A stretch of 41,420 bases of DNA from positions 1-41,420 of the forward strand of contig DAINNB010000001.1 in the NCBI GenBank assembly GCA_036736085.1, read 5' to 3'. Positions within the stretch are counted from its first letter, which is position 1. Each line of letters opens with the position of its first letter. A program made the position numbers and the translations under genes. The stretch is from Chlamydiales bacterium. Its GTDB lineage: Bacteria; Chlamydiota; Chlamydiia; Chlamydiales; SM23-39. The notes under the pieces were generated by a model, which ran no database searches, was not told the DNA's origin, and saw only the letters and a list, made by a program, of their open reading frames with translations. This document shows positions 1 to 41,420 of this stretch, in pieces.

Positions 1-45
1 GTACAAAAACCTCTAAGTCGACTTATCTCTTCAAGTATTTATACC

Positions 46-900
46 ATGATGCATCAAGAAAAAACAAGTCTCCTTTATGAAGGGAAAATCGTGGCAGAAG
101 CAACTTGCCTTGAACCGAAATATTCTGCCTTGTTAGCTAAAGGAATTCAGAGCTTGGGATCGATTTACCACCATAAACTTCTCCGCTATGAATGCCAGAA
201 GGGCTATGAAAATTGGATCGCAGGAAAAAGCGATCCGCGCATTTTACGCTTTGAAAGAGGAGAAACAGAAATCGCTGAAATTTTGGGTTTTAAATTTAAG
301 CAGGCTCCAGGAATTATCAAATCGCTCCTTTATACCCAATCGCACATGAATTTCTTTTTTGATGATCAAAGTTTAGGTCAGCTCATCTCTTTAAATCATT
401 TTAAGTCTCCGTCGACTCACAGAGAAGAGGGACTCGAAATTATTTTAGGGGCTCAACTCATGCCTTACTACACTTTTCAAACCGACCGCAGAGGCCGTCT
501 GTTGGTTCCGCTCCCTTCTCTTCCTCCTTTTGTCTCGGCACCCCAGTATCATGCAGGTCAAGCTCTCTTACAGATGCTAGTCATGGAGGAATTTACTCAC
601 CGGTCCATCGAATTGGCTTCAAATAACGGAATTGAGATCCTCGATGAAAAATGGGGGGAATTTCTTAAAAGATCTGGTCTCCCCGTTTCGGTCTTTAAAC
701 AAGTTCGCTCTCGATGGCTGATAGATGGCGATGATGGTCCTCGCTTTCTTATTCAAATCAGCAAAGACCGTTATTGCCTTGGAGAGTTTTACGCTAAAGA
801 ACTCAAGTTTCTCCATTCTCAAGGCGCCTTGCGTAAAGATCGCCAGCTCCAAGCGCAAATTTCGGTCCGCAAAAGAAAGTCTCTTCTTTCGATCGCTTGA
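46..900 (+). CDS. hypothetical protein (possibly 5'-partial)
   Basis: 284-aa ORF from the track. The same frame has no stop back to position 1, so the true start may lie upstream of the window. I recognise no motif. Confidence 0.55.
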   Translation: MMHQEKTSLLYEGKIVAEATCLEPKYSALLAKGIQSLGSIYHHKLLRYECQKGYENWIAGKSDPRILRFERGETEIAEILGFKFKQAPGIIKSLLYTQSHMNFFFDDQSLGQLISLNHFKSPSTHREEGLEIILGAQLMPYYTFQTDRRGRLLVPLPSLPPFVSAPQYHAGQALLQMLVMEEFTHRSIELASNNGIEILDEKWGEFLKRSGLPVSVFKQVRSRWLIDGDDGPRFLIQISKDRYCLGEFYAKELKFLHSQGALRKDRQLQAQISVRKRKSLLSIA

Positions 901-942
901 GTTGAGTGTTCTTTTTTTAAGGGTTTCCCCCTTAATAGCCCA

Positions 943-985
943 CCAAATGACTATCGTCTCTTGGAACCCTTTTTGATTTTTTTTT
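943..985 (+). terminator. putative rho-independent terminator (part of a repeated 3'-end module)
   Basis: Imperfect hairpin ccaaatgac-tatc-gtctcttgg, followed by aaccctttttgattttttttt. It lies 43 nt after the stop at 898-900. A reverse-oriented homologue occurs at 37401-37442. Confidence 0.45.
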
Positions 986-1382
986 CATGACAATAGATTC
1001 TTCAGATAGTTGGGATATACCTATCTCTGATCCATTACATCCCTAGCTCTGAACGGGTATATCCCTATCTTTAAAAGATTGTTTGAATTGATTTTGAGAG
1101 ACTTAAGGAAAATGAGGTGCAACGGTAACGGTTACGGTACTTCTTTTTGCTTTAAACGCGCCTTGAAAGGCGCTTGTTTTGTTTCGAATGTTATCCATTT
1201 TAGATTCCATTTGATTCCTATATTCGGAAAAAATATTTTTTGATTTTTTCTCAATTATTTCTTGCTTTTAACAAAAAATTATTTTAACCTTTGGGTATGA
1301 ATCATTTCGGGTTTTTTACCGATATGACAAAAAAAGAAAGGGAACTCGAAAGAAAATATTGTTTGTATAAAAGGAATTTGAT

Positions 1383-1712
1383 ATGGAAAAATTAAATAAA
1401 ATTTTGACAAAATACATAGAGCCAATTAAAAGACCTTTAACCATAACTAACGGATCGAAAAAAATATTTAATAATCAGTCTGAAGATAATTCATTAGAAA
1501 TGGCCAGATTGAGTATAGATCTATTGGCTGCAGATCATAAACGTTTAAAAACTGCTGCTTCGTTAATGGGAATGTCAATGAAGGATTTAGTTGTAGTTAG
1601 TATTGGGGATTTTATGTACCGGCAGCTCAATCGAGTAGCCAAAACATCGGCTACAAATTCTAAAAAGAAAAAGAGCTTAGCTAATAAAAAGAAAAAAGGC
1701 TCTTTAGAATAA
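1383..1712 (+). CDS. ribbon-helix-helix (CopG/ParG/antitoxin-like) domain protein with lysine-rich tail
   Basis: RLSIDLLAADHKRLKTAASLMGMSMKDLVV matches the RHH beta-strand/helix pattern R-x-[ST]-I-D-x5-H-x2-[LI]-K-x2-A-x3-G-x-S. AAGGAA lies about 7 nt upstream of the ATG. Confidence 0.7.
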   Translation: MEKLNKILTKYIEPIKRPLTITNGSKKIFNNQSEDNSLEMARLSIDLLAADHKRLKTAASLMGMSMKDLVVVSIGDFMYRQLNRVAKTSATNSKKKKSLANKKKKGSLE

Positions 1713-1727
1713 ATAATAGGAGATAAA

Positions 1728-1898
1728 ATGAGCGATAAATTAACTAGAATGTCAATAGATATAGCTTCAAAAGAGCATAAAAAAATAAAAATGAGAGCCG
1801 CTAAAGAGGGGGTCTCGATCCGAGAATTTGTCATCGATTGCATCCAAGATAAAATCGAAGCGCAAAGCTGCGAAAAAGATAGTAAAAAAAAGAAATAA
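1728..1898 (+). CDS. small ribbon-helix-helix protein (56 aa; below the ORF-track length cut-off)
   Basis: Hand translation: MSDKLTRMSIDIASKEHKKIKMRAAKEGVSIREFVIDCIQDKIEAQSCEKDSKKKK. It carries the same RHH motif as its neighbour. AGGAG lies 5-6 nt upstream of the ATG at 1728, and the stop TAA is at 1896-1898. Confidence 0.65.
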   Translation: MSDKLTRMSIDIASKEHKKIKMRAAKEGVSIREFVIDCIQDKIEAQSCEKDSKKKK

Positions 1899-2067
1899 GT
1901 CTTTTTGGCAAGAGTTTGTCTGCAGATTTGATCTCCATTTAATCCATAAAACCCGAGAGAAAAAAATCTGCAGACACCCTCTCAGAATTTTACCCCTTGT
2001 TCCTTTGAGCGTTATCTTGAAAAAAAAACATAAGTCTAAAAAACACTCTCCTTCGATCTCATTAAAT

Positions 2068-3165
2068 ATGATCGTAAAAAACGAGAGTCCTGTTATTGAA
2101 CGTTGTTTAGCTTCTGTCAAACCCTACATCGATTATTGGGTCATTGTGGATACTGGATCTACAGATGGCACCCAAGAGATCATTAGGCGCTATCTGACAG
2201 ACGTTCCTGGCGAGCTCCATGAAAGGCCTTGGGTCGATTTTGCTCACAATCGGAATGAAGCTCTTGAGCTTGCAAAATCAAAAGCAGATTATCTTCTTTT
2301 TATTGACGCCGACCAAGTTCTTGAGTTTAGCCATTCCCCGGTTTTGCCTCCTTTGACTAAAGATTGTTATTTTGTCACTGTCCACTCTGATTTTAGATAT
2401 GCCGCCCAATATATTTTGTTTGTTCGGACGAGTCTTTCTATGTCTTGGCAGGGAGTTTTGCATGAAGGGCTCGTAAGCAATGCAGATAGCTACGGTGTAT
2501 TTACTGATATTAAAATTTCTGCCTTTTCTGATGGCAACCGATCCAGAGATCCCAGAAAATTTTATAAAGATGCTGATATCTTAGAAAAAGTTCTCCAAAA
2601 AGAACCTGACAACGCAAGGTATGTGATCTTTCTTGCTTTAACGTATGACGCAGCCTTAGAGCATAACTTGGCTCTCAAGTGGTTTGAGAAAAGATCTCAA
2701 ATGGGAGGAAGAGAGGAAGAAGTATTTTATTCCCTTCTCAAAATTGCTCACCTGCAAAGACATCTTCAATATCCTTCCGAAGTATTTATCGCCTCTTATG
2801 AAAAGGCGTATCAAAACCGTCCGACAAGGGCTGAACCCCTCTATTGGCTTGCAGACTACTACATTACCCAGAAAGACTTTGAGAAAGCTTACGCGCTCGC
2901 TCAAAAAGCGCTAACGATTCCTCTTCCTTTCACAGATCAAATTTATTTAGAATATGCTGTCTATGAGTATGAAATTCTTTTACAGATCGTCAAATGCGCT
3001 TATCAAACCAAAAGATATCAAGAAAGTTATCAAGCCCTTTTGCGCCTTCGATCTATTTCACAGCTGCCCGCACTCTCTCGATCTCAAGTAGAAGACATCT
3101 TGCCTCACGTAAGGGACATGTCCCTTTCTCTAGGAGTAACAGCAGTCTCTTCACCAGGCAGCTGA
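2068..3165 (+). CDS. family 2 glycosyltransferase with C-terminal TPR-like helical domain
   Basis: MIVKNESPVIERCLASVKPYIDYWVIVDTGSTDGTQEII...LLFIDADQVLE is a GT2 GT-A signature with a DAD motif. The C-terminal half is TPR-like (ALTYDAALEHNLALKWFEKR..., YYITQKDFEKAYALAQKAL). The track ORF starts at 1828 but would overlap the RHH gene. ATG 2068 or in-frame TTG 2017 are more plausible starts. Confidence 0.75.
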   Translation: MIVKNESPVIERCLASVKPYIDYWVIVDTGSTDGTQEIIRRYLTDVPGELHERPWVDFAHNRNEALELAKSKADYLLFIDADQVLEFSHSPVLPPLTKDCYFVTVHSDFRYAAQYILFVRTSLSMSWQGVLHEGLVSNADSYGVFTDIKISAFSDGNRSRDPRKFYKDADILEKVLQKEPDNARYVIFLALTYDAALEHNLALKWFEKRSQMGGREEEVFYSLLKIAHLQRHLQYPSEVFIASYEKAYQNRPTRAEPLYWLADYYITQKDFEKAYALAQKALTIPLPFTDQIYLEYAVYEYEILLQIVKCAYQTKRYQESYQALLRLRSISQLPALSRSQVEDILPHVRDMSLSLGVTAVSSPGS

Positions 3166-3368
3166 TTTTTATCGCTTGGAGAGGCTATTTTCTCAATTGC
3201 TTCCTCTGCTTTCTTGGAAAGCCACTCGTCTTCTAAATTTTTCATCATCTGAAACGCCGAAAGCAGCATGAACTTTCTCATGGAAATTCCAAGCTGTGCG
3301 CTGGCCATTTTTAGATAGGTATGTTCTTCTGGGGTCATATCGATCGTTAAACGCGCATAATGCTTCAT
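3105..3368 (-). CDS. ribbon-helix-helix domain protein (third paralogue)
   Basis: MKHYARLTIDMTPEEHTYLKMASAQLGISMRKFML carries the same motif. A strong AAGGAG lies 6-7 nt upstream of the ATG. Its 3' end overlaps the convergent GT2-TPR gene by 61 nt. Confidence 0.7.
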   Translation of the reverse strand: MKHYARLTIDMTPEEHTYLKMASAQLGISMRKFMLLSAFQMMKNLEDEWLSKKAEEAIEKIASPSDKNQLPGEETAVTPRERDMSLT

Positions 3369-3499
3369 ACAAGACTCCTTTGTTGTTCCGGTATACAGAA
3401 AAACAGAATTTATTTGCTATCGCAGTTTTTCAAATGTGTTTGATAATCAGAGTTTTGAGTATCTACTTATTTCAGTGAAGGATAGGCGTCATTGTTAGA

Positions 3500-3808
3500 G
3501 AAAGGGCTCCGCCCTTATACCCGCCAAAAGGGGCAAGCCCCCTCTGGACTCCATTTTATTTTTATATTTATAGGTAATTGCAAAAGTCGTTTTGATGGCC
3601 AAATTCGATGGTTTTTTCGTTGGCTAGGTTTTTCGCAAAGTGACATATCCTTTTGGCCATAGGCACTTTGCGAAAAATCCGAACCAACGGAAAAAGCGTG
3701 AATTTGGCACCGAGTGGACTTTTGCAATTACCTCTTTATACAAAAAAAACAAAAAGGGTTCTAAGGGAACTTGTTCCCTTAGCGGGTATAAGGGCAGAGC
3801 CCTTTCGC
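3500..3808. repeat. long palindromic MITE-like element, copy 1 (outer arms GAAAGGGCTC[C/T]GCCCTTATACCCGC; nested inner palindrome AGGTAATTGCAAAAGTC...GACTTTTGCAATTACCT)
   Basis: The left end and the reverse complement of the right end match. The interior is itself an imperfect palindrome (gccaaattc/gaatttggc, ttttcgttgg/ccaacggaaaa, tttttcgcaaagtg/cactttgcgaaaaa). It is homologous to 5598-5902 in the opposite orientation. Confidence 0.85.
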
Positions 3809-3815
3809 TGGCAGT

Positions 3816-4733
3816 ATGAACAAGATGGATAAAATAAAAACTTTTTCTAATTTTATAAATAAATATAAAGTAAGTTTTATGTCGTTTATTAAAAATCATT
3901 TTAAGAAAATTCATCTAAAAGAACAGTTAGGTCAAATTGATGGAATCGATGCGATTTATCTCATTAATTTAGATCAAAGGACTGAGAGAAGAGATCGGTG
4001 TCTTCAGCAGTTGCGGCCTTATGGGATTGTTCCTGAGAGGTTTTCTGCTATTTATGGATGGGAGATTTCTCAGGAGGCATTTGATGAGGTGGGGTTGAAA
4101 TTTCTTCCTCCGATGGGGTTTCTCTTTGACCGGCGCGTGTTTTTTCGTCCTTCAAGTCATCAAGATGTAGGAGAGCGTTTGAATGAATCTTCTTATGGGA
4201 GGACGTGCGTAAATATCTTTACGATTGCAGGAGCGATAGGTTGCGCATTAAGTCATTTATCTTGCCTTCAAGATGCTTTTGATGGTGGGGTGGAGACTGT
4301 TTGGATTTTAGAAGATGATTTAACAGTTTTTCAAAACCCCCGCTATTTGACCTATTTCATGGGAAAACTCGATCAGATTGTGGGCAAAGAGGGGTGGGAT
4401 CTTCTTTATACAGACAACCATCATATTTTTCCTCTTCGGGAAGGGAAGTATTTCCATGTTCGGCCTGATCGCCCTCCTATTCTTCACGCCTACGAAAACT
4501 TTTTAGTAGGAGATGACTTTATTCAAATTAACGGTCGAGCGGAACTACATTCGACCCTTTATCGGCGCTGTGGCATGAAGAAAATTTTAGAGTACTTTCA
4601 CCATTTCGGCATTTTTCATCCCATTGATATTGAGCTCTATAGTATTCCCGATCTTCGTATGTACAACCTAAGATCTGAGATTGTCGGGCATGGAGGATCC
4701 ACACAGTCCGACACAAGAGATCGAGCATTTTGA
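3816..4733 (+). CDS. family 25 glycosyltransferase (LPS/LOS beta-1,4-galactosyltransferase-like)
   Basis: IDAIYLINLDQRTERRDRCLQQL is the GT25 N-terminal signature, and WILEDD is a DXD-like motif. It is paralogous to 35575-36441. By comparison with that paralogue, the start may be a downstream ATG (3879). Confidence 0.8.
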   Translation: MNKMDKIKTFSNFINKYKVSFMSFIKNHFKKIHLKEQLGQIDGIDAIYLINLDQRTERRDRCLQQLRPYGIVPERFSAIYGWEISQEAFDEVGLKFLPPMGFLFDRRVFFRPSSHQDVGERLNESSYGRTCVNIFTIAGAIGCALSHLSCLQDAFDGGVETVWILEDDLTVFQNPRYLTYFMGKLDQIVGKEGWDLLYTDNHHIFPLREGKYFHVRPDRPPILHAYENFLVGDDFIQINGRAELHSTLYRRCGMKKILEYFHHFGIFHPIDIELYSIPDLRMYNLRSEIVGHGGSTQSDTRDRAF

Positions 4734-5596
4734 GGTTTTTGATGACAAACCGCTATGTAAGCTGCTCATTTATAGGACAGCTAGGCAATCAGTTATTTAT
4801 GATTGCTGCTACTTTAAGTTATGCCTGGGATCACCGTGCAATTGCTACTTTCCCTGGACTTCATGATAGCAATTATCGGCTATCTTACAATCGGGATCGA
4901 ATTTTTTTCCGCCTAAATACCTTCCAACCTCCAACTCCTTTGATCAAAGAGTTTGCCCACACCTACTGGTATCCTGTACACCGAATCCCTTACTGTGAAG
5001 ATAATCTCTTTCTTACCGGCTACTACCAATCATGGCACCATTTTCATCATCATAGAGAAAAACTACTCTCTCTCTTCGCCCCTCATCCAGATACATTAGA
5101 CTATCTATCTCAAAAATACAGAGACCTGCTTCACCATCCCTATACTGTAGCGATCCACGTTCGCACTTATTGCCTAAGAGACCATAAAGCGCTGCCTTTT
5201 TTAGGGTTAGATTATATAAAAGACAGCATAAAACTCTTTCCCGGCTCTCCTCAATTTGTCGTTTTTTCCGATCGGATCAATTTGTGCAAAAAACATTTTG
5301 AGCCGCTAGAAGGCAATTTCATTTTTATAGAAGGTAATGACGGCAACCAAGATTTAGCCTTGATGAGCCTCTGCAAACACAACATCATCGCAAATTCCAC
5401 ATTCTCCTGGTGGGCCGCCTACCTGAACCAACATGATCAAAAAAAAGTCGTCGCTCCAGCCCTTGTCTACCGTTCAGGCCCCACGCACCATTTCTACTGC
5501 CCCGAGTGGATACAAATCCCTGTCACCCTTCAACCCTATCCAGAAGATATGCGCGCTTATGATGAAGTCAGTCAGTCGTTTGATAATAACGACTAA
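4730..5596 (+). CDS. family 11 glycosyltransferase (alpha-1,2-fucosyltransferase-like)
   Basis: GQLGNQLF, HVRTY and NSTFSWWAAYLN match the GT11 motifs (GGLGNQ.FQ / HVRRGDY / NSTFSWWAAYL). TTG 4730 overlaps the upstream stop; ATG 4742 is an alternative start. Confidence 0.85.
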   Translation: MRFLMTNRYVSCSFIGQLGNQLFMIAATLSYAWDHRAIATFPGLHDSNYRLSYNRDRIFFRLNTFQPPTPLIKEFAHTYWYPVHRIPYCEDNLFLTGYYQSWHHFHHHREKLLSLFAPHPDTLDYLSQKYRDLLHHPYTVAIHVRTYCLRDHKALPFLGLDYIKDSIKLFPGSPQFVVFSDRINLCKKHFEPLEGNFIFIEGNDGNQDLALMSLCKHNIIANSTFSWWAAYLNQHDQKKVVAPALVYRSGPTHHFYCPEWIQIPVTLQPYPEDMRAYDEVSQSFDNND

Positions 5597-5597
5597 T

Positions 5598-5902
5598 GAA
5601 GGGCTTCGCCCTTAGACCCGCCAAGGGGACACGTCCACTTGGAACCCCTTTTGTTTTTTTATATATAAAGAGGTAATTGCAAAAGTTCATTCGGTGCCAA
5701 ATTCGGGCTTTTTCCGTTGCTTCGGATTTTTCGCGAAGTGCCTACGGCCAAAAGGATATGTCGCTTTGCGAAAAACCAAACCAACGAAAAAATCATCGAA
5801 TTTGGCCCTCGAAGCGACTTTTACAATTGCCTCTAAAAAGAAAAAAGGGAATCCAGAGGGGGCTTGCCCCCTTTGGCGGGTTTAAGGAAGGAGCTCTTTC
5901 GC
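5598..5902. repeat. long palindromic MITE-like element, copy 2 (inverted relative to copy 1)
   Basis: It aligns along its whole length with the reverse complement of 3500-3808, with most positions identical by eye. It starts 1 nt after the GT11 stop codon. Confidence 0.85.
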
Positions 5903-5937
5903 TGATAACATCGAAACTCTGTTTTTGAAATAATTTT

Positions 5938-6540
5938 CTAAGAAACTGATTCCCATTTTGTGGAATGGATTTGGAGTTCGGGGTGGGAAATGAGGAGGTG
6001 CCATAAAATGGCTTGGAAGCCTTCTGTGTGTGGCGTAATGGCTGAGCGATCTATTGTGGGAACTATGATGCAGGCGTCGGCTTGTTTAGCTGTATAACCT
6101 CCGTCTTTTCCTACGATTCCGATGATTTTGGCTTTTACGTTTTTAGCTGTTTTGATGGCCTCAACGAGGTTTGTTGAGATTTTTTTTTCTTCTGAGCCGC
6201 CGCCTACAGAGAAAATAAAAAGGCCGTCTTTTTCATTGAGTTTGCTTACAGTTAGGTAATTTGCTAGAGAGCTGTCCCAGCCGTCATCGTTGATTCGAGC
6301 TGTGAGCTCGGAGATATTGTCGAGGGGGCAGTAAGCTTCGAAACGTCCGAGTTTTCGAAAGTCGCAAGTAGCGTGGGAAGCATGGCCGGCTCCTCCTCCG
6401 GAGCCAATAAAAAAAAGGCGTCCTTGATCTTCTCGGATTTTTTTTAAGATCAGAGCGCATTTTTCAATCGATTCAAGATCGAGTTTATTGATGATCTGAG
6501 AAGTTTGTGCTAAAAATTGTTTTGCGAACATAGTGATCAA
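5938..6540 (-). CDS. gmhA: SIS-domain sedoheptulose-7-phosphate isomerase (GmhA-like)
   Basis: SIS pattern RLFFIGSGGGAGHASH...FIFSVGGGS...KIIGIVGKDGG, in an operon with gmhB, hddA and hddC. Confidence 0.7.
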   Translation of the reverse strand: MITMFAKQFLAQTSQIINKLDLESIEKCALILKKIREDQGRLFFIGSGGGAGHASHATCDFRKLGRFEAYCPLDNISELTARINDDGWDSSLANYLTVSKLNEKDGLFIFSVGGGSEEKKISTNLVEAIKTAKNVKAKIIGIVGKDGGYTAKQADACIIVPTIDRSAITPHTEGFQAILWHLLISHPELQIHSTKWESVS

Positions 6541-7058
6541 GCCATTTTAAGTATTTTAATAATTTGTTCGAAAGAGTTGCAGTTCATGTCTCCGAGGCCA
6601 TGGATAAACCGGTTGTACTCTGTTTGCAGTAAAATTGTGATGACCCCGGCTCTTTTTCCGGCTTGAAGATCTTTGAGGGAGTCTCCTAGAAAAAAAGATT
6701 GAGAGAGGTCTAGATACAGAGCTTCAGCGCTTTGTAAAAGCATGCCAGGATTAGGTTTGCGACGAATATACGCGTCATTAGAACTTGTGCAGACCTCGAT
6801 TCGATCAAAAGGGATATTTTCCTGGATGACTTGGTGCATTTTTTTGAGTTCTTTTCGAGAAAGAAGGCCCCTTGATACATCGGGTTGGTTTGTCACAAGA
6901 ACAAGGAAAAAACCAAGCTCCTTGGCGATTTGGGCTAGTAGAATCGTATCTGGAATTAAGACAAGCTCTTCGAGGTGGCGAGGAGATTGAGGTTTCCCTT
7001 CTCTCATGACTACTTCATTGACAATTCCATCTCTGTCTAAAAAAAGAGCTCTATTCAT
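6537..7058 (-). CDS. gmhB: HAD-IIIA D,D-heptose 1,7-bisphosphate phosphatase (GmhB-like)
   Basis: ALFLDRDGIVNE (DxDG nucleophile motif), VTNQPDVSRG, RKPNPGML, GDSLKDLQAGKRAG. Confidence 0.8.
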   Translation of the reverse strand: MNRALFLDRDGIVNEVVMREGKPQSPRHLEELVLIPDTILLAQIAKELGFFLVLVTNQPDVSRGLLSRKELKKMHQVIQENIPFDRIEVCTSSNDAYIRRKPNPGMLLQSAEALYLDLSQSFFLGDSLKDLQAGKRAGVITILLQTEYNRFIHGLGDMNCNSFEQIIKILKMA

Positions 7059-8070
7059 GGAGAAGCACCCTAGTTTTTTGAAGATTTGACTGTTCGATGG
7101 CGGCTATCACTTGATTGGCTCTACATCCATCTTCTCCGTTGCCGAGAGGTGGGGTCCTTGCAAAAATGGCTTTCTTAAACTCTTCCCATTCTAACTTCCA
7201 GCTAATGTCCTCATCTGGATAAGAAAAAGTTTTGATTTCTGGAGGACCACCTTCGAGTTTTCTTAACATGCATTCCAAAGTTTCTTGGCCATAGCTGCCT
7301 CCAAGTCCTTGGATATGAAGAGATCCCTTGGATCCGAAAAGCTCAAAAGAGAAAAGGTTTTTCCATTGGGTCCAGCTTACATGGAACATTGCATCGGCGC
7401 CTGAAAGAGTTTTACCTAGAACAAAGGCGTTATCTTCAACATCCATCGGCCAAAAAGCTGTATTAAGAGAAGCGTAGACCTCTGCCCAGCCCCCGCCAAA
7501 CCATTGCATGAGATCAATGATATGGATCCCTTGGTCTAAAAGCTCTCCGCCTCCACATAGGCTTTTGGAGGCTCTCCACTCTTTTTCCATGCCAGGCCGG
7601 CCTCCATGTCCATAACGGGCTCGAAGAGAAAGCAGTTTGCCGATCACACCTTGGTCGATAAGGTTTTTGGCTTTGGCGATAGCTGGATGAAATCGATGAT
7701 TAAACCCGGTTTTAACGATGAGAGTTCGCTTGGATTTTGTCGCTGCATCCAAAATAGCTTTGGATTCTAGAAAATTTCTTCCAAATGGCTTTTCAACGAG
7801 AAGATCTTTTCCCATCTGGAGCGCATGAATCGCTATCTCCGCAGAGAGATGATTAGGAGTAGAGACGATGACTGCATCTACTTCTGGAGATGAGACAGCT
7901 TCTGTCCAATCAACGAGAGCTTGGCAGTGGTGTTGAGAGGCGAGCTTTTCAGCCGATTCTTGATGGATATCGACGACGAAGAGTAACCGGGCCTCTTTGT
8001 CTTTGGCAATTTCAGCGGCTCTTTTTTTCCCGATGAGCCCGCAGCCAATAATGGCGACATTTACTGCCAT
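7051..8070 (-). CDS. Gfo/Idh/MocA family NAD(P)-dependent sugar oxidoreductase
   Basis: N-terminal Rossmann fold VAIIGCGLIGKKR and the family motif LLVEKP. Confidence 0.75.
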   Translation of the reverse strand: MAVNVAIIGCGLIGKKRAAEIAKDKEARLLFVVDIHQESAEKLASQHHCQALVDWTEAVSSPEVDAVIVSTPNHLSAEIAIHALQMGKDLLVEKPFGRNFLESKAILDAATKSKRTLIVKTGFNHRFHPAIAKAKNLIDQGVIGKLLSLRARYGHGGRPGMEKEWRASKSLCGGGELLDQGIHIIDLMQWFGGGWAEVYASLNTAFWPMDVEDNAFVLGKTLSGADAMFHVSWTQWKNLFSFELFGSKGSLHIQGLGGSYGQETLECMLRKLEGGPPEIKTFSYPDEDISWKLEWEEFKKAIFARTPPLGNGEDGCRANQVIAAIEQSNLQKTRVLLHE

Positions 8071-8924
8071 GATAAGCCCCGGTCTTTCGGGATGATTCTG
8101 CGGAGTGTGAATAAATCGCTTTCTTTGAGTTCCTTGATGCGCTGAGGAAACTCTTTCCAGGTATCGTAGGGAGCTGCGATAAATTTTCCTGTAATCCCTC
8201 TTGAGGCATCGGACACAAAGAACGCGGCAGCTGAAGCTCCTAGTTCAATCGGAACTCCTCCCCGGTCCACTTCTTGTTTTGTTTTTTCTACAAATTCAGC
8301 TCCTGCTTTTTCTTGCGCGTTCAAGGTTTGCTCGTGCAGCCGTGTAATCACAAATCCAGGAGCGATGCAGTTGACTTCAATATGATAAGGCGCCATCTCT
8401 TGCGCTATTGTTTCTGTGAAACGGACGACAGCCGCTTTTGAGCAGGCATAGGAAGTATAATTAGGAAACGGCGTTGCAGCGCCTCCTCCGGAAAAAAGGA
8501 CCAGTTTGCCCCCATTTTGCTTTTTCCATCGTTTGCAGCTTTGCCTTGCCACTAAAAAAGAGCCAAAGAGATTGATATGGACTCCTTGAAGCCATTCTTT
8601 AGGGTCCACCTCTGTGATAGATCCGATTGTTCCATAGACTCCTGCAGCATGGATTGTTCCATGAAGAGGTCCAAACTGAGATTCGAAGAGGTTTAGCGCA
8701 TTTTCAATTTGAGATTCTTCTGTGACGTCAGTTACGCAGCCTGAAACTTGAGAAAAACCCTCTTGGCGCAGAGACTCAATCGCCTTTTGAAGCGCCTCTT
8801 CATGCCGCGCGCAAAGAAAAACGTTAGCTTCCCTTTGAAGGCATTGTTTAGCTGCGGCAAGACCAAGCCCCATACTGCCGCCTGTGATGAAAATGTTTTT
8901 CTTTCTTAGATGGAACTCTGTCAT
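8061..8924 (-). CDS. classical short-chain dehydrogenase/reductase (SDR)
   Basis: ITGGSMGLGLA (TGxxxGxG) and YACSKAAV (YxxxK). Confidence 0.8.
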   Translation of the reverse strand: MTEFHLRKKNIFITGGSMGLGLAAAKQCLQREANVFLCARHEEALQKAIESLRQEGFSQVSGCVTDVTEESQIENALNLFESQFGPLHGTIHAAGVYGTIGSITEVDPKEWLQGVHINLFGSFLVARQSCKRWKKQNGGKLVLFSGGGAATPFPNYTSYACSKAAVVRFTETIAQEMAPYHIEVNCIAPGFVITRLHEQTLNAQEKAGAEFVEKTKQEVDRGGVPIELGASAAAFFVSDASRGITGKFIAAPYDTWKEFPQRIKELKESDLFTLRRIIPKDRGLSWQ

Positions 8925-8927
8925 AGA

Positions 8928-10214
8928 TCACATGAGGTGATTGAAAATTGTAAATCCAGAGGCCTGGATTGTTTCGTAGTCATCTGAAAAGTATCCATAA
9001 GGATCAAAAAGCCGTTTAGAGATCATGTGTTCTCCTAGCAGCTGAAAATCTAGATGTTTAAATTCAGGCCACTCCGTTAAGACGAGGAGAAAATCTGCAT
9101 CTTTTCCTAAGTCATAAGGGTTTTGTACTTTAATGATGCCCTCTATTGGTTCTATTTCAGACCAGTCAGCTTTTGGATCGAAAATTTTCACTTTGGCCCC
9201 CTTGCGCGTAAAATCCCGCGCCATCTCTAGCGGTATGCTTCTTCTTAAAGTGCTTGTCCCTGGTTTGTAAGTAACTCCAAGAAAACTGATGGTTTTTTGG
9301 GGGAACTGACCTAAAATTCTTCCCATCTTGTAGACGAGCAATTTGGGTCTTTGTCGATTGTGTTGCCAAATTTCTTGAAAAAAAGGAAACGTCCCTCCAC
9401 CTCTCGAGGTATTAATTTGGCTTAGAATGCGAAGGTCTCTTCCTAAGGTCCCTCCTGAAAATCCGACCCCAGCCTTGATGTAGGCTTTATTTCCAATGCG
9501 CGGATCGTGCTTCATTGCTTGGGTTACCTGCTTAAAATGAGCTTCCGATAAACCGCAGGCATCGGAAAGTTGGTTGGCAAAAGTGATGGATGAGGCCAAA
9601 AAGGCATTGATGGCGTGTTTCGTCATCTCTGCGCTATTTAAATCCATCGTAATGTAAGTGGCTGGAATAGAAGAAAAAAGATCTTTTACTCTTAGGAGCG
9701 CTTTTTCTTTGTTGCACCCGAGGACGATGTGGCCTGGCCGCAGATAATTGGCAATAGCTTCTCCTAGTTTTAGATTTTCCGGAGAATAGACGATGGGATT
9801 TTTCAATTTATTTTGCCATTTTTTGCATGTGCCGACAGGCACCTGCGAACTAATGATTAAAACCGCTTCAGAAGAGAGGTGAGGAGAGATTTTTTCTAAA
9901 GCTTCTTCAAGGATGTGTAGATCATAAAGATCTTGCTCATTGACAGGTGTATCATAGGTCATAAAAATAAATTCGCAGGCTTTTAAGGAACTGGGATCTA
10001 GTGAAAAAGTGATTTGCTTTTTCTCCAAGCCTGATAGCAGTGATGCGTCTAAATCTGGTTCATATAGAGGGGCTTTTCCTTGGGACAACGAATCGATAAG
10101 ACGGAGATCAAAATCACAAGCAATGACCTGATGGCCTAATTTTAGCCAAGCAGCTGCAGCAACACAGCCTAAATGCCAAAGACCAACGATTCCAATAGTG
10201 GGTTTTGTTTTCAC
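8928..10214 (-). CDS. UDP-glucose/GDP-mannose dehydrogenase family protein, atypical (catalytic Cys position appears to be Thr)
   Basis: N-terminal IGIVGLWHLGCVAAAAW Rossmann fold and family-length architecture. The active-site stretch reads GVGFSGGTLGRD where canonical enzymes have GxGFGGSC[FL]PKD. Confidence 0.7.
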   Translation of the reverse strand: MKTKPTIGIVGLWHLGCVAAAAWLKLGHQVIACDFDLRLIDSLSQGKAPLYEPDLDASLLSGLEKKQITFSLDPSSLKACEFIFMTYDTPVNEQDLYDLHILEEALEKISPHLSSEAVLIISSQVPVGTCKKWQNKLKNPIVYSPENLKLGEAIANYLRPGHIVLGCNKEKALLRVKDLFSSIPATYITMDLNSAEMTKHAINAFLASSITFANQLSDACGLSEAHFKQVTQAMKHDPRIGNKAYIKAGVGFSGGTLGRDLRILSQINTSRGGGTFPFFQEIWQHNRQRPKLLVYKMGRILGQFPQKTISFLGVTYKPGTSTLRRSIPLEMARDFTRKGAKVKIFDPKADWSEIEPIEGIIKVQNPYDLGKDADFLLVLTEWPEFKHLDFQLLGEHMISKRLFDPYGYFSDDYETIQASGFTIFNHLM

Positions 10215-11134
10215 AGTACATGCTCCTTAATAAATTGAATCGATAGCCTCAGCCCTTCTTCTAAAGATGTTTTTGGTTGCCATCCCAAAGACTTTGCTTC
10301 ATTTATGCAAGCTAATGTTTCTTCCGCTTCTCCCGGCAAGTTGGGCAGATAGGTAGGTTTTAGTGGAGAAGAAAGAAGGTTTTTAATTTTTTCAAAAATT
10401 TCTTGAATTGAATAATTTGATCCGCTTCCTAAGTTAAAGACTCTCCCATCAGTTCGAGGATCGGAAATAGCCTGTAGATGAAAATCATTGATATCGTCTA
10501 TATAAACAAAGTCTCTTTTTTTAGTTCCTGATCCGTAAATTACAGGGGACTTGTCTTGTAGAAGATGGAGGATGAAAGAGCTCATGACAGGAGGGATTGT
10601 CCTTCTGTAATCTTGCCTTGGCCCATAGACGCAAAAATATCTTAAGGCTGTTAATGAAAGATCTGAGTATTTTTTATAGCTCTCGGCAAGCAAACGGGCA
10701 GCAGCTTTGCTAGCAGCATAAAAGCTTTCTGGGGCCGTTTCTGTTTCAGGGGTCGGCATAAGCTGAATCCCTTCATATAAAGCTGAAGATTCTGCATAGA
10801 TTACTTTTCTAACTTGAGCGCGCCTGGCTGCTTCAAGAATATTGACAGTGCCCATGACGTTAATATCTACGGTCTCTACAGGATCCAACTGGCAGTCATG
10901 AATACAGTTTTTTGCTGCTAAATGAAAGATAGTGTCCACTTTTTTAAACAAAGGATAAATCTCTTGGCTTCGGATATCGAGAGAGTGAAATTGTAGTCCA
11001 GAGGGAACTTGCTTTAAGGAGCCCGCTGATAAATTATCAATTCCTATGACCTCATAAATGCCTTCGCGAAGAAGTCTTTCTGCCAAATTAGAGCCAATAA
11101 AGCCTGCAACGCCTGTGATTAAAATTTTTTTCAT
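10211..11134 (-). CDS. extended-SDR NAD-dependent nucleotide-sugar epimerase/dehydratase
   Basis: KILITGVAGFIGSNL and YAASKAA (YxxxK). Confidence 0.8.
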   Translation of the reverse strand: MKKILITGVAGFIGSNLAERLLREGIYEVIGIDNLSAGSLKQVPSGLQFHSLDIRSQEIYPLFKKVDTIFHLAAKNCIHDCQLDPVETVDINVMGTVNILEAARRAQVRKVIYAESSALYEGIQLMPTPETETAPESFYAASKAAARLLAESYKKYSDLSLTALRYFCVYGPRQDYRRTIPPVMSSFILHLLQDKSPVIYGSGTKKRDFVYIDDINDFHLQAISDPRTDGRVFNLGSGSNYSIQEIFEKIKNLLSSPLKPTYLPNLPGEAEETLACINEAKSLGWQPKTSLEEGLRLSIQFIKEHVL

Positions 11135-11839
11135 TTAATTATTGATTATAGTTAAAGCGTTTTGATAACTTTCAGGTGTGTCTATTCCTAAGCAGTATCC
11201 TTCAATTATGTGTCCAGATATTTTTATATCATTATGTATGCATTTTGGAAATAAATCGTTACCGAAATCGAAAAAAGTTTCTTCTGGTATAATTTCTAAG
11301 ATTTTAGGTTCTAATAAATAGACTCCTGCGTTGACATAATTTGAAATTGCTTGATTTCCTCCCTCAATAAAACCTTGAACGTAAGATCCTTTTAAAACAA
11401 CCCTGCCGCCGGCGATCCCTGTGTGAAGATGTTTTGAGCGATCAAAGACTCCAATCGACAGAGGCGTTTTCTGAGATTGGTGAAAGGAGATGAAGGTGTC
11501 GAGCGAAAATTGAAAAAGGTTGTCTCCATAGACGACTAAAAAAGTCTCTTTCCACTCTTCTTGCAGATGTTTTACAGCTCCAGCGGTTCCTAAAATTTCA
11601 GGCTCAAAAGCATATTGTATATTGAGTCCTAAATCATCTCCTTGGCCCAAATGGTTAATGATGTCTTCGGCTCTATAATGTAAATTAATCCAGATATCGC
11701 GAAAGCCAAATTGAGCAAGCCAGGTTAAATTTCTTTTAAGAACAGACTTCCCATGAACTTCGATCAGCGGTTTAGGAAGTCCTTTTGAAATAGAGGCAAT
11801 GCGGGTGCTTTTCCCTGCAGCTAATACTAATGCTTTCAT
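11135..11839 (-). CDS. hddC: sugar-1-phosphate nucleotidyltransferase, HddC-like (D-glycero-alpha-D-manno-heptose-1-P guanylyltransferase)
   Basis: MKALVLAAGKSTRI...LPKPLIEV is the nucleotidyltransferase signature. It lies directly downstream of the HddA-like kinase. Confidence 0.7.
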   Translation of the reverse strand: MKALVLAAGKSTRIASISKGLPKPLIEVHGKSVLKRNLTWLAQFGFRDIWINLHYRAEDIINHLGQGDDLGLNIQYAFEPEILGTAGAVKHLQEEWKETFLVVYGDNLFQFSLDTFISFHQSQKTPLSIGVFDRSKHLHTGIAGGRVVLKGSYVQGFIEGGNQAISNYVNAGVYLLEPKILEIIPEETFFDFGNDLFPKCIHNDIKISGHIIEGYCLGIDTPESYQNALTIINN

Positions 11840-11841
11840 TC

Positions 11842-12840
11842 TTAAAAATTTCCGACAATTTTTGATCCTTCAAAATTGAATGAGCACTGCTTATACCTGA
11901 GACCTGCATTTTCTAAGGCTGCTCGAAGAGTCTTTCTTTTCCCCTGTTCGCAGCAAAAGACAAAGAATCCCCCGCCTCCAGCTCCCATGACTTTTCCTCC
12001 GATTGCTCCATTTTGTCGAGCCAGATCATACCATTCATCGAGTCTAGAGGAGCTCATTTTGGAAGAGATCCGTTTTTTTTCTAGCCAGTGTTCATGGAAG
12101 AGTTTTCCCAAAGCTTCAATATCTCCTTGTTCTAAAGCTTCCTTGATATCGAACCCGATGCTTTTAATTTTATGCATAGCTTCGAGAGAATGATGGTTGT
12201 TTTTTTTGAGAATTTGCATCTGCTGATCTCCCAGTATCTCATTGGCGTCTCTTTGAATATTTGTATAAAAGATCATGAGCCTGTGTTGAAGCTCTGCTAG
12301 AAATTCTTTTTCCAAGTTGAGCCTCTCTACAATGACTTTGCCAGTCCGATCTATATTGAGAGCTATAATCCCTCCAAAAGCGGCTGCATATTGATCTTGC
12401 TTGCCTACGGGTTTTCCAATGAGCTCCATTTCTACTTTGCAAGCCTCTTCTGCAAGCTCTTGAACAGAAACATGGCGCCGCAAAAGAGTATTGAGTCCAT
12501 TGAGAAGCCCTACTGTATAAGAGCTGGAAGAGCCAAGTCCCGTTCCAGATGCGATATCGGCCATGGAACTGATTTCAAGGGGAGTTTTCCACTTCAGATA
12601 TTTTAACGTTTCTCTCACGACGTCGTGTCGGATCTGATCGATATCGTCTACATTCAAGCATTCGACTTGAGAATAATTCAGCTTGATCTGGTCGAGCATG
12701 ACGGGCTGATTGATACAGATATTCATGTGCAGATCTAAAGCAGCTGTGACCAAAAAACCGCCGTGCTCTCTGTAATAAGAGGGAAGGTCTGTTCCGCCTC
12801 CTCCTAATGGAAGCCTGAAAGGGGTTCGGCTGACAATCAT
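11842..12840 (-). CDS. hddA: GHMP-family D-glycero-alpha-D-manno-heptose-7-phosphate kinase (HddA-like)
   Basis: MIVSRTPFRLPLGGGGTDLPSYYREHGG closely follows the HddA N-terminus. GHMP motif GTGLGSSSS is present. Confidence 0.75.
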   Translation of the reverse strand: MIVSRTPFRLPLGGGGTDLPSYYREHGGFLVTAALDLHMNICINQPVMLDQIKLNYSQVECLNVDDIDQIRHDVVRETLKYLKWKTPLEISSMADIASGTGLGSSSSYTVGLLNGLNTLLRRHVSVQELAEEACKVEMELIGKPVGKQDQYAAAFGGIIALNIDRTGKVIVERLNLEKEFLAELQHRLMIFYTNIQRDANEILGDQQMQILKKNNHHSLEAMHKIKSIGFDIKEALEQGDIEALGKLFHEHWLEKKRISSKMSSSRLDEWYDLARQNGAIGGKVMGAGGGGFFVFCCEQGKRKTLRAALENAGLRYKQCSFNFEGSKIVGNF

Positions 12841-12850
12841 AAAACTCTCC

Positions 12851-13885
12851 TTAGAAACGATCTTTTAATTTGGATACATCAGCTCTCATCATGATTTTGA
12901 CGAGCTCTTCTACGGAAGTTTTTGGCTCCCAATGCAGTTTCGATTTAGCTTTGTGAGGAGCTCCCAGCAAGATATCAACTTCGGTCGGACGGAAGTATTC
13001 AGGAGAGACCTCTACTAAAACTTTTCCTGTTTTTCTATCGATCCCTTCTTCATAGATTCCAGATCCTACCCACCCAATGTTAATATCTAAAAACTGAAAA
13101 GCTAGTTCAACAAAATGTCTGACTGAAGTGGTTTTCCCTGTTGCCAGCACATAGTCATCTGCCAAAGGTTGTTGGAGCATAAGCCACATCCCTTCTACAA
13201 AATCATCGGCGTAGCCCCAATCTCTCTTGGCGTCCAAATTCCCTAAGATGAGCTTATTTTGCAGTCCTAAACTGATCTTAGAAGCGGCTATCGTGATTTT
13301 TCTCGATACAAATGTCTCTCCTCTTCTAGGACTTTCGTGGTTGAATAAAATCCCGTTGCAAGCAAAGAGGTTGTAAGCTTCTCTATAGTTGATGCAGGCC
13401 CAATAGGCATACAATTTAGCAACTCCGTAAGGAGATCTTGGATGGAAAGGGGTCGTCTCTGTCTGAGGCGTCTCTTTGACCTGGCCAAAGAGCTCGGACG
13501 TTGATGCTTGATAAAATTTTGCTTTCGGGTGCACTGTCCGAATGATCTCTAAAAGCCGAATAGTGCCTAAATCGGCAATATTTCCCGTATATTCAGGAAC
13601 TTCGAAAGAGACTTTCACATGGCTCATCGAGGCCAAGTTGTAAATCTCTTCAGGCGCTATTTTCTCTACAAGCTTCATTAAGTTAGAAGAGTCGCCTAAG
13701 TCTCCTTCATATAAAAATAACCTGTCTTTATATTCTTTATTTTTTAAAAGATGAGCAATCCTTGAGCAATTGGGCGAAGAGGCTCTTCTTATTAAGCCAT
13801 GCACTACGTAATTTTTTTTTAAGAGAAATTCTGTTAAATAAGATCCGTCTTGCCCTGTAATTCCTGTAATAAAAGCTTGTTTCAT
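12851..13885 (-). CDS. gmd: GDP-mannose 4,6-dehydratase family (Gmd; could equally act on GDP-heptose, DmhA-like)
   Basis: [43 protein letters not shown] and [10 protein letters not shown] are all classic Gmd motifs. Confidence 0.9.
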
Positions 13886-15114
13886 AGGGCTCTTCCATGG
13901 TCGGGGATTAGAGAGAGCCTTGGAACGGGAACGACAAACTTCCCCCCTTTGGAGAGAAAAGATTTTTCTCTCGTTAAAAACTCATCCATAAAATGGTAAG
14001 GAAGCGTGAAAAAATAGTCGGGGTTCATCTTTCGAGCCTCTTCTTCGGAAATAATCGGAATTCCTGTGACGGTTAACCGTCCATGTTTAATCGGGTAGCG
14101 GTCTGCGATAAAGGGGATAAGCTCTGGACCTATTTCCAAATAGGATAAAATCGTATTCCCTTTCGTTGAAGCTCCATATCCAAGGACAAGTTTGTTTAAT
14201 CTTTTTTGCGTTTTAAGAAAGTTGATGATTTCTTTTTTATTCTCTTGGATTCTTTTTTCGAATTGCTGATACGTTGCTGGTTCATTGAGTTTGAGAGATT
14301 TTTCTTTTTCTCTCATTTTGATGACATTGTCCGTTACAGAAGCCTGCCCTTTTTTTCGAACATAGAGCCGAAAGCTTCCTCCGTTGACATCATTGAGCTC
14401 CACGTCTTCTACTTCAAAGCCGCTTTGATCAAAAATATAGTCCATGGCCTGCAGGCTATAGTACTCTAGGTGCTCTGAGCAGATCGTATCAAAAGAGTTT
14501 CTCTCGAGCATTGTCGGAAGATAACTGTGCTCCAAAATCCATAGCCCGTTGTCTTTTAAAATGTTATGGACGTCTTTAGCGAATTGGACTGGATTTTCCA
14601 GATCGTAAAACATCGATATGCTCGTCACAATATCGGCCTTTTTTTCCCCGAGATGCTTTTGATAGGCCTCTTTGCTAAAGTAGGTATTAATATGGAGATC
14701 GCACTGCTTTGGTTTGATGTTTTTGGCCGGATCGATCCCCACTCGGAAAAAATGGCTAGGATAAGCGCTAAGTAAAGTGCCGTCATTCGATGCGATATCT
14801 ACGACGAGCGGTTTTTCTCCGAGCGTAGCTTTGCAGCGATCGAGAGCGCTCAGAACAATCGATTTTAAAGCGAGCTTCATCGAATCATTCACCCCAGACA
14901 TGTACCAATATTGGGAATACATCTCATCGGGATCTACAGTGTGGCGGAGCTGCACTAAGCCGGAATTGGGATTCAGGCAGACCGTTACGGGAAGCCGCTT
15001 GGGCGTTGGATCTTTCTTGTCAGGAAACGAGGAAAGCGGCAAATCTCCTAAATTTAAAATATCAATTAATTTTCCGCCTGAAATGCGACATTTTATTTTT
15101 TTTGATATTTTCAT
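13882..15114 (-). CDS. NDP-sugar C-methyltransferase family protein (TylCIII-like architecture)
   Basis: ~410 aa with a central SAM fold [12 protein letters not shown]. It is colinear with paralogue 33629-34876, which has the N-terminal CxxC...CxxC zinc ribbon; here the N-terminal cysteines are mostly lost. Its stop overlaps the gmd start (ATGA). Confidence 0.65.
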
Positions 15115-15151
15115 AAAAGGATTTCTCTATGTATTTTGGTTTTTTAAAGCA

Positions 15152-15180
15152 TTGTCAATATTCCAATGTTAATTTAAAGT
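15152..15180 (+). promoter_or_regulatory. candidate sigma70-type promoter in divergent intergenic region
   Basis: TTGTCA (15152-15157), 17 nt, then TAAAGT (15175-15180), about 25 nt upstream of the ATG at 15205. Pattern match only. Confidence 0.25.
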
Positions 15181-15204
15181 AAAATTTTATTCCAAGACAT
15201 TAAA

Positions 15205-16167
15205 ATGAGTCAGAAGAAAGTATTAATTTGCGGCGCGAGCGGTTTTATTGGTCATTATCTTGTTAAAAAATATAAAAAAGAAGGACATTGGGTTTGCGGC
15301 GTTAGTAGAAACTCTCCTCAATATGAGGCGAGTCTTGCCCATGAATTTATCTTGGCCGATTTAAAAGACCCTGGCGCTTTGGAAAAGGTTTTTCAAAAAG
15401 GGCCGTTTGACGAAGTATGCCAGTGTGCGGCGACCATTGGAGGCGCCCAATTTATAGAGGCTCATTCTGCTCAAATTCTTCGCGACTCTACCTTAATTCA
15501 TCTGAATGTATTGGAAATGTGTCGAAAAAGGGGAGTAGCCAAGATCTTATATCCCTCATCGGCTTGCGTCTACCCCATTCCTTCTTCAGAAACGTGCCTC
15601 TCTTCAAAGTACTCAGAAACTTCAGTCTATCCAGCCAACCCTTATACAGAATATGGCTGGGAGAAAATTTTTGGGGAGAGGGTTTGCATGGCTTATCAGA
15701 AAAAATATGGGCTCGATATTCGGATTGCCCGTCTTTTCAGCGTTTTCGGCCCGCTTAGCCCTTGGGATGGAGGAAAAGAGAAGGCTCCGTCTGCTTTATG
15801 CCGCAAAATCGCTTTGGCTAAAGAAGGGGATTTTATCGAAGTGTTCGGCAGCGGCGAGCAAAAAAGAGCCTTTTTATCGATCGATGACTGTGTGGAAGGT
15901 CTTTGGCGGATCATGCAGGCCCCAGGTCCCTTGCCTATTTTAAATTTAGGTTCTGAAACCCAAATTTCGATGAATCAACTAGCCCTTTTAATTGCTGATA
16001 TAGCTAAGAAGAAAATCAAAATTAAAAATATCGGAGCCCAAATCGGGTTTCATGAGATGACCTCCGACAATCGATTGCTTTATGAAACGCTTCATTGGAA
16101 GCCCGAAGAAAACATTCGGGATGGTTTGGAAAATCTTTATTTTTGGATAGAAGGAAAATTGATTTGA
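15205..16167 (+). CDS. GDP-mannose 3,5-epimerase-like extended SDR (divergent paralogue of 27203-28225)
   Basis: VLICGASGFIGHYL, SSACVYP, YGWEK and GGKEKAPSALCRK parallel the GME motifs SSACIYPE / GGREKAPAAFCRK. Confidence 0.65.
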   Translation: MSQKKVLICGASGFIGHYLVKKYKKEGHWVCGVSRNSPQYEASLAHEFILADLKDPGALEKVFQKGPFDEVCQCAATIGGAQFIEAHSAQILRDSTLIHLNVLEMCRKRGVAKILYPSSACVYPIPSSETCLSSKYSETSVYPANPYTEYGWEKIFGERVCMAYQKKYGLDIRIARLFSVFGPLSPWDGGKEKAPSALCRKIALAKEGDFIEVFGSGEQKRAFLSIDDCVEGLWRIMQAPGPLPILNLGSETQISMNQLALLIADIAKKKIKIKNIGAQIGFHEMTSDNRLLYETLHWKPEENIRDGLENLYFWIEGKLI

Positions 16168-16238
16168 AGATTTATTAATTTGCATGAAACTAATTTAATT
16201 TTTATTATTTAGTTAGGCTTTAATATTATGGTTGTTTC

Positions 16239-16937
16239 TTGGAAGAGATTGATTTAAGCTACTTTGAAAAAAAGGTATTTAGCCAAAATGGGGAAGATGG
16301 GGTTCTTGAAAAAATTTTTCAAGAAGTTGGAACCACTTCCAAATACTTTGTCGAATTTGGAACCGGGGATGGCAGCGAATGCAATACCCGTTATTTAAGA
16401 GAAACAAAAAATTGGAAAGGTCTTCTTTTAGATTATAAATATGTAAACCCATTAATTAATTTACATCAGTGTTTAATTACTGCTGAGAATATTTGTGAAA
16501 TATTTGAAAAGCATGAAGTTCCTACTGAGTTTGATCTACTTTCTATTGATATAGACGGCAACGATTTCTATGTACTGAAGGCCATTTTAGAAAAATATCG
16601 GCCCAGAGTGATTGTTGCAGAATATAATTCCTGGTTTGAGATCCAAGACAAAATCGTTCCTTATCATCCGTTCTTCAGGGCTGATGCCACTAATTATTGG
16701 GGAGTCAGCATTACGGCTTTGTACAATCTAGCCTCTAAAAAAGGTTTTTCGCTGATCTATGCAGAAGATAAAGGAGTTAACGTATTTTTTGTAAGAAATG
16801 ATGTGTTAAACGACTCTCTTTCTCATTTCAAAAATACAAATCGGATCGAAAAAATCTACAAAGATCCCCGTTATATCTATCCTGTTGAATACAGAGTTCA
16901 CGATAGGCCCTTTGTAAAATCTACAGATTTTTTATGA
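16239..16937 (+). CDS. FkbM-like/SAM-dependent methyltransferase-fold protein
   Basis: FSQNGEDGVLEKIF...YFVEFGTGDGSECNT...LLSIDIDGNDFYVL...VIVAEYN. TTG start at 16239, with no in-frame ATG nearby. Confidence 0.5.
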   Translation: MEEIDLSYFEKKVFSQNGEDGVLEKIFQEVGTTSKYFVEFGTGDGSECNTRYLRETKNWKGLLLDYKYVNPLINLHQCLITAENICEIFEKHEVPTEFDLLSIDIDGNDFYVLKAILEKYRPRVIVAEYNSWFEIQDKIVPYHPFFRADATNYWGVSITALYNLASKKGFSLIYAEDKGVNVFFVRNDVLNDSLSHFKNTNRIEKIYKDPRYIYPVEYRVHDRPFVKSTDFL

Positions 16938-17962
16938 GCGTTGTTATTTTGGCTGGAGGAGAGGGCTCAAGGGTTTGGCCTTTATCAAGAAATGAGTTTC
17001 CGAAACAGTTTTTAAGTTTCGGAAATGAGCCTTCTCTTTTACAAAAAACCATCCTTCGCTTCACTGACAATCCCCTCGTCAAAAAAATCCTCATCTCAAC
17101 GAATACTCAATATGAGCATCTTGTCCATCGTCAAATTGAAAAACTCGGCGTCGAAGCTCTTTGCGACGTCCTGACAGAACCTCTCAAAAGAAACACAGCG
17201 CCAGCTATGGCCTATTGTGTAAAATATCTCGAAGACCTGCACCTGATCTCTCCTGAAGAAACAATTTTGGTCCTTCCCTCAGATCACGTCATCGAACCCA
17301 AAGAGGTCTTCCATCAGCACATAAAAAGCGCTCAACTTCAGGCCAGATCCAAAATCATCATTTTCGGAGTCAACGCTCAAAAACCAGAAACCGGCTATGG
17401 ATACATAGAAACTGGCTCTTCCCACGACTCTTCCACCTACAAAATCAAAAAATTCACTGAAAAACCCTCCCTAAAAGAAGCCGAGCATTATCTCTCCCAG
17501 GGAACCTACTACTGGAATTGCGGAATTTTTCTCTTCTCCCCTTCCATCTTCTGGCAAGAAATGAAACTCTACGCCCCAGAAATTAATCGCCTCTCCCAGC
17601 ACCCGTTTTCAAGCATCAAACACCACTACAGTGCTTTCCCAGATATCTCGATTGACTACGCCCTTCTCGAAAAAACTAGCGAATCCCTTCTCTGCCCCAT
17701 CTCTATCTCCTGGACCGATATAGGGTCTTGGGACAGCATCTACGAAGTACTAGATAAAGATGAGCACCAAAATGTCATCATCGGAGAGGCCGAACCTCTC
17801 GAAACCCAAAATAGCCTGATCATCAGCCATGGCAAAAAAAGGGTCTCCACCATCGGAGTCCAAAATCTCCTCATCATCGACACAGAAGACGTTCTTCTCA
17901 TCGTCCAAAAAGGCAACTCCCAAAAAGTCAAAAAATTATCCAAAAAATCTTCCCGTTCATAG
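16934..17962 (+). CDS. manC: mannose-1-phosphate guanylyltransferase (nucleotidyltransferase domain only, no isomerase/cupin domain)
   Basis: VILAGGEGSRVWPLSRNEFPKQFL, LPSDHVI, GYGYIE, YYWNCGIFLF and WTDIGSWD are typical ManC/CpsB motifs. Confidence 0.85.
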   Translation: MSVVILAGGEGSRVWPLSRNEFPKQFLSFGNEPSLLQKTILRFTDNPLVKKILISTNTQYEHLVHRQIEKLGVEALCDVLTEPLKRNTAPAMAYCVKYLEDLHLISPEETILVLPSDHVIEPKEVFHQHIKSAQLQARSKIIIFGVNAQKPETGYGYIETGSSHDSSTYKIKKFTEKPSLKEAEHYLSQGTYYWNCGIFLFSPSIFWQEMKLYAPEINRLSQHPFSSIKHHYSAFPDISIDYALLEKTSESLLCPISISWTDIGSWDSIYEVLDKDEHQNVIIGEAEPLETQNSLIISHGKKRVSTIGVQNLLIIDTEDVLLIVQKGNSQKVKKLSKKSSRS

Positions 17963-17968
17963 CGTAAG

Positions 17969-17985
17969 TAAGGGCTCCGCACTTA
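17969..17985. repeat. solo AAGGGC-N3-GC(A)CTT hairpin motif (degenerate arm of the palindromic repeat family)
   Basis: taagggctccgcactta sits exactly between the convergent stops of manC (17962) and the DMT gene (17986). Confidence 0.5.
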
Positions 17986-18885
17986 TTAGGCTTGGAGTTG
18001 TTCTTTTTTGGTGCAGCGGAGGATGTAGAGGTTGCTGGCTACGATGATGGCTGCGCCGAGGACGGTGTTGAGGTCTACGATTTTTTGCCACCAGAAGAAG
18101 TCGAGGGCTACGACCCAGAAGAAAGATGAGTAGTCGATGGGGGCCAGGAGTGAGGCTTGGGCGAAGCGGAGAGCTTGAGCGATGAGGTATTGTCCAAACG
18201 CGGTGATGGCTCCTACGAGGAGGAAGAGGGCCCAGTGGGTCCAGGGCATAGGGGTCCAGATAGTGAAGAGAAAGGGGAGGGTGAAGAGGATCATGGTGAG
18301 GTTGGGGTAGATGGCAATCGAGAGGCTGTGTTCCGTTTCGGCGAGGCGTCTCATGAGGATTTTGTTGAGCGAGCCTAGGAAGGCTCCAAGGAGGACGAGC
18401 AGAGCTGTCCATTCCATGACGCCGGAGCCTGGCCGCGTTGCGATGACGACGCCCAGCATGCCGAGGGCGACGGCTGCCCATCTATGCCAGGAGACCTTTT
18501 CTTTTAGCATAATGGCGCTAAGGAGGATCATGAAAAAGGGAGAGGTGTAAGAGAGGGTGTAGACCTCTGTCAAAGAGCCCATTGACATGGCTAGCATAAA
18601 AGAGCAGGTGTAGACGAGGTTTACTCCGAGCCGTACGGCATGTCTTGCGGGGTGAGAGGTGCTGAGGACTTTTTTTACGCCTCCTTGAAAGTAAACTGCG
18701 ACGAGGAGGGGGATGAGCCTTGTCAGCGCCCTTAGAATCATGGTTTGTTTGACGGCGTAGCTTGACATGAGATGCTTGAGGCAGGCGTCGGAAAGGGCGT
18801 AACAGATAAGAGCGAGACACATCGCGGAAACGCCCATAAAGGCTCGATCTTGAAGGCTTCTATTAGACTCTCTTGCTTGCGTCAT
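17986..18885 (-). CDS. EamA/DMT-superfamily transporter (10-TM type)
   Basis: 299 aa and highly hydrophobic, with two EamA-like halves. Its nucleotide composition and codon usage differ strikingly from its neighbours: GC-rich, with C-ending codons (CTC, ATC, GCC, GTC, ACC, TAC). Confidence 0.8.
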   Translation of the reverse strand: MTQARESNRSLQDRAFMGVSAMCLALICYALSDACLKHLMSSYAVKQTMILRALTRLIPLLVAVYFQGGVKKVLSTSHPARHAVRLGVNLVYTCSFMLAMSMGSLTEVYTLSYTSPFFMILLSAIMLKEKVSWHRWAAVALGMLGVVIATRPGSGVMEWTALLVLLGAFLGSLNKILMRRLAETEHSLSIAIYPNLTMILFTLPFLFTIWTPMPWTHWALFLLVGAITAFGQYLIAQALRFAQASLLAPIDYSSFFWVVALDFFWWQKIVDLNTVLGAAIIVASNLYILRCTKKEQLQA

Positions 18886-18932
18886 GCGAATACTCTCATT
18901 AAGACCTATTTATATTAAGAGATATCCCTTAT

Positions 18933-19745
18933 TTATAAAATCGGTTTTTTGGCTTTGATCAAAAGATGCCACCCAGCTTTTTTTTCAAGAACGTGGAAAA
19001 GCTTGAGAGGGAGGAGGTTCCAGGGAAATTTTTTTACATAATTTAATTTTTTATATTCTTTCAGACGATAAGGAAAGATGTGTGTTTTTTTGCATTCAAT
19101 GATTTCAAATTTTTCTAATAATTTAGTAATTTCTTTTTTCGAGAAAGTGACGGCGATCGGACATCCTGGCTGGGCTTCGGGTTGAGCCCTTTTTAGATAA
19201 ATTAAAAAATTTTTAATGCTATATTTAGCATAGAGCATGATCCTTAGCTCTCCTCCAGGCTTAAGGACCTTGAAACATTCATTGAGAGCCAACGTGGGAC
19301 GGGGAGTATGATGAAGGACGCCGAAGGAATAAACGAGATCAAATTGTTTGTTTGGAAAATAGGAAGCAAGTTCTTCCGCATTGCCTAAAATAAAATCGGC
19401 TTTAAGATTAAAAACCTTAAATCTTTTTTTTGTGATTGCGATATTATTTTCAGCTAGGTCCAAAGAGGTCAAGAGAGCTCCGGCTCTAGCGAAATTGATC
19501 GAATCGGTCCCTATTCCACAGCCTACTTCCAAAACATCCTTCCCCTTCCATCTTTCAAAGTCAGCAAATAAAGGGATATGAGGTTCTACGAAATATTTTC
19601 TTTTTTCGACCTCATTGAAATATTCTAAAGTTCCGATGGGAAAGTTACTGTGTTTTATATTACAAGGCTGTCTATTCCAATACTCTTTTACGTTGTGAAT
19701 TTGCATGCAATTTCGTTGATCTGTCTCATTACTGTATGAGCCCAT
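18933..19745 (-). CDS. class I SAM-dependent methyltransferase
   Basis: VLEVGCGIGTDSINFA (motif I) and LKPGGEL (post-II). The internal ATG at 19706 (MQIHNV...) is a likelier start because it shortens the overlap with the upstream gene. Confidence 0.8.
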   Translation of the reverse strand: MGSYSNETDQRNCMQIHNVKEYWNRQPCNIKHSNFPIGTLEYFNEVEKRKYFVEPHIPLFADFERWKGKDVLEVGCGIGTDSINFARAGALLTSLDLAENNIAITKKRFKVFNLKADFILGNAEELASYFPNKQFDLVYSFGVLHHTPRPTLALNECFKVLKPGGELRIMLYAKYSIKNFLIYLKRAQPEAQPGCPIAVTFSKKEITKLLEKFEIIECKKTHIFPYRLKEYKKLNYVKKFPWNLLPLKLFHVLEKKAGWHLLIKAKKPIL

Positions 19746-20704
19746 TCTTCTGGTAAAAATGGAGTTATTTGAGGACTTTTTAAAAACTTCTGAGCTTCGT
19801 TTAAATAATTTTGATATGTTTTTTTATCTATGCTTTTTAGAAATAAATAAAGTTCTTCGTCAGAAGAAAAATGATCGCGGCTGATGAAACAAGTGGACGG
19901 CACGTACTTGGTAATATCTGGAGCTCCCAGATAAATAGGAACGCATTGAGAATACATTGCCTGGAATAGTCTTTCCGTTGTAAATCCGCGGGCTTGAATA
20001 TTCTCGTAGGCGAGGGTAAATTTGTAATTTTTCAGGAGATTATTTTTTAGAAATACCGTTTCTTCTGTTCTTCCCGTTTTGTTCCAAGGACATGGGCCTA
20101 GCCTACCCCGCCAAGCTGGATATCCTTCCCAGCCTGCGCCAAATAGGTCGAACCCTTCTTTGCTTGAAAAATAACTGGCAGAAGCTCTTCTTGCGGGGGT
20201 TCCAGGATTAACTTGGGGATCGTTCGTTTGAATCATGACGCAAAATTTTTTATCCTCGAAGGCTGGGATGTTTCCGACGACTTTGTTTTCTGTAATGCGA
20301 TGGAAATATTTGAAGAATAACCGGTTATCGACCAAATCTTCGAATAGGATAAATATTTTCCCATAAAAATCTCCAAGCCGTCTGTCATACATCCATTGGC
20401 AATGCGTAGGAGGTTCTTGTACGAATAAAAAACATCGCTCTTTAGGAACTTTGGAGTAAGCGAGGCCTTCGAGGAGCCTTGAATTAAGTAGACAGGTACT
20501 AAACACGCACATGGCGTTTTTCAGATCAAAGCTATTGTTAGTTACTTTGAATTCATATCCTGCCTTTTCTACAGCTTCTCTGATGCGCATGTAAGGGACG
20601 GCAACCCCGTCTGGCAAAGCAAAGCGATCATAGTAGTAATTTTTTTCAGCCATGTCCACGACTAGCGCGTAGACGACATTTTTTTTATTAGGATCATCAC
20701 TCAT
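19688..20704 (-). CDS. family 10 glycosyltransferase (alpha-1,3/4-fucosyltransferase-like)
   Basis: KKFCVMIQTN...FDLFGAGW...YKFTLAYENIQARGFTTERLFQAMYSQCVPIYLGAPD matches the GT10 core motif F.L.FEN....DY.TEK......g.VPVy.G. Confidence 0.85.
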   Translation of the reverse strand: MSDDPNKKNVVYALVVDMAEKNYYYDRFALPDGVAVPYMRIREAVEKAGYEFKVTNNSFDLKNAMCVFSTCLLNSRLLEGLAYSKVPKERCFLFVQEPPTHCQWMYDRRLGDFYGKIFILFEDLVDNRLFFKYFHRITENKVVGNIPAFEDKKFCVMIQTNDPQVNPGTPARRASASYFSSKEGFDLFGAGWEGYPAWRGRLGPCPWNKTGRTEETVFLKNNLLKNYKFTLAYENIQARGFTTERLFQAMYSQCVPIYLGAPDITKYVPSTCFISRDHFSSDEELYLFLKSIDKKTYQNYLNEAQKFLKSPQITPFLPEEWAHTVMRQINEIACKFTT

Positions 20705-20741
20705 GGTTCACGACAATTAAGGTTTTATGTTGTTTTTTTTG

Positions 20742-21683
20742 TTATTGTATATTCTCGTATGTCTTTCGAAAGAAAGAGTGTTGGTTTCTTGAGAATGAAT
20801 TTATATACGTTTCGGTCGGATGATAACCCTGTTGTATTTTTTGCTTTAATTCTTTGTATAAAGGTCGCGGGTCTTGATGTGGAATTATATTCATGGTGTT
20901 AAGAGCTATATCATCTATATTAGGATTGAAATGGCTGGCTAATTCGATCATATTGCTTTGAGTTTTAATAATTAAGTTTGTTTTTGAAAACAGCAAGCAA
21001 TTAATCACTGTCATTTCCCCCATGTCATAAGGGTTGGGATGGTTGACATGGATGGGTTCTCCTCGGTCTTTTGACCTCATTTCATTCGTTTGATAGATCA
21101 CGCGAGGAAATCGAGATTTCATATGATCAATAAATCCCTCTTCATCGCTTTCTATAAAGATTATACATTGGTTAGGAGAAATCCCTCTTTCGTTTAATAT
21201 ATCGGAAAATTTATCTGAAAATTCTTGATAGGATATTAAGCTTGCCTCAGCCCCGCTCCTTGCAGAGGTTCCTCTATAAAATGCGCCAACTACAAACTCA
21301 TTTTTAAAGTGCTGATCGATATAATTATCTACTTTTTTAAGAATATGATCTTTAACTTTTATATATTTTCGCAGAATTTTATGGTTTTCTTCTTTTGTCT
21401 CACCTTTAAGACCAACGATTTCTGCCCCAGGAAACCAATGATACTCTAAGACATGCGCTCCATCAGGGCTTCCCACTTTAATCGGCTCAAAATAATATTC
21501 CCACCAATTATATCCATATTTTGGATCGTAATAATTTCCTGTTTTTTTATAATCTGCTTCGACCCCGGAAAAAATTCCAAGTTCATAAAAATGCAGAGCG
21601 GTAAGAAGGGTATTAAAACTTGCTCCAAATCCATGTCCTGGATGGCAAACTTTTTTGAAATAAAGTGGTTTATATTTTGTCAT
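20742..21683 (-). CDS. uncharacterised protein, candidate NodZ/GT23-like fucosyltransferase fold
   Basis: By eye it is colinear with NodZ landmarks: GHGFGASFNTLLTAL (cf. TGFGDCLWSLA), ...NWWEYYFEP (cf. NAFP.FFEP), VVGAFYRGT (cf. IGVHVRHGN), IIFIESDEEGFIDHMKSRFPRV (cf. FLCTDS...LFPDV). This is remote and untested. Confidence 0.4.
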   Translation of the reverse strand: MTKYKPLYFKKVCHPGHGFGASFNTLLTALHFYELGIFSGVEADYKKTGNYYDPKYGYNWWEYYFEPIKVGSPDGAHVLEYHWFPGAEIVGLKGETKEENHKILRKYIKVKDHILKKVDNYIDQHFKNEFVVGAFYRGTSARSGAEASLISYQEFSDKFSDILNERGISPNQCIIFIESDEEGFIDHMKSRFPRVIYQTNEMRSKDRGEPIHVNHPNPYDMGEMTVINCLLFSKTNLIIKTQSNMIELASHFNPNIDDIALNTMNIIPHQDPRPLYKELKQKIQQGYHPTETYINSFSRNQHSFFRKTYENIQ

Positions 21684-21689
21684 AAGTAT

Positions 21690-22529
21690 TTATCTTGCTT
21701 TTTTTGCAATTTCATAGAGTTCTCTTTTTGACCTAGCCCAGTCGTGGCAAGAGACGTGATGATACCCTCTTCTTTTCAGCTCCGGAAGTATCTCTAAGTT
21801 ATCTACTATATTTAGCCACTTCAGTTGTCTAATTTTGACTTGGTCCGTTCTTGAAAATGCGAAATGAAAATAGATTTCATAGTCAGCAATGGCGCATTGT
21901 CCTTTGACGAGCGATTTGTCGACTGTGTGGCAAATAGCCTTCCAGGTGGGAACTCCATGATGTTTTTCAATCCTGCTGAATAAATCTTCTAAGACAGGGC
22001 GTTGAAATAACATGTGAAATACAATCCCAGAGAGACCTGGTTGAATTTGCTTTAACCCGGGAAGCAGTCTTTCCATGTGTTCAAAATGCATTGCGCTAGG
22101 ATGTCCGCCTGGTGCATTGTATAAACCCGCCCCTGAGGAATCTATAAACTGAACGGGGTTGAGGAAGATTGTGTCGGAGTCGATGAGGAGAACGTTAGGT
22201 GAGAGATTGGGGATGACCAAAGGGGCGTATAATTTTAAGATTTGATTAAAAAATAATCTGTCGCGCCAGGTTAAATAATCGTTAGCTTCCTCAACGTCTT
22301 TAAAAATCTCGTAGGCAGCGTCGAATCTGGAAAAAGGGAATTTCCTTTCGTCAAACCATTCTGCTTTATCCGTTAAACGAACTTCAGAGAGAACCACTAT
22401 ACGGCCGATATTTTCGACGTTCTCTCGAAGGCCTTGGATGCAGAGGTCGATAGTATCCAAATCTTTAGGAGTTGATGGGATGACAACGTCAATAGGGCTT
22501 TGGGAAAATGGGTAGTTTGTTTTTTCCAT
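21690..22529 (-). CDS. putative GT-A-fold glycosyltransferase (DXD type)
   Basis: IDVVIPSTPKDLDTIDLCIQGL (N-terminal Rossmann-like strand) and LLIDSDTIF (DSD motif). I cannot assign a family. Confidence 0.4.
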   Translation of the reverse strand: MEKTNYPFSQSPIDVVIPSTPKDLDTIDLCIQGLRENVENIGRIVVLSEVRLTDKAEWFDERKFPFSRFDAAYEIFKDVEEANDYLTWRDRLFFNQILKLYAPLVIPNLSPNVLLIDSDTIFLNPVQFIDSSGAGLYNAPGGHPSAMHFEHMERLLPGLKQIQPGLSGIVFHMLFQRPVLEDLFSRIEKHHGVPTWKAICHTVDKSLVKGQCAIADYEIYFHFAFSRTDQVKIRQLKWLNIVDNLEILPELKRRGYHHVSCHDWARSKRELYEIAKKAR

Positions 22530-22548
22530 TTAATATCCTTTTTTTTAT

Positions 22549-23295
22549 CTAAATGAGAATTTTATTAAAGTTTGGAGCCATTTTTTGTAATATTGCAAAG
22601 TAGTTTGAGTAATTATTGTTTTCTAAATTTTCTTTCCATTCGGAAATATGAATCAAGCCTTGCGTAAATAATCTAAAAAGAACATACCCATTTTCGGTAA
22701 GCAATTTCATGACGTCGTGAAGAGTAATTCCAGCATCTGGGAATGTTCCTCCATATTCAAATTGAAGGGCAGAGATTTTATTTTCTCTTAATAAACGCGC
22801 AGCTCCTTGCAAAACAGCTAGTTCGCTCCCTTCTACATCAATTTTTACAAAGTCGATTTTTTCTATGTTATTTAAAAAACAAAAGTTATCTAACGTATCT
22901 ACTTCAACTTGAATGGTTTTTTCTCTGGATTTAAAGTCTGGTCTTTTTACAAAACTGCTCCATCCAAATTCAAATTCTTCGGTATTAAAGAATTCTCCAG
23001 AGCCTACATAATTAGATATTGCTTTATTATATAATTTAGCATTTGAATTTGTGATGTTTTCTTTAAGAGTTTTAAATATTCCGGTTACAGGTTCGAAAGC
23101 TATCACTCGAAGGCTTGGTTCTACGGTTAGAGCATATTTTGTCCAGTCTCCGGCGTTAGCCCCAATATCAAAAACAGTTTGATTTGCTTTTAAAAGATGA
23201 TGAAGTAAAAGTCCTTCGCCATTTGTTTCAATTTGGTTGAAATGATAGCCATGAGCTTCTGTTTGGGGGATGACTTTCAGCTGCGGTAGTTGCAT
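22549..23295 (-). CDS. FkbM-family methyltransferase
   Basis: VFDIGANAGDWT...AFEP...IDFVKIDVEGSELAVLQGA. Confidence 0.8.
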   Translation of the reverse strand: MQLPQLKVIPQTEAHGYHFNQIETNGEGLLLHHLLKANQTVFDIGANAGDWTKYALTVEPSLRVIAFEPVTGIFKTLKENITNSNAKLYNKAISNYVGSGEFFNTEEFEFGWSSFVKRPDFKSREKTIQVEVDTLDNFCFLNNIEKIDFVKIDVEGSELAVLQGAARLLRENKISALQFEYGGTFPDAGITLHDVMKLLTENGYVLFRLFTQGLIHISEWKENLENNNYSNYFAILQKMAPNFNKILI

Positions 23296-23422
23296 AACAG
23301 TCCTGTTTATTTTTGTAGGTGTATTTTTTTTTAGTTTATGTTGATTTTTTTATCAAATTGTTTTATTTTTATTTATTTAATTCTGTTTCTGTTTTATAAG
23401 AGCGTAAGTCATAAGTTTTATC

Positions 23423-24394
23423 ATGATTAGAAAAGATCCTGCGAAAAAAACTGTCTATGTTTTGTTGGAAGATTGCGGAAATCATGATATTTTCTTCGAT
23501 CGCTCCTCAAGAAAAGACGATTACGCTGTTCCCTATGTGTATCTTAGAGAAGCTATAGAAAATCTGGGGTATAATTTTGTTCCGACTTTTGACTACAAAG
23601 GGTTAGGATCTTATGACGATGTCGCCTACATCATTTCCATTACACTATTGAATCAAGATATCCTGGATAGTTTATCAAAACATCCTAAAGAAAAATGTTT
23701 TTTATTTGTTAACGAGCCTTATACGACTTACGGTCTGTTTTATGACAAGAGATTGAGACATTATTTTGGAAAAATCTTTGTCATGTTTGAGGAGTTTGTA
23801 GACAATCAATCTTATTTTAGTTATTTACACGCGCAATGTAATGAAAAATTCGCAGAAAATGTTCCCGAATTTGAAGATAAAAAATTTTGCGTCATGGTTC
23901 AATCGAACCATTTTTGTCCGCATCCGAAATCGATGTATGAAGAGAGAAGAAAGGCTGCCCGGTTTTTTTCCTCTGTCGGAGACTTTGATTTATATGGAGC
24001 TCGTTGGAATGATTTCTCGTGTTGGAAGGGAGCTTTTAAAACAGGCAAATTGGACGTCATTAAAAATTATAAATTTTGCCTCAGCTACGAAAATATCCAC
24101 GATCAATGCGGATACATAACGGAAAGAATTTTCGATGCCTTTTATGCTAGCTGCATTCCAATTTATTTAGGGCCTAAAAACATCTATGATTACATACCCA
24201 AAAATTGCTTTATTAACTTAACTGAATTCTCCTCTTACAACGATCTTTATCAATTTATGAATAGCATAGACAAAGAAACTTATCATTCTTATCTCAGCGC
24301 TGCCAAGGAATTCATTGCCAGCCCTGAGGCTTCGGTGTTTTCTAGCAGGCATCTTGCCAAAACGGTGCTGCAGCATCTAAACCCACCTGTTTAA
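23423..24394 (+). CDS. family 10 glycosyltransferase (alpha-1,3/4-fucosyltransferase-like), paralogue 2
   Basis: KKFCVMVQSN...FDLYGARW...YKFCLSYENIHDQCGYITERIFDAFYASCIPIYLGPKN. Confidence 0.85.
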   Translation: MIRKDPAKKTVYVLLEDCGNHDIFFDRSSRKDDYAVPYVYLREAIENLGYNFVPTFDYKGLGSYDDVAYIISITLLNQDILDSLSKHPKEKCFLFVNEPYTTYGLFYDKRLRHYFGKIFVMFEEFVDNQSYFSYLHAQCNEKFAENVPEFEDKKFCVMVQSNHFCPHPKSMYEERRKAARFFSSVGDFDLYGARWNDFSCWKGAFKTGKLDVIKNYKFCLSYENIHDQCGYITERIFDAFYASCIPIYLGPKNIYDYIPKNCFINLTEFSSYNDLYQFMNSIDKETYHSYLSAAKEFIASPEASVFSSRHLAKTVLQHLNPPV

Positions 24395-24408
24395 AAAAGG
24401 CCCCGCCC

Positions 24409-25031
24409 ATGACCCTCATGTTCTCTATGCTTTATTATCTCCGGAAAAACTTTTTGCCTCGAGAATCTACTATTGCAGTTGTCGGGGCCAATTGGGGCTC
24501 TCACGTTATCGAGATTAGCAAACTTTGGCCTCAAAGCACTCTCTACGCTTTCGAGCCTAATCCGAGGGTCTATCCGGCCTCAATGAAAATCTCTCTAAAG
24601 AGTCCCTCTATAACTCAATAAAAACCTACCAGCTAGCCCTCGGTGGAACAAACGGCATGCTAAATTTCTATGTAGACTTGCAAGATACAAGCTGCATCAG
24701 CTTTCTCTACACCCCCGCGGAAAAAAAGAAATTCTTCGAAACTCCCATCAAAGTCCCCGTCTTAACTTTAGACAAATGGGCTGAACTGCAAAATGTCTCC
24801 CACATCGATTTTCTCTACCTCGATATGCAAGGCGCGGAAGGAGACATGCTTAAAGCAAGCCCCACTCTCTTAAAAACCGTAAAAGTCATCGAACTGGAAT
24901 TCTATACCTACCCCGTCTACGAAGGAATCATGTTCCGCGACGAAATCAAAACGTTCCTCGAAGACGCCGGCTTCAAAACACTCTACCTAGAACCAGAAGA
25001 AAACGGCGAAGCCATTTTCGTCAGAAAATAA
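24409..25031 (+). pseudogene. FkbM-family methyltransferase split by a frameshift near 24564
   Basis: ORF 24409-24621 gives VVGANWGSHV...YAFEPNPRV. The expected continuation GLSGLNENLSKESLYNSIKTYQLALGGTNGMLNFY... is read in the next frame from about 24564 and joins ORF 24657-25031 (IDFLYLDMQGAEGDML). Confidence 0.7.
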
Positions 25032-25042
25032 ATACCCTTAGC

Positions 25043-25170
25043 AAAAGGGCTCTGCCCTTAGACCCGCAAACGGGATACGTCCCCTTAGGACCCCATTTTT
25101 TTATATAAGAAACAAAAGGGGTTCTAAGGGGGCGTGTTCCGTTTGCGGGTCTAAGGGCGGAGCCCTTTTC
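25043..25170. repeat. short (arms-only) member of the palindromic repeat family; likely bidirectional terminator
   Basis: aaaagggctctgcccttagacccgcaaacgggatacgtccccttaggacccc, an AT-rich loop, then ggggttctaagggggcgtgttccgtttgcgggtctaagggcggagcccttttc. It lacks the inner AGGTAATTGCAAAAG palindrome. It fills the gap between convergent genes and abuts the stop at 25171. Confidence 0.8.
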
Positions 25171-26067
25171 TTAGTTCCACCAGGCTGGATCGCAGGATTG
25201 GGAGTTTTCGTCGTAGCTGTACATATCTTCAGGATAGGGGGCGAAGACGTAAGGTACTCCTATCCAATCAGGGAGGTAGAGGTTTTCTTGGGGATTGGGA
25301 TAGGGGTGGCCTCCTGAGTGCCATTTGTCCGGGACGATCACTTTTTTATTGGGGTTTTGGTTAAGGTAGGCTCCCCACCAGGAGAAAGTCGAGTTGCAGA
25401 TGATGTTGTGTTTGCATTTTGACATGAGGAAGAGATCTTCTATGCCGTAGTTTCCGTCTACGAAAAGGAAGTTTTTGTCGGGGAATTTTTCTTTGAAATG
25501 TTTTTTACACCAATTAATCCTATCGGAGAAGAGGACAAATAGAGAATCGCTGGAGAAGTGCTGCATCGCTTTTTCATAGTACTCGAATCCTAAGAAAGGC
25601 TGCTGGTTGGTGTTATGAAATCGGATGCCAGAGGTTCTGGCGTGAATGCTTACTGTATTGGGATTTTCTAAGAGATCTTTGTATTTTGCGTGCAGGATAT
25701 TTAACGTCTGCTCTGATGGATCAAGAGTTTCTAGCAACCGGGATCGATGATGATGAAAATGTCTCCAGCTTTGAAAATAACCGTCTAAAATGACATCTTT
25801 TAGATAAGGGATTCTTTCTGGACAATAGGCGTCTTTTTCCCGGAAGATGGTGGAAAAATTTCTTGGGGGCTGAGACGTGTCGAGTCGGAAAAATAGGCGG
25901 TCTTTATTGTAAGACGTCCTGTTTTTTTTCGTATGAAGCCCAGGAAATATAGGGGTCATGTCATAATCCCAAGCGTACGCTAATGTCGCCGCTGTGATGA
26001 ATAGCTGGTTTCCTATCTGTCCATAAAATTGACATGTAACTAAAGGTTTTGAGTATTTGTCTGTCAT
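25171..26067 (-). CDS. family 11 glycosyltransferase (alpha-1,2-fucosyltransferase-like), paralogue 2
   Basis: GQIGNQLFITAATLAYAWDY, HARTS and NSTFSWWGAYLN. The C-terminus PYPEDMYSYDENSQ is shared with the other GT11 copies. Confidence 0.85.
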   Translation of the reverse strand: MTDKYSKPLVTCQFYGQIGNQLFITAATLAYAWDYDMTPIFPGLHTKKNRTSYNKDRLFFRLDTSQPPRNFSTIFREKDAYCPERIPYLKDVILDGYFQSWRHFHHHRSRLLETLDPSEQTLNILHAKYKDLLENPNTVSIHARTSGIRFHNTNQQPFLGFEYYEKAMQHFSSDSLFVLFSDRINWCKKHFKEKFPDKNFLFVDGNYGIEDLFLMSKCKHNIICNSTFSWWGAYLNQNPNKKVIVPDKWHSGGHPYPNPQENLYLPDWIGVPYVFAPYPEDMYSYDENSQSCDPAWWN

Positions 26068-26074
26068 GTAATTA

Positions 26075-27193
26075 TTATTTGTTTTGAATTACGTATTTAA
26101 ATATATTTCCATACTGCTGTCTGACTTTTTGAATGACATTTTCATTGTCTAAAATCGTCACTTCTTTTCCTTGGCTAGCAATTTTTTGGGCGATTAAAAG
26201 TTTTTGCGAATGCTCAATGATAGGAACGGGGCATTTTGGCTTATAGCAAACATCTTCAAATACATATTCGCTTAGGTTTTTTTCTAAGATTCTATTCGCA
26301 ATGAATTCGGCATGCATATTATTGGTTGCGTCAGTTGCTTTAAAGAGAACTGGGTTAATGCCTATGAGAGTTGCGTAGTTGCCTAAAGCCCTATTATCTC
26401 TTGGAAAGCAAGGACCGCCGAAGCCGTATCCTGGAGAGAGGTTTTTGCTTCCGATCCTTTGGTCTTTTCCAATGGCAGCCAAAATCTCTGTTTTATCGGC
26501 CCCTGGCGTAAGATCTGCGATGTCGCTAATCAAGTTGGCAAAGGCAATTTTGCTTGTAATAAAACAGTTAACCGCGAGCTTTGTAATCTCTGCGCTTTCG
26601 ATCGACATCCGCGCTATAGCAGGACTTGAGGAGCATAAATCGCTGTAAATCTTTTGGAGCGCGTCGCCTGCTTCTTTAGAGTCTTCCCCAATCAGCACCA
26701 TGTCTGGATTTTCTAGGCCATAAATAATGTTGCCCTGAGCAATAAATTCAGGGTTATAATTGAGGGTTGTATTTTTGCAGTCAGCAATTAACTTTTTTGC
26801 AGTCCCTTGAATATAGTTGGGAAAGACAGTAGAGCTGATGATAAGATGTTTATTTTCAATTGCTTTTTCGTTGATCTTGCTGAGAACTTCAGAAACGATT
26901 TCGTGATCGTAAGTCTGCACCTCTTGAATCGTATTGGTGGGAACTGCCAAAAAACAGATATTGGAAAAATCTAGCCCCTCTTGAAGAGAAGTAGTCGCCC
27001 TAAAATTTTTGCTGTTTACTAGGTAGTTTCTGACATTTGGCTCTGAAGAATCTAAGGTTTTTGTGTTGATCTGCTCGATGTAGTCTGGAGACAGGTCGAC
27101 TCCTAATACAGAGTAGCCGGCTTTTTCCAAACATAGCGCAAGACAAATCCCTAGACGCCCGATCCCAATCACAGTAATATTTTTTGATTCCAA
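26075..27193 (-). CDS. nucleotide-sugar 6-dehydrogenase (UDP-Glc/GDP-Man dehydrogenase family, short form)
   Basis: ITVIGIGRLGICLA and GYGFGGPCFPRDN, with the catalytic Cys present. TTG start with GGAGG 5 nt upstream. Confidence 0.8.
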   Translation of the reverse strand: MESKNITVIGIGRLGICLALCLEKAGYSVLGVDLSPDYIEQINTKTLDSSEPNVRNYLVNSKNFRATTSLQEGLDFSNICFLAVPTNTIQEVQTYDHEIVSEVLSKINEKAIENKHLIISSTVFPNYIQGTAKKLIADCKNTTLNYNPEFIAQGNIIYGLENPDMVLIGEDSKEAGDALQKIYSDLCSSSPAIARMSIESAEITKLAVNCFITSKIAFANLISDIADLTPGADKTEILAAIGKDQRIGSKNLSPGYGFGGPCFPRDNRALGNYATLIGINPVLFKATDATNNMHAEFIANRILEKNLSEYVFEDVCYKPKCPVPIIEHSQKLLIAQKIASQGKEVTILDNENVIQKVRQQYGNIFKYVIQNK

Positions 27194-27202
27194 GGGAACC
27201 TC

Positions 27203-28225
27203 CTACTGCGCTAGCGTTTTCATTTTTGTTTTGATCAGTTTGGTGGCAATCAGCTTCAGTTTTAGTTTTTCAGAGACCCAAGGATATGTTTTTCTCAAGC
27301 CCATTTCGAGGTTTTGGTTCGGTTCCCAATTGAGAACTTGCCGAATGAGCCGATTGTCTGAATTTCTTCCTCGAACTCCTTCAGGCCCCTCTACATTTTT
27401 AACGGTGACTTTTTTATTGGCGACGCGAGCGACTAAGAGAGCTAAGTTATTGATAGAGATACACTCTTCCGAACCAATATTTAAAATCGGAATCCCTTTT
27501 TCTGCATGCATGACCCGGCGAAGCCCCTCAATGCACTCATCGATATAAAGAAAAGAGCGGGTTTGATCTCCCTTGCCCCATATTTCTATCGTTCCCCCGT
27601 CGTCTACTTCAGCGACCTTTCTGCATATGGCAGCAGGAGCTTTTTCCCTTCCCCCAATCCACGTTCCTTCAGGCCCAAAAATGTTATGAAGCCGAACGAC
27701 TCGATTGTCCATACCGTAGTCTTTTTCATATGACTTGTATAATCTCTCGCTGTAGAGTTTTTCCCAGCCATACTCAGTATCTGGATGGGCAGGATAAGCG
27801 GAATCTTCTGAACATCTGGGATTGTTGGGATCTAGTTGATTGTGTTCTGGATAGATGCAAGCTGATGAAGTATAGAGCATCTTCTTTACGCCTGTTTTTC
27901 GGGCCTCTTCCAGGACGTGCAAATTGATGAGGGACGAATTATGCATAATTTCAGAGCTATGGGTCGCTAAAAATCCCATTCCTCCCATATTGGCAGCAAG
28001 CTGGCATACCTCGTCAAAGCTTTCGCCCTGAAGATCTAATGCCCTCTTCGCTCCCTCTGGATGAGTGAGGTCTGCAATAATAAAGTCGTCGGCAGCAGTT
28101 TTAGAGTATTCTGGATATTTAATATCTACTCCTCGAACCCAGAATCCCTCTTTTTTATAACGATTGACGAGGTGGTGGCCAATAAATCCTCCGGCTCCGC
28201 ATACGAGAATTTTTTTTTGAGTCAT
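27203..28225 (-). CDS. GDP-mannose 3,5-epimerase (GME) homologue
   Basis: ILVCGAGGFIGHHL, LAANMGGMGF, YTSSACIYPE, EYGWEKL and FGPEGTWIGGREKAPAAICRK are near-identical to the conserved blocks of plant/bacterial GME (AADMGGMGF, SSACIYPE, GGREKAPAAFCRK). Confidence 0.8.
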   Translation of the reverse strand: MTQKKILVCGAGGFIGHHLVNRYKKEGFWVRGVDIKYPEYSKTAADDFIIADLTHPEGAKRALDLQGESFDEVCQLAANMGGMGFLATHSSEIMHNSSLINLHVLEEARKTGVKKMLYTSSACIYPEHNQLDPNNPRCSEDSAYPAHPDTEYGWEKLYSERLYKSYEKDYGMDNRVVRLHNIFGPEGTWIGGREKAPAAICRKVAEVDDGGTIEIWGKGDQTRSFLYIDECIEGLRRVMHAEKGIPILNIGSEECISINNLALLVARVANKKVTVKNVEGPEGVRGRNSDNRLIRQVLNWEPNQNLEMGLRKTYPWVSEKLKLKLIATKLIKTKMKTLAQ

Positions 28226-29061
28226 AAAATGCTCTCTATTTCCATTTCTTCTTTTATTCTTTTTATTCCATCGGCTAATTCTGTTTTTGGTTTCCAGAAT
28301 CTTAAAATATAAGGATCAGGTTCGTTTCTTTTATCTTTTTGTACTTCATCCGCAGACGGCCCTGGCGAGATGTTTGTCCCTGGATAAAGTTTAGCTATAA
28401 CTTCAGCAACTTCTTTAATATAATTCCATTTGAAATTAGTTATGTGAAGTTCTTTTTCTCTTGATATATTATTATATTCTTTTGCTAATTTTATGATACA
28501 TTCGCTGCAATCATCAGCGTATAAAAATTGGCGCATTTCGTTTCCATCTGTCATCATGTCGATGTTTTTATTATTTCTGGCTTTTAATAAAAAATCTGTA
28601 ATGACATGGGATTTTTCTAAATCTTTTTCTATCCCATAAACATTCCAAAATTTAACAATCAATCCCCCCAAGATCTTTGTATAAAGCTCTCCAAGAGCTT
28701 TCAGCTGTCCATAAGGGGAATAACCCATGTTCGACATTTGGCTAGACGCGAATAAAAAGGGTTTTTTTGTTTTCTGAAGAAAAGAGAAAGTGTTCTCAAT
28801 AATTCTAATATTATTTGAAACAAATTCAAGAGTGTTTTGATAGGTTTTCAAATAGCGAGAACCGCCTACATCGAAGGCAAGGAAGAAAACAAAGTCAGCT
28901 TCTTCCATTCTTTCTAGTAGTAGTTTGTTGTTAGGGATCCTTAAGTCTTCTTCCTGATTATTCACCAAATCAAAAGGGATTACTTCTTCTTTTATTTTTT
29001 TGATGTGTTTAACTAGTGAAAATCCTAACTGCCCAGATGATCCTAGCACTAAGTATTTCAT
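28222..29061 (-). CDS. NAD(P)-dependent SDR-type sugar epimerase/reductase
   Basis: MKYLVLGSSGQLGFSL and YGQLK (YxxxK). I prefer the ATG at 29061 to the track start at 29118, which adds 19 non-conserved residues. Confidence 0.7.
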   Translation of the reverse strand: MKYLVLGSSGQLGFSLVKHIKKIKEEVIPFDLVNNQEEDLRIPNNKLLLERMEEADFVFFLAFDVGGSRYLKTYQNTLEFVSNNIRIIENTFSFLQKTKKPFLFASSQMSNMGYSPYGQLKALGELYTKILGGLIVKFWNVYGIEKDLEKSHVITDFLLKARNNKNIDMMTDGNEMRQFLYADDCSECIIKLAKEYNNISREKELHITNFKWNYIKEVAEVIAKLYPGTNISPGPSADEVQKDKRNEPDPYILRFWKPKTELADGIKRIKEEMEIESIL

Positions 29062-29189
29062 GTAATTCTCTTTTATTTTTTGATTAATTGTATTTTTATT
29101 TGCTTTGATATGTGTCAATCTATATAAAAAATGTTTTTATGTAAAAGTTTTTGTGTTCTCATAGTTTTATAATATTGGGGAGGAATCTG

Positions 29190-30293
29190 GTGTTTCCATT
29201 TCAAGCAACGAATGTTTCTAAAAAAGCGAAAGAGTTTGTTTGCCGGGTTTTAGATTCTAATTGTTTAAGCGAAGGCAGTGTTGTTAGAGATTTTGAATTA
29301 GCCTTGCAAAAAGAGCTTCATTTGGTCAGAAAACCGGTCGCTGTAAATTCAGGCACTTCAGGTCTTCATTTGGCTTTAATCGCAGCCGGGGTCCAAGAAG
29401 GCGATGAGGTGATTTTGCCGGCGCAAACTTTTATCGCGAGCGGCCTTTCGATTCTTATGCAAAAAGCAAAGCCTGTTTTCGCGGACATTCAGCCGTTTAC
29501 GGGGAACATTTGTCCTGAATCGATTCGGAAAAAAATTACAAAGAAAACAAAAGCCCTGATGCCGGTTCACTGGTGCGGCTATCCTTGCGATATGGACGAA
29601 ATTTATGCGATTGCCAAAGAGCATAACTTAAAGGTGATCGAAGATGCTGCCCATGCGCTTGGTGCTGTCTATAAAAACAAGATGATTGGCTCGCTTTCCG
29701 ATTTTACCGTGTATTCCTTTCAGGCGATTAAACATTTGACGACGGGAGATGGCGGGGCCGTTTGCTCTCTTACAGAGAAAGATGAAAAAGAGCTTTTGAA
29801 AAAGAGATGGTTCAATATTGATAGAGAAGAGGCTCTTCCCTCTCTTCTTGGCGAAAGAGTGTATAACTCAGAACAAGTTGGCTATAAGTATCATATGAAT
29901 AATGTGGCCGCCTCGATTGGGCTGGCGAACCTCACTGATCTCCCCTTGATTCTTGAGAGGCACAGGTACATTGGAAATTATTATCGAGAGCATTTGGCAG
30001 GCGTTTCTGGAGTCACTCTCTTGAGCAGCTCTCCGGATAGAGAGAGTTCTCACTGGGCTTTTACCATTCTAGTGGAAAGAAGAGAGGATTTTATCCGCGC
30101 TCTCGCCTCTCGCGGGGTGCCATCTTCGATTGTCCATGGACGAATTGACAAAAATAAGGTTTTTGGCGGCCTTTCTCAAGGACTTGTGGGGCAAGATTAC
30201 TACGAGGAGAGACAAATTGCGTTGCCAGTACACAATGCGCTCACCGATGAGAATATCGCTCTTGCTGTGGAATCTGTAAAACAAGGTTGGTAG
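29190..30293 (+). CDS. DegT/DnrJ/EryC1/StrS-family PLP-dependent sugar aminotransferase
   Basis: VAVNSGTSGLHLAL, EDAAHALGA and FSFQAIKHLTTGDGG, with the Schiff-base Lys present. GTG 29190 is preceded by GGGGAGGA at 5-6 nt; the track ATG at 29151 has no RBS. Confidence 0.85.
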   Translation: MFPFQATNVSKKAKEFVCRVLDSNCLSEGSVVRDFELALQKELHLVRKPVAVNSGTSGLHLALIAAGVQEGDEVILPAQTFIASGLSILMQKAKPVFADIQPFTGNICPESIRKKITKKTKALMPVHWCGYPCDMDEIYAIAKEHNLKVIEDAAHALGAVYKNKMIGSLSDFTVYSFQAIKHLTTGDGGAVCSLTEKDEKELLKKRWFNIDREEALPSLLGERVYNSEQVGYKYHMNNVAASIGLANLTDLPLILERHRYIGNYYREHLAGVSGVTLLSSSPDRESSHWAFTILVERREDFIRALASRGVPSSIVHGRIDKNKVFGGLSQGLVGQDYYEERQIALPVHNALTDENIALAVESVKQGW

Positions 30294-30296
30294 AAG

Positions 30297-31190
30297 ATGC
30301 AAAATACATCCAAAATCGTTTGGCTTCTTTACGGCAACGGAGTGCCATCGTGGTATGCTTGTACGCCGATTCCAAGCGATCCTATTCAATCGAAATCTTT
30401 GGGCCCGAGGCTGTTTGAAGAGATTCAAAAAGCAGGTTTTACTATTCACTTCACGCAAGACGCAAGCGAAATCCGTGGAGACATGTTCGCTCTTATTTCC
30501 TGGGATGCTGCAGCTCCCATTTTGCAAAATCTTGCTCCTTATTCTAAAGAAAATAGAGATAGATGTTTTTTGCTCGCTTTTGAGCCTCCTATGATTTGTC
30601 CTGCGTACTATAGCGAAGAGACGAAAAAAAGGTTTGGAAAGATTTTCGTCTGGTTCGATGATCTCGTCGATAACGTCAATTTCTATAAAATCCACTGTCC
30701 GTTTAATTTATGGGGCCTCGGAATGGCGAAAGATCTGCCCCCTTTTTCAGAAAAAAAACTCTGCTGTCTCATGAATGGAAATAAACAGTGGGGCAACGAC
30801 CCGAACGAGCTGAATTCAGAAAGAGTTCGGGCGATTCAGGCTTTGACCCCAACCGGCGATTTCGATCTTTACGGCTCTGGATGGCATGGAATTCCCAGTT
30901 GGAAGGGAGTCGCTCCCGCAGACGCCTCTTCCGTTTTCAAACAGTATAAATTTTCGATCCGCTACGAAAATTACGGAAACCGGCCAGGCTATGTCGGCGA
31001 TAAAATTTTCCCAGCTCTTCTAGGAAGGACGGTTCCGGTCTATTTAGGAGCGACAAACATAGAAGAATACGTTCCCAAAGAGTGTTTTGTCGATAAAAGG
31101 GAGTTTTCTTCTTATGAAGATCTTTACTGGTTCATGAAAAGTATGGACGAAAAAACGCATGAAGAGAACTTGGCGGCAGGACTTGCATAA
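30297..31190 (+). CDS. family 10 glycosyltransferase (fucosyltransferase-like), paralogue 3, C-terminally truncated by nonsense codons
   Basis: KKLCCLMNGN...FDLYGSGW...YKFSIRYENYGNRPGYVGDKIFPALLGRTVPVYLGATN. The frame continues with paralogue-like sequence through TAA 31188 and TAA 31203, up to TAA 31272. Confidence 0.8.
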   Translation: MQNTSKIVWLLYGNGVPSWYACTPIPSDPIQSKSLGPRLFEEIQKAGFTIHFTQDASEIRGDMFALISWDAAAPILQNLAPYSKENRDRCFLLAFEPPMICPAYYSEETKKRFGKIFVWFDDLVDNVNFYKIHCPFNLWGLGMAKDLPPFSEKKLCCLMNGNKQWGNDPNELNSERVRAIQALTPTGDFDLYGSGWHGIPSWKGVAPADASSVFKQYKFSIRYENYGNRPGYVGDKIFPALLGRTVPVYLGATNIEEYVPKECFVDKREFSSYEDLYWFMKSMDEKTHEENLAAGLA

Positions 31191-31278
31191 ATGAAAAGTC
31201 CTTAAAAAGAACTTTTTACGACAGAAGATGTCGTTCAGAGGGTTATGAAACAATTATCAGCTCTTCCGAGATAATCAA

Positions 31279-32655
31279 ATGAAAAAAAAAGAAAAACAGC
31301 TCCCTTTAAATTATTCGGATAAAAAAGTTTGTGTTTTGGGGTTAGGTTTTGTAGGGCTCACGCTGGCTACTACAATGGCCGATGGGGGCTTTCAAGTCAT
31401 AGGGATTGATAGGCGAAAAGACCTTTTAGAGAAAATTGCCTCTGGCAAAGCGGGCTTCTTTGAACCTAGTTTATCGGTCAAATTGAAAAAGGTGATCGCG
31501 GACAGATCTTTAGAGGTCCATGAGAAAATTCCCGAATCTTGCGATGCGAAAGTGTATATCATTACAGTGGGAACCCCTTTAGATTCCAAAAGGAAAATTA
31601 ACTTAAGCAGTATCAAAAAAGTAGCAAGCGACATTGCTCGTCAGCTAAAAGATGGGGATCTCATTATTTTACGCTCGACCGTCAAGCTGGGAACGACCCG
31701 CTCGATCGTAGAGCCGATCTTAGCTAAGACGGGCAAGCGGTTTCAAATTGCTTTTTGTCCAGAAAGGACCATCGAAGGGCAAGCCATGGCCGAGCTTCGC
31801 TATCTGCCTCAGATTATTGGGGCGGACGATTTGGCCACCGGCGTTCGGGCTTCGCTCTTATTTCAGTTTTTGACTCCAACCGTGATCCGGGTCAATGATT
31901 TGGAAACGGCCGAAATGATCAAATTGATCGGAAATACCAAAAGAGATGTCGCTTTCGGTTTTGCTAATGAAGTAGCCCATATGTGCGATGTCGTAGGGTT
32001 AAGCGCAGACGAGGTGATAAGCGGCGGCAGGTTTGGCTACTCGCGTACAGACATCCCTCTCCCAGGTCCAGTCGGTGGACCTTGTCTTTCCAAAGATTCC
32101 CATATCTTGATCCAAAGCATGATGGAATATGGCGTGGTTCCTGAAATTACGATGGCCGCTCGAAGGACAAATGAAAAGCAGCCTAAAGAAGTTGTCGATT
32201 TTTTAGTGACGTTTTTAAAATCGCAAAAAGGGTTTCCGAAAAATCCAAAAATCTCTCTTTTAGGGATCGCTTTTAAAGGAAGGCCAATCACCGACGATAC
32301 TCGGGGCACCACCGCGCTTGCCATCTTTGCCGCATTGAAAAAAGCGTTTCCTAAAGCGATTTTTTCAGGCTATGACCCGGTCGTTGAAGAAAAAGAGATC
32401 AAAGAATTTGGTCTTGTCGCCAAAAAAGAGCCCGAAGAGATGTTTGCTGGGGCCCACTTGGTGTTGATTTTGAATAATCACCCTCTTTTTTCTACCATGC
32501 CATTAGAAGAATGGACGGCCAAAATGACAAAACCCGGTGTGGTCTATGATTTTTGGAACAATTATAGCCAAGAGAACCTTCATCTTCCTCTCGGGGTCAA
32601 ATACATCACACTAGGCTGCCATAAAGAGGTGCTAAACAGCGAGGGCTCTTCATGA
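31279..32655 (+). CDS. UDP-N-acetylhexosamine-type nucleotide-sugar dehydrogenase (WecC/TviB/Cap5O-like)
   Basis: VCVLGLGFVGLTLA and GPVGGPCLSKD, with the catalytic Cys present. Confidence 0.75.
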   Translation: MKKKEKQLPLNYSDKKVCVLGLGFVGLTLATTMADGGFQVIGIDRRKDLLEKIASGKAGFFEPSLSVKLKKVIADRSLEVHEKIPESCDAKVYIITVGTPLDSKRKINLSSIKKVASDIARQLKDGDLIILRSTVKLGTTRSIVEPILAKTGKRFQIAFCPERTIEGQAMAELRYLPQIIGADDLATGVRASLLFQFLTPTVIRVNDLETAEMIKLIGNTKRDVAFGFANEVAHMCDVVGLSADEVISGGRFGYSRTDIPLPGPVGGPCLSKDSHILIQSMMEYGVVPEITMAARRTNEKQPKEVVDFLVTFLKSQKGFPKNPKISLLGIAFKGRPITDDTRGTTALAIFAALKKAFPKAIFSGYDPVVEEKEIKEFGLVAKKEPEEMFAGAHLVLILNNHPLFSTMPLEEWTAKMTKPGVVYDFWNNYSQENLHLPLGVKYITLGCHKEVLNSEGSS

Positions 32656-33617
32656 GACGGATTTTAGTGACGGGAGGCACCGGTTTTTTAGGTTCGGCTT
32701 TAGTTCGCCGTTTGATCTCTTTGGGCCATTTTGTTCGAGTGATCGACAATGAATTCCGCTCGTCGATCGATCGGCTTAAAAGCTGCAAGGATCAGATCGA
32801 TTGGGTCAAAGGGGACATCCGCGATCCAAAAGCGGTTTTAACCTCTATGGAAAACATCGATACGGTGATCCATTTAGCAGCGATCAATGGAACGAAGTTT
32901 TTTTATGAAAGACCGGATCTTGTTTTAGATGTCGGCGTCCGCGGCATTTTGAATGTGCTGGATGGATGCAAAAAATGGGAGATCTCTGATCTGATCGTTG
33001 CTTCGAGCTCCGAGGTTTATCAAACGCCTTTAAAGATACCTACCGATGAAAAAGAGCCTTTAAAAGTGCCTGACGTTTCGAACCCCCGCTATTCGTATGG
33101 AGGATCGAAAATCATCACGGAACTTTTGGCTATGAACTACCAGGGAACGCCGCGCCAAAGAACGGTGATTTTTAGGCCTCATAATGTTTATGGGCCCGAT
33201 ATGGGAGGGGAGCATGTCTTGCCCGAACTTATCGTGAAAATCCTTAAGAGCATAAAAAGTCATCCTTCAGGACCGCTTCCCCTCGAAATTCAGGGGAGCG
33301 GGCATGAGAGCCGATGTTTTATTCATATTGATGACATGGTGGATGGCATTGTTCTTTTGATGGAGAGTGGAAAGCACAGGCAAATTTATCACGTAGGAAA
33401 TCCGGAAGAGATCTCTATGGCCGATTTGGCTGAAAAACTCGCCGCTTATTTTGGGAGAAATCTAGCCTTAAAGCCAGGGCCTTTATCTTTAGGATCGACC
33501 CTTCGAAGATGTCCCAGTATTGAAAAAATCAAGCAGTTAGGATTTTCCCCTAAAATCTCTTTGGACCAGGGATTGGCATCTATTGTCGAGTGGTATAGAA
33601 AAAATCATAAAAAATAA
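32652..33617 (+). CDS. extended-SDR NAD-dependent nucleotide-sugar epimerase/dehydratase
   Basis: ILVTGGTGFLGSAL and YGGSK (YxxxK). Its start overlaps the stop of the upstream dehydrogenase, a pairing like TviB/TviC. Confidence 0.75.
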   Translation: MRRILVTGGTGFLGSALVRRLISLGHFVRVIDNEFRSSIDRLKSCKDQIDWVKGDIRDPKAVLTSMENIDTVIHLAAINGTKFFYERPDLVLDVGVRGILNVLDGCKKWEISDLIVASSSEVYQTPLKIPTDEKEPLKVPDVSNPRYSYGGSKIITELLAMNYQGTPRQRTVIFRPHNVYGPDMGGEHVLPELIVKILKSIKSHPSGPLPLEIQGSGHESRCFIHIDDMVDGIVLLMESGKHRQIYHVGNPEEISMADLAEKLAAYFGRNLALKPGPLSLGSTLRRCPSIEKIKQLGFSPKISLDQGLASIVEWYRKNHKK

Positions 33618-33628
33618 GGATTTCGTCC

Positions 33629-34876
33629 ATGCAGCCTAAATCTCTTTTTGATTCAACGCCGATCCACAATTGTCAGGTTTGCCAAAAAGGCCCTCTTGAA
33701 TCGATCATTTTCTTAGGTTATGTCCCTTTGCTTAATGACATGGCTCCCTTTAATCAAGGTTTGGATGCTGAAGTGAGGTTCCCAGTTGAACTTCTTCGAT
33801 GCCCTCATTGCACGCTTGTTCAAATTGGCTACGCTATCGATCCAAAGATCTTATTTCCTGAGGACTATCTTTACTTAAGCGGCATCACTAAAGCTCTTAG
33901 AGATGATTTTGCAGATTTAGTTAGAGAGGTTTCTCAGCTCTTTTCTTTGAAAGGTTTAGTTGTGGATATAGGAGCGAATGACGGAAGTCTTTTGATCCCG
34001 TTTCGAGAGGCTGGTTATTCTGTCGTTGGAGTAGAGCCTACAAAAGCTCTCGAGCGTGCAACTGAGCGGGGCATTCCGATGATCAAAGATTATTTTGGCT
34101 TGGAAGCTGCCCAAAAAATCCTCTCTAAATATGGCCCTGCTCAAATTGTGACAGCTACTAATATTTTTGCTCATGTTTTACAGATTCATGAATTTGTCGA
34201 AGCAATGCTTGATCTATTGGCTCCTGAGGGGATTTTTATTTCAGAGTCCCATTATGTCCTCGACTTGGTAAAAACCTTGCAATATGACGCTGTTTATCAC
34301 GACCATCTCAAATACTATTCTGTAGGAAGTCTAACTCGCCTTCTAGAGCCTCATGGACTGGAAATTATCCGCGTAGGGCGCATTCCTACTCATGGGGGTT
34401 CGATCCGAGTTTATGCTGCCCGCAAAGGCTCTTATCCGATCGATCCTTCAGTCTCAGATCATTTAGCTGAAGAAAAAACTCTTGGACTCGAAGATGGTCG
34501 CCTTTTTGATTCTTTCCGTTCGCAAGTTATTGCCTCAAAATTGTCTTTGCTCACTCTTATTCAAGAGATTAAAGCTAGCGGTAAAAAGATTTATGGAGTG
34601 GGGGCTCCGTCTCGAGCAACCACTCTCACCAATTATGTCGGACTAGACGATGGGCTTATTGATATGGTCGTAGAGGTCGCAACGTCGAACAAAGTAAATA
34701 AATTTATGCCGGGCACTCGCATCCCTGTGCTAAGTGAAGAAAAGTTATTTGCCGATCAGCCTGAATATGCTCTTTTATATTCTTGGCATATTGCCGAGGA
34801 ACTGGCTAAAAACTTAAGAAAAAAGGGATATAAGGGAAACTTTATCATCCCTCTTCCCATCCCTAGAATTATATAG
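33629..34876 (+). CDS. NDP-sugar C-methyltransferase (zinc-ribbon + class I SAM fold + C-terminal domain)
   Basis: CQVCQ...CPHCTLVQ is the N-terminal Zn ribbon and VVDIGANDGSLL is SAM motif I. It is colinear with 13882-15114. Confidence 0.7.
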   Translation: MQPKSLFDSTPIHNCQVCQKGPLESIIFLGYVPLLNDMAPFNQGLDAEVRFPVELLRCPHCTLVQIGYAIDPKILFPEDYLYLSGITKALRDDFADLVREVSQLFSLKGLVVDIGANDGSLLIPFREAGYSVVGVEPTKALERATERGIPMIKDYFGLEAAQKILSKYGPAQIVTATNIFAHVLQIHEFVEAMLDLLAPEGIFISESHYVLDLVKTLQYDAVYHDHLKYYSVGSLTRLLEPHGLEIIRVGRIPTHGGSIRVYAARKGSYPIDPSVSDHLAEEKTLGLEDGRLFDSFRSQVIASKLSLLTLIQEIKASGKKIYGVGAPSRATTLTNYVGLDDGLIDMVVEVATSNKVNKFMPGTRIPVLSEEKLFADQPEYALLYSWHIAEELAKNLRKKGYKGNFIIPLPIPRII

Positions 34877-34882
34877 GAAACC

Positions 34883-35524
34883 ATGAAAGAAAAAGTTGTA
34901 TTGGTTGGCGTCGAATGGGACGTCATTGATCTAATCGAATCAATCCATTTTATTGATTTGATAGGAATTCTTGAATCTACTTATCCGAATGAATGTTATG
35001 ACATCAATTATCTTGGCTCAGATGAAAATTGGGAGGAACTCAAAGCAAAACATCCAGGATTAAAAGCAGTTTTACCGATCGATTCCCCCAAAATCAGAGC
35101 TCGCCTTTTAAAATATTATGGAGAAGAGGCTCTAATGACTCTCGTTTCTCCCGAATCTTACATTTCTTCAAGAGCCAGCGTAGGATTTGGAACAATCGTA
35201 CAAAGAGGAGTCAAGATTATGGCCCGAGCCTCCATTGGAAATTGCTGCAAAATTAACGTCAATGCCACCGTACACCATGAGTCCTTTATAGGTCATTTTT
35301 GCACGCTAGCGCCAGGTGCTCAGGTTCTCGGAAGGGTCATCGTAGGCAATTCTGTTTACATAGGCGCCGGCGCTGTGATCAAACAAAAATGTCGCATCGG
35401 CGATGGTGCTATCATAGGCGCTGGAGCCGTCGTTGTTCACGACATCCCTCCTCACGTCACTGTGGTCGGCATTCCCGCAAAAGAAATACAAAGAAAAATA
35501 CCCCTCTCAACGCCGTCAGCTTAA
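34883..35524 (+). CDS. NeuD/PglD-family hexapeptide-repeat sugar N/O-acetyltransferase
   Basis: N-terminal Rossmann-like VVLVGVEWDVIDLI, then left-handed beta-helix repeats (IGNCCKINVNATVHHESFIGHFCTLAPGAQVLGRVIVGNSVYIGAGAVI...GIPAKEI). Confidence 0.8.
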   Translation: MKEKVVLVGVEWDVIDLIESIHFIDLIGILESTYPNECYDINYLGSDENWEELKAKHPGLKAVLPIDSPKIRARLLKYYGEEALMTLVSPESYISSRASVGFGTIVQRGVKIMARASIGNCCKINVNATVHHESFIGHFCTLAPGAQVLGRVIVGNSVYIGAGAVIKQKCRIGDGAIIGAGAVVVHDIPPHVTVVGIPAKEIQRKIPLSTPSA

Positions 35525-35540
35525 GGGCTCCGCCCTTAAG
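35520..35540. repeat. solo CTTAAGGGC-TCC-GCCCTTAAG hairpin (repeat-family arm motif) overlapping a stop codon
   Basis: Perfect 9-bp stem with a 3-nt loop. The TAA stop of the acetyltransferase (35522-35524) lies inside it. Confidence 0.6.
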
Positions 35541-35574
35541 CTCGTAACATCGCCATTTCTCTCAGGATAAATTT

Positions 35575-36441
35575 ATGAAAGATACAATTTCAAAGCATTT
35601 TAGGTTGATACAAGATAAACACATTTCTTCTAAATTTCAGATTAGAAATGTAGATTTTATTTATTTAATTAATTTGGATAGAAGAACAGACCGGCTTCAA
35701 CGATGTTTTCGACAGCTTTCTCCTTACCAGATTAGGCCTCATCGTGCTCCTGGGATTGATGGCTGGAGTTTATCTCAAGAGGTATTTGATGATATTGCGA
35801 TGATCGTCGAGCCATCGATGCGGTATGATCGAAATGTACAGGTGAGCTTTGTTCCTGGGAATTCTCCTGGGAAACCATTTCGAGATCTTGTAGCAGGACA
35901 AAGGTGTTTGCATAAAGATGCGCCTGGCGGAGGAATGGGGGGGTGTTTGACCCATCTTTCCATCTTGGAGGATGCGTATATGTCCGGTTTTGAAACGGTA
36001 TGGATTTTGGAAGATGATTTTACCGCAAAAGGAAATCCCCATGAACTTGCCGATCTAATAGACCGTCTGGATAAGTTAGAGAGCGGCTGGGATGTTCTTT
36101 ATACAGATGATGATTGCTACTATACACCATCTAACGTTAGAGCTCACTGCGGAAGTGACGGGTGGCTAAGACCTGGAATGCCGATGACACCTTCTTTAAT
36201 TGAAAGAAAAGCTGTGGGAGAAGACTTTTTCAAGATCGGAGGCCGTACTCAGGCCCACTCTTATCTTGTCCGCAGGTCTGGGATGGAAAAGATTTTACGC
36301 TTCGTGAAGGAAAATTGTCTTTTTTTCCCTTTTGATACAGAGCTTCCTACCATTGAAGGGCTTTGCCTTTATAATTTAAAATACGATCTCATCCATGGAA
36401 GAGATCGGTCTTACTCCGATACGTATGTTAAACAGCCTTAA
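35575..36441 (+). CDS. family 25 glycosyltransferase, paralogue 2
   Basis: VDFIYLINLDRRTDRLQRCFRQL and WILEDD. Confidence 0.8.
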   Translation: MKDTISKHFRLIQDKHISSKFQIRNVDFIYLINLDRRTDRLQRCFRQLSPYQIRPHRAPGIDGWSLSQEVFDDIAMIVEPSMRYDRNVQVSFVPGNSPGKPFRDLVAGQRCLHKDAPGGGMGGCLTHLSILEDAYMSGFETVWILEDDFTAKGNPHELADLIDRLDKLESGWDVLYTDDDCYYTPSNVRAHCGSDGWLRPGMPMTPSLIERKAVGEDFFKIGGRTQAHSYLVRRSGMEKILRFVKENCLFFPFDTELPTIEGLCLYNLKYDLIHGRDRSYSDTYVKQP

Positions 36442-36587
36442 AGAGGTCTGTGCAGAATTCAGGGGATTTTAAAAAAAACAGGTATTTGTTTTTTATTAAT
36501 TGAGCGATGTAATTAAAATTTTATTTGCTGACATTTGATTTTTAGTTCTTTTGCTTTTATTATCTATTTGAGTAATAGTGTAATTTG

Positions 36588-37358
36588 ATGTTTTACGAGC
36601 ATTTCATTGCTATTAATTATTCTAGTGAGAATTTTGAAAATAAAATAAATTCTGAAAAATAAAGTTTTTCTTCCGATCAAGAAAGCAGAGTGAGTTCTGC
36701 TTTTTCTAATGCAGATATATTAGAGGCTCAAGATCCAAGTAAACGTAAACGAGAAGAGCCTATTTCTCCAGTTGTTGCATCCTAGAGTAAAAGACAAAAA
36801 ATAGATTCTTCTCCTTTAGAGAAAACGAATGAGGTAGCTCAAGCCTATTTTTCAGCATCTTCCTCTTCTGAAGGTTCGTCGCAAAAAAAAGATGAGCTAA
36901 TTGGCTCCTTGTAAAATATTCATTGGAAGTTTGACGCAAGAGATTCAACCTTAAGCGTTATTCGTTTTTATGAAAGAAGTTTTGAATCAAATTATCGTTA
37001 TGGTACTGGTAAAATGATCTTTCTAGCCGGGACCGTATATGAAGGACGATTCAGTGAAGGAGTTGATCGCGGCCTTGGTAGGTTGACTAGCGCCAACGGG
37101 GATGTTTATGAAGGGGAGTTTATACCGTTCGTAACTTAAGAATCGGCTATTAGGCTGGTTCAAACCGCCAAAAATTGATCGCTGCAAAGTGGGGTAGTAT
37201 CGCTCGATACAACCTACTTTGCAGTGATCGATTTTTGGCAGCTTTCAATCCCGTCTAATAACCGATTCTTGATTCACGAACGGTATAAAAACGGATTGCC
37301 TTATTATGCAAATGAGGATGACTTTTTAAACATACCAAAATACTCGCCAGCCGCATAA
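36588..37358 (+). pseudogene. decayed MORN-repeat protein gene (three in-frame stops plus MITE insertion)
   Basis: A single frame from ATG 36588 is interrupted by TAA 36660, TAG 36783 and TAA 36912. The distal part reads YRYGTGKMIFLAGTVYEGRFSEGVDRGLGRLTSANGDVYEGEF / KNGLPYY, which is the MORN pattern Y.G.f..G...G.G. Confidence 0.6.
37123..37285. mobile_element. 163-bp palindromic MITE with TA target-site duplication (Tc1/mariner-IS630-type signature)
   Basis: The termini TACCGTTCGT...ACGAACGGTA are perfect inverted repeats, and the whole element is an imperfect palindrome. It is flanked by TA (37121-22) and TA (37286-87). It is unrelated to the AAGGGC repeat family. Confidence 0.75.
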
Positions 37359-37400
37359 TTTACTTAAATAAAGTACCTTTAATGGCGCTTGATATAATAA

Positions 37401-37442
37401 AAAATAATTAAAAAAGGTTTCCAAAGGACGATAGTCTTTTGG
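37401..37442 (-). terminator. putative rho-independent terminator (second copy of the repeated 3'-end module)
   Basis: On the minus strand: ccaaaagac-tatc-gtcctttgg, followed by aaaccttttttaatt. It lies downstream of the GT11 stop at 37497 and is homologous to 943-985. Confidence 0.45.
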
Positions 37443-37496
37443 TTGGTTCTTAAGGGCGAAGCTCTTAAAAAAGAGCTGTTAACTTCACAGGCACTC

Positions 37497-38372
37497 TTAA
37501 TCGTTATTATCGATACACTGTGAGACTTTGTCGTAATCGTAGACGTCATCTGGCAACGGTTGAATGGGTCCGCAGTCCATTAACGTCCACTCGGGCAGGA
37601 AGAAATCTTCTGCTCGGGGGTTGATTTGCAGAGCGGGGTTTTTCCAAAGCCGTGGGAGGAGCACTTTTTTATCTGGATTTTGATTGAAATAAGCGGCCCA
37701 CCAAGAAAAAGAAGAGTTGCAGAGGATATTGTGTTTGCATTTTGCAAGTAAAAATAGATCTTCTATGGCGTAGTTATCCTCTACGAAAATGAAATTTCTA
37801 GGGATAGAAGAGAAGTGTTTTTTACACCAGTTGATTCGGTCTGAAGTAATGACAAATAGAGAGTCTTCAGGGAACTGATCGATGCATCTTTGATAATAGT
37901 CCATGCCCCAGAAGGGGTGATTCCCATTGTTATGTGTTCTTCGGCATTGTGTTCTTACGTGAACGCCTACTGTTTTAGGATGTTCTAGAACGTCTTTATA
38001 TTTTACTTGTAAATAGTGAAGAGTGAAATCTGAAGGGGCGAATACTTGTAGGAGTTTTTCTTGGTGATGATGAAAACGTTTCCAAGACTGGAGATAGCCA
38101 TTGAGTACGAGGTCGTTTTGAAAAGGGATTTTTTCTGCACCGTACCAGCTTGATTCTTCAAAAATATGTGCAGGGGGCCTTGGAAGCATTGATGAGTTTA
38201 ATCTAAAAAACATCCGATCTTTGTTATAAGAGATATTCCAAGCTTTTTGATGCAGGGCTGGAAAGTAGGCGTCTGCACCATAGTCCCAAGCGTAAGCTAA
38301 GGTAGTGGCTATTTGGAAAAATTGATTTCCAAGCTGGCCGTAAATTTGGCAAGAGACAAAGGGCTTTTGCAC
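37497..38372 (-). CDS. family 11 glycosyltransferase (alpha-1,2-fucosyltransferase-like), paralogue 3
   Basis: GQLGNQFFQIATTLAYAWDY, HVRTQC and NSSFSWWAAYFN. GTG start. Confidence 0.85.
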   Translation of the reverse strand: MQKPFVSCQIYGQLGNQFFQIATTLAYAWDYGADAYFPALHQKAWNISYNKDRMFFRLNSSMLPRPPAHIFEESSWYGAEKIPFQNDLVLNGYLQSWKRFHHHQEKLLQVFAPSDFTLHYLQVKYKDVLEHPKTVGVHVRTQCRRTHNNGNHPFWGMDYYQRCIDQFPEDSLFVITSDRINWCKKHFSSIPRNFIFVEDNYAIEDLFLLAKCKHNILCNSSFSWWAAYFNQNPDKKVLLPRLWKNPALQINPRAEDFFLPEWTLMDCGPIQPLPDDVYDYDKVSQCIDNND

Positions 38373-38376
38373 GCAG

Positions 38377-39057
38377 TTACACCGAATATAAGGGTTTTAA
38401 TACGATGACGGGTTCATGGAGTTCTTCATCATCCTTTTGGAGATCTTCATAAGAGTAGCCAAAGTAGCCTTGAGGCCGCCATCCTTTGAAGAGCTTTTTC
38501 ATCCGTTTTTCTCCATAGATTCTGTGCGAATTCCATATAAGTCGATCTTTGCCGACAGGAATTGATAGATAAAGAAGTCCAGAACCGTGAAGCAATTTTT
38601 TAGCTTCGTGCATAGCTTTTAGATCTGCATCGAGATCGATCGTTGACCCAAATCCGAGTGTTTTGAGTTGAAGTAAGAGAAAAATTGCATCAAAAGAGCG
38701 GGGTTTAGGTTCTTTTTCTACTTCTAAACAAGAATCCAAGGAGACATTAGACTGAGAAGGGATCGTTTTAGGTTGTATTCCCAAAGAGAGCAAAAGGCTT
38801 TCATACCAAGGATTTGTCGAAAATAAGACCCCTACATTTTTGCCTGCTGCTGGAAAAGTATTTAAAGCCTCGATAAGATAAATGTCAGTTTGAGATAGAA
38901 CAGTTCTATTCTTAATCATTGCTAGATAGGATTCTACTTGGCTTTTTGTAAAATGGGCTATTAACGGAGATTTAGGTTGATTTGTATAAGACAAAATTGT
39001 CTCTTCTTGTTGAAGTGTCTGATAAATTTCTTGAGGGATGTCTGGCTGATTGATCAT
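38377..39057 (-). CDS. DUF268-like protein (SAM-methyltransferase-like fold family best known from Caenorhabditis)
   Basis: ...NPWYESLLL...FDAIFLL...LLHGSGLLYLSIPVGKDRLIWNSHRIYGEKRMKKLFKGW resembles the DUF268 signature ending in FNAHRIYG..R. Recognised from memory and not searched. Confidence 0.5.
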   Translation of the reverse strand: MINQPDIPQEIYQTLQQEETILSYTNQPKSPLIAHFTKSQVESYLAMIKNRTVLSQTDIYLIEALNTFPAAGKNVGVLFSTNPWYESLLLSLGIQPKTIPSQSNVSLDSCLEVEKEPKPRSFDAIFLLLQLKTLGFGSTIDLDADLKAMHEAKKLLHGSGLLYLSIPVGKDRLIWNSHRIYGEKRMKKLFKGWRPQGYFGYSYEDLQKDDEELHEPVIVLKPLYSV

Positions 39058-39575
39058 GAGGGAACTACTGCTAATAACATATCATCCGGATTTTTCCTGC
39101 TATAAAGACTGATTTTATAGTTAGGATTGATCTCTAGGATTTTTTTCTTAATATCATCGATTTCTATGAAATCAAATTCTGCTGTTCCAAAAAGTTTTGC
39201 ATCATCGATCATGATCGTATGATTTTTAATAAAATGCTCTTTGATCCGATCTAATTCATGCAAAATAGGATTGTGAGTGAGTCCTTTGGCTGTATTTTCT
39301 GAAGAGTAGTGGCTATCTAGCCAAAACGTAGCAGGGGCTTCAATATGTGCAAGAAGCTCAGACAGAAGAACGCTAGAATCCCCCAAAAAGAGTTCTACCT
39401 GAGGATAATCAGCAAATTCTTTTCGGCAGTGTTCATAGAGCTCTGGAGCCATCTCTATGGAATAGATCTTTTCAAAAAGCCCTGAATGAAGGGCTCTTTT
39501 GATTCCATATCCGTAGTAGCTTCCCGTTTCTATGAAATATTTATTGGGACAATGAGGGTATGGATAAAATTGCAT
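39054..39575 (-). CDS. putative class I SAM-dependent methyltransferase-like protein
   Basis: YFIETGSYYGYGIKRAL...IYSIEMAPELY...LGDS resembles a glycine-rich SAM motif followed by an acidic beta-2 end. Its start overlaps the stop of the downstream gene. Confidence 0.45.
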   Translation of the reverse strand: MQFYPYPHCPNKYFIETGSYYGYGIKRALHSGLFEKIYSIEMAPELYEHCRKEFADYPQVELFLGDSSVLLSELLAHIEAPATFWLDSHYSSENTAKGLTHNPILHELDRIKEHFIKNHTIMIDDAKLFGTAEFDFIEIDDIKKKILEINPNYKISLYSRKNPDDMLLAVVPS

Positions 39576-39576
39576 C

Positions 39577-39711
39577 TTATTCCGTTTCTTCTACTGAAGA
39601 AATAATCTTATTAACTAAATGTAGTCCTTGAATGCCTTGTACTTTCAAAAAAACATCGCATAAAAGAGCCATAGACTTATCGATTTCTGTGTCGATTTCT
39701 AAATATTTCAT
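39577..39711 (-). CDS. small hypothetical protein, 44 aa (paralogue B)
   Basis: Hand translation: MKYLEIDTEIDKSMALLCDVFLKVQGIQGLHLVNKIISSVEETE. Its stop is 1 nt from the next gene's start. It is below the ORF-track cut-off. Confidence 0.5.
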   Translation of the reverse strand: MKYLEIDTEIDKSMALLCDVFLKVQGIQGLHLVNKIISSVEETE

Positions 39712-39733
39712 AACTAGTACCTCTATTGATAAC

Positions 39734-39768
39734 TCGTGGCGTTAGATCAAACGATTATAACGCCACGA
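39734..39768. other. perfect 11-bp inverted repeat (TCGTGGCGTTA / TAACGCCACGA) with 13-nt loop between the two small ORFs
   Basis: Read directly from the sequence. No U-tract follows on the minus (coding) strand, so it is an intercistronic hairpin rather than a classical terminator. Confidence 0.6.
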
Positions 39769-39785
39769 AATATTATTTATTAATA

Positions 39786-39917
39786 TTATTCTTCTTTTAT
39801 AGCTGCAATAACTTGATTTACTAACTGCGCTACTTGAAGACCTTGCGATTTAAGAGCCACATCGAAGATTTCATAGATGATTTTTTCCATCTCTTTATTT
39901 ATTTTTAGTTTTTTCAT
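39786..39917 (-). CDS. small hypothetical protein, 43 aa (paralogue A)
   Basis: Hand translation: MKKLKINKEMEKIIYEIFDVALKSQGLQVAQLVNQVIAAIKEE. Its ATG is 2 nt after the GT10 stop. A gapless alignment with paralogue B shares 18 positions, including DV.LK.QG.Q...LVN..I. Confidence 0.5.
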   Translation of the reverse strand: MKKLKINKEMEKIIYEIFDVALKSQGLQVAQLVNQVIAAIKEE

Positions 39918-39919
39918 TT

Positions 39920-40891
39920 TTAAATACCTAGTTTTTTCACTTGATCAATAATTGTATTTACCATGTTTTCTAAAGAGAATAACTTTATTTTTTGATTGTT
40001 GGTTAGATAATTTTGTCCTGCGGAGATGTAATTTTGATAGGTAGATTTATCCATGGATGTCATAAAATCCCAAATCCTTTTCTGGGCAGCTTCTCCTTGA
40101 CCGCCAAAGTCTCTAGCGTCAATAAAACAGTCTTTTGGGACGTAATCGTGGATATTGGGAGCTCCTAAATAAACAGGAACATTTCTAGCAAATAGAGAAT
40201 TGAAAATTCTTTCAGTGATAAATCCAAGCTCATCTCCTGTATTTTCATAGCAAATAGCAAATTTGTATTGTCCAAGCAGAGCTTTATTGGTTTTAGTCAT
40301 CCCTTTCCAGCTTTTTAATCCTTGCCAATTGACTCCATAGACATCGAATTCTTTTGAAAATGAAGAGAGCTGAGTAAAAAATTCTGCTAAATTTTTTCTC
40401 TCTGTATACAATTCTCCAGGGAAATGGCGGAAAAATTTGTTTCCTTGAACCATGCAGCAGAGTTTTCTTTTTTCAAAAGGAACTTCTTGTTCTTGAGATA
40501 TTGGATTTTTTTGAGTAATTAAATGATAGATTTTAAAATAGTTCTGATTGTCTACGAATCTATCTAAAAGCAAAAATATTTTGCCAAACCTTGATCTAGT
40601 AACTGGAGAATAAAAGCTCGGCATAACCAAAGGAGGCTCTGTTGCGATGAGAAAGCAGCGCTCTCTTGGATATTGAGCTAGCTGCTGAATTCTTGTTTCA
40701 TCTAAATCTGCAGAGATGAGAACAGAAAAATCGCCTAAATGACCAGCATCATTGCTATTTCTTACGGTGTATCCAAGACTTTGCAAAGCTTGCTTTAAAG
40801 CTGTCCCTAAACCTTCGTGCGGAGAGGGAACTAAATTCCCTATTTGTTCTTCTAAATTAAGAAGCCAAGCAACTTTAGAATTTATGGTCAT
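39920..40891 (-). CDS. family 10 glycosyltransferase (fucosyltransferase-like), paralogue 4
   Basis: RKLCCMVQGN...FDVYGVNW...YKFAICYENTGDELGFITERIFNSLFARNVPVYLGAPN. Confidence 0.85.
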   Translation of the reverse strand: MTINSKVAWLLNLEEQIGNLVPSPHEGLGTALKQALQSLGYTVRNSNDAGHLGDFSVLISADLDETRIQQLAQYPRERCFLIATEPPLVMPSFYSPVTRSRFGKIFLLLDRFVDNQNYFKIYHLITQKNPISQEQEVPFEKRKLCCMVQGNKFFRHFPGELYTERKNLAEFFTQLSSFSKEFDVYGVNWQGLKSWKGMTKTNKALLGQYKFAICYENTGDELGFITERIFNSLFARNVPVYLGAPNIHDYVPKDCFIDARDFGGQGEAAQKRIWDFMTSMDKSTYQNYISAGQNYLTNNQKIKLFSLENMVNTIIDQVKKLGI

Positions 40892-41017
40892 TGTTTTTTT
40901 TGAAATTATTAATTCTAATTATAATTGTTTGTTTTTCTTTAGTCAAACACTTCGTTTGATAGTTAATAGATTGCGTTAATTTTTTTGTTTTAATTTTTAT
41001 TTGCCTTCGTTTCCTTC

Positions 41018-41314
41018 TTAATAATTCTTTTGTAAAGTCGTATTAATTAATAAATTGTTTGTTTTTTGATAGAAAGTGATTTGACTGTTCATAAACCAAT
41101 GGTGATCTACTATTTTAGCTCCTTCTGGACTTCCTAATTGAAGAGGCTCGAAATAATATTTCCACCAATTTTGACCATATCTTGGATCGTAGTAATTTCC
41201 TGTGTTCTTATGATCTACTTCGATACCCGAGCAGATTCGAAATTCATAAAAATAAAGCCCTGGAAGAACTGCGCAAACATCAGCACCTAGGCTGAGCCCT
41301 TTGCTTGATCTTTT
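41018..41314 (-). pseudogene. 5' remnant of a second NodZ/GT23-like gene (paralogue of 20742-21683)
   Basis: The minus-strand frame reads KGLSLGADVCAVLPGLYFYEFRICSGIEVDHKNTGNYYDPRYGQNWWKYYFEPLQLGSPEGAKIVDHHWF, colinear with residues ~17-93 of the full-length paralogue. It has no start codon (in-frame stop at 41315-17) and diverges to a stop at 41018. Confidence 0.65.
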
Positions 41315-41420
41315 TTACGTATATTTTATTGTTGTTAATATAAACCTCATGTTTTTATTATGGTTTATTTGATTTTATGTGAAAAAAAACATTAAAAATA
41401 AACATTGGAATTAAATGTTG

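Follow-up and report, generated by a model that had tools for sequence, protein, structure and literature searches.

Layout and transferases of the island

The window that we analyzed spans the full length of a 41,420-bp contig from a Parachlamydiales MAG and owes its taxon solely to MAG binning; proteins nearly identical to its own bear the name Parachlamydiales bacterium, and an independent assembly, L171, was 99.8% identical to it over 9.5 kb. Soluble fucosyltransferase-type enzymes are combined here with rare-sugar pathways and methyltransferases, in a block of ~40 kb from an uncultured Chlamydia relative. The contig start cuts a conserved backbone gene, leaving the C-terminal 299 aa of a 515-aa protein (1-900, +; 82% identical to L165:7149-8696) for which neither Pfam nor NCBIfam returned a family match. 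L171 carries the complete gene together with DnaB, and in relatives the 515-aa gene sits downstream of DnaB. Small ParD/RHH-like proteins are encoded at 1383-1712 (+; 109 aa; PF09386 25.4 bits, under the cut-off of 27.3), a position shared with L165, L166, L167 and L171; at 1728-1898 (+; 56 aa), an open reading frame with tblastn similarity to the 109-aa copy, where relatives have an annotated 58-aa ParD; and at 3105-3368 (-; 87 aa), where a ParD is annotated in L165, L166, L167 and L171. A degenerate stretch of ~1 kb (36442-37496) held no credible gene, its open reading frames being 62 aa or shorter; a 28-aa patch within it resembles L002:13460-13738.

The initial annotation had listed four GT10, three GT11 and two GT25 genes, a GT2-TPR, one intact and one decayed GT23-like gene and a DXD-type GT-A candidate; the family assignments held, and the GT-A candidate matched no family. 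When the HMM check was run, all seven GT10 and GT11 reading frames exceeded the Pfam gathering score, which is 23.9 bits for both PF00852 (GT10) and PF01531 (GT11). The GT10 genes are (a) at 19688-20704 (-; 57.1 bits; motif YKFTLAYEN..GFTTERL), (b) at 23423-24394 (+; 59.3 bits), (c) at 30297-31190 (+; 54.2 bits) and (d) at 39920-40891 (-; 47.9 bits; homologues 61-83%). Copy (c) is truncated at its 3' end, with homology continuing to 31265 across in-frame stops and with the motif variant GYVGDKI. A profile built from the window GT10 proteins and their relatives matched all GT10 structures in the PDB at E ≤ 2.4e-16. GT11 genes lie at 4730-5596 (a, +; 78.5 bits; motifs GQLGNQ, HVRT, FSDR..CKKHF and NSTFSWWAAY), 25171-26067 (b, -; 81.4 bits) and 37497-38372 (c, -; 91.2 bits). 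Pairwise identity within the window was 33-43% for GT10 and 50-52% for GT11, and both sets of paralogues are old.

GT25 (a), at 3816-4733 (+), scored 54 bits against PF01755, for which the cut-off is 24; GT25 (b), at 35575-36441 (+), fell just under it at 22.1 bits and is 39% identical to (a) (E 4e-60), with homologues of 70-72% in L004 and L008. The intact GT23-like gene (20742-21683, -) encodes a GT-B glycosyltransferase of an unmodelled family with the NodZ/FUT8 fold. Its score against Pfam NodZ was 13.6 bits, under the cut-off of 28.3, while a profile of its family, in which 6,180 representative clusters fall within E ≤ 1e-3, found NodZ with an E-value of 1.7e-8 and FUT8 with one of ~7e-3. 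The predicted structure (pLDDT 75.5, pTM 0.80) retrieved only GDP-fucose-type GT-B enzymes in a fold search, the modelled fold matching NodZ, FUT8, AtFUT1 and POFUT1. At the contig end, a tblastn match of 53% identity (41299 to 41075, -) marks the N-terminal fragment of a second such gene, a pseudogene remnant that covers only residues 16-90 of the intact protein and also resembles a homologue in L024. The GT-A candidate is a 279-aa protein (21690-22529, -) with a DSD motif at residue 117; searches of Pfam, NCBIfam and the PDB gave no match, and a single-sequence structure model reached a pLDDT of 34.7, too low to use.

The GT2-TPR gene (2068-3165, +; PF00535 50.7 bits plus TPR) stands at the island head, as it does in four genomes. 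Its longest reading frame starts at 1828, and the 365-aa form from 2068 is the cluster representative (P0087).

Donor-sugar pathways and methyltransferases

Judged from the gene content, the donor chemistry is GDP-sugar based. A ManC mannose-1-phosphate guanylyltransferase without a PMI domain (16934-17962, +; NTP_transferase 167 bits plus the ManC beta-helix; TIGR01479 323.8 against a cut-off of 373) would supply GDP-mannose for a palette of mostly GDP-linked donors. Two SDR proteins taken for Fcl-like enzymes are not of that identity and proved to be GDP-mannose 3,5-epimerase homologues, which upholds a hint at GDP-L-Gal in the initial annotation. Paralogue 2 (27203-28225, -) matched Arabidopsis GME (2c59; E 7.7e-91, 308 bits) and retains the SSACIYP and GGREKAPA motifs; paralogue 1 (15205-16167, +), 50% identical to it, retains SSACVYP and YGWEK, and GGREKAPA was not found in it. 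Together they would yield GDP-L-galactose or GDP-L-gulose. GDP-L-Gal is accepted by GT10 and GT23 fucosyltransferases (PMC8787198).

Gmd (12851-13885, -) passed the equivalog cut-off of TIGR01472 (531.6 bits; cut-off 415), and its gene shares a 4-base overlap with that of C-methyltransferase 1 (13882-15114, -; Methyltransf_14 160.8 bits plus zinc-binding Methyltransf_13); the pair would produce a branched GDP-6-deoxyhexose. A divergent SDR (28222-29118, -; Epimerase 61.8 bits) has weak C-terminal Fcl similarity (39.7 bits) and is a possible 4-reductase. No canonical GDP-L-fucose synthase was found in the window, the best protein scoring 114 bits against a model cut-off of 500. Fucosylation itself, as proposed earlier, is unproven: the window has Gmd yet lacks any protein that attains the synthase model.

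A heptose-type NDP-sugar may be made by a divergent GmhA-like SIS-domain isomerase (5938-6540, -; SIS_2 30.3 bits; gmhA models 47.8, far under cut-off), a GHMP kinase (11842-12840, -; N and C domains; best match HddA, 192 bits against a cut-off of 600), a GmhB-like HAD-IIIA phosphatase (6537-7058, -; TIGR01656 92.1 bits, above its cut-off of 84; GmhB models under cut-off) and a sugar-1-phosphate nucleotidylyltransferase resembling HddC and mannose-1-P guanylyltransferases (11135-11839, -; NTP_transferase 94.5 bits; HddC 80.8). A dehydratase and dehydrogenases would then modify it: this module includes a LegB-like SDR epimerase/4,6-dehydratase (10211-11134, -; Epimerase 188 bits; best NCBIfam match LegB, 147). 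The HddA, HddC and LegB models, each the best match of its gene, all scored under cut-off. Nearby lie nucleotide-sugar 6-dehydrogenase 1 (8928-10214, -; TIGR03026 276 bits, cut-off 189.8), a short-chain dehydrogenase (8061-8924, -; adh_short 155.9 bits) and a Gfo/Idh/MocA oxidoreductase (7051-8070, -; PF22725 and PF01408; UDP-GlcNAc 3-dehydrogenase-like at 111 bits, under cut-off). Nucleotide-sugar dehydrogenase 2 (26075-27193, -; TIGR03026 233.5 bits) gave Pfam matches to the N-terminal and central domains only, and no C-terminal domain was detected in it.

An acetamido-dideoxy sugar would come from a second LegB-like SDR 4,6-dehydratase/epimerase (32652-33617, +; best NCBIfam match LegB, 144.7 bits, under cut-off), a DegT/PseC/LegC-type aminotransferase (29151-30293, +; PF01041 297 bits; PseC 246 and LegC 223, both under cut-off), a NeuD/PglB/VioB-family N-acetyltransferase (34883-35524, +; TIGR03570 167 bits, above 160.8) and C-methyltransferase 2 (33629-34876, +; Methyltransf_14 144.9 bits plus Methyltransf_13). 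A third dehydrogenase (31279-32655, +; TIGR03026 323 bits) is UDP-ManNAc/GlcNAc-DH-like.

About eight methyltransferase-like genes had been predicted and eight were identified: the two C-methyltransferases, three of FkbM type, one class I enzyme (18933-19745, -; Methyltransf_11 75.2 bits), one DUF268 protein (38377-39057, -; PF03269 52.2 bits) and one small conserved protein (39054-39575, -). The FkbM genes are (a) at 16239-16937 (+; weak, PF05050 27.9 bits), (b) at 22549-23295 (-; 83.5 bits) and (c) at 24451-25031 (+), which is disrupted: PF05050 gave 45.5 bits on its intact 124-aa remnant (24657-25031), and blastx aligned two pieces to L013:2324-3046. The small protein had no Pfam or NCBIfam match; it carries a SAM-methyltransferase-like ETGSYYGYG motif, has 67-78% homologues in L002 and L006 and others in ~10 further loci, and co-travels with DUF268, GT11 and GT10. 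On sequence, the residues to be expected from the sugar modules are C-methylated, N-acetylated, heptose-type and O-methylated, and a methylated 6-deoxy/L-hexose glycan, as suggested at the outset, is a reasonable product.

Membrane proteins and related islands

Hydropathy analysis found no transmembrane segment in any window transferase, in agreement with the earlier view that all are soluble. That view had also denied the locus any exporter. The window yielded no Wzx, Wzy or Wzz, no ABC exporter and neither an initiating transferase nor a ligase, and a search of all its frames gave no further multi-transmembrane reading frame and no Walker-A or LSGGQ motif, but an EamA/DMT-family transporter had been overlooked (17986-18885, -; EamA x2, 92.8 bits). 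It is the window's only integral membrane protein, with ~10 predicted transmembrane segments and at least five hydrophobic segments by hydropathy. Homologues 71-75% identical adjoin GT10 in L001-L005, and EamA is the only multi-transmembrane protein in every island-like relative. At nine other loci, mostly Chlamydiota, the multi-transmembrane neighbors of GT10 were housekeeping permeases, not Wzx/Wzy. The 4 kb to the left of the window, available in L171, held DnaB and the 515-aa gene, and no exporter was found there. Our guess is that the transporter provides a small metabolite, such as SAM/SAH or a nucleotide sugar, or disposes of one, which seems likelier than glycan export.

Mosaic islands akin to this one, likewise without exporters, occur in other Chlamydiota MAGs, with housekeeping genes bordering two of them (L012 and L013). 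The density of paralogues had been considered unusual for a bacterium; the arsenal is not unique, as multi-copy GT10/GT11/GT25/FkbM/DUF268 sets recur across related Chlamydiota/PVC MAGs. The suggestion that the system is undescribed for the lineage was upheld, since a literature search gave no paper on one in Chlamydiota.

The nearest relatives encode giant Thr/Ser/Gly-rich repeat "fibre" proteins beside the island. Two of ~1,490 aa lie 5 kb from it in L165 and L167; the L165 protein has 13 repeats of ~82 aa with 22% Ser+Thr and almost no charged residues, and its L167 counterpart is 78% identical. A further contig (C15) has parts of the fibre gene at both ends and four tandem GT2(-TPR) paralogues between fibre gene and DnaB. 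Neither the window nor the 4 kb that lie left of it in its own strain (L171, where sequence gaps follow beyond DnaB) contain a fibre gene, so the fibre link depends on synteny in relatives with 60-82% identity.

A proposed route to the glycan and its acceptor

The window is best explained as the greater part of an accessory island for glycosylation in an uncultured Parachlamydiales bacterium. Our best reading, held tentatively and at somewhat under even confidence, is that a protein is glycosylated step by step in the cytoplasm. Twelve soluble transferases, their families set by homology and their specificities conjectural, would add sugars singly without a polymerase. Eight of them, namely the four GT10, the three GT11 and the GT23-like enzyme, are members of the inverting GDP-sugar "fucosyltransferase" superfamily and would attach alpha-L-Gal, residues of L-Fuc type or those of other GDP-sugars; the two GT25 enzymes would add beta-hexoses, and six O-methyltransferase-like proteins would methylate the product. 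The GT2-TPR is a candidate initiating protein glycosyltransferase that would start the chain on the acceptor, most likely a protein, for which the fibre proteins would be the best candidates. The carrier would take the glycan with it out of the cell, so that flippase, polymerase, ligase and ABC exporter would not be needed.

The acceptor, initially left open among several candidates, is narrowed by the likeness of the GT2-TPR to SunS, ThuS and GmaR and by the flanking fibre proteins of relatives, and the main rival to a protein is extension of a lipooligosaccharide. GT25 is classically a lipooligosaccharide family, which counts against a protein acceptor, as do several features of the GT2-TPR: its similarity to SunS/GmaR is limited to the GT2 domain at E ~1e-10, and far under the NCBIfam cut-off; it belongs to a very large family, with 6,854 matches or more; and family members also occur as singletons amid housekeeping genes, one beside lpxC-fabZ-lpxA. 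The fibre proteins, moreover, showed no signal peptide. The block as a whole probably serves to assemble, in the cytoplasm, a complex coat of methylated sugars, which the bacterial group of this Chlamydia relative is not known to make.

Lewis/H-type host mimicry, raised in the initial annotation, is not supported: positive evidence was lacking and the sugar modules indicate other residues. Whereas the fut genes of H. pylori are marked by poly-C/poly-G tracts, the fut-like genes of the window are without them. Among known systems the GT2-TPR comes closest to SunS (E 3.8e-10), GmaR (8e-10) and ThuS, its sole matches among all GT2 structures in the PDB, with the SunS family also its best NCBIfam match (49.7 bits, under the cut-off of 350), and all three are protein or peptide glycosyltransferases.

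Transferase and methyltransferase families

A Pfam scan of 41 open reading frames of the window supported the four GT10 and three GT11 genes of the initial annotation, all of which exceeded the Pfam gathering score. The GT10 frames, at 19688-20704 (-), 23423-24394 (+), 30297-31190 (+) and 39920-40891 (-), scored 47.9-59.3 bits against PF00852 (cut-off 23.9), and the GT10 profile A1 matched the GT10 structures of plants, human FUT9, H. pylori and insects with E values of 1.7e-18 to 2.4e-16. Taking the C-terminal motif FxxxFEN....YxTEK and an acidic residue of the N-domain as reference, we found the nucleotide-binding motif as YKFxxxYEN...G(Y/F)ITER in three of the four copies and a variant, GYVGDK, in the copy at 30297-31190. 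All four carry an invariant Glu within an "EP" motif, which we infer to be the catalytic Glu of the H. pylori enzyme. The copy with the variant motif ends at 31190 and homology to its paralogues continues to 31265 across two in-frame stops; this copy may be decaying.

The GT11 frames, at 4730-5596 (+), 25171-26067 (-) and 37497-38372 (-), scored 78.5-91.2 bits against PF01531 (cut-off 23.9). They contain the motifs GQLGNQ, FSDR..WCKKHF and NSTFSWWAAY, with motif I reading H(V/A)RT and not HxRRGD; a comparison with PDB sequences returned no GT11 match. Paralogues share 33-43% identity among the GT10s and 50-52% among the GT11s, and judging from sequence both sets are ancient. The two proposed GT25 genes also stand: GT25a, at 3816-4733 (+), scored 54 bits against PF01755 (cut-off 24), while GT25b, at 35575-36441 (+), fell just short with 22.1 bits but is 39% identical to GT25a (E 4e-60). 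The scan likewise confirmed the GT2-TPR gene, and hydropathy agreed with the earlier description of all transferases as soluble. About eight methyltransferase-like genes had been reported and we counted eight, one of which, an FkbM methyltransferase gene at 24451-25031 (+), is disrupted, being split between two frames with only a 124-aa open reading frame left.

Homopolymeric C/G tracts were absent from every GT10 and GT11 gene, the sole C/G run of 7 or more in the window being a G7 at 35937-35943, in GT25b. Phase variation of the fut-like genes was therefore rejected. A viral origin was rejected as well: GT10 relatives in 2.9 million viral contigs reached at most 31% identity and were mostly partial. 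The structure model of the DSD-motif protein (21690-22529) had a pLDDT of 34.7 and was not used.

The gene at 20742-21683 (-) had been described as an intact NodZ/GT23-like gene. It scored 13.6 bits (E 0.03) against the NodZ model PF05830, under the cut-off of 28.3, and a precomputed Pfam domain was listed for none of nine homologues. A profile of these nine, however, matched NodZ with an E value of 1.7e-8 and FUT8 with one of ~7e-3. The AlphaFold model (pLDDT 75.5, pTM 0.80) retrieved only NodZ (top match, E 1.3e-8), FUT8, AtFUT1 and POFUT1 in Foldseek, with TM scores of ~0.5, and all of these are GDP-fucose-dependent GT-B enzymes. At the GDP-binding Arg motif, R-G-T is invariant, and the His of HxR is replaced by Phe in the window copy. 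Because profile and fold match but this His is replaced, we filed the gene as GT23-like and not as a demonstrated GT23 member. Family placement by HMM thus held for GT10 and GT11 and fell below the cut-off of the NodZ model for this gene, whose kinship to NodZ and FUT8 stands at the level of profile and fold. The second, decayed copy was borne out as an N-terminal fragment at 41299-41075 (-). At a threshold of E <=1e-3 the GT23-like family numbers 6,180 representative clusters, a count that drops to 721 at E <=1e-30; tandem-duplicated proteins of 500-790 aa occur in it, and no Pfam or NCBIfam model was found for it.

Sugar supply and membrane proteins

Gmd was the sole gene to pass an equivalog cut-off (531.6 bits, cut-off 415). 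Both "Fcl-like" SDRs proved to be homologues of GDP-mannose 3,5-epimerase (GME). The one at 27203-28225 aligned with Arabidopsis GME over residues 4-322 (308 bits, E 7.7e-91) and keeps the Cys and Lys motifs SSACIYP and GGREKAPA; its paralogue at 15205-16167 is 50% identical to it, and the exact GGREKAPA was not found there. Against the model of GDP-L-fucose synthase (Fcl; cut-off 500) the island holds no canonical protein, the best scores being 112-114 bits for the GME paralogues, followed by 90.5, 85 and 39.7. Since no protein comes near the Fcl model and GME homologues are present, the case for GDP-L-galactose as donor is stronger than that for GDP-L-fucose. Known fucosyltransferases of GT10 and GT23 accept GDP-L-Gal (PMC8787198), and as far as sequence can indicate, the GT10 enzymes here might as readily use GDP-L-Gal or another GDP-sugar as GDP-L-fucose.

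A 4-base overlap joins the Gmd gene to one for a TylC3-type NDP-sugar C-methyltransferase, and the pairing suggests that a branched 6-deoxyhexose is made. A set of SIS, HAD, GHMP-kinase and nucleotidyltransferase genes matched GmhA, GmhB, HddA and HddC best, all under cut-off, and this heptose-type module is accompanied by two SDRs, one of them LegB-like, together with a nucleotide-sugar dehydrogenase and a Gfo/Idh/MocA oxidoreductase. In the third module a LegB-like SDR and a PseC/LegC-like aminotransferase are joined by a NeuD/PglB/VioB acetyltransferase, which scored above cut-off; a second C-methyltransferase and a third dehydrogenase complete it. The island thus appears to be a factory of mostly GDP-linked unusual sugars, a supply that fits the dominance of GDP-sugar-dependent transferase families.

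The initial annotation had found no polymerase, flippase, ABC exporter, initiator or ligase, and within the window this is correct. None of the Pfam families for these functions, nor for a chain-length regulator, occurred in the 41 frames, and a six-frame scan of the window yielded a single multi-TM open reading frame and no Walker-A or LSGGQ motif of an ABC ATPase. That frame, an EamA/DMT transporter at 17986-18885 (-), is the only integral membrane protein and had been missing from the earlier gene list. It is conserved at 71-75% identity beside GT10 in related islands; it had no match in the PDB, and a generic DMT model matched weakly. Possible roles for EamA are uptake of SAM to feed the eight methyltransferases and transport of nucleotide sugars.

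Genomic context and related islands

The window is one complete contig of 41,420 bp with a G+C content of 35-45% along its length, ~89% of it coding and free of tRNA genes. Its ends do not overlap, so circularity is not demonstrable. Members of the 90% clusters of its proteins (HAB99808.1, HAB99514.1 and HAB99069.1) are named Parachlamydiales bacterium (MAG TPA). Another assembly, DLXJ01000127.1 (GCA_003448855.1; locus L171), is 99.8% identical to window positions 1-9476 and extends 4,034 bp further to the left. This flank holds DnaB and a backbone gene and no exporter; in the strain itself, wzx and wzy genes thus do not lie within the 4 kb to the left of the window.

The backbone gene is truncated in the window, where 1-900 (+) encodes the last 299 residues of a 515-aa protein (82% identity). 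In relatives, 4 bases are shared between it and the end of a DnaB-type helicase gene (window 1-900; L171:1618-4934). Measured against the same relative (locus L002), the backbone is more conserved, at 82% identity, than the shared glycan genes, at 58-78%. The helicase is 36-39% identical to chlamydial plasmid helicases, and chromosomal dnaB matched equally well. The 515-aa protein had no match in PLSDB, and a helicase-like gene of a Rhabdochlamydia plasmid and its neighbour are not homologous to the two backbone genes; a common plasmid backbone, sought through PLSDB and the helicase comparisons, was not found. Neither a tRNA gene nor an Rfam RNA adjoins the island in L171. A segment of ~150 nt on the left side of DnaB (L171:399-545) is 75-77% identical to sequences in two other loci, L015 and L035; it is no tRNA gene, had no Rfam match and may be a dispersed repeat.

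Three small ParD/RHH-like frames, at 1383-1712 (+), 1728-1898 (+) and 3105-3368 (-), bracket the GT2-TPR gene, an arrangement kept in L171 and in three loci of related genomes (L165, L166 and L167); they may encode regulators or partition proteins. Toward the other end, ~1 kb at 36442-37496 lacks a credible open reading frame. It contains a MORN-repeat-like peptide fragment at 37014-37139 and a 28-aa patch resembling a frame near the L002 integrase, and is probably a degraded junction between modules.

We searched one genome per species for GT10 relatives: a single GT10 as query gave nothing, and an alignment as query returned 466. Of the best 79 loci, about 25 come from Chlamydiota MAGs, and others from Verrucomicrobia, Dependentiae (TM6) and CPR. 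Mosaic islands with whole modules in common with the window, at 53-87% identity, were found in Chlamydiales C15_metabat.bin.97 (L006/L166), BP7.bin23 (L008), GCA_016276955.3 with ENA contigs (L001/L002/L165), JAUXWI010000088.1 (L004, labelled Methylococcales bacterium), and loci L007, L013 and L024. The EamA, GT25, GME and dehydrogenase genes of L004 are 70-81% identical to those of the window, and its accession series is shared with a Chlamydiales MAG; L004 is either mis-binned or a recent transfer. Phage-type integrases lie at the other edge of two related islands (L002:14241-15212 and L004:6027-8102), and together with the mosaic order of modules they suggest that the island is mobile or often recombining. 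The L013 island abuts UvrB and a 715-aa GreA.

No multi-TM protein other than EamA was found in the mosaic-island loci, and no exporter, initiator or ligase gene across ~10 related island copies totalling >150 kb. Their absence from the related islands indicates that the lack of an exporter is a property of this kind of island and not an artefact of the window edge. In nine other loci, mostly from Chlamydiota, the membrane proteins encoded near GT10 were amino-acid, SNF, MFS and SSF permeases, a sensor kinase, UbiA, cytochrome oxidase and EamA. A marine-sediment chlamydial MAG has a five-gene, exporter-less cluster that pairs GT2-TPR with GT10 (L012:5709-12601; two GT2-TPR, GT2, GT10, GT2). 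Its GT10 match lies within a 600-aa frame and its last GT2 is 558 aa, and it sits among housekeeping genes between a 2OG-Fe(II) oxygenase and Fic/RecD2/MetRS. Our literature search found no description of chlamydial GT10/GT11 islands.

Acceptor candidates and comparison with known systems

We took the GT2-TPR gene as 2068-3165 (+), the form of its cluster representative P0087, with a spurious N-terminal extension removed. Among GT2 structures in the PDB it matched only SunS, ThuS and GmaR (E 4e-10 to 3e-8, GT domain only); SunS and ThuS are peptide S-glycosyltransferases and GmaR is the flagellin O-GlcNAc transferase of Listeria. Its best NCBIfam match was the SunS family TIGR04195, at 49.7 bits against a cut-off of 350. 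In four genomes GT2-TPR heads the island, preceded by DnaB and the conserved 515-aa gene. The window itself contains no gene for an acceptor protein. In three related genomes, however, genes for giant repeat proteins (fibres) adjoin the island (L165:801-5276, L165:1-770 and L167:840-5291 on the minus strand; L166:2-1339 and L006:14670-15672 on the plus strand), and in the window's own strain the sequence past DnaB consists of gaps. L165 and L167 encode two proteins of ~1,490 aa directly past DnaB, 78% identical to each other. The L165 fibre has 13 tandem repeats of ~82 aa and a composition of 16% Gly, 12% Thr and 10% Ser with K+R+E below 2.5%; within the repeats, Ser+Thr make up 22%. A Gly_rich_2 domain forms its C terminus, and a signal peptide is not evident. 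Together, the similarity of GT2-TPR and the synteny of the fibre in relatives make a Thr/Ser-rich fibre protein the best candidate acceptor.

The fibre had no match among PDB sequences, and its only phage match was a short repeat in Ralstonia phages. Its only match in PLSDB was to 280-aa paralogues on a 19.7-kb plasmid of Candidatus Rhabdochlamydia porcellionis (NZ_CP075586.1; L168), whose backbone is unrelated. That plasmid carries a run of ~280-aa hypothetical genes, at least two of which (13395-14237 and 18085-18921) contain one copy of the fibre repeat; the product of 13395-14237 also shares a C-terminal domain with the L166 fibre. These genes suggest a plasmid-associated protein family in Parachlamydiales. 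On a 31,342-bp contig of the C15 genome (JAUXXF010000023.1), the C-terminal part of a fibre lies at the left end and the N-terminal part at the right end, on the same strand. Four tandem GT2(-TPR) genes follow the left-end part, and DnaB, ParD-like genes and the island lie between the ends. A circular plasmid of at least ~32 kb, opened within the fibre repeat gene, would fit this layout.

We tentatively favour stepwise glycosylation of a protein in the cytoplasm. GT2-TPR would start the chain on the protein, the GT25, GT10, GT11 and GT23-like enzymes would lengthen it, O-methyltransferases would cap it, and the glycan would leave the cell attached to its carrier protein. A broader version, which we consider somewhat doubtful, is a mobile, possibly plasmid-borne chlamydial module that combines fibres with a full cytoplasmic O-glycosylation factory coating them; the coat would consist of methylated L-galactose, branched 6-deoxyhexose and heptose-type oligosaccharides added by enzymes of fucosyltransferase families. 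The main rival, unlikely in our estimate, is extension of lipooligosaccharide (LOS), in which the soluble transferases would elongate Kdo-lipid A at the cytoplasmic face of the inner membrane and MsbA and Lpt, encoded elsewhere, would flip and export the product. Chlamydiae make LOS, LOS loci usually hold only transferases and sugar genes, and such a pathway would need no Wzx, Wzy, WaaL or ABC exporter, as in the LOS loci of Neisseria, Haemophilus and Campylobacter; the soluble transferases and the absent exporter are what it predicts. The two GT25 genes belong to a family that Pfam titles "LPS biosynthesis protein", and in one case a GT2-TPR homologue was located next to lpxC-fabZ-lpxA-fmt. 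Methylacidiphilum, a PVC bacterium, is the source of the sole bacterial GME characterised to date, and that enzyme has a link to LPS (PMC8787198). Against LOS extension, no Kdo- or lipid-A-directed transferase (GT9, GT30) occurs in the window or the related islands, GT2-TPR is nearest to protein glycosyltransferases, and the fibre genes beside the islands of relatives would be left unexplained. The heptose-type module is also nearer the GDP-heptose route (HddA/HddC) than the ADP-heptose route, which is the one used for LPS cores.

Assembly of an O-antigen or capsule on undecaprenyl phosphate, with initiator, exporter and ligase encoded on other contigs, is rather improbable; it could perhaps take the form of an ABC-transporter-dependent pathway with a methylated terminator, methyltransferases being typical chain terminators in ABC-dependent O-antigen synthesis. 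In its favour, the window is a whole contig of an incomplete genome, and non-chlamydial GT10 relatives often adjoin ~500-aa proteins with 10-13 TM segments, one of them Wzx-type (L027). Neither the ~10 related island copies nor the left flank supplied such genes, however, and the nine further GT10 neighbourhoods offered only housekeeping permeases. Least probable is the host mimicry put forward in the initial annotation, with GT25, GT10 and GT11 building Lewis/H epitopes (Gal-GlcNAc with alpha1,2 and alpha1,3/4 L-fucose). The GT10, GT11 and GT25 triad is that of H. pylori itself, and Gmd is present. PaGT6, a GT6 enzyme of Parachlamydia acanthamoebae, moves GalNAc onto H-antigen and 2'-fucosyllactose in vitro (PMC3516806), implying H-type acceptors somewhere in the Parachlamydia lineage. 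Several points nevertheless count against mimicry: the canonical GDP-L-fucose synthase and poly-C/G tracts in the fut-like genes are missing, no GT6 or GlcNAc-transferase was recognised in the island, and most of its chemistry (L-Gal, C-methyl, amino, heptose-type and O-methyl) is foreign to Lewis antigens and would go unaccounted for. Parachlamydiales, moreover, typically live in protists.

In textbooks, chlamydiae exemplify the minimal surface glycan, which consists of a Kdo trisaccharide attached to lipid A and lacks an O-antigen. The island packs twelve transferases and about twenty sugar-modifying enzymes into 40 kb, and the mosaic forms in which it recurs across environmental Chlamydiota imply an elaborate, variable glycan on many members of the phylum. 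Such a coat probably helps to determine whether protist hosts take the bacteria up and whether the bacteria escape those hosts and their lectins. The parts are all of known kinds (GT families, sugar-nucleotide modules, exporter-less islands). What is new is that a dense fucosyltransferase-type set, an L-sugar supply through GME, double C-methylation and extensive O-methylation come together in a phylum credited with minimal LOS only; we found no publication describing this combination. The island also gathers, in little space, enzymes of interest for practical use: bacterial GMEs, of which only one has been characterised so far (PMC8787198), and, among the GT10, GT11 and GT23-like enzymes, candidate natural L-galactosyltransferases; the unmodelled GT23-like family, with its thousands of members, adds to these. 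Were the acceptor a protein, the island would give a testable entry to protein glycosylation in an obligate intracellular phylum. Were the fibre-coating module real, Chlamydiota would gain both their first described complex glycoconjugate and their first described protein glycosylation system. The module would be the bacterial equivalent of fibril glycosylation in giant viruses and would presumably govern recognition by the protist host.

The Lewis LPS system of H. pylori (FutA/FutB of GT10, FutC of GT11, and galactosyltransferases of GT25) shares with the window three CAZy families, soluble or peripheral enzymes, GDP-sugar donors and stepwise addition without a polymerase. H. pylori uses undecaprenyl phosphate, the flippase Wzk, WaaL, a canonical GDP-fucose synthase and phase-variable poly-C tracts, and its genes are scattered, whereas the window genes are clustered, lack Fcl and poly-C tracts, and add two GME, two C-methyltransferase, six O-methyltransferase-like genes and the GT23-like gene. 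The Neisseria, Haemophilus and Campylobacter LOS loci are likewise clusters of soluble transferases, GT25 included, with sugar-nucleotide genes and no dedicated exporter, mosaic and hypervariable between strains; unlike them, the island has no Kdo- or heptose-directed core transferase and no simple-sequence tracts, and its predicted donors are GDP-L-sugars. The 4-base overlap of Gmd and C-methyltransferase genes follows the logic of virenose synthesis for the phase I LPS of Coxiella burnetii, an intracellular bacterium, in which GDP-mannose passes through Gmd to a TylC3-type C-3 methyltransferase and an Fcl-like epimerase/reductase, giving a branched 6-deoxyhexose. In Coxiella, virenose belongs to an O-antigen of the Wzm/Wzt type.

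The only experimentally tested "blood-group-type" transferase from Parachlamydiales is PaGT6, a single enzyme assayed in vitro and without known locus context. Because it requires an alpha1,2-fucosylated acceptor (PMC3516806), GT11-type products should exist in this order; the window itself yielded no GT6. Among protist inhabitants, giant viruses (Mimivirus, chloroviruses) decorate large fibre proteins with their own cytoplasmic sugar-nucleotide enzymes, transferases and methyltransferases; the concept is alike, although the gene organisation here is bacterial and viral GT10s are as distant as their mostly partial matches of at most 31% identity indicate. Cytoplasmic protein O-glycosylation islands, represented by GmaR in Listeria, the flagellin loci of Pseudomonas, Campylobacter and Clostridioides, and the SunS/ThuS peptides, differ from the window in their flagellin or lantipeptide gene, in place of which we have a candidate fibre acceptor of ~1,490 aa found only in relatives. 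The twelve transferases here are also far more than in those islands and mostly of fucosyltransferase type, and the SunS cut-off is missed. The resemblance lies in a GT2 with TPR that initiates on protein in those islands and would do so here, the GT2 here being closest to SunS, GmaR and ThuS, and in sugar-nucleotide genes, soluble transferases, methyltransferases and the lack of a flippase; the glycan is exported with its carrier there, as it would be here.

Follow-up and report, generated by a model that had tools for sequence, protein, structure and literature searches.

The two palindromic elements of about 305 bp that frame a GT25-GT11 glycosyltransferase gene pair in a Chlamydiales contig (DAINNB010000001.1, positions 1 to 41,420, the stretch of 41,420 nucleotides analysed here as a whole and called the window) are each a composite of two unrelated repeat families, with a MITE nested in a doublet of hairpin arms. 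Each family is also found by itself, dispersed over many unrelated places in further Chlamydiales MAGs. Taken overall, the locus is very probably a case of nested repeats that fill the intergenic space beside an ancestral, fixed GT25-GT11 operon, the genes not having come with the repeats and showing no sign of flipping. The original prediction of two such elements, one matching the reverse complement of the other over its full length, was borne out by our analysis (3497-3810 and 5596-5908; 83-86% identity; strong folds). Its view of the elements as derived from mobile DNA stands in part, in that a true MITE, recognised by its terminal inverted repeats and 4-bp target duplication, makes up the inside of each and the copies are inverted, but the functional readings attached to them fail.

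The framed genes code for a GT25 glycosyltransferase (3879-4733, forward strand) and a protein of the GT11 or alpha-1,2-fucosyltransferase family (4742-5596, forward strand, ATG start, 284 aa), whose native C-terminus, ending in DNND before the stop codon, is the same in relatives. The left neighbour on the reverse strand is a ParD-like antitoxin gene (3105-3368), and about 110 nt upstream of it (3369-3480) are kept in all relatives. On the right lies an SIS-domain (sugar isomerase) gene (5938-6540, reverse strand), which is the last gene of a long minus-strand sugar-nucleotide operon. It may be noted that the longest ORF for GT25 runs from 3816 and carries a non-conserved extension ahead of the conserved 284-aa product. 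A length of 284 aa is common to all GT25 homologues, which start at the equivalent of M22 of the window ORF, in-frame stops are present upstream of this position in relatives, and all three sister-strain changes within the 21 extra codons of the window are non-synonymous. Therefore, the real start of GT25 is the ATG at 3879 and not that at 3816. With this start, copy 1 of the element does not end 7 nt before the gene as had been predicted, and the distance becomes 68-74 nt. Exact-protein look-ups of the window GT25 (305-aa model) and GT11 gave no match. Gene conversion from a GT25 paralogue was considered as the origin of a SNP cluster at 4284-4322 and rejected, since the sister-strain variant matches the relative with 81% identity and looks ancestral.

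Copy 1 (3497-3810, forward strand) lies in the divergent ParD/GT25 intergenic region, reads from arm A to arm B and is an outer hairpin doublet with the MITE nested inside. Its type A arm (3502-3562, forward strand; nhmmer E = 4e-18) consists of a first hairpin (AAGGGCTCCGCCCTT), a linker (ATACCCGC), a second hairpin and a T-run, the hairpins being marked by covariation. After it come the left target-site duplication TTTA (4 bp, 3567-3570), the 164-bp MITE (3571-3734, forward strand) with terminal inverted repeats TAGGTAATTGCAAAAGTC and GACTTTTGCAATTACCTC, the right duplication TTTA (3735-3738) and the type B arm (3746-3804, reverse strand), which faces the cassette. Copy 2 (5596-5908, reverse strand) is inverted with respect to copy 1, its forward strand reading from arm B to arm A, and occupies the convergent GT11/SIS intergenic region almost completely. 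Here also the type B arm (5599-5658, forward strand) faces the cassette; its canonical end AAGGGC starts at 5599, 2 nt past the GT11 stop codon (5594-5596), in agreement with the predicted abutment of this copy on the stop. The inner MITE follows (5670-5833, reverse strand), flanked by TAAA at 5666-5669 and 5834-5837, which is the reverse complement of TTTA and thus the same target duplication as in copy 1. The type A arm, located by a profile search for outer arms, closes the element (5839-5898, reverse strand).

When copy 1 was aligned with the reverse complement of copy 2, identity was 83-89% in gapless blocks, 86% by BLAST and 83% globally, against only about 73-75% in the same-strand comparison, and hence the inverted orientation of the copies is real. 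Their divergence amounts to 10-18%, with a longest identical stretch of 23 nt; a 23-nt terminus occurs five times in the 41-kb window as against 0 occurrences expected by chance. As DNA, the copy 1 palindrome folds at -94.6 kcal/mol (z = -14.8) and that of copy 2 at -76.4 kcal/mol (z = -8.3). The substitutions between the copies in the inner stem are not compensatory, and copy 2 has a fold worse by about 18 kcal/mol, a pattern that would fit neutral decay. A coding role for the ORFs within the elements (3515-3727 and 3624-3914 on the reverse strand, 5677-5928 on the forward strand) was rejected, as they are not conserved between the copies.

The inner family was traced with a spurious ORF read from copy 2 as bait, by an exhaustive HMMER search and then a profile search. 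The element-derived peptide was found in 19 other cluster representatives with HMMER and in 27 with the profile search, in each case between unrelated flanks. Three of these copies were fetched as DNA (L051, L052 and L053). Like both window copies they are exactly 164 bp long and carry the 18-nt terminal inverted repeat GAGGNAATTGCAAAASTC at both ends, and no outer arms were found near any of the three. The 4-bp target duplications are TTTA in both window copies, TGAA in L051 and L053, and CTTT in L052; a 46-bp internally deleted derivative (L032) is again bounded by TTTA. Against the reverse complement of the copy 2 MITE, that of copy 1 shows 89.6% identity, and against the independent copies L051-L053 it shows 77-87% (up to 86.6%). 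ORFs derived from the MITE are non-coding, their stop codons varying between copies. The inner family is therefore a MITE by its terminal inverted repeats, a duplication of fixed length, small size, lack of coding content and multiple copies at non-homologous sites. It agrees with classical bacterial MITEs in its length of 164 bp, its 18-nt inverted repeats, its 4-bp duplication, its non-coding and dispersed nature and the 46-bp deleted derivative, and differs from them in being palindromic along nearly its whole length and not only at the ends. For an IS with matching ends, there was no plasmid match, and no MITE inverted repeat lay beside a transposase-sized ORF in 53 loci. A metagenome scan with the inner-element pattern returned only two orthologous sites, both in sister strains.

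The outer doublet of about 128 bp is made of two arms of about 60 nt, each with two small conserved hairpins, around an AT-rich loop. Its ends are sharp (AAGGGCTCCGCCCTTA to TAAGGGCGGAGCCCTT, with AAGGGCNNNGCCCTTANACCCGC as the outer terminus). The window holds a third member of this family at 25045-25167, a bare doublet about 123-128 nt long, made of B and B' arms without the inner MITE (RNA fold -111 kcal/mol, z = -17), which takes up the intergenic space where an FkbM fragment and a GT11 paralogue converge; this short member and the nested structure of the larger elements were both absent from the original prediction. The MAGs BP7.bin23, ZJ1.bin9 and Chlamydiae clean417 yielded 15 or more additional copies, as doublets or solo arms, with the same sharp ends and unrelated flanks. 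They lie in the spaces between convergent, divergent or tandem genes, often within 0-30 nt of a gene end, and 5′ ends are adjoined as often as 3′ ends. No direct repeat that could be a target duplication was found in the flanks of 16 full copies. Among 34 arms, 89% of the cells of the hairpin alignment pair and 8 of the 16 pairs change on both sides, a covariation score that none of 500 shuffles reached. An all-against-all BLASTP of the ORFs of 40 outer-family loci gave only housekeeping synteny and no common transposase. A 23-nt module (first hairpin AAGGGC-NNN-GCCCTT, then A-N-ACCCGC and the second hairpin) is also present in about 20 contigs of Bacillota/Clostridia, TM6 and other MAGs; in Clostridia its doublet partners are mostly missing. 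Several assignments of the arms were tried and rejected. The best arm scores 26.1 bits against Rfam RF02937 (Clostridiales-2 RNA), whose gathering threshold is 58.6 bits, and across the window all Rfam families stayed below their gathering scores, permissive thresholds adding only miRNA-like hairpin noise and a sub-threshold Clostridiales-2 match. An integron attC site was likewise rejected, the ends AAGGGC and GCCCTT lacking the GTTRRRY core (RYYYAAC to GTTRRRY was sought) and no integrase being found. Searches for a phage, plasmid or viral source of the elements gave no matches.

By its sequence features the outer doublet resembles the REPINs, or REP doublets (Bertels & Rainey 2011, PMC3116915; PMC3337134). 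In both, two short inverted palindromic units and a spacer form one long hairpin of about 100-130 nt, the location is extragenic, singlets, doublets and mosaics beside other repeats occur, target-site duplications are lacking, and copies are many per genome, for the outer family in the related MAGs. In contrast to the single REP of 20-40 nt, however, the outer arm has about 60 nt and two hairpins, and the host lineage is Chlamydiales. A GTAG or CGTC head defines the two REP superfamilies (PMC3733652); no such tetranucleotide head was found on the outer arms, which begin with AAGGGC after variable bases, and no RAYT gene was present among the ORFs scanned in the 41-kb window. In the literature that we searched, neither MITEs nor REPINs were described for Chlamydiae, and no paper with the terminal sequences was found. 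Imperfect palindromes of about 100-150 bp that are transcribed or intergenic and lie next to genes are also known as ERIC/IRU (127 bp, in enterobacteria) and Correia elements (Neisseria). Both have longer variants with internal insertions and shorter ones that are deletion derivatives, and both can affect mRNA stability, termination and promoters; Correia elements make a TA duplication. The window elements resemble these palindromes but share no sequence similarity with them. It is conceivable, though we consider it unlikely, that the outer doublet may be an undescribed, cross-phylum type of hairpin-module mobile DNA, without target duplication or the GTAG/CGTC head of REPs and able to take along 164 bp or more of foreign cargo during copying, as the duplicated composite would show. 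On this view, the pair of composites around GT25-GT11 could also insulate this operon for a fucosylated glycan in its transcription or be a rare substrate for recombination.

The GT25-GT11 pair is ancestral at its site. In relatives with 72-81% GT25 identity the order of reverse-strand ParD, GT25, GT11 and, further on, reverse-strand SIS is kept without the composite, and their intergenic regions are empty or contain other repeats or a toxin-antitoxin insert. The locus L044 (72% GT25 identity) has a 226-nt upstream region without an element and an inserted DUF4258 gene pair downstream; in L045-47 (73%) both intergenic regions are occupied by other repeats; the upstream region of L048 (81%) keeps no more than a degenerate remnant of arm A (its alignment score was reached in 2 of 500 shuffles); and no element was found in the recovered flanks of L049 (75%). 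The related-genome comparison thus places the cassette at the same site without flanking elements, which is one of the two observations that the original prediction had named as together refuting it. Tn10/Tn5-type composite transposons do offer a likeness, as two inverted copies of one mobile-element-derived repeat bracket the genes with the same arm facing inward, and the elements could on this ground be supposed to have mobilised, or to be able to mobilise, GT25-GT11 as cargo. But the cargo keeps its syntenic position in L044, L048 and L049 without the elements and in L045-47 with other fillers, no duplication surrounds the whole unit (the flanks, TTGTTAGAG on the left and CGCTGATAAC on the right, are unrelated), and the flanking elements contain no transposase. 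The GC content of the cassette is not atypical and gives no signal of horizontal transfer, and the neighbours on both sides are conserved too. The element-free synteny in relatives therefore refutes the composite, MITE-bounded mobile cassette of the original prediction, and we give this explanation next to no chance.

The same prediction had likened the cassette to a segment that could invert and so uncouple the two genes from their upstream promoter in the manner of phase variation. On this view, 3811-5595 would be flipped by homologous recombination between the two elements, GT25-GT11 would be cut off from their promoter, and a fucosylated surface glycan would become phase-variable. The geometry is suggestive, with inverted repeats of about 300 bp and 83-86% identity placed 1.8 kb apart so as to bracket exactly one operon, and the families of GT25 and GT11 are known to be phase-variable elsewhere among bacteria. 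There, repeat tracts drive the variation of lgt, lic2A and futC, and the only simple-sequence tracts in the window are A/T runs of 8-9 nt, ordinary for its composition, with no notable tandem repeats. Invertons such as fimS, hin and the Bacteroides capsule loci likewise have inverted repeats around a segment, as here in a surface-glycan locus. Their repeats, however, are short (tens of bp), a site-specific recombinase is adjacent and it is usually a promoter that is flipped, whereas the window has diverged 305-bp repeats with whole genes between them. Five independent assemblies (the window, L001, L042, L043 and L050) show identical junctions and one orientation at the assembly level, and the genes point the same way in relatives that lack the elements. 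No recombinase, integrase or transposase came up when every ORF of 100 aa or more in the 41-kb contig was scanned against Pfam. In E. coli the minimum for efficient RecA recombination is reported to be about 23-27 bp, and the longest identical run of the copies (23 nt) is at or below it, while their 10-18% divergence argues against ongoing exchange or gene conversion. Moreover, the promoter probably lies between copy 1 and the GT25 start and so would flip along with the genes. The single orientation, the missing recombinase and the 23-nt identity leave the inversion unsupported, and we regard it as highly improbable.

For the origin of the composites, we favour a single nesting, in which one 164-bp MITE would have inserted into the AT-rich loop of a palindromic doublet of about 128 bp. 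The composite would then have been copied as a unit, probably in this direction, to leave one copy in each intergenic region flanking GT25-GT11 with the B arms toward the genes. The repeats came after the operon, which is ancestral and holds a fixed place in the glycan-synthesis cluster of this Chlamydiales lineage, and their tight framing of the genes is a consequence of a compact genome, in which they take up most of the available intergenic space. The argument for one nesting is that the MITEs of the two window copies share the TTTA duplication, sit at the same point of the loop and run the same way with respect to arms A and B. Identity alone is no proof of it, as the MITEs of the two copies (89.6%) are barely closer to each other than to those of other genomes (up to 86.6%). 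This near-equality would also fit a course in which a bare doublet had stood in each flank and each loop had been hit separately by a MITE, with no copying of a composite, as would the preference of the MITE for AT-rich 4-bp targets (TTTA, TGAA and CTTT, with TTTA again in L032). Two independent nestings are nevertheless quite improbable, considering the shared features named above, the finding that none of about 25 other doublets examined holds the inner MITE, and the arm identities, which are higher across the copies (85% for A1-A2 and 82% for B1-B2) than within them (77%). A single nesting followed by copying of the composite, and a largely neutral existence of the repeats thereafter, is thus what we infer.

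Some role of the elements in transcription was also considered. The predicted placement of the element as the whole 5′ leader of GT25 is doubtful, since with the conserved start at 3879 a 68-nt AT-rich segment separates copy 1 from the gene. A promoter-like match at 3808-3835 overlaps the last bases of copy 1 and extends into this segment, and judged from these positions copy 1 need not lie in the leader. Consensus scans for intrinsic terminators or promoters inside the elements gave no more sites than shuffled sequence. In principle, the two composites, and with them the bare doublet at 25045, may have been exapted as insulators, as RNA-processing sites or as barriers to transcription from both sides, and kept because they isolate the GT25-GT11 operon from its neighbours; a selfish origin would agree with this. 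Copy 2 and the bare doublet leave hardly any of their convergent junctions free, a palindromic repeat occurs in each of the three convergent intergenic regions of the window, and at the same GT11/SIS junction L045-47 have an unrelated palindrome of about 130 nt. Palindromes in all three convergent regions and a different one in a relative could indicate a selected function and not neutral insertion; the predicted hairpins are extremely stable, those of the arms are maintained by compensatory changes, and a long hairpin might block transcription or be cut by RNase III where operons converge. Yet the arms do not have the form of canonical intrinsic terminators (6 nt separate the stem of the second hairpin from the T-run, and there are 1-2 weak sites), and the outer family is found also in divergent and tandem regions, at 5′ ends as often as at 3′ ends. 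In L044 the convergent genes are 1 nt apart without any palindrome, and the non-compensatory changes in the inner stem and the weaker fold of copy 2 look like neutral decay. We hold exaptation to be somewhat unlikely, and keep nested repeats beside an older operon as the preferred explanation.

A mobile or phase-variable glycosyltransferase cassette was a tempting but wrong reading of this locus, and it is now removed. In its place, the environmental Chlamydiales have two apparently undescribed small repeat families, a 164-bp MITE that makes a 4-bp duplication and a REPIN-like doublet that makes none. The window provides a clear case of nesting in which the composite itself appears to have been copied, and this is indirect evidence that the doublet can be copied with cargo inside. 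For annotation, it may be noted that such repeats create spurious ORFs and false N-terminal extensions, as in the 305-aa GT25 call, a 'gene' of 83 aa within copy 2 and, among other MAGs, lengthened calls for an 'amidohydrolase' and for 'T2SS-J'. Should the hairpins prove to be barriers between convergent operons, this would bear on how operons are insulated in the compact genomes of intracellular bacteria.

The two palindromic elements of about 305 bp that frame the GT25-GT11 cassette were confirmed at the predicted places and in inverted orientation by a repeat search, BLAST and global alignment. The repeat search gave three collinear inverted blocks spanning 3492-3809 and 5599-5908 (83-89% complementarity), and copy 1 (3497-3810) compared with inverted copy 2 (5596-5908) is 86% identical over 309 nt by BLAST and 83% by global alignment. 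On the same strand the identity is only ~73-75%, so the copies are truly opposite in orientation although each is palindromic. When folded as single-stranded DNA, copy 1 reaches -94.6 kcal/mol (z = -14.8) and copy 2 -76.4 kcal/mol (z = -8.3), and the 23-nt terminus has 5 matches within the window against 0 expected. The anatomy of the elements is more intricate than described originally: each is an inner 164-bp MITE (3571-3734 in copy 1, 5670-5833 in copy 2) nested in an outer hairpin doublet of ~128 bp with arms A and B. Within its doublet loop, copy 1 has an A8 run (3742-3749) where the sister-strain contig L042 has A7, so the homopolymer length differs between strains.

The inner part is a true MITE and agrees with that class in every respect tested, since independent 164-bp copies exist with terminal inverted repeats, 4-bp duplications and unrelated flanks. 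TTTA borders the inner part on either side in both copies of the window (in copy 2 it reads TAAA on the + strand). A metagenome scan with the inner-element pattern returned only two contigs, which hold the orthologues of copy 1 and copy 2 in sister strains. Gene callers predict a spurious ORF of 83 aa within copy 2 (a 'gene' in GCA_003448855.1, window 5677-5928), and this served as bait for distant copies. An exhaustive search with HMMER, over 1.84 billion representatives, gave 19 other 'proteins' with element-derived peptide, each with unrelated flanks and none of the 19 with outer-arm peptide, and a profile search for the inner-element peptide gave 27 matches. At the DNA level, the independent loci L051, L052 and L053 each hold a copy of exactly 164 bp with terminal inverted repeats GAGGNAATTGCAAAASTC and 4-bp direct duplications (TGAA, CTTT and TGAA, respectively), and no outer arms were found near these copies; L032, a locus matched by the outer terminus, holds a 46-bp internally deleted derivative with a TTTA duplication. 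The MITE also produces annotation artefacts, whereby ORFs begin inside it and run into real genes ('T2SS-J/DUF1494' at L051 1867-2607 and 'amidohydrolase' at L053 694-1692).

A third, short member of the outer family at 25045-25167 consists of the outer ~60-nt arms only. This bare doublet is 123 nt long (B+B' arms; as RNA it folds at -111 kcal/mol, z = -17) and takes up the convergent gap that separates a GT11 paralogue (25171-26067) from a truncated FkbM methyltransferase ORF of 124 aa (24657-25031), whose match is confined to the C-terminal half of the domain. When a single genome of each species was scanned with the outer terminus, three related MAGs turned out to hold this short doublet, namely BP7.bin23 (13 loci), ZJ1.bin9 and Chlamydiae clean417, and the inner part is absent from their doublet loci. 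The copies end sharply (AAGGGCTCCGCCCTTA...TAAGGGCGGAGCCCTT) between unrelated flanks, and comparison of these flanks found no target duplication. The family occurs as doublets, solo arms and copies adjoining other repeat modules, in intergenic regions of all three kinds (convergent, divergent and tandem) and often 0-30 nt from gene ends. Each arm forms two local hairpins with compensatory changes: over 34 arms, 89% of cells pair, 8 of the 16 pairs are changed on both sides, and the observed covariation score is reached by 0 of 500 shuffles. On the + strand copy 1 reads A->B and copy 2 B->A, so that the B arms face the cassette from both sides. In both copies the MITE lies at the same spot of the doublet's AT-rich loop and points the same way with respect to the A and B arms, and identity between the copies is 89.6% in the inner part, 85% in the A arms and 82% in the B arms. 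The most economical history is that a single nesting event would have placed the MITE in the doublet loop, and the composite would then have been copied through its outer ends.

The original prediction likened the arrangement to a composite, MITE-bounded mobile cassette, a reading that is refuted, on the prediction's own criterion, by the syntenic loci of relatives retrieved via GT25 homologues, as these keep the cassette at the same site without the flanking elements. The order ParD(-)/GT25/GT11/…/SIS(-) is common to L044 (GT25 identity 72%) and L045-L047 (73%), and the short contigs L048 (81%) and L049 (75%) cover a portion of it, with order and orientation unchanged. Upstream, L044 has a 226-nt ParD-GT25 spacer with no element, L045-L047 a 423-nt spacer with a different repeat, and L048 a ~197-nt spacer with only a degenerate arm-A remnant (2 of 500 shuffles score at least as high in alignment to arm A); L049 has no element in the recovered flanks on both sides. 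Conservation among the window, L048, L044 and L045 is limited to the ~110 nt beside ParD, and the remainder of the spacer turns over. Downstream of GT11, L044 carries an inserted DUF4258 gene pair (toxin-antitoxin-like, 11803-12554) at the GT11/SIS junction and L045-L047 a different, unrelated palindrome of ~130 nt (L045 6512-6731), while the L048 contig ends within GT11. Since relatives hold the same gene order without the composites, the GT25-GT11 cassette predates the elements here. The GT11/SIS junction is itself a hotspot of insertion turnover (the L044 gene pair and the L045 palindrome). Inversion of the segment between the inverted copies, giving phase variation, is likewise unsupported, as one set of junctions is seen in five assembled contigs, namely the window, L001 (a 99.8%-identical MAG contig) and L042, L043 and L050 (from three other assemblies, 97-99% identical to the window), and no recombinase, integrase or transposase was found in the 41,420-nt contig. 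The copies are 10-18% diverged and their longest run in common is 23 nt, which is marginal for RecA-dependent exchange and also speaks against gene conversion still going on between them. Inversion may occur rarely.

The proposed distance of 7 nt between copy 1 and the GT25 start does not hold, because the conserved start is ATG 3879 and not 3816, which places the end of copy 1 68-74 nt before it. All GT25 homologues are 284 aa long and start at the residue matching this ATG, relatives have in-frame stops directly upstream of the equivalent position, and in the 21 extra codons of the over-long call (3816-3878) all 3 sister-strain substitutions are non-synonymous. That copy 1 forms the whole 5' leader of GT25 is doubtful: 68 nt of AT-rich DNA intervene, and the sole promoter-like match nearby, CTGGCA-16-TAAAAT (3808-3835, a consensus match only), lies at the edge of the element, so judged from sequence copy 1 need not be transcribed within the GT25 mRNA. 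Copy 2 does tightly abut the GT11 stop, except that its canonical end (5599) is 2 nt past the stop, not 1; GT11 runs from 4742 to 5596 and its stop is native, the C-terminus being the same as in relatives.

The window is the entire contig of an environmental Chlamydiales MAG, the nearest homologues with a name being those of 'Chlamydiales bacterium', and constitutes one large glycan-synthesis cluster, with a GT2-TPR gene, two GT25, three GT11, four GT10 (fucosyltransferase-family), FkbM and C-methyltransferases, and GDP-mannose/GDP-sugar and UDP-sugar enzymes; the contig has no tRNAs and no Rfam families at threshold. The GT10/GT11/GT25 and GDP-sugar set is suited to fucosylated, Lewis/H-antigen-like glycans, unusual for a Chlamydiales genome. 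The GT paralogues (e.g. 19688-20704, 23423-24394, 30297-31190, 39920-40891; 25171-26067, 37497-38372; 35575-36441) are 37-52% identical, hence the duplications are old. GT11 (4742-5596) differs from L043 and L050 by ~4.6%, mostly at third codon positions, and GT25, copy 2 and SIS by ~1% or less; the GT11 allele looks imported, with a left breakpoint near 4733-4753 and a right one near 5563-5619, at the copy 2 edge. Four clustered substitutions in GT25 (4284-4322) separate the window from L001, L042 and L050. Here the sister strains agree with the 81% relative, which makes the window's cluster the derived one; apparently it did not arise by conversion from the paralogue (35992-36023). Two ParD-like antitoxin ORFs (1383-1712 and 3105-3368) keep their positions in L044 and L045, with no obvious toxin partner beside them. 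An EamA-family transporter gene (17957-18885), which has a GC peak of 0.52 against ~0.41 for the contig and strong GC-skew swings, may be of foreign origin.

As to function, the data fit selfish repeats that have settled where a compact gene cluster offers its few permissive intergenic gaps (only 9 of the 41 gaps in the window are at least 100 nt). Some room is left for a barrier or insulator role, as all 3 convergent gaps of the window hold a palindromic repeat and the GT11/SIS junction of a relative is likewise occupied by a palindrome, an unrelated one. Against a required function, the arms are not canonical terminators, the outer family is equally common beside gene starts, the convergent genes of L044 have no palindrome between them and copy 2 is apparently decaying. 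The occupant of the third convergent gap (1055 nt, 36442-37496) belongs to another, unrelated palindromic family (37119-37289, ~171 nt, DNA fold z = -9.7) with copies in BP7.bin23 (L011 5755-5929, L017 6097-6238, L038 5608-5750 and L016 4483-4625) and a related stretch in the ParD-GT25 spacer of L045. Its copy in L017 abuts an outer doublet, and the motif AAGTTGACAGCATT recurs beside doublets, which together indicate a mosaic, BIME-like organisation.

The more exciting interpretations (a mobile or invertible cassette) are thus not supported; the observation itself is real, and concerns known kinds of small non-autonomous repeats, here nested. ERIC and Correia elements are alike to the outer element in size and habit, but have no sequence similarity to it. 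Like REPIN/REP doublets (PMC3116915), it is made of inverted palindromic units, occurs as singlets and doublets, is extragenic and generates no duplication, yet it is without the GTAG/CGTC head that defines the REP superfamilies (PMC3733652) and is therefore not classed as a REPIN. In our literature search, no paper describing repeats of this kind in Chlamydiae came up. The 23-nt core of the outer arm, AAGGGC-NNN-GCCCTT-A-N-ACCCGC, occurs far above the ~4 matches expected by chance (L002-L041, the loci matched by the outer terminus), with about 20 loci from Bacillota/Clostridia, two from TM6 (L005 and L012) and single loci from other phyla, mostly without a doublet partner or a neighbouring gene in common. 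A second hairpin always follows the core, and Ruminococcus MAGs have arrays of hairpin+ACCC(C)GC units. This hairpin module of the outer family, with its 23-nt core shared by MAGs of Bacillota and TM6, is the main lead.

Follow-up and report, generated by a model that had tools for sequence, protein, structure and literature searches.

The GDP-octose of the lincosamides is assembled by a transaldolase (LmbR), an isomerase (LmbN), a kinase (LmbP), a phosphatase (LmbK), and a guanylyltransferase (LmbO), with an epimerase (LmbM), a "dehydrogenase" (LmbL), an "oxidoreductase" (LmbZ/CcbZ), and an aminotransferase (LmbS) as further enzymes (PMC4351081; PMC7014725). LmbR and LmbN generate the C8 sugar from ribose-5-phosphate and a C3 donor (PMC7014725). 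The heptose enzymes listed for Campylobacter jejuni include neither a transaldolase nor a trio of UGDH-like, SDR, and Gfo proteins (PMC10680097). For the L-virenose of Coxiella burnetii, an in silico proposal invokes a guanylyltransferase, Gmd, a TylCIII-type 3-C-methyltransferase, and a GMER/Fcl-type epimerase-reductase (PMC3539893).

Here we describe an operon from a Chlamydiales bacterium, probably an environmental one, contained in a 41,420-nucleotide stretch of DNA (the window), in which enzyme types of all these systems meet. We conclude that the operon is probably chimeric, made up of two nucleotide-sugar modules (here called A and B) that are conserved independently of each other and supply a large glycan island.

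Organization of the Operon

Ten head-to-tail open reading frames in the ORF listing exactly fill the interval from 5938 to 15114 of the minus strand (Table 1). Because all ten have strong Pfam matches, we take them to be real genes in the order given. A sequence-only reading of this DNA had named the same families and had described a tightly coupled minus-strand operon, and both points are borne out. The junctions run from −10 to +10 nt (−4, +10, +2, 0, −4, +3, −10, −8, and −4 nt in transcription order, from the C-methyltransferase gene to the SIS isomerase gene).

The divergent spacer upstream is presumed to be the promoter region for both the operon and the plus-strand genes. It has one −35/−10-like site near it for each strand (minus, 15213–15184; plus, 15152–15180), which is not above chance. 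Downstream, a terminator-like hairpin lies about 70 nt past the last stop codon, inside the convergent spacer that separates the operon from a GT11 gene (4730–5596). A scan for promoter and terminator consensus sequences inside the block gave counts not above chance, and a single transcript for all ten genes is plausible.

Table 1. Features of the operon and its flanks, with the basis of each assignment
Feature	Positions	Strand	Basis
Terminator-like GC-rich hairpin GGGGGC-AA-GCCCCC, then T-run	5835–5875 (about)	−	Motif at 5858–5871 and RNA fold
Divergent GmhA-like SIS ketose-phosphate isomerase, 200 aa	5938–6540	−	Pfam SIS_2
HAD-IIIA (GmhB-like) sugar-bisphosphate phosphatase, 173 aa	6537–7058	−	TIGR01656 and TIGR01662
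Gfo/Idh/MocA NAD(P) sugar oxidoreductase (Gfo), 339 aa	7051–8070	−	Pfam GFO_IDH_MocA and C-terminal domains
Classical SDR (FabG/glucose-1-dehydrogenase-like), 287 aa	8061–8924	−	Pfam adh_short
Cys-less UDP-Glc/GDP-Man dehydrogenase superfamily member (UGDH-like), 428 aa, GTG start	8928–10214	−	Three UDPG_MGDP_dh domains
GalE-type extended-SDR epimerase, 307 aa	10211–11134	−	Pfam Epimerase
Sugar-1-phosphate nucleotidyltransferase (NTase), 234 aa	11135–11839	−	Pfam NTP_transferase
HddA-like GHMP anomeric sugar-phosphate kinase, 332 aa	11842–12840	−	GHMP N and C domains
Canonical GDP-mannose 4,6-dehydratase (Gmd), 344 aa	12851–13885	−	TIGR01472 and solved structures
NDP-4-keto-sugar 3-C-methyltransferase (C-MT; TylC3/TcaB9/KijD1 family), 410 aa	13882–15114	−	Pfam and solved structures
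AT-rich divergent intergenic spacer, 90 nt	15115–15204		Bounds block upstream
Fcl/GMER-like extended SDR (epimerase/4-reductase), 320 aa	15205–16167	+	Divergent; NCBIfam
ManC, mannose-1-phosphate guanylyltransferase, without PMI domain, 342 aa	16934–17962	+	Pfam, TIGR01479

The C-Methyltransferase, Gmd, and Their Neighbors

The first gene of the operon encodes a protein with the Methyltransf_13 (Zn), Methyltransf_23, and Methyltransf_14 domains, which matches over its full length the solved structures of TylC3 (4rv9, 3e-51), KijD1, and TcaB9 (both about 1e-37). Unlike what is expected here, the substrates of these solved enzymes are TDP-2,6-dideoxy-4-keto sugars, not GDP-sugars. Its stop codon overlaps the start of the Gmd gene by 4 nt. 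Gmd scores 531.6 bits with the equivalog model TIGR01472, whose cut-off is 415. Its matches to solved Gmd structures have E values of 1e-129 to 1e-101, that to the C. jejuni GDP-heptose 4,6-dehydratase (7us5) only 4e-31; a likeness to the 6-deoxyheptose enzyme DmhA, suggested earlier, is not upheld.

Across the divergent spacer lie genes for an Fcl-like SDR and for ManC. ManC has the NTP_transferase and ManC beta-helix domains of Pfam, scores 323.8 bits against 373 with TIGR01479, matching the GMP part of that model only, and probably feeds module A. The Fcl-like SDR, which is 50% identical to a paralogue at 27203–28225, scores best with the NCBIfam model for GDP-L-fucose synthase, but with 112 bits where the cut-off is 500. 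We therefore place it in module A, as a probable member, by adjacency and by the virenose proposal (PMC3539893). ManC, Gmd, the C-MT, and the Fcl-like protein correspond to the four enzyme types of the Coxiella route, although the Fcl-like protein is distant from Fcl, and the suggested tie of the C-MT and Gmd to virenose-type chemistry holds.

We propose that mannose-1-phosphate would be converted to GDP-mannose and then, by Gmd, to GDP-4-keto-6-deoxy-D-mannose. The TylC3-type enzyme would methylate C3 with SAM as donor, and epimerization and reduction by the Fcl-like enzyme would give a GDP-6-deoxy-3-C-methylhexose of the virenose/evalose class.

Two Gene Groups Conserved Apart

The distribution of the genes bears on whether all ten serve one route. 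In the closest relative (loci L001/L002, kinase 87% identical) the order kinase, NTase, epimerase, UGDH-like, SDR, Gfo, HAD, SIS occurs without a C-MT or Gmd. None of 83 kinase-anchored loci has a C-MT next to the module, and one has Gmd there. Conversely, among 80 C-MT-anchored metagenome loci a kinase is present in one; a canonical-type Gmd adjoins the C-MT in all six closest relatives, and many of the other loci have the order Gmd, C-MT, Rmd-like SDR. In these comparisons, the C-MT–Gmd pair and the eight-gene block are thus conserved separately and combined here alone.

These findings leave it highly improbable that a DmhA-like Gmd carries out a 4,6-dehydration that is followed by C-methylation and redox tailoring to yield one C-methyl-6-deoxyheptose. 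In favor of such a route, the ten genes are coupled and run in the same direction, and TylC3-like C-methyltransferases use the type of 4-keto product that 4,6-dehydratases make; the 10-nt gap between the Gmd and kinase genes could mean a functional link, for which synteny leaves room. Against this stand the canonical character of Gmd, the recurrence of the C-MT–Gmd pair without heptose genes and of the eight-gene block without C-MT or Gmd, and the adjoining ManC and Fcl-like genes, which complete a GDP-mannose-based route. Of the sequence-only reading, then, the families, the coupling, and the virenose link stand, whereas DmhA, an established heptose set (see below), and a single route do not.

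The Core Enzymes of the Eight-Gene Module

Module B shares with the GmhA/HddA/GmhB/HddC pathway the logic of a SIS isomerase, a GHMP anomeric kinase, a HAD-IIIA phosphatase, and a nucleotidyltransferase, all four of which are present as had been predicted. The kinase has HddA as its top NCBIfam model and HddA/WcbL as its nearest solved structures (about 1e-45, against 1e-18 for fucokinase), and orthologues at 45%–90% identity in many phyla. The SIS isomerase, which starts at a TTG with an ATG three codons in, keeps the core motifs of GmhA, its nearest solved match, but at only 2e-8; its catalytic Glu is replaced by Asp, and its phosphate loop carries an extra 6 aa. Its orthologues in module B of other phyla are 53%–62% identical. 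The phosphatase passes the domain cut-offs of TIGR01656 and TIGR01662, but scores 72–90 bits with GmhB models whose cut-offs are 150–250. For the NTase the top NCBIfam model is mannose-1-phosphate guanylyltransferase (108 bits), HddC being sixth, and the solved matches are UGPase (8x7s, 2e-28) and the HddC of Yersinia pseudotuberculosis (9e-22). NTases are 24%–40% identical between lineages, that of Lawsonia being MurU-like, and the nucleotide may therefore not be GDP; by analogy, GDP is nevertheless the most likely carrier.

The four proteins had been taken for the established GDP-heptose enzymes. None comes near its curated equivalog cut-off (HddA, 192/600; HddC, 81/300; GmhB, 90/178; GmhA, 48/209), and all four belong instead to a distinct orthologous module, usually with its own transaldolase and often with the redox trio. 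Module B was seen in Chlamydiales, Bacteroidota, Lawsonia, Rhizobium jaguaris, candidate phyla, and archaea. Forty-seven kinase-anchored loci had enough flanking sequence for gene-content counts: an NTase was found in 36, a SIS protein in 39, a transaldolase in 29–30, a UGDH-like protein in nine, and a HAD protein in 30 or, in its place, a PPi-type PFK in eight, the two never occurring together. No transaldolase was found in the window or in any of the three Chlamydiales loci (L001, L002, and L004, the last with ManC directly upstream of the kinase); the other eight genes being intact there, this fits a dispensable, precursor-supplying role for the transaldolase.

The Epimerase and the Redox Trio

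The epimerase matches solved UDP-glucose 4-epimerases (1e-49), has the triad Y139AASK but lacks the dehydratase TDE motif, and is 60%–65% identical across phyla within module B. The UGDH-like protein has the three-domain architecture of UGDH, AlgD, WbpA, and Cap5O and passes the subfamily model TIGR03026 (276 bits against 189.8), its best solved match being the UGDH 4a7p (2e-49). Unlike those enzymes, it has Thr for the catalytic Cys (motif GGTLGRD) and GxWHxG for GxGxxG. The first change is found in 14 of 14 module orthologues and in 144 of the 150 top representative clusters (50% identity), and the second in 128 of those 144, whereas its two paralogues in the window retain both Cys and Gly. 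Judged by these signatures, which are kept across phyla, the protein is a member of a large Cys-less subfamily. Because the catalytic Cys is missing, an oxidized (uronic-acid) product, as had been considered, is unlikely to arise by the classical mechanism. In four clusters (P0180, P0212, P0214, and P0262) a UGDH-like protein is fused to a classical SDR, with both domain orders represented. The classical SDR of the operon retains Y159xxxK and is probably a ketoreductase. Gfo has an EKP motif at residue 93, sugar and inositol dehydrogenases as nearest solved structures (1e-30 to 1e-24), and module B orthologues at 41%–54% identity.

It might be supposed that the four redox enzymes are parts of other, unrelated sugar pathways that share the operon by chance: glycan islands often mix genes of several pathways, HddA, GmhB, and GmhA are the curated models that the kinase, the phosphatase, and the isomerase match best, and neither Gfo nor SDR accompanies the core in 23 of the 47 loci. 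We consider this quite improbable. Gfo and SDR accompany the kinase module in 23 of the 47 loci, from unrelated phyla, and they occur together in 23 of 24 cases; the UGDH-like protein accompanies them in eight of nine. The cultured organisms Lawsonia intracellularis and R. jaguaris have the same trio, along with a transaldolase, in their modules. More distant HddA-like kinases (32%–36% identity) have neither transaldolase nor trio nearby, and all four core proteins lie under the equivalog cut-offs.

The Product of Module B

In family composition, module B most resembles the octose pathway of lincomycin. On that model a transaldolase would form octulose-8-phosphate from ribose-5-phosphate, and the SIS, kinase, HAD, and NTase proteins would convert it to an NDP-octose. 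A 6,8-type dehydration like that of LmbM, LmbL, and LmbZ (we take LmbL to be UGDH-like and LmbZ to be Gfo-like) would then follow, catalyzed by the epimerase, the Cys-less UGDH-like protein, and Gfo, and the SDR would reduce the keto group where the lincomycin pathway transaminates, giving an NDP-8-deoxy-octose for a cell-surface glycan. We regard such a lincosamide-type route, with octulose-8-phosphate as substrate here, as a tentative possibility. We know of no report of an aldo-octose in a bacterial glycan, and the likeness to the Lmb proteins stands at the level of families. Moreover, sedoheptulose-7-phosphate is also a transaldolase product, the Chlamydiales loci have no transaldolase, and many loci have the core and transaldolase without the redox trio.

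Several features nonetheless favor an octose. The families of LmbN, P, K, O, M, L, and Z (roles in PMC4351081, Table 2) all occur in one block, and lmbRSOPZNML is likewise compact, with 4-bp overlaps (PMC7014725). The lincosamide pathway was also the only described system found in our literature search in which one translationally coupled block unites a heptose-type core, an epimerase, a "dehydrogenase," an "oxidoreductase," and a transaldolase of its own (PMC4351081; PMC7014725). Module B is accompanied by a dedicated transaldolase in about 30 of the 47 loci and in Lawsonia and R. jaguaris. No UGDH-like or Gfo protein is among the known GDP-heptose tailoring enzymes of C. jejuni (PMC10680097), the SIS protein is very distant from GmhA and has an altered phosphate loop, and the UGDH-like protein would, from its motifs, be unable to act as a classical 6-dehydrogenase. 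Differences from the lincosamide pathway are that module B sits in a glycosyltransferase-rich surface-glycan island rather than an antibiotic cluster, that it has a classical SDR where Lmb has an aminotransferase, and that the window lacks a transaldolase.

In module B as we envisage it, the GmhA-like isomerase would convert a ketose ω-phosphate to an aldose, the HddA-like kinase would phosphorylate the anomeric carbon, the HAD-IIIA phosphatase would remove the distal phosphate, and the NTase would form the NDP-sugar. The epimerase and the co-inherited trio would then modify the sugar, probably at its exocyclic side chain, by oxidation, possibly dehydration, and then ketoreduction. We give even chances to sedoheptulose-7-phosphate as the substrate here, with a heptose product, and think a substrate other than this or octulose-8-phosphate unlikely. 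The likely product would be an NDP-heptose with a tailored side chain; an NDP-octose is less probable. Module B would represent an uncharacterized eight-gene route, widespread in bacteria and archaea, to a modified C7 or C8 sugar.

A Tightly Coupled Operon That Is Likely a Fusion of Two Modules

The operon consists of ten minus-strand open reading frames of 173–428 aa, which are joined, in the order of transcription, by junctions of −4, +10, +2, 0, −4, +3, −10, −8, and −4 nt. Pfam assigned the products of genes 1–5 to a three-domain sugar C-methyltransferase, a GDP-mannose 4,6-dehydratase (Gmd), a GHMP kinase, a nucleotidyltransferase, and an extended-SDR epimerase, and those of genes 6–10 to the UDP-glucose/GDP-mannose dehydrogenase family (UGDH-like), a classical SDR, a Gfo/Idh/MocA oxidoreductase (Gfo), a HAD phosphatase, and a SIS-domain protein. 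The reading frames, junctions, and Pfam assignments confirmed the sequence-only reading of a tightly coupled ten-gene operon. The operon starts directly after a 90-nt AT-rich divergent spacer, and a GC-rich hairpin and T-run lie in the convergent spacer about 70 nt past its end; a scan for consensus promoters and terminators gave counts no higher than in shuffled controls. It is plausible that the ten genes form a single transcript.

The sequence-only reading had further assigned all ten genes to a single pathway, whose product might be a modified GDP-heptose or GDP-6-deoxy sugar. Instead, the genes fall into two separately conserved modules. We consider it likely, from sequence comparisons, that the operon is a fusion of a virenose-type GDP-6-deoxy-3-C-methylhexose module (genes 1 and 2) with a widespread NDP-heptose or NDP-octose module that carries an unusual redox trio of UGDH-like protein, SDR, and Gfo (genes 3–10).

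A Probable Virenose-Type Module

The genes for the C-methyltransferase and Gmd overlap by 4 nt. The C-methyltransferase, for which an exact-match protein lookup returned no record, contains PF08421 (N-terminal zinc), PF13489 (SAM methyltransferase), and PF08484 (C-terminal Methyltransf_14) domains and aligned with TylC3 (4rv9) at 3e-51 across residues 8–405; it aligned over its full length with KijD1 and TcaB9 as well. Gmd scored 531.6 bits against the TIGR01472 equivalog (cut-off 415), with residues 2–339 of 344 covered. It matched solved canonical Gmds at 1e-129 to 1e-101 (342–436 bits; those of Aquifex, human, and E. coli at 1e-129 to 1e-120) but matched 7us5, the GDP-D-glycero-D-manno-heptose 4,6-dehydratase of C. 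jejuni, at only 4e-31 (111 bits). These scores refute the suggested link to 6-deoxyheptose, and we reject the assignment of Gmd as a DmhA-type GDP-heptose 4,6-dehydratase.

We examined 80 metagenome loci whose anchors were homologues of the C-methyltransferase, both near and remote. A canonical-type Gmd adjoins it in all six of the closest relatives (60%–65% identity), and many relatives at 41%–47% identity show the order Gmd, C-methyltransferase, second Gmd/Rmd-like SDR. An HddA-like kinase was nearby in one of the 80. As judged from these neighborhoods, the C-methyltransferase and Gmd are an independent conserved module. The C-methyltransferase is predicted to methylate a GDP-4-keto-6-deoxyhexose at C3.

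Genes for ManC and an Fcl-like SDR run divergently from the upstream spacer of the operon. An in silico proposal for L-virenose synthesis in Coxiella invokes a guanylyltransferase, GMD, a TylCIII-type 3-C-methyltransferase, and GMER (PMC3539893). All four enzyme types are present in the window (as ManC, Gmd, the C-methyltransferase, and the Fcl-like SDR), and hence the analogy to virenose drawn earlier is supported, for a separate GDP-mannose-based branch. The module indicates that the GDP-based synthesis of 3-C-methyl-6-deoxyhexoses, a route otherwise proposed only for virenose in Coxiella, is widespread among environmental bacteria.

An Eight-Gene Module Shared by Bacteria and Archaea

In the closest relative (L001/L002), whose kinase is 87% identical, the order kinase–nucleotidyltransferase–epimerase–UGDH-like–SDR–Gfo–HAD–SIS is kept, the C-methyltransferase and Gmd are absent, and an opposite-strand GT25 gene is inserted in the module. 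Among named kinase relatives, the nearest (71%–76% identical) belong to Chlamydiales metagenome-assembled genomes, with other sequences up to 90% identical, and the DNA thus probably comes from an environmental chlamydia. Scanning a kinase alignment against one genome per species yielded 80 loci (45%–76% identity) in Chlamydiales, Bacteroidota, Ignavibacteria, Kryptoniota, Verrucomicrobiota, Chloroflexota, Myxococcota, Acidobacteriota, and candidate phyla, and in the archaeal Bathyarchaeia, Woesearchaeota, and Micrarchaeota.

Gene neighbors were counted for the 47 kinase loci with sufficient flanking DNA. A SIS gene was found near the kinase in 39 of these, a nucleotidyltransferase gene in 36, a HAD gene in 30, a phosphofructokinase-family (PFK) gene in eight (never together with HAD), and a transaldolase-family gene in 29–30. 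Gfo and SDR occurred together in 23 loci and Gfo without SDR in one; the UGDH-like gene was present in nine, eight of which also had Gfo and SDR. Gmd was found once and the C-methyltransferase not at all. The module, including a transaldolase gene, also resides on plasmid 3 of Lawsonia intracellularis and on replicon pRCCGE525c of Rhizobium jaguaris CCGE525. Control kinases of 32%–36% identity, from R. leguminosarum and Lawsonia plasmid 1, lie in other contexts, with neither transaldolase nor trio. By this pattern of conservation, the eight genes are a second, ancient conserved module.

Two loci have further features. In the Lawsonia locus (L084), the module is split by a gene for a protein with a lysylphosphatidylglycerol-synthase-type transmembrane domain and is flanked by genes for two hypothetical proteins of more than 1,000 aa each and a GH99-like protein. 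L001 harbors, 7 kb upstream of the module, a paralogous second kinase/nucleotidyltransferase/epimerase set (kinase 38% and nucleotidyltransferase 29% identical to their counterparts), and these organisms would thus have two distinct HddA-type pathways. We rejected this second pair as the "true" HddA and HddC: its kinase scored only 130 bits against HddA, lower still than that of the module, although its nucleotidyltransferase, at 148 bits, was more HddC-like, so that the two sets do not separate cleanly.

Relationship to the GDP-Heptose Route

The kinase, nucleotidyltransferase, HAD, and SIS proteins had been taken for HddA, HddC, GmhB, and GmhA of the established GDP-heptose route. None of them reached its equivalog cut-off. 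The kinase scored 192.2 bits against the HddA equivalog NF049969 (cut-off 600), which was still its best model, and its Lawsonia orthologue 178 bits; among solved structures, the nearest were HddA/WcbL (about 1e-45), with fucokinase at 1e-18. For the nucleotidyltransferase, the HddC equivalog NF049965 (80.8 bits, cut-off 300) ranked sixth, outscored by five models of which Man-1-P guanylyltransferase was the best (108 bits). The HAD phosphatase fell below all three GmhB models (NF050049, 72.1 bits against 250; TIGR00213, 76.1 against 149.6; NF006506, 89.6 against 178) and passed no more than generic domain models (HAD-IIIA and histidinol phosphatase). The SIS protein scored 47.8 bits against GmhA TIGR00441 (cut-off 209) and, compared with GmhA proteins, which were its sole relatives of solved structure (2e-8), has Asp for the catalytic Glu and a six-residue insertion in the ST(S/T)GxS phosphate loop. 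The Lawsonia orthologues also scored low against the curated models, and their RefSeq names are generic. Meanwhile, the isomerase, anomeric kinase, phosphatase, and nucleotidyltransferase families occur together in the operon and in most of the 47 loci. The GDP-heptose assignment therefore holds at the level of families (HddA/WcbL, GmhA, and GmhB-like) and fails at the level of orthologues. Because the nucleotidyltransferases vary between lineages, GDP as the nucleotide is an assumption.

Where the module occurs in Bacteroidota, Ignavibacteria, Kryptoniota, and Chromatiales, a PFK-family gene can stand in for HAD (loci L003, L005, L006, L008, L010, L012, L015, L018, L020, L035, L045, and L065). 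These proteins have the motif GGED...SKTIDND, which we take to be the signature of PPi-dependent, reversible PFKs (PFK residues 104 and 124). Such an enzyme might remove the distal phosphate phosphorolytically.

A UGDH-Like Protein Lacking the Catalytic Cysteine

The UGDH-like protein has GGTLGRD and GLWHLG where 6-dehydrogenases have GGxCxxKD and GxGxxG. The replacement of Cys by Thr was seen in all 14 orthologues from the module and in Lawsonia, and in 144 of the best 150 representative clusters from an exhaustive search. GxGxxG has become GxWHxG in 128 of the 144 Thr-type clusters; Cys-type sequences retain Gly, and the further pair of UGDH paralogues encoded in the window has kept both Cys and Gly. 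With the catalytic Cys missing, classical four-electron oxidation is unlikely, and we reject a uronic acid as the product of this enzyme.

Four clusters are fusions of the UGDH-like protein with a classical SDR, in both domain orders, in line with the 3-nt junction between the two genes in the operon. These fusions and the near-constant co-occurrence of Gfo and SDR argue that the trio acts as a unit. Its most economical chemistry would be to oxidize the side chain, perhaps with loss of water, and then to reduce the keto group. By analogy with LmbL and LmbZ of lincosamide synthesis, whose mechanism we presume, this could amount to chain-end deoxygenation. Two further clusters of UGDH-like proteins, P0188 (714 aa) and P0193 (829 aa), have a GT2 glycosyltransferase domain fused to the Cys-less domain; transferase and sugar-modifying domains are seldom combined in this way. 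Ten subfamily representatives of high GC content are all metagenomic, with automatic labels only.

Comparison with the Lincosamide Octose Pathway

By analogy, the closest described system to the eight-gene module is the lincomycin octose pathway, whose enzyme roles have been reported (PMC4351081). LmbR and LmbN form a C8 sugar phosphate from ribose-5-P and a C3 donor, and lmbRSOPZNML is a compact gene block with 4-bp overlaps (PMC7014725). By family composition, LmbN, P, K, O, M, L, and Z all have counterparts in the module (SIS, GHMP kinase, HAD, nucleotidyltransferase, epimerase, UGDH-family "dehydrogenase," and Gfo "oxidoreductase"). In part, the families of LmbL and LmbZ are presumed here. 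The two systems differ in that an LmbR-type transaldolase is missing from the window and an LmbS-type PLP aminotransferase from the operon, a classical SDR standing in its place; the sole DegT gene lies in another part of the island. A plasmid tblastn search with the UGDH-like protein matched only ordinary UGDHs in Streptomyces, and a Streptomyces plasmid match considered as lmb was rejected, its cluster (SIS, HAD, GalT, kinase) being different.

No transaldolase gene was found in the window by tblastn or in L001, L002, or L004, whereas about 30 of the 47 more distant loci have one, as do Lawsonia and R. jaguaris. That of Bacteroidota, Lawsonia, and Rhizobium exceeds the TIGR02134 equivalog cut-off (342 bits against 282), and a second type is FSA/TalC-like. 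Our literature search found HddA, HddC, or GmhA linked with a transaldolase in lincomycin biosynthesis only. Transaldolase also produces sedoheptulose-7-P, however, and its presence in the relatives would be compatible with sedoheptulose-7-P and octulose-8-P alike. This ambiguity, together with the absence of the gene from the window and the three Chlamydiales loci, weakens the parallel with lincomycin and leaves the carbon number unfixed. We estimate an even chance that the module's sugar is a heptose, a clearly smaller one that it is an octose, and a smaller one still that it is something else. As a tentative proposal, the module may be the equivalent in primary metabolism of the lincosamide GDP-octose pathway, which could even have evolved from it, and would make an NDP-octose for cell-surface glycans; such an NDP-octose would probably be deoxygenated at its chain end.

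The Surrounding Glycan Island

The glycan island occupies the entire 41-kb window, in which tRNA and Rfam scans detected no features. It encodes paralogous glycosyltransferases (four GT10, three GT11, and two GT25, with identities of 33%–43%, 51%–52%, and 39%, respectively), a GT2-TPR protein, FkbM and further methyltransferases, ManC, a DegT aminotransferase, two Fcl-like SDRs, two UGDH paralogues in addition to the UGDH-like protein, and a second C-methyltransferase operon. The fucosyltransferase-type paralogues and Fcl-like SDRs point to a highly diversified glycan of GDP-6-deoxy-sugars.

The second C-methyltransferase operon, unrelated to the first, suggests a second C-branched sugar, probably of the amino or acetamido type. 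A trio homologous to genes of this operon sits upstream of the eight-gene module in the Chlamydiales locus L004. Finally, we note an EamA-family transporter gene, a compositional outlier with strong GC-skew swings nearby that may have been recently acquired, and two probable gene remnants (24657–25031 and 41075–41299).

Features of the window and of related loci
Position	Strand	Feature	Remarks
5938–15114	−	Ten-gene operon	
3816–4733		GT10/GT11/GT25	
4730–5596		GT10/GT11/GT25	
19688–20704		GT10/GT11/GT25	
23423–24394		GT10/GT11/GT25	
25171–26067		GT10/GT11/GT25	
30297–31190		GT10/GT11/GT25	
35575–36441		GT10/GT11/GT25	
37497–38372		GT10/GT11/GT25	
39920–40891		GT10/GT11/GT25	
15205–16167		Fcl-like SDR	50% identical to 27203–28225
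16934–17962		ManC	
17986–18885	−	EamA-family transporter	GC 54.4% (window 40.7%)
24657–25031	+	124-aa ORF	Matches FkbM methyltransferase profile in C-terminal half only
26075–27193	−	Third UGDH-family gene	372 aa; without C-terminal UDP-binding domain; catalytic Cys retained (GGPCFPRD); L001 counterpart 371 aa, 69% identical
27203–28225		Fcl-like SDR	
29151–30293		DegT aminotransferase	With 31279–36441
31279–36441	+	Second C-methyltransferase operon	Cys-containing UGDH/WecC-like dehydrogenase, LegB-like extended SDR, C-methyltransferase (26% identical to that of first operon), hexapeptide acyltransferase, GT25
41075–41299	−	75-aa stretch	53% identical to N-terminal part of 20742–21683 protein
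L001:2126–4818		Second kinase/nucleotidyltransferase/epimerase set	
L005:9982–11157		PFK-family gene	
NC_008014.1:14573–22924		Module locus of Lawsonia intracellularis (L084)	Plasmid 3

Implications

Automatic names for genes of the eight-gene module ("galactokinase," "UDP-glucose 6-dehydrogenase," "heptose-7-phosphate kinase") conceal that they belong to one coherent pathway for a higher-carbon sugar, widespread and so far uncharacterized. Its occurrence in the culturable R. jaguaris CCGE525 and in the obligate intracellular pig pathogen L. intracellularis makes its product open to direct identification, and the Cys-less GxWHxG branch of the UGDH superfamily, which numbers no fewer than 144 clusters (50% identity), is a lead for enzymology. 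The module extends across Chlamydiales, Bacteroidota, Lawsonia, Rhizobium, and DPANN and Bathyarchaeia archaea. If its product were an octose, the GxWHxG/Thr subfamily would represent a novel type of enzyme that modifies side chains, partnered by SDR and Gfo. Such an octose would be without precedent in structural glycans and would link the making of antibiotic sugars to the metabolism of the cell envelope.

Follow-up and report, generated by a model that had tools for sequence, protein, structure and literature searches.

A GDP-mannose 3,5-epimerase of the Chlamydiales encoded in a cassette with an SDR, a short sugar dehydrogenase and a GT11-like transferase

The whole stretch of DNA analysed here, referred to as the window, comprises 41,420 nucleotides of an uncultured Chlamydiales bacterium and encodes a protein, GME-1, that is a bona fide GDP-mannose 3,5-epimerase (GME) by every sequence criterion. 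Enzymes of this family produce L-galactose in activated form. The best overall explanation, which we regard as moderately probable, is that the cassette containing GME-1 makes a tailored GDP-L-hexose that is used by the last gene product of the cassette, GT11b. Because the GME gene is flanked by two families that recur beside GME elsewhere, the donor is probably such a tailored GDP-L-hexose, L-galacto- or L-gulo-configured and possibly a uronic acid, rather than plain GDP-L-galactose. GMEs from plants and, from 2019 on, from bacteria have been characterised, and GME-1 is a routine new member of the family. Both the enzyme family and its pairing with fucosyltransferase-like genes are already known and common, and the find is a solid and fairly ordinary one. 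The cassette and the site upstream of it are as follows.

29117–29145, minus strand: promoter-like site upstream of the cassette, TTTACA-17-TAGATT (consensus scan match only)
28222–29061, minus strand: SDR298, an NAD-type extended SDR of about 279 aa (homologue starts at ATG 29061; ORF readable from TTG 29118)
27203–28225, minus strand: GME-1, GDP-mannose 3,5-epimerase orthologue, 340 aa (PDB match, fingerprint residues, tree)
26075–27193, minus strand: DH372, short (365–372 aa) enzyme of the UGDH/GDP-mannose-dehydrogenase family (Pfam domains, catalytic residues)
25171–26067, minus strand: GT11b, GT11-like transferase, last cassette gene (PF01531)

Identity of GME-1

In a phmmer search of the PDB, residues 4–322 of GME-1 aligned with residues 30–343 of Arabidopsis GME 2c59 (E = 7.7e-91, 307.8 bits), whereas the best non-GME match, a GDP-L-fucose synthase, reached 87.5 bits and GalE-like chains scored no higher. 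Identity to the Arabidopsis enzyme (AtGME) is 47.8% over 312 aligned columns, which can be set beside the 50.5% identity of MfGM35E, a characterised bacterial GME (PMC6678494). The original prediction of a bona fide GME homologue at this position is upheld by the 308 bits to AtGME, and all the conserved blocks that it quoted, namely QLAANMGGMGFL, SSACIYPE and GGREKAPAAICRK, are found in the translation. It had also proposed a phylogeny against GMEs as a check, and in this phylogeny GME-1 falls inside the GME tree, nested in a Chlamydiota-dominated clade (SH-aLRT 95). Against the NCBIfam model NF047922 (GDPFucSynFcl), GME-1 scores 114 bits (cut-off 500), and its base position is occupied by Lys, not His.

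GME-1 retains the ten residues that make up the family fingerprint (D58, S143, C145, Y174, K178, H202, N203, K217, R243 and R306), and the fingerprint string, DISCYKHNKRRR, is identical at all ten positions to that of the canonical homologues (229/234). In GME, S143, Y174 and K178 form the catalytic triad for C4 oxidation and reduction; Cys145 and Lys217 are the acid–base pair, with Lys replacing the His of GMER; R306 acidifies the Cys, R243 binds the diphosphate, and N203 is a further fingerprint residue (PMC8787198). The motifs that carry the acid–base pair, R306, R243 and N203 in GME-1 are SSACIYPE, GGREKAP, QTRSF, GVRGRNSDN and LHNIFGP. The Rossmann features comprise a GAGGFIG glycine motif (GxxGxxG) and GVD(I)K, and the D58 column, at the end of beta2, holds the NAD-type Asp. 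Arabidopsis GME (EC 5.1.3.18; PDB 2C59/2C54/2C5A/2C5E) shares the glycine motif, the NAD-type Asp, the Ser/Tyr/Lys triad, the Cys/Lys pair, R306, R243 and N203. From these residues we strongly infer that GME-1 has an intact active site and works as an NAD+-dependent GDP-mannose 3,5-epimerase.

The settings of the two enzymes differ. In plants the enzyme serves the synthesis of ascorbate and cell walls, whereas the GME-1 gene is part of a chlamydial glycan operon together with genes for an SDR, a short dehydrogenase and a GT11-like transferase. In Methylacidiphilum fumariolicum, the MfGM35E gene also has glycosyltransferase and methyltransferase neighbours (PMC6678494).

Layout of the cassette

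The four genes are read from the minus strand in the order SDR298, GME-1, DH372 and GT11b. The ATG of GME-1 (28225–27203) overlaps the stop codon of SDR298, which ends at 28222, by 4 nt, and the gaps from GME-1 to DH372 and from DH372 to GT11b are 9 and 7 nt, respectively. An operon of GME with a nucleotide-sugar dehydrogenase, an SDR and a GT11 had been described correctly from the start. Judged by these junctions, GME-1 is translationally coupled to SDR298 upstream and to DH372 and the GT11-like transferase downstream. The complete cassette is also present in another locus, L010, with a GME identity of 81%. The evidence for the promoter-like site is weak, and such sites are no more numerous in the cassette region than in shuffled sequence.

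Partners of GME-1 in the cassette

DH372 has a detectable N-terminal PF03721 and central PF00984 domain; with Pfam, the C-terminal nucleotide-sugar-binding domain PF03720 was detected neither in DH372 nor in any of 120 homologues. Its alignment to TIGR03026 covers model positions 2–364 of 413, and the family ranges from 362 to 421 aa in length, with one outlier of 490 aa. Like hUGDH and Pseudomonas aeruginosa AlgD (GDP-mannose 6-dehydrogenase, 1MV8; the second-best PDB match of DH372), it combines N-terminal and central domains with a Cys nucleophile, Lys, Asn, Asp and a Glu of the E161 type. The catalytic Cys (GFGGPCFPRD) is kept in 116 of the 120 homologues, the sequences AEITKLAVN and NPEF are present, and the motif FIAQG is invariant throughout the family. 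The DH372 family differs from hUGDH and AlgD in the undetected PF03720 and in an invariant Gln at the second Glu of NPEFLxEG, which is E165 of hUGDH. In hUGDH the thioester-hydrolysing Glu is E161 (PMC3265891). The idea that DH372 is devoid of the hydrolytic Glu and has an odd reaction outcome for that reason was dropped, as mapping onto the hUGDH chain (NPE161FLAE165G) showed that E161 is kept and only E165 is replaced by Gln. Because of the unrecognisable C-terminal domain and the invariant Gln at the E165 position, DH372 may have a different substrate from UGDH and AlgD and even a different outcome of the reaction.

The gene of DH372 adjoins that of GME in 18 of 80 genome loci, representing at least five phyla, and in 10 of the 13 GME-bearing chlamydial genomes. 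When the look-up was anchored on DH372 instead, to see whether it occurs independently of GME, GME was adjacent in three of six loci and not adjacent in the other three. Many database matches of DH372 and of GME lie on contigs of identical size. A literature search on a bacterial GME–dehydrogenase pair, GDP-L-galacturonate or GDP-L-guluronate found nothing relevant.

The homologues of SDR298 align from residue 20 onwards. Conserved features are GxxGxxG, the NAD-type D31, Y117 and K121, with a Ser/Tyr/Lys triad; the active-site stretch reads SSQ, without the Cys typical of 3,5-epimerases or the Glu typical of dehydratases and decarboxylases. The AF2 model (pLDDT 97.7) has GME, Cj1427 and GDP/UDP-sugar 4-epimerases as its top Foldseek matches, which are generic for extended SDRs; Foldseek was rejected as a guide to function, since these matches lack functional resolution. 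Pyrococcus horikoshii PhGal4E_1, a characterised GDP-L-sugar 4-epimerase (PDB 8RDG/8RDH; PMC12171764), is among the nearest neighbours in both sequence and fold. The similarity is weak and partial, with an E of about 5e-6 to chains 8rdg/8rdi over residues 145–243 only; SDR298 is about 40 residues shorter, and by fold PhGal4E_1 is no closer than GME, Cj1427, GalE and other SDRs.

GME lies directly beside an SDR298 homologue in 30 of the 50 metagenome loci in which this could be determined and within 5 kb in 42 of them, and a GT11-like gene is found upstream in 17 of 58 SDR298 loci. Fusion partners within the SDR298 family include a GT2, a GHMP kinase and a methyltransferase, which confirm a role in polysaccharide synthesis and are uninformative on the reaction.

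GT11b matches PF01531 with 81.4 bits (cut-off 23.9), over profile positions 122–297 only. Motif I of GT11 enzymes, HxRRGD[YF], is a GDP-fucose-binding motif. In the window it is not canonical, reading IHARTSGIRF in GT11b, IHVRTYCLRD in GT11a and VHVRTQCRRT in GT11c; a Bacteroidota GT11 from another locus (L053) has MHVRRGDFVY. As GT11b does not have HxRRGD[YF], one can only assume that it uses a GDP-sugar at all. The motif was also considered, and rejected, as a donor signature specific to GT11b, since the deviant HxRT is common to all chlamydial GT11-like proteins. Orthologues of GT11b (334–554 bits) adjoin GME in three further loci (L010, L013 and L019). Only the co-transcribed GT11b and its orthologues are clearly linked to GME, and nothing ties the seven other GT10/GT11 paralogues of the window to it.

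Proposed pathway

A further gene of the window may take part.

18933–19745, minus strand: MT270, class-I SAM methyltransferase (Pfam Methyltransf_11/25)

In the pathway that we propose, GME-1 would be the entry enzyme of the co-transcribed cassette. DH372, with its full UGDH/AlgD catalytic set, would most likely oxidise C6 of the GDP-hexose to give a GDP-L-hexuronic acid, and this irreversible step would draw flux from the epimerase equilibrium, which favours GDP-mannose. For SDR298 the most likely role, put forward with less assurance and based on its NAD site and triad together with the lack of the Cys and Glu, would be tailoring of the C4 oxidation/epimerisation type. GT11b would then add the resulting L-sugar to an acceptor, as the operon and the linkage of the orthologues suggest. 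Finally, MT270 may methylate the sugar, as its orthologues recur with GME and DH372 in other loci: in 11 of the 80 genome loci a match to MT270 (228–383 bits) is found no more than 10 kb from GME, and DH372–GME–MT270 modules are found in four chlamydial loci (L178, L179, L181 and L182).

The missing fcl and possible donor sources

The original prediction reported no recognisable Fcl in the window. This holds, and the whole-genome search for fcl that it proposed was likewise negative: no canonical fcl was found in the window or in the assembly (1.80 Mb, 246 contigs, 92.6% complete), in which the best GDPFucSynFcl matches are the two GME paralogues, at about 110 bits against a cut-off of 500, with no score in the assembly above 111 bits. 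Genuine Fcl proteins in other Chlamydiota score 312–504 bits against this model. Two genomes of the same genus also yielded no fcl; both are without GME-1, Gmd and GME-2 and still have GT10/GT11-like genes, a point against the proposed pathway. The bifunctional Fkp salvage enzyme of the Bacteroides type was absent from all 250 Chlamydiota genomes scored. Contig mis-binning was considered and rejected, as 17 further contigs carry copies of a MITE of the window and its tetranucleotide composition gives a correlation of 0.965 (median 0.978). The GC content of the window is somewhat low (40.7%, compared with 44.3% for the genome).

A missing fcl is not diagnostic in Chlamydiota, because both Fcl and GME are missing from 91 of the 117 genomes that carry GT10/GT11-like genes; 60 of these 91 also lack Gmd. 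GT10/GT11-like genes are present in 10 of the 13 chlamydial GME genomes (odds ratio 4.1, one-sided p = 0.02, not phylogeny-corrected). Import of donors from the host is a serious alternative, because the genome encodes at least four full-length NTT/TLC nucleotide transporters; a DMT/EamA transporter, at 17986–18885 in the window, is conserved in this type of locus.

A comparable mixture of genes is known from cyanophage S-SCSM1, whose "cell wall synthesis and modification" cluster contains an annotated GME with alpha-1,2-fucosyltransferase and NodZ-type transferases. That cluster has both Gmd and a canonical Fcl, whereas the chlamydial genome has Gmd without Fcl, plus DH372 and SDR298 (PMC9602691).

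A second GME paralogue and the Gmd/C-methyltransferase branch

Another group of GDP-sugar genes lies elsewhere in the window.

13885–12851, minus strand: Gmd (TIGR01472 531.6 bits, above the 415 cut-off)
15114–13882, minus strand: CMT1, with TylCIII-type C-methyltransferase domains PF08484 and PF08421
15205–16167, plus strand: GME-2, divergent GME paralogue, 320 aa, 50% identical to GME-1
16934–17962, plus strand: ManC, mannose-1-phosphate guanylyltransferase, supplier of GDP-mannose (TIGR01479 323.8 bits, below the 372.95 cut-off; Pfam NTP_transferase and ManC beta-helix)

The presence of manC and gmd had been recognised correctly in the original prediction; its inventory was incomplete in that it overlooked the second GME paralogue beside gmd. 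CMT1–Gmd and GME-2 are divergently transcribed, with GME-2 upstream of ManC, and the arrangement is conserved in locus L009. GME-2 scores 219–224 bits against plant GMEs and 112 bits against NF047922 (cut-off 500), with Lys at the base position. It retains S143, C145, Y174, K178, K217 and R243 and falls short of the full GME fingerprint, with D58 changed to S (R59 next to it), H202 to F, N203 to S, R304 to H and R306 to M. In the tree it groups in a long-branch clade with SH-aLRT 99, which arises from within the chlamydial GMEs. All three members of this clade have lost the NAD-type Asp58, having S-R in the window copy, G-T in P0123 and G-R in P0124, and P0124 has lost the catalytic Cys145 as well. 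GME-2 thus derives from the GME family, yet by its residues it is better not classed as a GME; it may be an NADPH-type epimerase/reductase, a substitute for Fcl or Rmd, in the Gmd/C-methyltransferase branch.

The arrangement has a counterpart in Coxiella burnetii, for which a scheme of GDP-beta-D-virenose synthesis, in silico only, comprises Gmd (CBU_0689), a TylCIII-like C-methyltransferase (CBU_0691) and GMER (CBU_0688) (PMC3539893). The Coxiella module of manC, gmd, C-methyltransferase and SDR matches ManC, Gmd, CMT1 and GME-2 of the window (12851–17962). The SDR slot differs: in the window it holds a diverged paralogue of GME whose catalytic pair is Cys/Lys, and in Coxiella a GMER/Fcl whose pair is Cys/His.

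Alternative explanations

It is possible, though we consider it rather improbable, that the donor of the GT10/GT11-like enzymes is GDP-L-fucose or another 6-deoxyhexose after all, supplied either by GME-2 acting as an NADPH epimerase/reductase on the Gmd product or by import from the host, and that the GME-1 cassette serves a separate minor sugar. The conserved position of GME-2 beside CMT1–Gmd and upstream of ManC is consistent with this, as are the loss of Asp58 in all three clade members and the retention of Cys145 and Lys217 in the window copy. Import would draw on the NTT/TLC and DMT/EamA transporters, and the de novo route is missing in most chlamydiae with GT10/GT11-like genes; however, a bacterial GDP-fucose importer is not known. 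With R306 and N203 lost in GME-2 and Cys145 lost in P0124, the odds are even between an Fcl-like 3,5-epimerase/reductase on one side and a simple reductase or an enzyme of a C-methyl sugar on the other. The neighbouring C-methyltransferase, moreover, suggests a 6-deoxy sugar with a branch, of the kind in the virenose scheme (PMC3539893), rather than fucose.

The suggestion of the original prediction that some GT10/GT11 paralogues transfer L-galactose fared less evenly. In its full form, plain GDP-L-galactose from GME-1 would replace GDP-L-fucose and several of the paralogues would be L-galactosyltransferases, which we think unlikely. The genome is without Fcl and Fkp, GME is associated with GT10/GT11-like genes in the 10 of 13 genomes mentioned above, and many GME loci elsewhere carry a GT11 without DH372 or SDR298. 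Fucosyltransferases, furthermore, accept GDP-L-galactose in vitro (review, PMC8787198). Against this reading, two dedicated tailoring enzymes bracket GME in one transcription unit, the linkage to GME is limited to GT11b, and the lack of fcl is uninformative; the 91 genomes with neither Fcl nor GME show that these transferases are clearly not GME-dependent in general.

A broader proposal, which we put forward as doubtful, is that the GT10/GT11-like "fucosyltransferases" here, and perhaps throughout the phylum, are not fucosyltransferases and draw instead on two undescribed GDP-sugars that the cell makes itself: one a GDP-L-hexuronic acid or its C4 epimer, from GME-1, DH372 and SDR298, the other a C-methyl-6-deoxyhexose, from Gmd, CMT1 and GME-2. 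If this were true, GME-2 would be the first GME scaffold turned into an NADPH-dependent epimerase/reductase, having given up the NAD-type Asp together with R306 and N203, and would fill the slot of Fcl/GMER in the Coxiella scheme.

The order could also be reversed: DH372 would be an AlgD-like GDP-mannose 6-dehydrogenase, and its product, GDP-mannuronate, would be epimerised by GME-1 at C5 (and C3), giving GDP-L-guluronate or GDP-L-galacturonate. This agrees with the rank of AlgD among the PDB matches and with the three of six DH372-anchored loci that have no adjacent GME, but is quite improbable, given that GME-1 has every substrate-contacting fingerprint residue of the enzymes acting on GDP-mannose and that GDP-mannose is a substrate of relatives with a similar level of identity (PMC6678494).

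Significance for the GME family and the Chlamydiota

Two families, an SDR of about 280 aa and a short 6-dehydrogenase, are linked to GME time and again across many phyla. These recurrent partners point to an undescribed GDP-L-sugar branch and might yield rare L-sugar nucleotides for use in biocatalysis. GME-2, in turn, illustrates the remodelling of a three-reaction epimerase following duplication (neofunctionalisation).

In the Chlamydiota, the "fucosyltransferase" genes are mostly without a known GDP-fucose route, and automatic calls of "fucosylation" are therefore unsafe for these intracellular bacteria. The real donors, which bear on the chlamydial cell surface, may be home-made L-sugars or nucleotide sugars derived from the host.

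Identity and genomic setting of the epimerase

27203–28225, minus strand: GME-1, 340-aa open reading frame, orthologue of GDP-mannose 3,5-epimerase (GME)

The original prediction regarded this gene as a bona fide GME homologue, and the three conserved blocks it quoted are all found in the 340-aa translation. Pfam returned generic SDR families only, and the top NCBIfam model was GDP-L-fucose synthase, at 114 bits (cut-off 500). Among solved structures, GME-1 matched Arabidopsis GME (AtGME, 2c59; E=7.7e-91, 307.8 bits, residues 4–322 to 30–343), with the top non-GME chain, a GDP-L-fucose synthase, at 87.5 bits. Identity to AtGME is 47.8%; that of MfGM35E, the one bacterial GME characterised so far, is 50.5% (PMC6678494). 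Bacterial GMEs are widespread, with >8000 database matches and 562 genome loci. The residues that tell GME from the GDP-L-fucose synthase GMER and from GalE are S143, C145, Y174, K178, N203, K217, R243, and R306 (PMC8787198); when these positions and the NAD-type Asp58 were tabulated for 234 aligned homologues, 229, including GME-1, carried the canonical string. In a phylogeny of 103 sequences run alongside the comparison with characterised enzymes, as had been proposed, GME-1 groups with GMEs in a Chlamydiota-dominated clade (SH-aLRT 95). Structure-chain matches, fingerprint residues, and tree placement thus back the original assignment, and by every membership criterion that could be checked GME-1 is a GME, its activity being predicted. 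A GME beside fucosyltransferase genes has already been annotated in cyanophage S-SCSM1 (PMC9602691).

The window is an entire 41.4-kb contig of a 1.80-Mb MAG (92.6% complete). The source organism is a chlamydia: the nearest GME-1 relatives are Chlamydiota MAGs, and the genome encodes at least four full-length TLC/NTT nucleotide transporters (500–734 bits; contigs C32, C104, C220, and C31), which are expected in an obligate intracellular chlamydia. The GC content of the window differs from that of the genome (40.7% vs 44.3%), but a MITE in the window recurs on 17 other contigs of the same assembly, so the contig belongs to the genome. The window is rich in glycan genes: four GT10-like genes, a further gene carrying a GT10 C-terminal domain, three GT11-like genes, GT2 and GT25 genes, two TylCIII-type C-methyltransferases, several FkbM and class-I methyltransferases, a GDP-heptose-like pathway, a DegT aminotransferase, and manC and gmd, both of which had been recognised originally. 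A 124-aa ORF (24657–25031, plus strand) aligns with the FkbM profile over its C-terminal half alone (positions 88–172 of 173) and is probably what truncation or a frameshift has left of a gene.

The cassette and its linked enzymes

The proposed operon of GME with a dehydrogenase, an SDR, and a GT11 is borne out as a tight minus-strand unit with GME-1 as its second gene. The stop of the extended SDR (SDR298) overlaps the GME-1 start by 4 nt; 9 nt separate GME-1 from DH372, a short enzyme of the UGDH/GDP-mannose-dehydrogenase family, and 7 nt separate DH372 from the GT11-like gene GT11b. The true start of SDR298 is placed at ATG 29061, since every homologue aligns from residue 20 on. The complete four-gene cassette also occurs in a genome labelled Methylococcales (L010, GCA_030680135.1; GME identity 81%); either the cassette was transferred recently or the contig is chlamydial and was mis-binned. 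Its neighbours there (GT10, GT25, EamA) are typical of the chlamydial locus. GT11b orthologues (334–554 bits) adjoin GME in all three loci that have them.

Both the SDR and the dehydrogenase recur beside GME elsewhere. In 80 GME-anchored genome loci annotated with the window proteins, a DH372 orthologue adjoins GME in 18 (6/9 labelled Chlamydiota, 2/2 Verrucomicrobiota, with further ones in Pseudomonadota, Planctomycetota, and Omnitrophota), while within 10 kb of GME lie a methyltransferase like the class-I enzyme MT270 of the window in 11/80 and a GT11-like gene in 10/80. Counting as GME the canonical fingerprint or one substitution, 13 chlamydial genomes bear GME; DH372 is next to it in 10, of which four hold DH372–GME–MT270 modules, two with ManC alongside. 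One Parachlamydiales genome has two GME copies (L184); the copy beside the DH372 orthologue (3986–4996, minus strand) carries Y174H and K178T, has lost the redox triad, and may be inactive or repurposed.

The DH372 subfamily is large, and its members are 362–421 aa long except for one of 490 aa; the Pfam C-terminal domain PF03720 was detected in none of 120 homologues. The Cys nucleophile is kept in 116/120, and the Lys, Asn, Asp, and the equivalent of hUGDH E161, the Glu that hydrolyses the thioester (PMC3265891), are retained too; the E165 position is an invariant Gln (FIAQG motif). With AlgD as its second-best PDB match, DH372 is therefore read, from its sequence, as a putatively competent GDP-hexose 6-dehydrogenase, whose irreversible reaction would draw flux from the GME equilibrium, which favours GDP-mannose. 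In a 428-aa dehydrogenase paralogue (8928–10214, minus strand) GFSGGTLGRD stands for the family GFGGPCFPRD, the Cys nucleophile being replaced.

The SDR298 family is smaller (~170 representatives at E<1e-30) and conserves GxxGxxG, NAD-type Asp31, and Y117/K121. Around the active site the sequence reads SSQ, with neither the 3,5-epimerase Cys nor the dehydratase/decarboxylase Glu. A confident AF2 model (pLDDT 97.7) is similar in fold to GME, the GDP-heptose 4-dehydrogenase Cj1427, and GDP/UDP-sugar 4-epimerases, among them PhGal4E_1 (PMC12171764); C4 epimerisation or oxidation is our best guess for the reaction. Of 80 SDR298-anchored metagenome loci, 50 had flanks long enough to judge GME, which is directly adjacent in 30 and within 5 kb in 42, so SDR298 is a dedicated GME partner. 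A GT11-like gene lies upstream of SDR298 in 17/58 metagenome loci.

The second paralogue

15205–16167, plus strand: GME-2, beside gmd and a C-methyltransferase

This divergent paralogue, overlooked in the original prediction, shares 50% identity with GME-1 and reaches 219–224 bits against plant GMEs. Two metagenomic relatives group with it on a long branch (SH-aLRT 99) within the chlamydial GMEs; all three members of this clade have lost the NAD-type Asp58. Positions 58–59 are S-R in GME-2, G-T in P0123, and G-R in P0124; GME-2 has N203S and R306M, P0123 shares both losses, and P0124 has Cys145 replaced by F. The context is kept in another locus (L009), where CMT1 (the TylCIII-type C-methyltransferase) and Gmd are again divergent and an FkbM gene, ManC, and EamA come next. 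A similar set of enzymes (Gmd, a TylCIII-like C-methyltransferase, and GMER) makes up the route proposed for virenose in Coxiella (PMC3539893), which suggests that GME-2 may be a reductase of the NADPH type that acts on a 4-keto-6-deoxy (C-methyl) GDP-sugar, whether or not it also epimerises. N203S recurs in a chlamydial GME-like gene (L176; 5001–5960, plus strand) immediately downstream of a TylCIII-type C-methyltransferase gene, a hint that residue 203 may be adapted to substrates bearing a C-methyl group.

Fucose synthesis and the transferase donors

4730–5596: GT11a, GT11-like
25171–26067: GT11b, GT11-like
37497–38372: GT11c, GT11-like

No canonical GDP-L-fucose synthase gene (fcl) had been recognised in the window, and the whole-assembly search called for at that time agrees: the two GME paralogues, at ~110 bits, come closest to the Fcl model. 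Within the limits of an assembly, fcl is missing. Among 251 Chlamydiota genomes, real Fcl (312–504 bits) occurs in 37 and a weaker Fcl-like class (213–234 bits), often adjoining Gmd, in 12; the Bacteroides-type salvage enzyme Fkp was found in 0/250 scored. GT11-like genes are present in 70 of the 251, GT10-like in 82, and one or both in 117. These 117 include 16 with Fcl, 10 with GME, and 91 with neither, Gmd also being missing in 60. Two same-genus genomes have GT10/GT11-like genes, with GME, Gmd, and both Fcl classes absent. The association of Fcl with such genes is negative if anything (odds ratio 0.48), whereas that of GME is positive (10/13 GME genomes; odds ratio 4.1, one-sided p=0.02, uncorrected for phylogeny).

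It had been proposed that some GT10/GT11 paralogues might transfer L-galactose or a methylated derivative, and this is partly supported. For GT11b, an L-sugar other than fucose, probably a tailored derivative, is a reasonable donor; for the other paralogues the proposal cannot be upheld. The absence of fcl carries little weight, being uninformative in a phylum where most GT10/GT11 genomes lack Fcl and GME alike. Host-derived donors are possible for the chlamydial enzymes. An EamA/DMT transporter (17986–18885, minus strand), kept beside ManC or GT10 genes in three related loci (L009, L010, and L091; 420–482 bits), could be a candidate nucleotide-sugar importer. A chlamydial DMT transporter exchanges SAM and SAH, and since the locus has so many methyltransferases, this protein could alternatively do the same.

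Motif I reads HxRT in GT11a, GT11b, GT11c, and their chlamydial homologues, where canonical GT11 has HxRRGD[YF], as kept by a Bacteroidota GT11 (L053). With this deviant motif and so few GDP-fucose routes, "fucosyltransferase" is therefore a family label rather than a demonstrated function, and chlamydial genes of this name mostly occur in genomes that lack a known GDP-fucose route.

What the first reader, a model, noticed from the sequence alone, without database searches (positions are those of the whole stretch)
37121..37287. IS630/mariner-type MITE with TA duplication inserted in frame into a MORN repeat; precise excision restores the repeat consensus
The 163-bp palindrome (termini TACCGTTCGT / ACGAACGGTA) is flanked by TA on both sides. 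Removing the element plus one TA (165 nt, a multiple of 3) joins ...GDVYEGEF to KNGLPYY.... That regenerates a canonical MORN unit (Y-x-G-x-F-x-N-G) in the same reading frame. This reconstructs the insertion event at the nucleotide level. Because TA duplication is the hallmark of Tc1/mariner-IS630 transposition, it also implies that an IS630-family transposase is or was active in this genome.
Basis: seen in the sequence. Interest (0 to 1): 0.6.

Follow-up and report, generated by a model that had tools for sequence, protein, structure and literature searches.

The report
Palindromic MITE inside a MORN gene
A 163-bp hairpin-shaped, non-coding jumping element that duplicates a TA on insertion sits in frame inside a small, probably decaying MORN-repeat gene of a chlamydia-like bacterium; it belongs to a large, undescribed but ordinary family of bacterial MITEs whose transposase was not found.

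Summary
Window 37123-37285 is a 163-bp near-perfect palindrome flanked by TA on both sides. Removing 165 nt joins ...GDVYEGEF to KNGLPYY... in frame and raises the Pfam MORN score.

It is a real MITE family. The source genome holds several further copies. Related Chlamydiota-like metagenome genomes hold roughly 70-100 copy-equivalents. All 24 catalogued junctions read TA|TACC...GGTA|TA, with unrelated flanks beyond the TA.

The TA duplication has independent support:
- A copy nested in an old terminal-repeat remnant fits only the one-TA empty-site model.
- A copy inside an acylphosphatase gene has a syntenic, uninterrupted orthologue, and only a 165-nt removal restores a gapless alignment.

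The IS630 assignment is not shown. No transposase lies in the window, and no IS-length pair of ends occurs in 241 kb of related loci.

The MORN insertion is old. Every close relative examined carries it, and no empty allele was seen.

New points:
- In a 97% relative the ORF reads through the whole element. The window's TAA inside the element is a derived C-to-T change.
- The MORN frame has two further upstream stops.
- The family has three interchangeable end types and hybrids, like Correia elements.
- Several copies are translated in frame, like Rickettsia RPEs.

This is a new member of a known kind, of modest interest.

The parts
37121..37122 (.). Left copy of the duplicated TA target
   Evidence: All 24 left junctions of family members have TA here. 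The duplication is shown.
37123..37285 (.). MITE core: 163-bp near-perfect palindrome with no coding capacity of its own
   Evidence: z -12.7. Family alignment. Extra depth and foreign flanks stopping at 37121 and 37287-37289 in the source-genome run X1.
37123..37158 (+). Left terminal inverted repeat, type T1. It carries about five window-specific substitutions.
   Evidence: Arm identity is 32/38 here against 35-37/38 in most relatives.
37250..37285 (-). Right terminal inverted repeat, type T1
37162..37244 (.). Inner stem and loop of the palindrome (shared family core GCCAAAAATCGAT...ATCGATTTTTGGC)
   Evidence: Only sub-threshold miRNA-like hairpin matches in Rfam.
37286..37287 (.). Right copy of the duplicated TA target
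37137..37139 (+). TAA stop inside the element that ends the upstream MORN ORF. It is derived from CAA.
   Evidence: L001, L119 and nearly every other family copy have CAA here. A degraded copy in L009 also reads TAA. Other copies in X1 and X2 read C at 37137.
37014..37122 (+). 5' part of the MORN ORF from the first ATG: one full MORN repeat plus the start of a second (...GDVYEGEF)
37287..37358 (+). 3' part of the MORN ORF in the same frame (KNGLPYYANEDDFLNIPKYSPAA, then stop)
   Evidence: Identical in L001, where it is read as part of a 114-aa product.
36690..37013 (+). Upstream stretch in the same frame with two in-frame stops (TAG 36783-36785, TAA 36912-36914). Probably the decayed 5' part of the gene.
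   Evidence: Both stops are conserved in L001. That this stretch was once coding is an inference.

Best explanation
Window 37123-37285 is one copy of a non-autonomous, palindromic miniature inverted-repeat transposable element (MITE).

Mechanism. A transposase supplied in trans binds the ~36-nt terminal inverted repeats, cuts the element out and inserts it at a TA dinucleotide. Repair of the 2-nt stagger duplicates the TA. The DDE-type chemistry and the IS630/Tc1-mariner family of the enzyme are inferred, at about 0.55, because no parent element was found.

This copy. It landed between the F and K codons of the last, partial MORN repeat of a small ORF. Core plus TA is 165 nt, so the frame was kept. 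In the phase used, the element was originally open, so the ORF read through it and gained 55 residues. A 97% relative (L001) still shows this state. In the window's lineage a later C-to-T change made a TAA stop inside the element.

Age and state. The insertion is old and appears fixed among close relatives. The host ORF is probably decaying, with two upstream in-frame stops.

Shown: multi-copy family, ends, TA duplication, in-frame position, read-through in L001, and the derived stop. Inferred: transposase family, cut-and-paste chemistry, and former function of the MORN gene. The confidence given (0.8) is for the MITE, TA-duplication and in-frame parts, not for the IS630 assignment.
For: Palindrome and TA flanks.

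Multi-copy:
- X1, the source-genome run, has depth 15.6-36.2 over the element against 6.5 in the flanks. At least 7 other contigs carry element pieces with foreign flanks.
- Runs X24-26 have depth 940-2970 against 13-37 in the flanks.
- About 30 copies were catalogued in BP7.bin23, JAEHJW02, three further MAG assemblies and ENA contigs.

Ends: 24 of 24 left and 24 of 24 right junctions have TA next to TACC/GGTA, with nothing conserved beyond it.

TA duplication:
- Nested copy L125 9293-9459. Only the one-TA model aligns without a gap to intact right ends.
- Two elements abut and share a single TA.
- Acylphosphatase copy L132 10164-10326. The protein has exactly 55 extra residues against five uninterrupted homologues. 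Pfam coverage rises from profile positions 4-53 to 4-85, and the score from 68.1 to 81.1 bits, once they are removed. L133 is a syntenic empty orthologue. Removing 165 nt gives 76% ungapped identity, against 46% and 45% for removing 163 or 167 nt.

MORN site: only the 165-nt removal keeps the frame, and the MORN score rises.

Read-through: L001 has a 114-aa ORF across the element.

TA duplication is the established outcome of IS630/Tc1-mariner transposition (PMC2170065).
Against: - No autonomous parent was found. No transposase is in the 41-kb window.
- All matched pairs of ends in 241 kb of related loci are at most 131 nt apart.
- There is no match in the plasmid, phage or viral collections.
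- TA duplication is not exclusive to IS630. The Neisseria Correia elements also have TA flanks, and to my knowledge no autonomous parent is known for them.
- Three different end types and hybrid elements are awkward for a single cognate transposase.
- No empty allele of the MORN site itself was found, so its reconstruction rests on frame and motif.
- The source genome and its relatives are low-coverage metagenome assemblies, so single bases in a repeat could be mis-assembled. That includes the TAA at 37137-37139.
Confidence: 0.8

Rival explanations
1. It is the same kind of TA-duplicating MITE, but it is mobilised by something other than an IS630-family transposase. Candidates are another family that can make 2-bp duplications (from memory, the IS5/IS427 group), a non-cognate enzyme, or a parent now lost from these genomes, as is thought for Correia elements.
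For: No IS630-like gene or IS-length element turned up in any sequence examined. The family shows modular end variants, hybrids, and long and short forms like Correia elements. To my knowledge no parent is known for Correia elements. The only transposase trace seen is an ISAzo13-like N-terminal remnant beside a half copy in L117. It gave no Pfam hit, and its orientation does not fit a parent.
Against: A strict TA target with 2-bp duplication and long terminal inverted repeats is the textbook signature of IS630/Tc1-mariner. RUP of pneumococcus, a comparable MITE, is attributed to IS630-Spn1. Only a small fraction of each genome could be inspected.
Confidence: 0.3
2. It is a structured functional hairpin, such as a terminator, a regulatory RNA or DNA element, or a recombination site. 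It would be kept by selection and spread by recombination, not by transposition.
For: The fold is very stable. Most copies are intergenic and close to gene ends. Several pairs of contigs share one flank of a copy but not the other. Window-versus-L001 divergence changes tenfold inside the element. Copies therefore do act as recombination junctions, or as assembly break points.
Against: Copies sit in unrelated sites, including inside coding sequence, with exact 165-nt insertions relative to orthologues. One copy is nested inside another. No T-run follows the stem. No Rfam family matches at threshold. Hybrids that break the hairpin persist.
Confidence: 0.05
3. It is a palindrome-associated element of the IS200/IS605 (Y1 transposase) type, or a REP-like element. 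These insert next to a fixed short motif without target duplication.
For: Conserved TATA at both ends could in principle be a recognition motif rather than a duplication. The element is a strong hairpin.
Against: Length accounting at three independent sites needs one extra TA: 165 nt, not 163 or 167. The inverted repeats reach the very ends and are symmetric. The left and right junctions are equivalent.
Confidence: 0.03

Closest known systems
Correia / NEMIS elements of Neisseria
   Same: Both are small palindromic MITEs with TA at both termini. Both have long and short forms that differ by an internal segment (here about 163-169, 99 and 72 bp). Both have ends that come in alternative variants found in all combinations. 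Both reach about a hundred or more copies and are linked to rearrangements. Sources: for Correia; for this family. To my knowledge no parent is known for Correia, and none was found here.
   Different: There is no sequence similarity beyond the first TATA (TATAGTGGATTAA... against TATACCGTTCGT...). The host phylum is different (Chlamydiota-like). No IHF site or promoter function was examined here.
RUP of Streptococcus pneumoniae (mobilised by IS630-Spn1)
   Same: A non-coding inverted-repeat element of about 100 bp that inserts at TA and is present in about 100 copies.
   Different: For RUP the ends match those of a resident IS630-family element. Here no such element was found.
Rickettsia palindromic elements (RPE) and other MITEs fused in frame to ORFs (ERIC, YPAL)
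   Same: These are palindromic repeats of obligate intracellular bacteria that sit in frame inside protein genes and are translated. Here this is seen in the MORN ORF of L001, in an acylphosphatase with 55 residues inserted mid-domain, in a VirK-like protein, in a methyltransferase tail, and in an EamA-methyltransferase fusion.
   Different: A target duplication is uncertain for RPEs, and not all RPEs have TA ends. Here the TA duplication is clear. Most copies here are intergenic. Only some length variants add a multiple of 3.
IS630/Tc1-mariner elements such as ISY100
   Same: TA target, 2-bp TA duplication and terminal inverted repeats.
   Different: ISY100 is 947 bp with 24-bp repeats and encodes its own transposase. 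This element encodes nothing, and no cognate transposase has been identified.

Membership tests
Bacterial MITE | Terminal inverted repeats reaching the element ends | tested here: met
   32/38 identical between arms in the window copy and 35-38/38 in most relatives.
Bacterial MITE | Target-site duplication | tested here: met
   The TA duplication is supported by a nested insertion, an orthologous empty site and the frame at the MORN site.
Bacterial MITE | Small, non-coding, many dispersed copies with unrelated flanks | tested here: met
   Elements are 72-169 bp. About 30 were catalogued. Depth ratios are about 3-6x in the source genome and about 65-80x in X24-26.
Bacterial MITE | Ends shared with an autonomous IS that supplies the transposase | tested here: inconclusive
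   None was found in the window or in 241 kb of related loci. Whole genomes could not be searched.
IS630/Tc1-mariner-derived element | Insertion at TA with 2-bp TA duplication | tested here: met
   The reference behaviour is described in PMC2170065.
IS630/Tc1-mariner-derived element | Ends matching those of an IS630-family element; DDE transposase with paired HTH domains present | tested here: inconclusive
   No candidate gene appears in any locus annotation or in the window. No comparison with a library of IS ends was possible.
Correia/NEMIS family | Sequence homology to the Correia repeat | tested here: not met
   The published repeat sequences share only TATA with this element. The resemblance is architectural, not genealogical.
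MORN-repeat protein (host gene) | Match to Pfam PF02493 above the curated cut-off | tested here: met
   28.1-29.6 bits against a cut-off of 22.5. There is only one full repeat plus a partial one.
IS200/IS605-type palindromic element | No target duplication; asymmetric ends next to a fixed target motif | tested here: not met
   A duplication is required. The junctions are symmetric.

The most novel reading that the evidence does not exclude
The family could be a true orphan. It would be a TA-duplicating palindromic element with three interchangeable end cassettes. It would have spread through several Chlamydiota lineages without any cognate transposase in those genomes. Mobilisation would then come from a non-cognate bacterial enzyme, or conceivably from a Tc1/mariner transposase of the eukaryotic host. 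Its in-frame, translated insertions would be a regular source of new protein segments in these intracellular bacteria.
Probability: 0.1. Interest if true: 0.65.

Novelty: new member of a known kind. Interest (0 to 1): 0.3.

Why it matters
In itself this is an ordinary MITE insertion in a probably dying gene.

Its modest value has four parts.
- It defines an apparently undescribed repeat family in environmental Chlamydiota. My full-text searches found no description.
- It gives nucleotide-level proof of the family's target duplication.
- It shows that RPE-like in-frame translated insertions also occur in this phylum.
- It flags these repeats as points where flanks are swapped and divergence changes. 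That matters for judging metagenome-assembled genomes of these organisms and for understanding their rearrangements.

Tried and rejected
- The first genome-contig scan used a 16-mer that was too unspecific. Only two loci, both from MAG BP7.bin23, were real.
- Using window 1896-2038 as an orthologous empty site for the L116 copy failed. The intergenic DNA is too diverged to align.
- Empty alleles were sought in 12 metagenome runs with read laying. No joint skipped an element.
- Flank-pair searching among the loci gave no clean filled/empty pair. It only gave pairs that share one flank.
- L119 at first looked like a second insertion with the same right flank. Its left flank is that of another copy in the source genome, so an assembly chimera or a recombinant is more likely.
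- L127 looked like a nested insertion, but it is an old half copy abutting a full one. It says nothing about the duplication.
- The small ORF beside the L117 half copy resembles a transposase N-terminus (from memory, ISAzo13-like). It has no Pfam hit and lies the wrong way round to be the parent.
- The L129 half copy is not followed by a transposase gene.
- Searches of Rfam, plasmids, phages and viral contigs found nothing at threshold.
- The idea that the family is built to stay open in frame was rejected. Core lengths are 161-165 nt and most copies carry stops in every frame.

Full report
**1. Observation**

- ...GAGTT, then TA (37121-37122), then a 163-nt core TACCGTTCGT...ACGAACGGTA (37123-37285), then TA (37286-37287), then AAAAC...
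- The repeat finder reports a 40-nt outer arm pair (85% complementary) and a 32-nt inner pair (84%).
- As single-stranded DNA the stretch folds at -53.3 kcal/mol, against -17.9 +/- 2.8 for shuffles (z = -12.7).
- The ORFs 37014-37139 and 37224-37358 are in one frame.
- Removing 165 nt gives ...GRLTSANGDVYEGEFKNGLPYYANEDDFLNIPKYSPAA*.
- The window holds no second copy.

**2. The host ORF**

The joined product matches Pfam MORN at E 1.6e-6. I tested the junction itself.
- The fragment TSANGDVYEGEFKNGLPYY... aligns YEGEFKNGLP to MORN profile positions 1-10 (15.5 bits).
- The same fragment with the element peptide gives no match.
- The joined 59-aa product scores 29.6 bits in two stretches. The filled 114-aa product scores 23.0 bits in one.

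Unrelated MORN proteins contain DIYEGEFKNGLMYGNG and GDVYEGEFKDGIFHG, so the joined string is a normal MORN word. Only the 165-nt removal keeps the frame; 163 and 167 do not.

The gene is small and odd. Upstream, the same frame runs back to 36690 with only two stops (TAG 36783-36785, TAA 36912-36914). Both are conserved in a 97% relative. I read this as a decaying gene, which is an inference. No close homologue other than that relative exists among 5.8 billion proteins.

**3. A sister strain reads through the element**

L001 is an ENA metagenome contig, 97.1% identical over 2557 bp. It carries the element at the same site. There the codon at 37137-37139 is CAA, not TAA, and a 114-aa ORF runs through all 55 element codons into KNGLPYY....

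Nearly every other family member has C at that position, and so do other copies in the source genome. A degraded copy in L009 also reads TAA. The window's stop is therefore most likely a derived C-to-T change. The insertion itself did not truncate the ORF.

**4. It is a repeat family**

- In X1, the run that holds the source genome, depth is 6.5 in the flanks and 15.6-36.2 over the element. At least seven other contigs carry element pieces. Similarity ends at 37121 on one side and at 37287-37289 on the other, with foreign sequence beyond.
- Pattern scans and a profile of element-encoded peptides brought in loci from MAG BP7.bin23, from contig JAEHJW020001158.1, from two further MAG assemblies and from ENA contigs.
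- These loci carry ATP/ADP translocase, CopN and type III secretion genes, NEL-LRR effectors and a ~730-aa GreA. That points to Chlamydiota. I recognise these as chlamydial markers from my own knowledge. Extending the label to the window's organism is an inference. It rests on 70-84% nucleotide identity to the JAEHJW02 contig.
- In the mine-drainage runs X24-26, depth over one copy is 940-2970 against 13-37 in the flanks. That is roughly 70-100 copy-equivalents.
- Copies can be very dense: 4 in 17.6 kb and 5 in 20 kb.

**5. Ends and target**

- Across 24 left and 24 right junctions, the element is always TA|TACC...GGTA|TA. Nothing is conserved beyond the TA, apart from a mild T before and A after.
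- TA is itself palindromic, so flanks alone cannot separate a duplication from element sequence. I therefore looked for empty sites.
- (a) L125 9293-9459 is a copy inserted into the solo right end of an older copy. Only the model with one TA in the empty site aligns without a gap to intact right ends (...AGCCGATTCTTGAGTTACGAACGGTATA).
- (b) At L126 13144 a copy abuts an old end and the two share a single TA.
- (c) A search of 1.84 billion representative proteins with the peptide profile found 28 proteins. One is an acylphosphatase with exactly 55 extra residues between ...VEICAQG and KRDELEQF..., compared with five uninterrupted homologues.
  - Removing the 55 residues extends the Pfam match from profile positions 4-53 to 4-85, and the score from 68.1 to 81.1 bits.
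  - Its DNA (L132) reads CAAGG-TA-[163-nt core]-TA-AAAGG.
  - L133 is a syntenic contig (YggT, Dus, acylphosphatase, YacP, Ham1, GreA) with the uninterrupted gene.
  - Removing 165 nt gives 76% ungapped identity across the junction. Removing 163 or 167 nt gives 46% and 45%.

The TA duplication is therefore shown for the family. The MORN reconstruction is consistent with it.

**6. Family anatomy**

- There are three end types: T1 TACCGTTCGTRACTCAAGAATCGGCTATTGGACGGG, T2 TACCGAAGAAAGCTGAAGAATCGGCTTACAGGCGGG and T3 TACCCAACGTGATTCAAAATTTGGCCGCTAGGCGGG.
- All three share the terminal TACC and an inner core.
- Three variants exist of the next block.
- The loop occurs in both orientations.
- Hybrids with different ends occur (T2/T1, T3/T1, T1/T3).
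- Short forms of 99 and 72 bp exist.
- Core length is 161-165 nt, so adding a multiple of three is not a family property.
- Most copies have stops in all frames.
- This architecture closely parallels the Correia elements of Neisseria. Those also have TA ends, alternative repeat variants in all combinations, and long and short forms. They share no sequence with this family beyond TATA.

**7. The transposase**

- All ORFs of 120 aa or more in the window were scanned. They form a large glycan-synthesis cluster with no transposase.
- In 241 kb of related loci, every matched pair of ends is at most 131 nt apart.
- No locus annotation lists a transposase domain.
- Plasmid, phage and viral collections hold nothing similar.
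- A transposase-like N-terminal remnant beside a half copy in L117 has no Pfam hit and the wrong orientation.
- Strict TA duplication with long inverted repeats is what IS630/Tc1-mariner enzymes produce, and RUP gives a precedent. IS630 stays the best guess, at about 0.55, but it is an inference.

**8. Age and activity**

- In every close relative where contigs cross a junction of the MORN site, the site is filled (L001, L119, X3, X6). X8 has the L001-type sequence up to the junction but no crossing contig. No joint skipping the element was seen in the eight runs of the window's lineage that were laid.
- Copies in the source genome differ from the window copy by about 10-20%.
- Type-1 copies in the mine-drainage lineage average 87% pairwise identity, with a range of 76-98%.
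- Nothing indicates recent movement in the window's genome.

**9. Copies as junctions**

- Between the window and L001, divergence is 7.4% left of 37176 and 0.7% to the right. The switch falls inside the element.
- The L001-type left segment recurs in other samples, so it is a real lineage.
- Several pairs of contigs share one flank of a copy at 99-100% identity but differ on the other side.
- These cases are either recombination at copies or assembly chimeras. Short-read contigs cannot tell them apart.

**10. Verdict**

- It is unproven on IS630 and on transposase activity in this genome.
- The element is a new member of a known kind. It is closest in architecture to Correia elements and closest in its in-frame behaviour to RPEs.
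- Interest is modest.

Noticed in passing
window 36353-38911 versus L001: Divergence between the window and its 97% relative is 7.4% left of position 37176 and 0.7% to the right. The change falls inside the MITE. The divergent left segment recurs in other metagenomes (X3, X8). This suggests a recombination boundary at the element.
   Followed up: partly
window 913-988 and 37397-37472 (opposite strands): This is a second short repeat of about 76 bp at 77-81% identity. Each copy lies just downstream of a gene end, in the same orientation to that gene. It contains a terminator-like hairpin (37421-37442). Depth in X1 and X2 is mildly raised there.
   Followed up: partly
window 1-41420: The whole window is a very large glycan-synthesis cluster with many eukaryote-like enzymes. 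It holds five GT10 fucosyltransferase-like genes, four GT11, two GT25, DUF268, GDP-mannose dehydratase, several epimerases, C-methyltransferases and FkbM methyltransferases. This is unusual for a chlamydia-like genome of about 2 Mb.
   Followed up: partly
window 46-1898; L116 1180-5188; L122 6000-10016: The cluster adjoins two ParD-like genes (1383-1712 and 1728-1898) and the end of a 551-aa ORF. In relatives that ORF is followed by a DnaB helicase, and the same 75-kb contig carries a tyrosine recombinase. The cluster may lie on a plasmid or an island.
   Followed up: no
window 36690-36914: The presumed decayed 5' part of the MORN gene encodes KRKREE and SKRQK motifs that resemble eukaryotic nuclear localisation signals. 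This hints at a former host-targeted effector.
   Followed up: no
L009 5326-5391: A degraded copy supplies the last residues and the stop codon (...PLLT*) of a 199-aa ORF. It does so in the same phase as in the window.
   Followed up: no
P0024, P0023, P0048 (from the representative search): Element peptides join an EamA transporter to a methyltransferase in one 514-aa ORF. They form the C-terminal tail of another methyltransferase. They also sit near the N-terminus of a VirK-like protein. In-frame fusions therefore recur in this family.
   Followed up: partly
L117 1510-1800: A small ORF resembles the N-terminal helix-turn-helix of ISAzo13-type transposases (from memory). It lies beside a half copy of the MITE and had no Pfam hit. 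This looks like an IS graveyard.
   Followed up: partly
P0019 and P0022 (from the representative search): Two long predicted proteins (759 and 646 aa) consist of about 8 tandem units that weakly match the element-peptide profile. They are probably unrelated repetitive sequence and were not examined.
   Followed up: no
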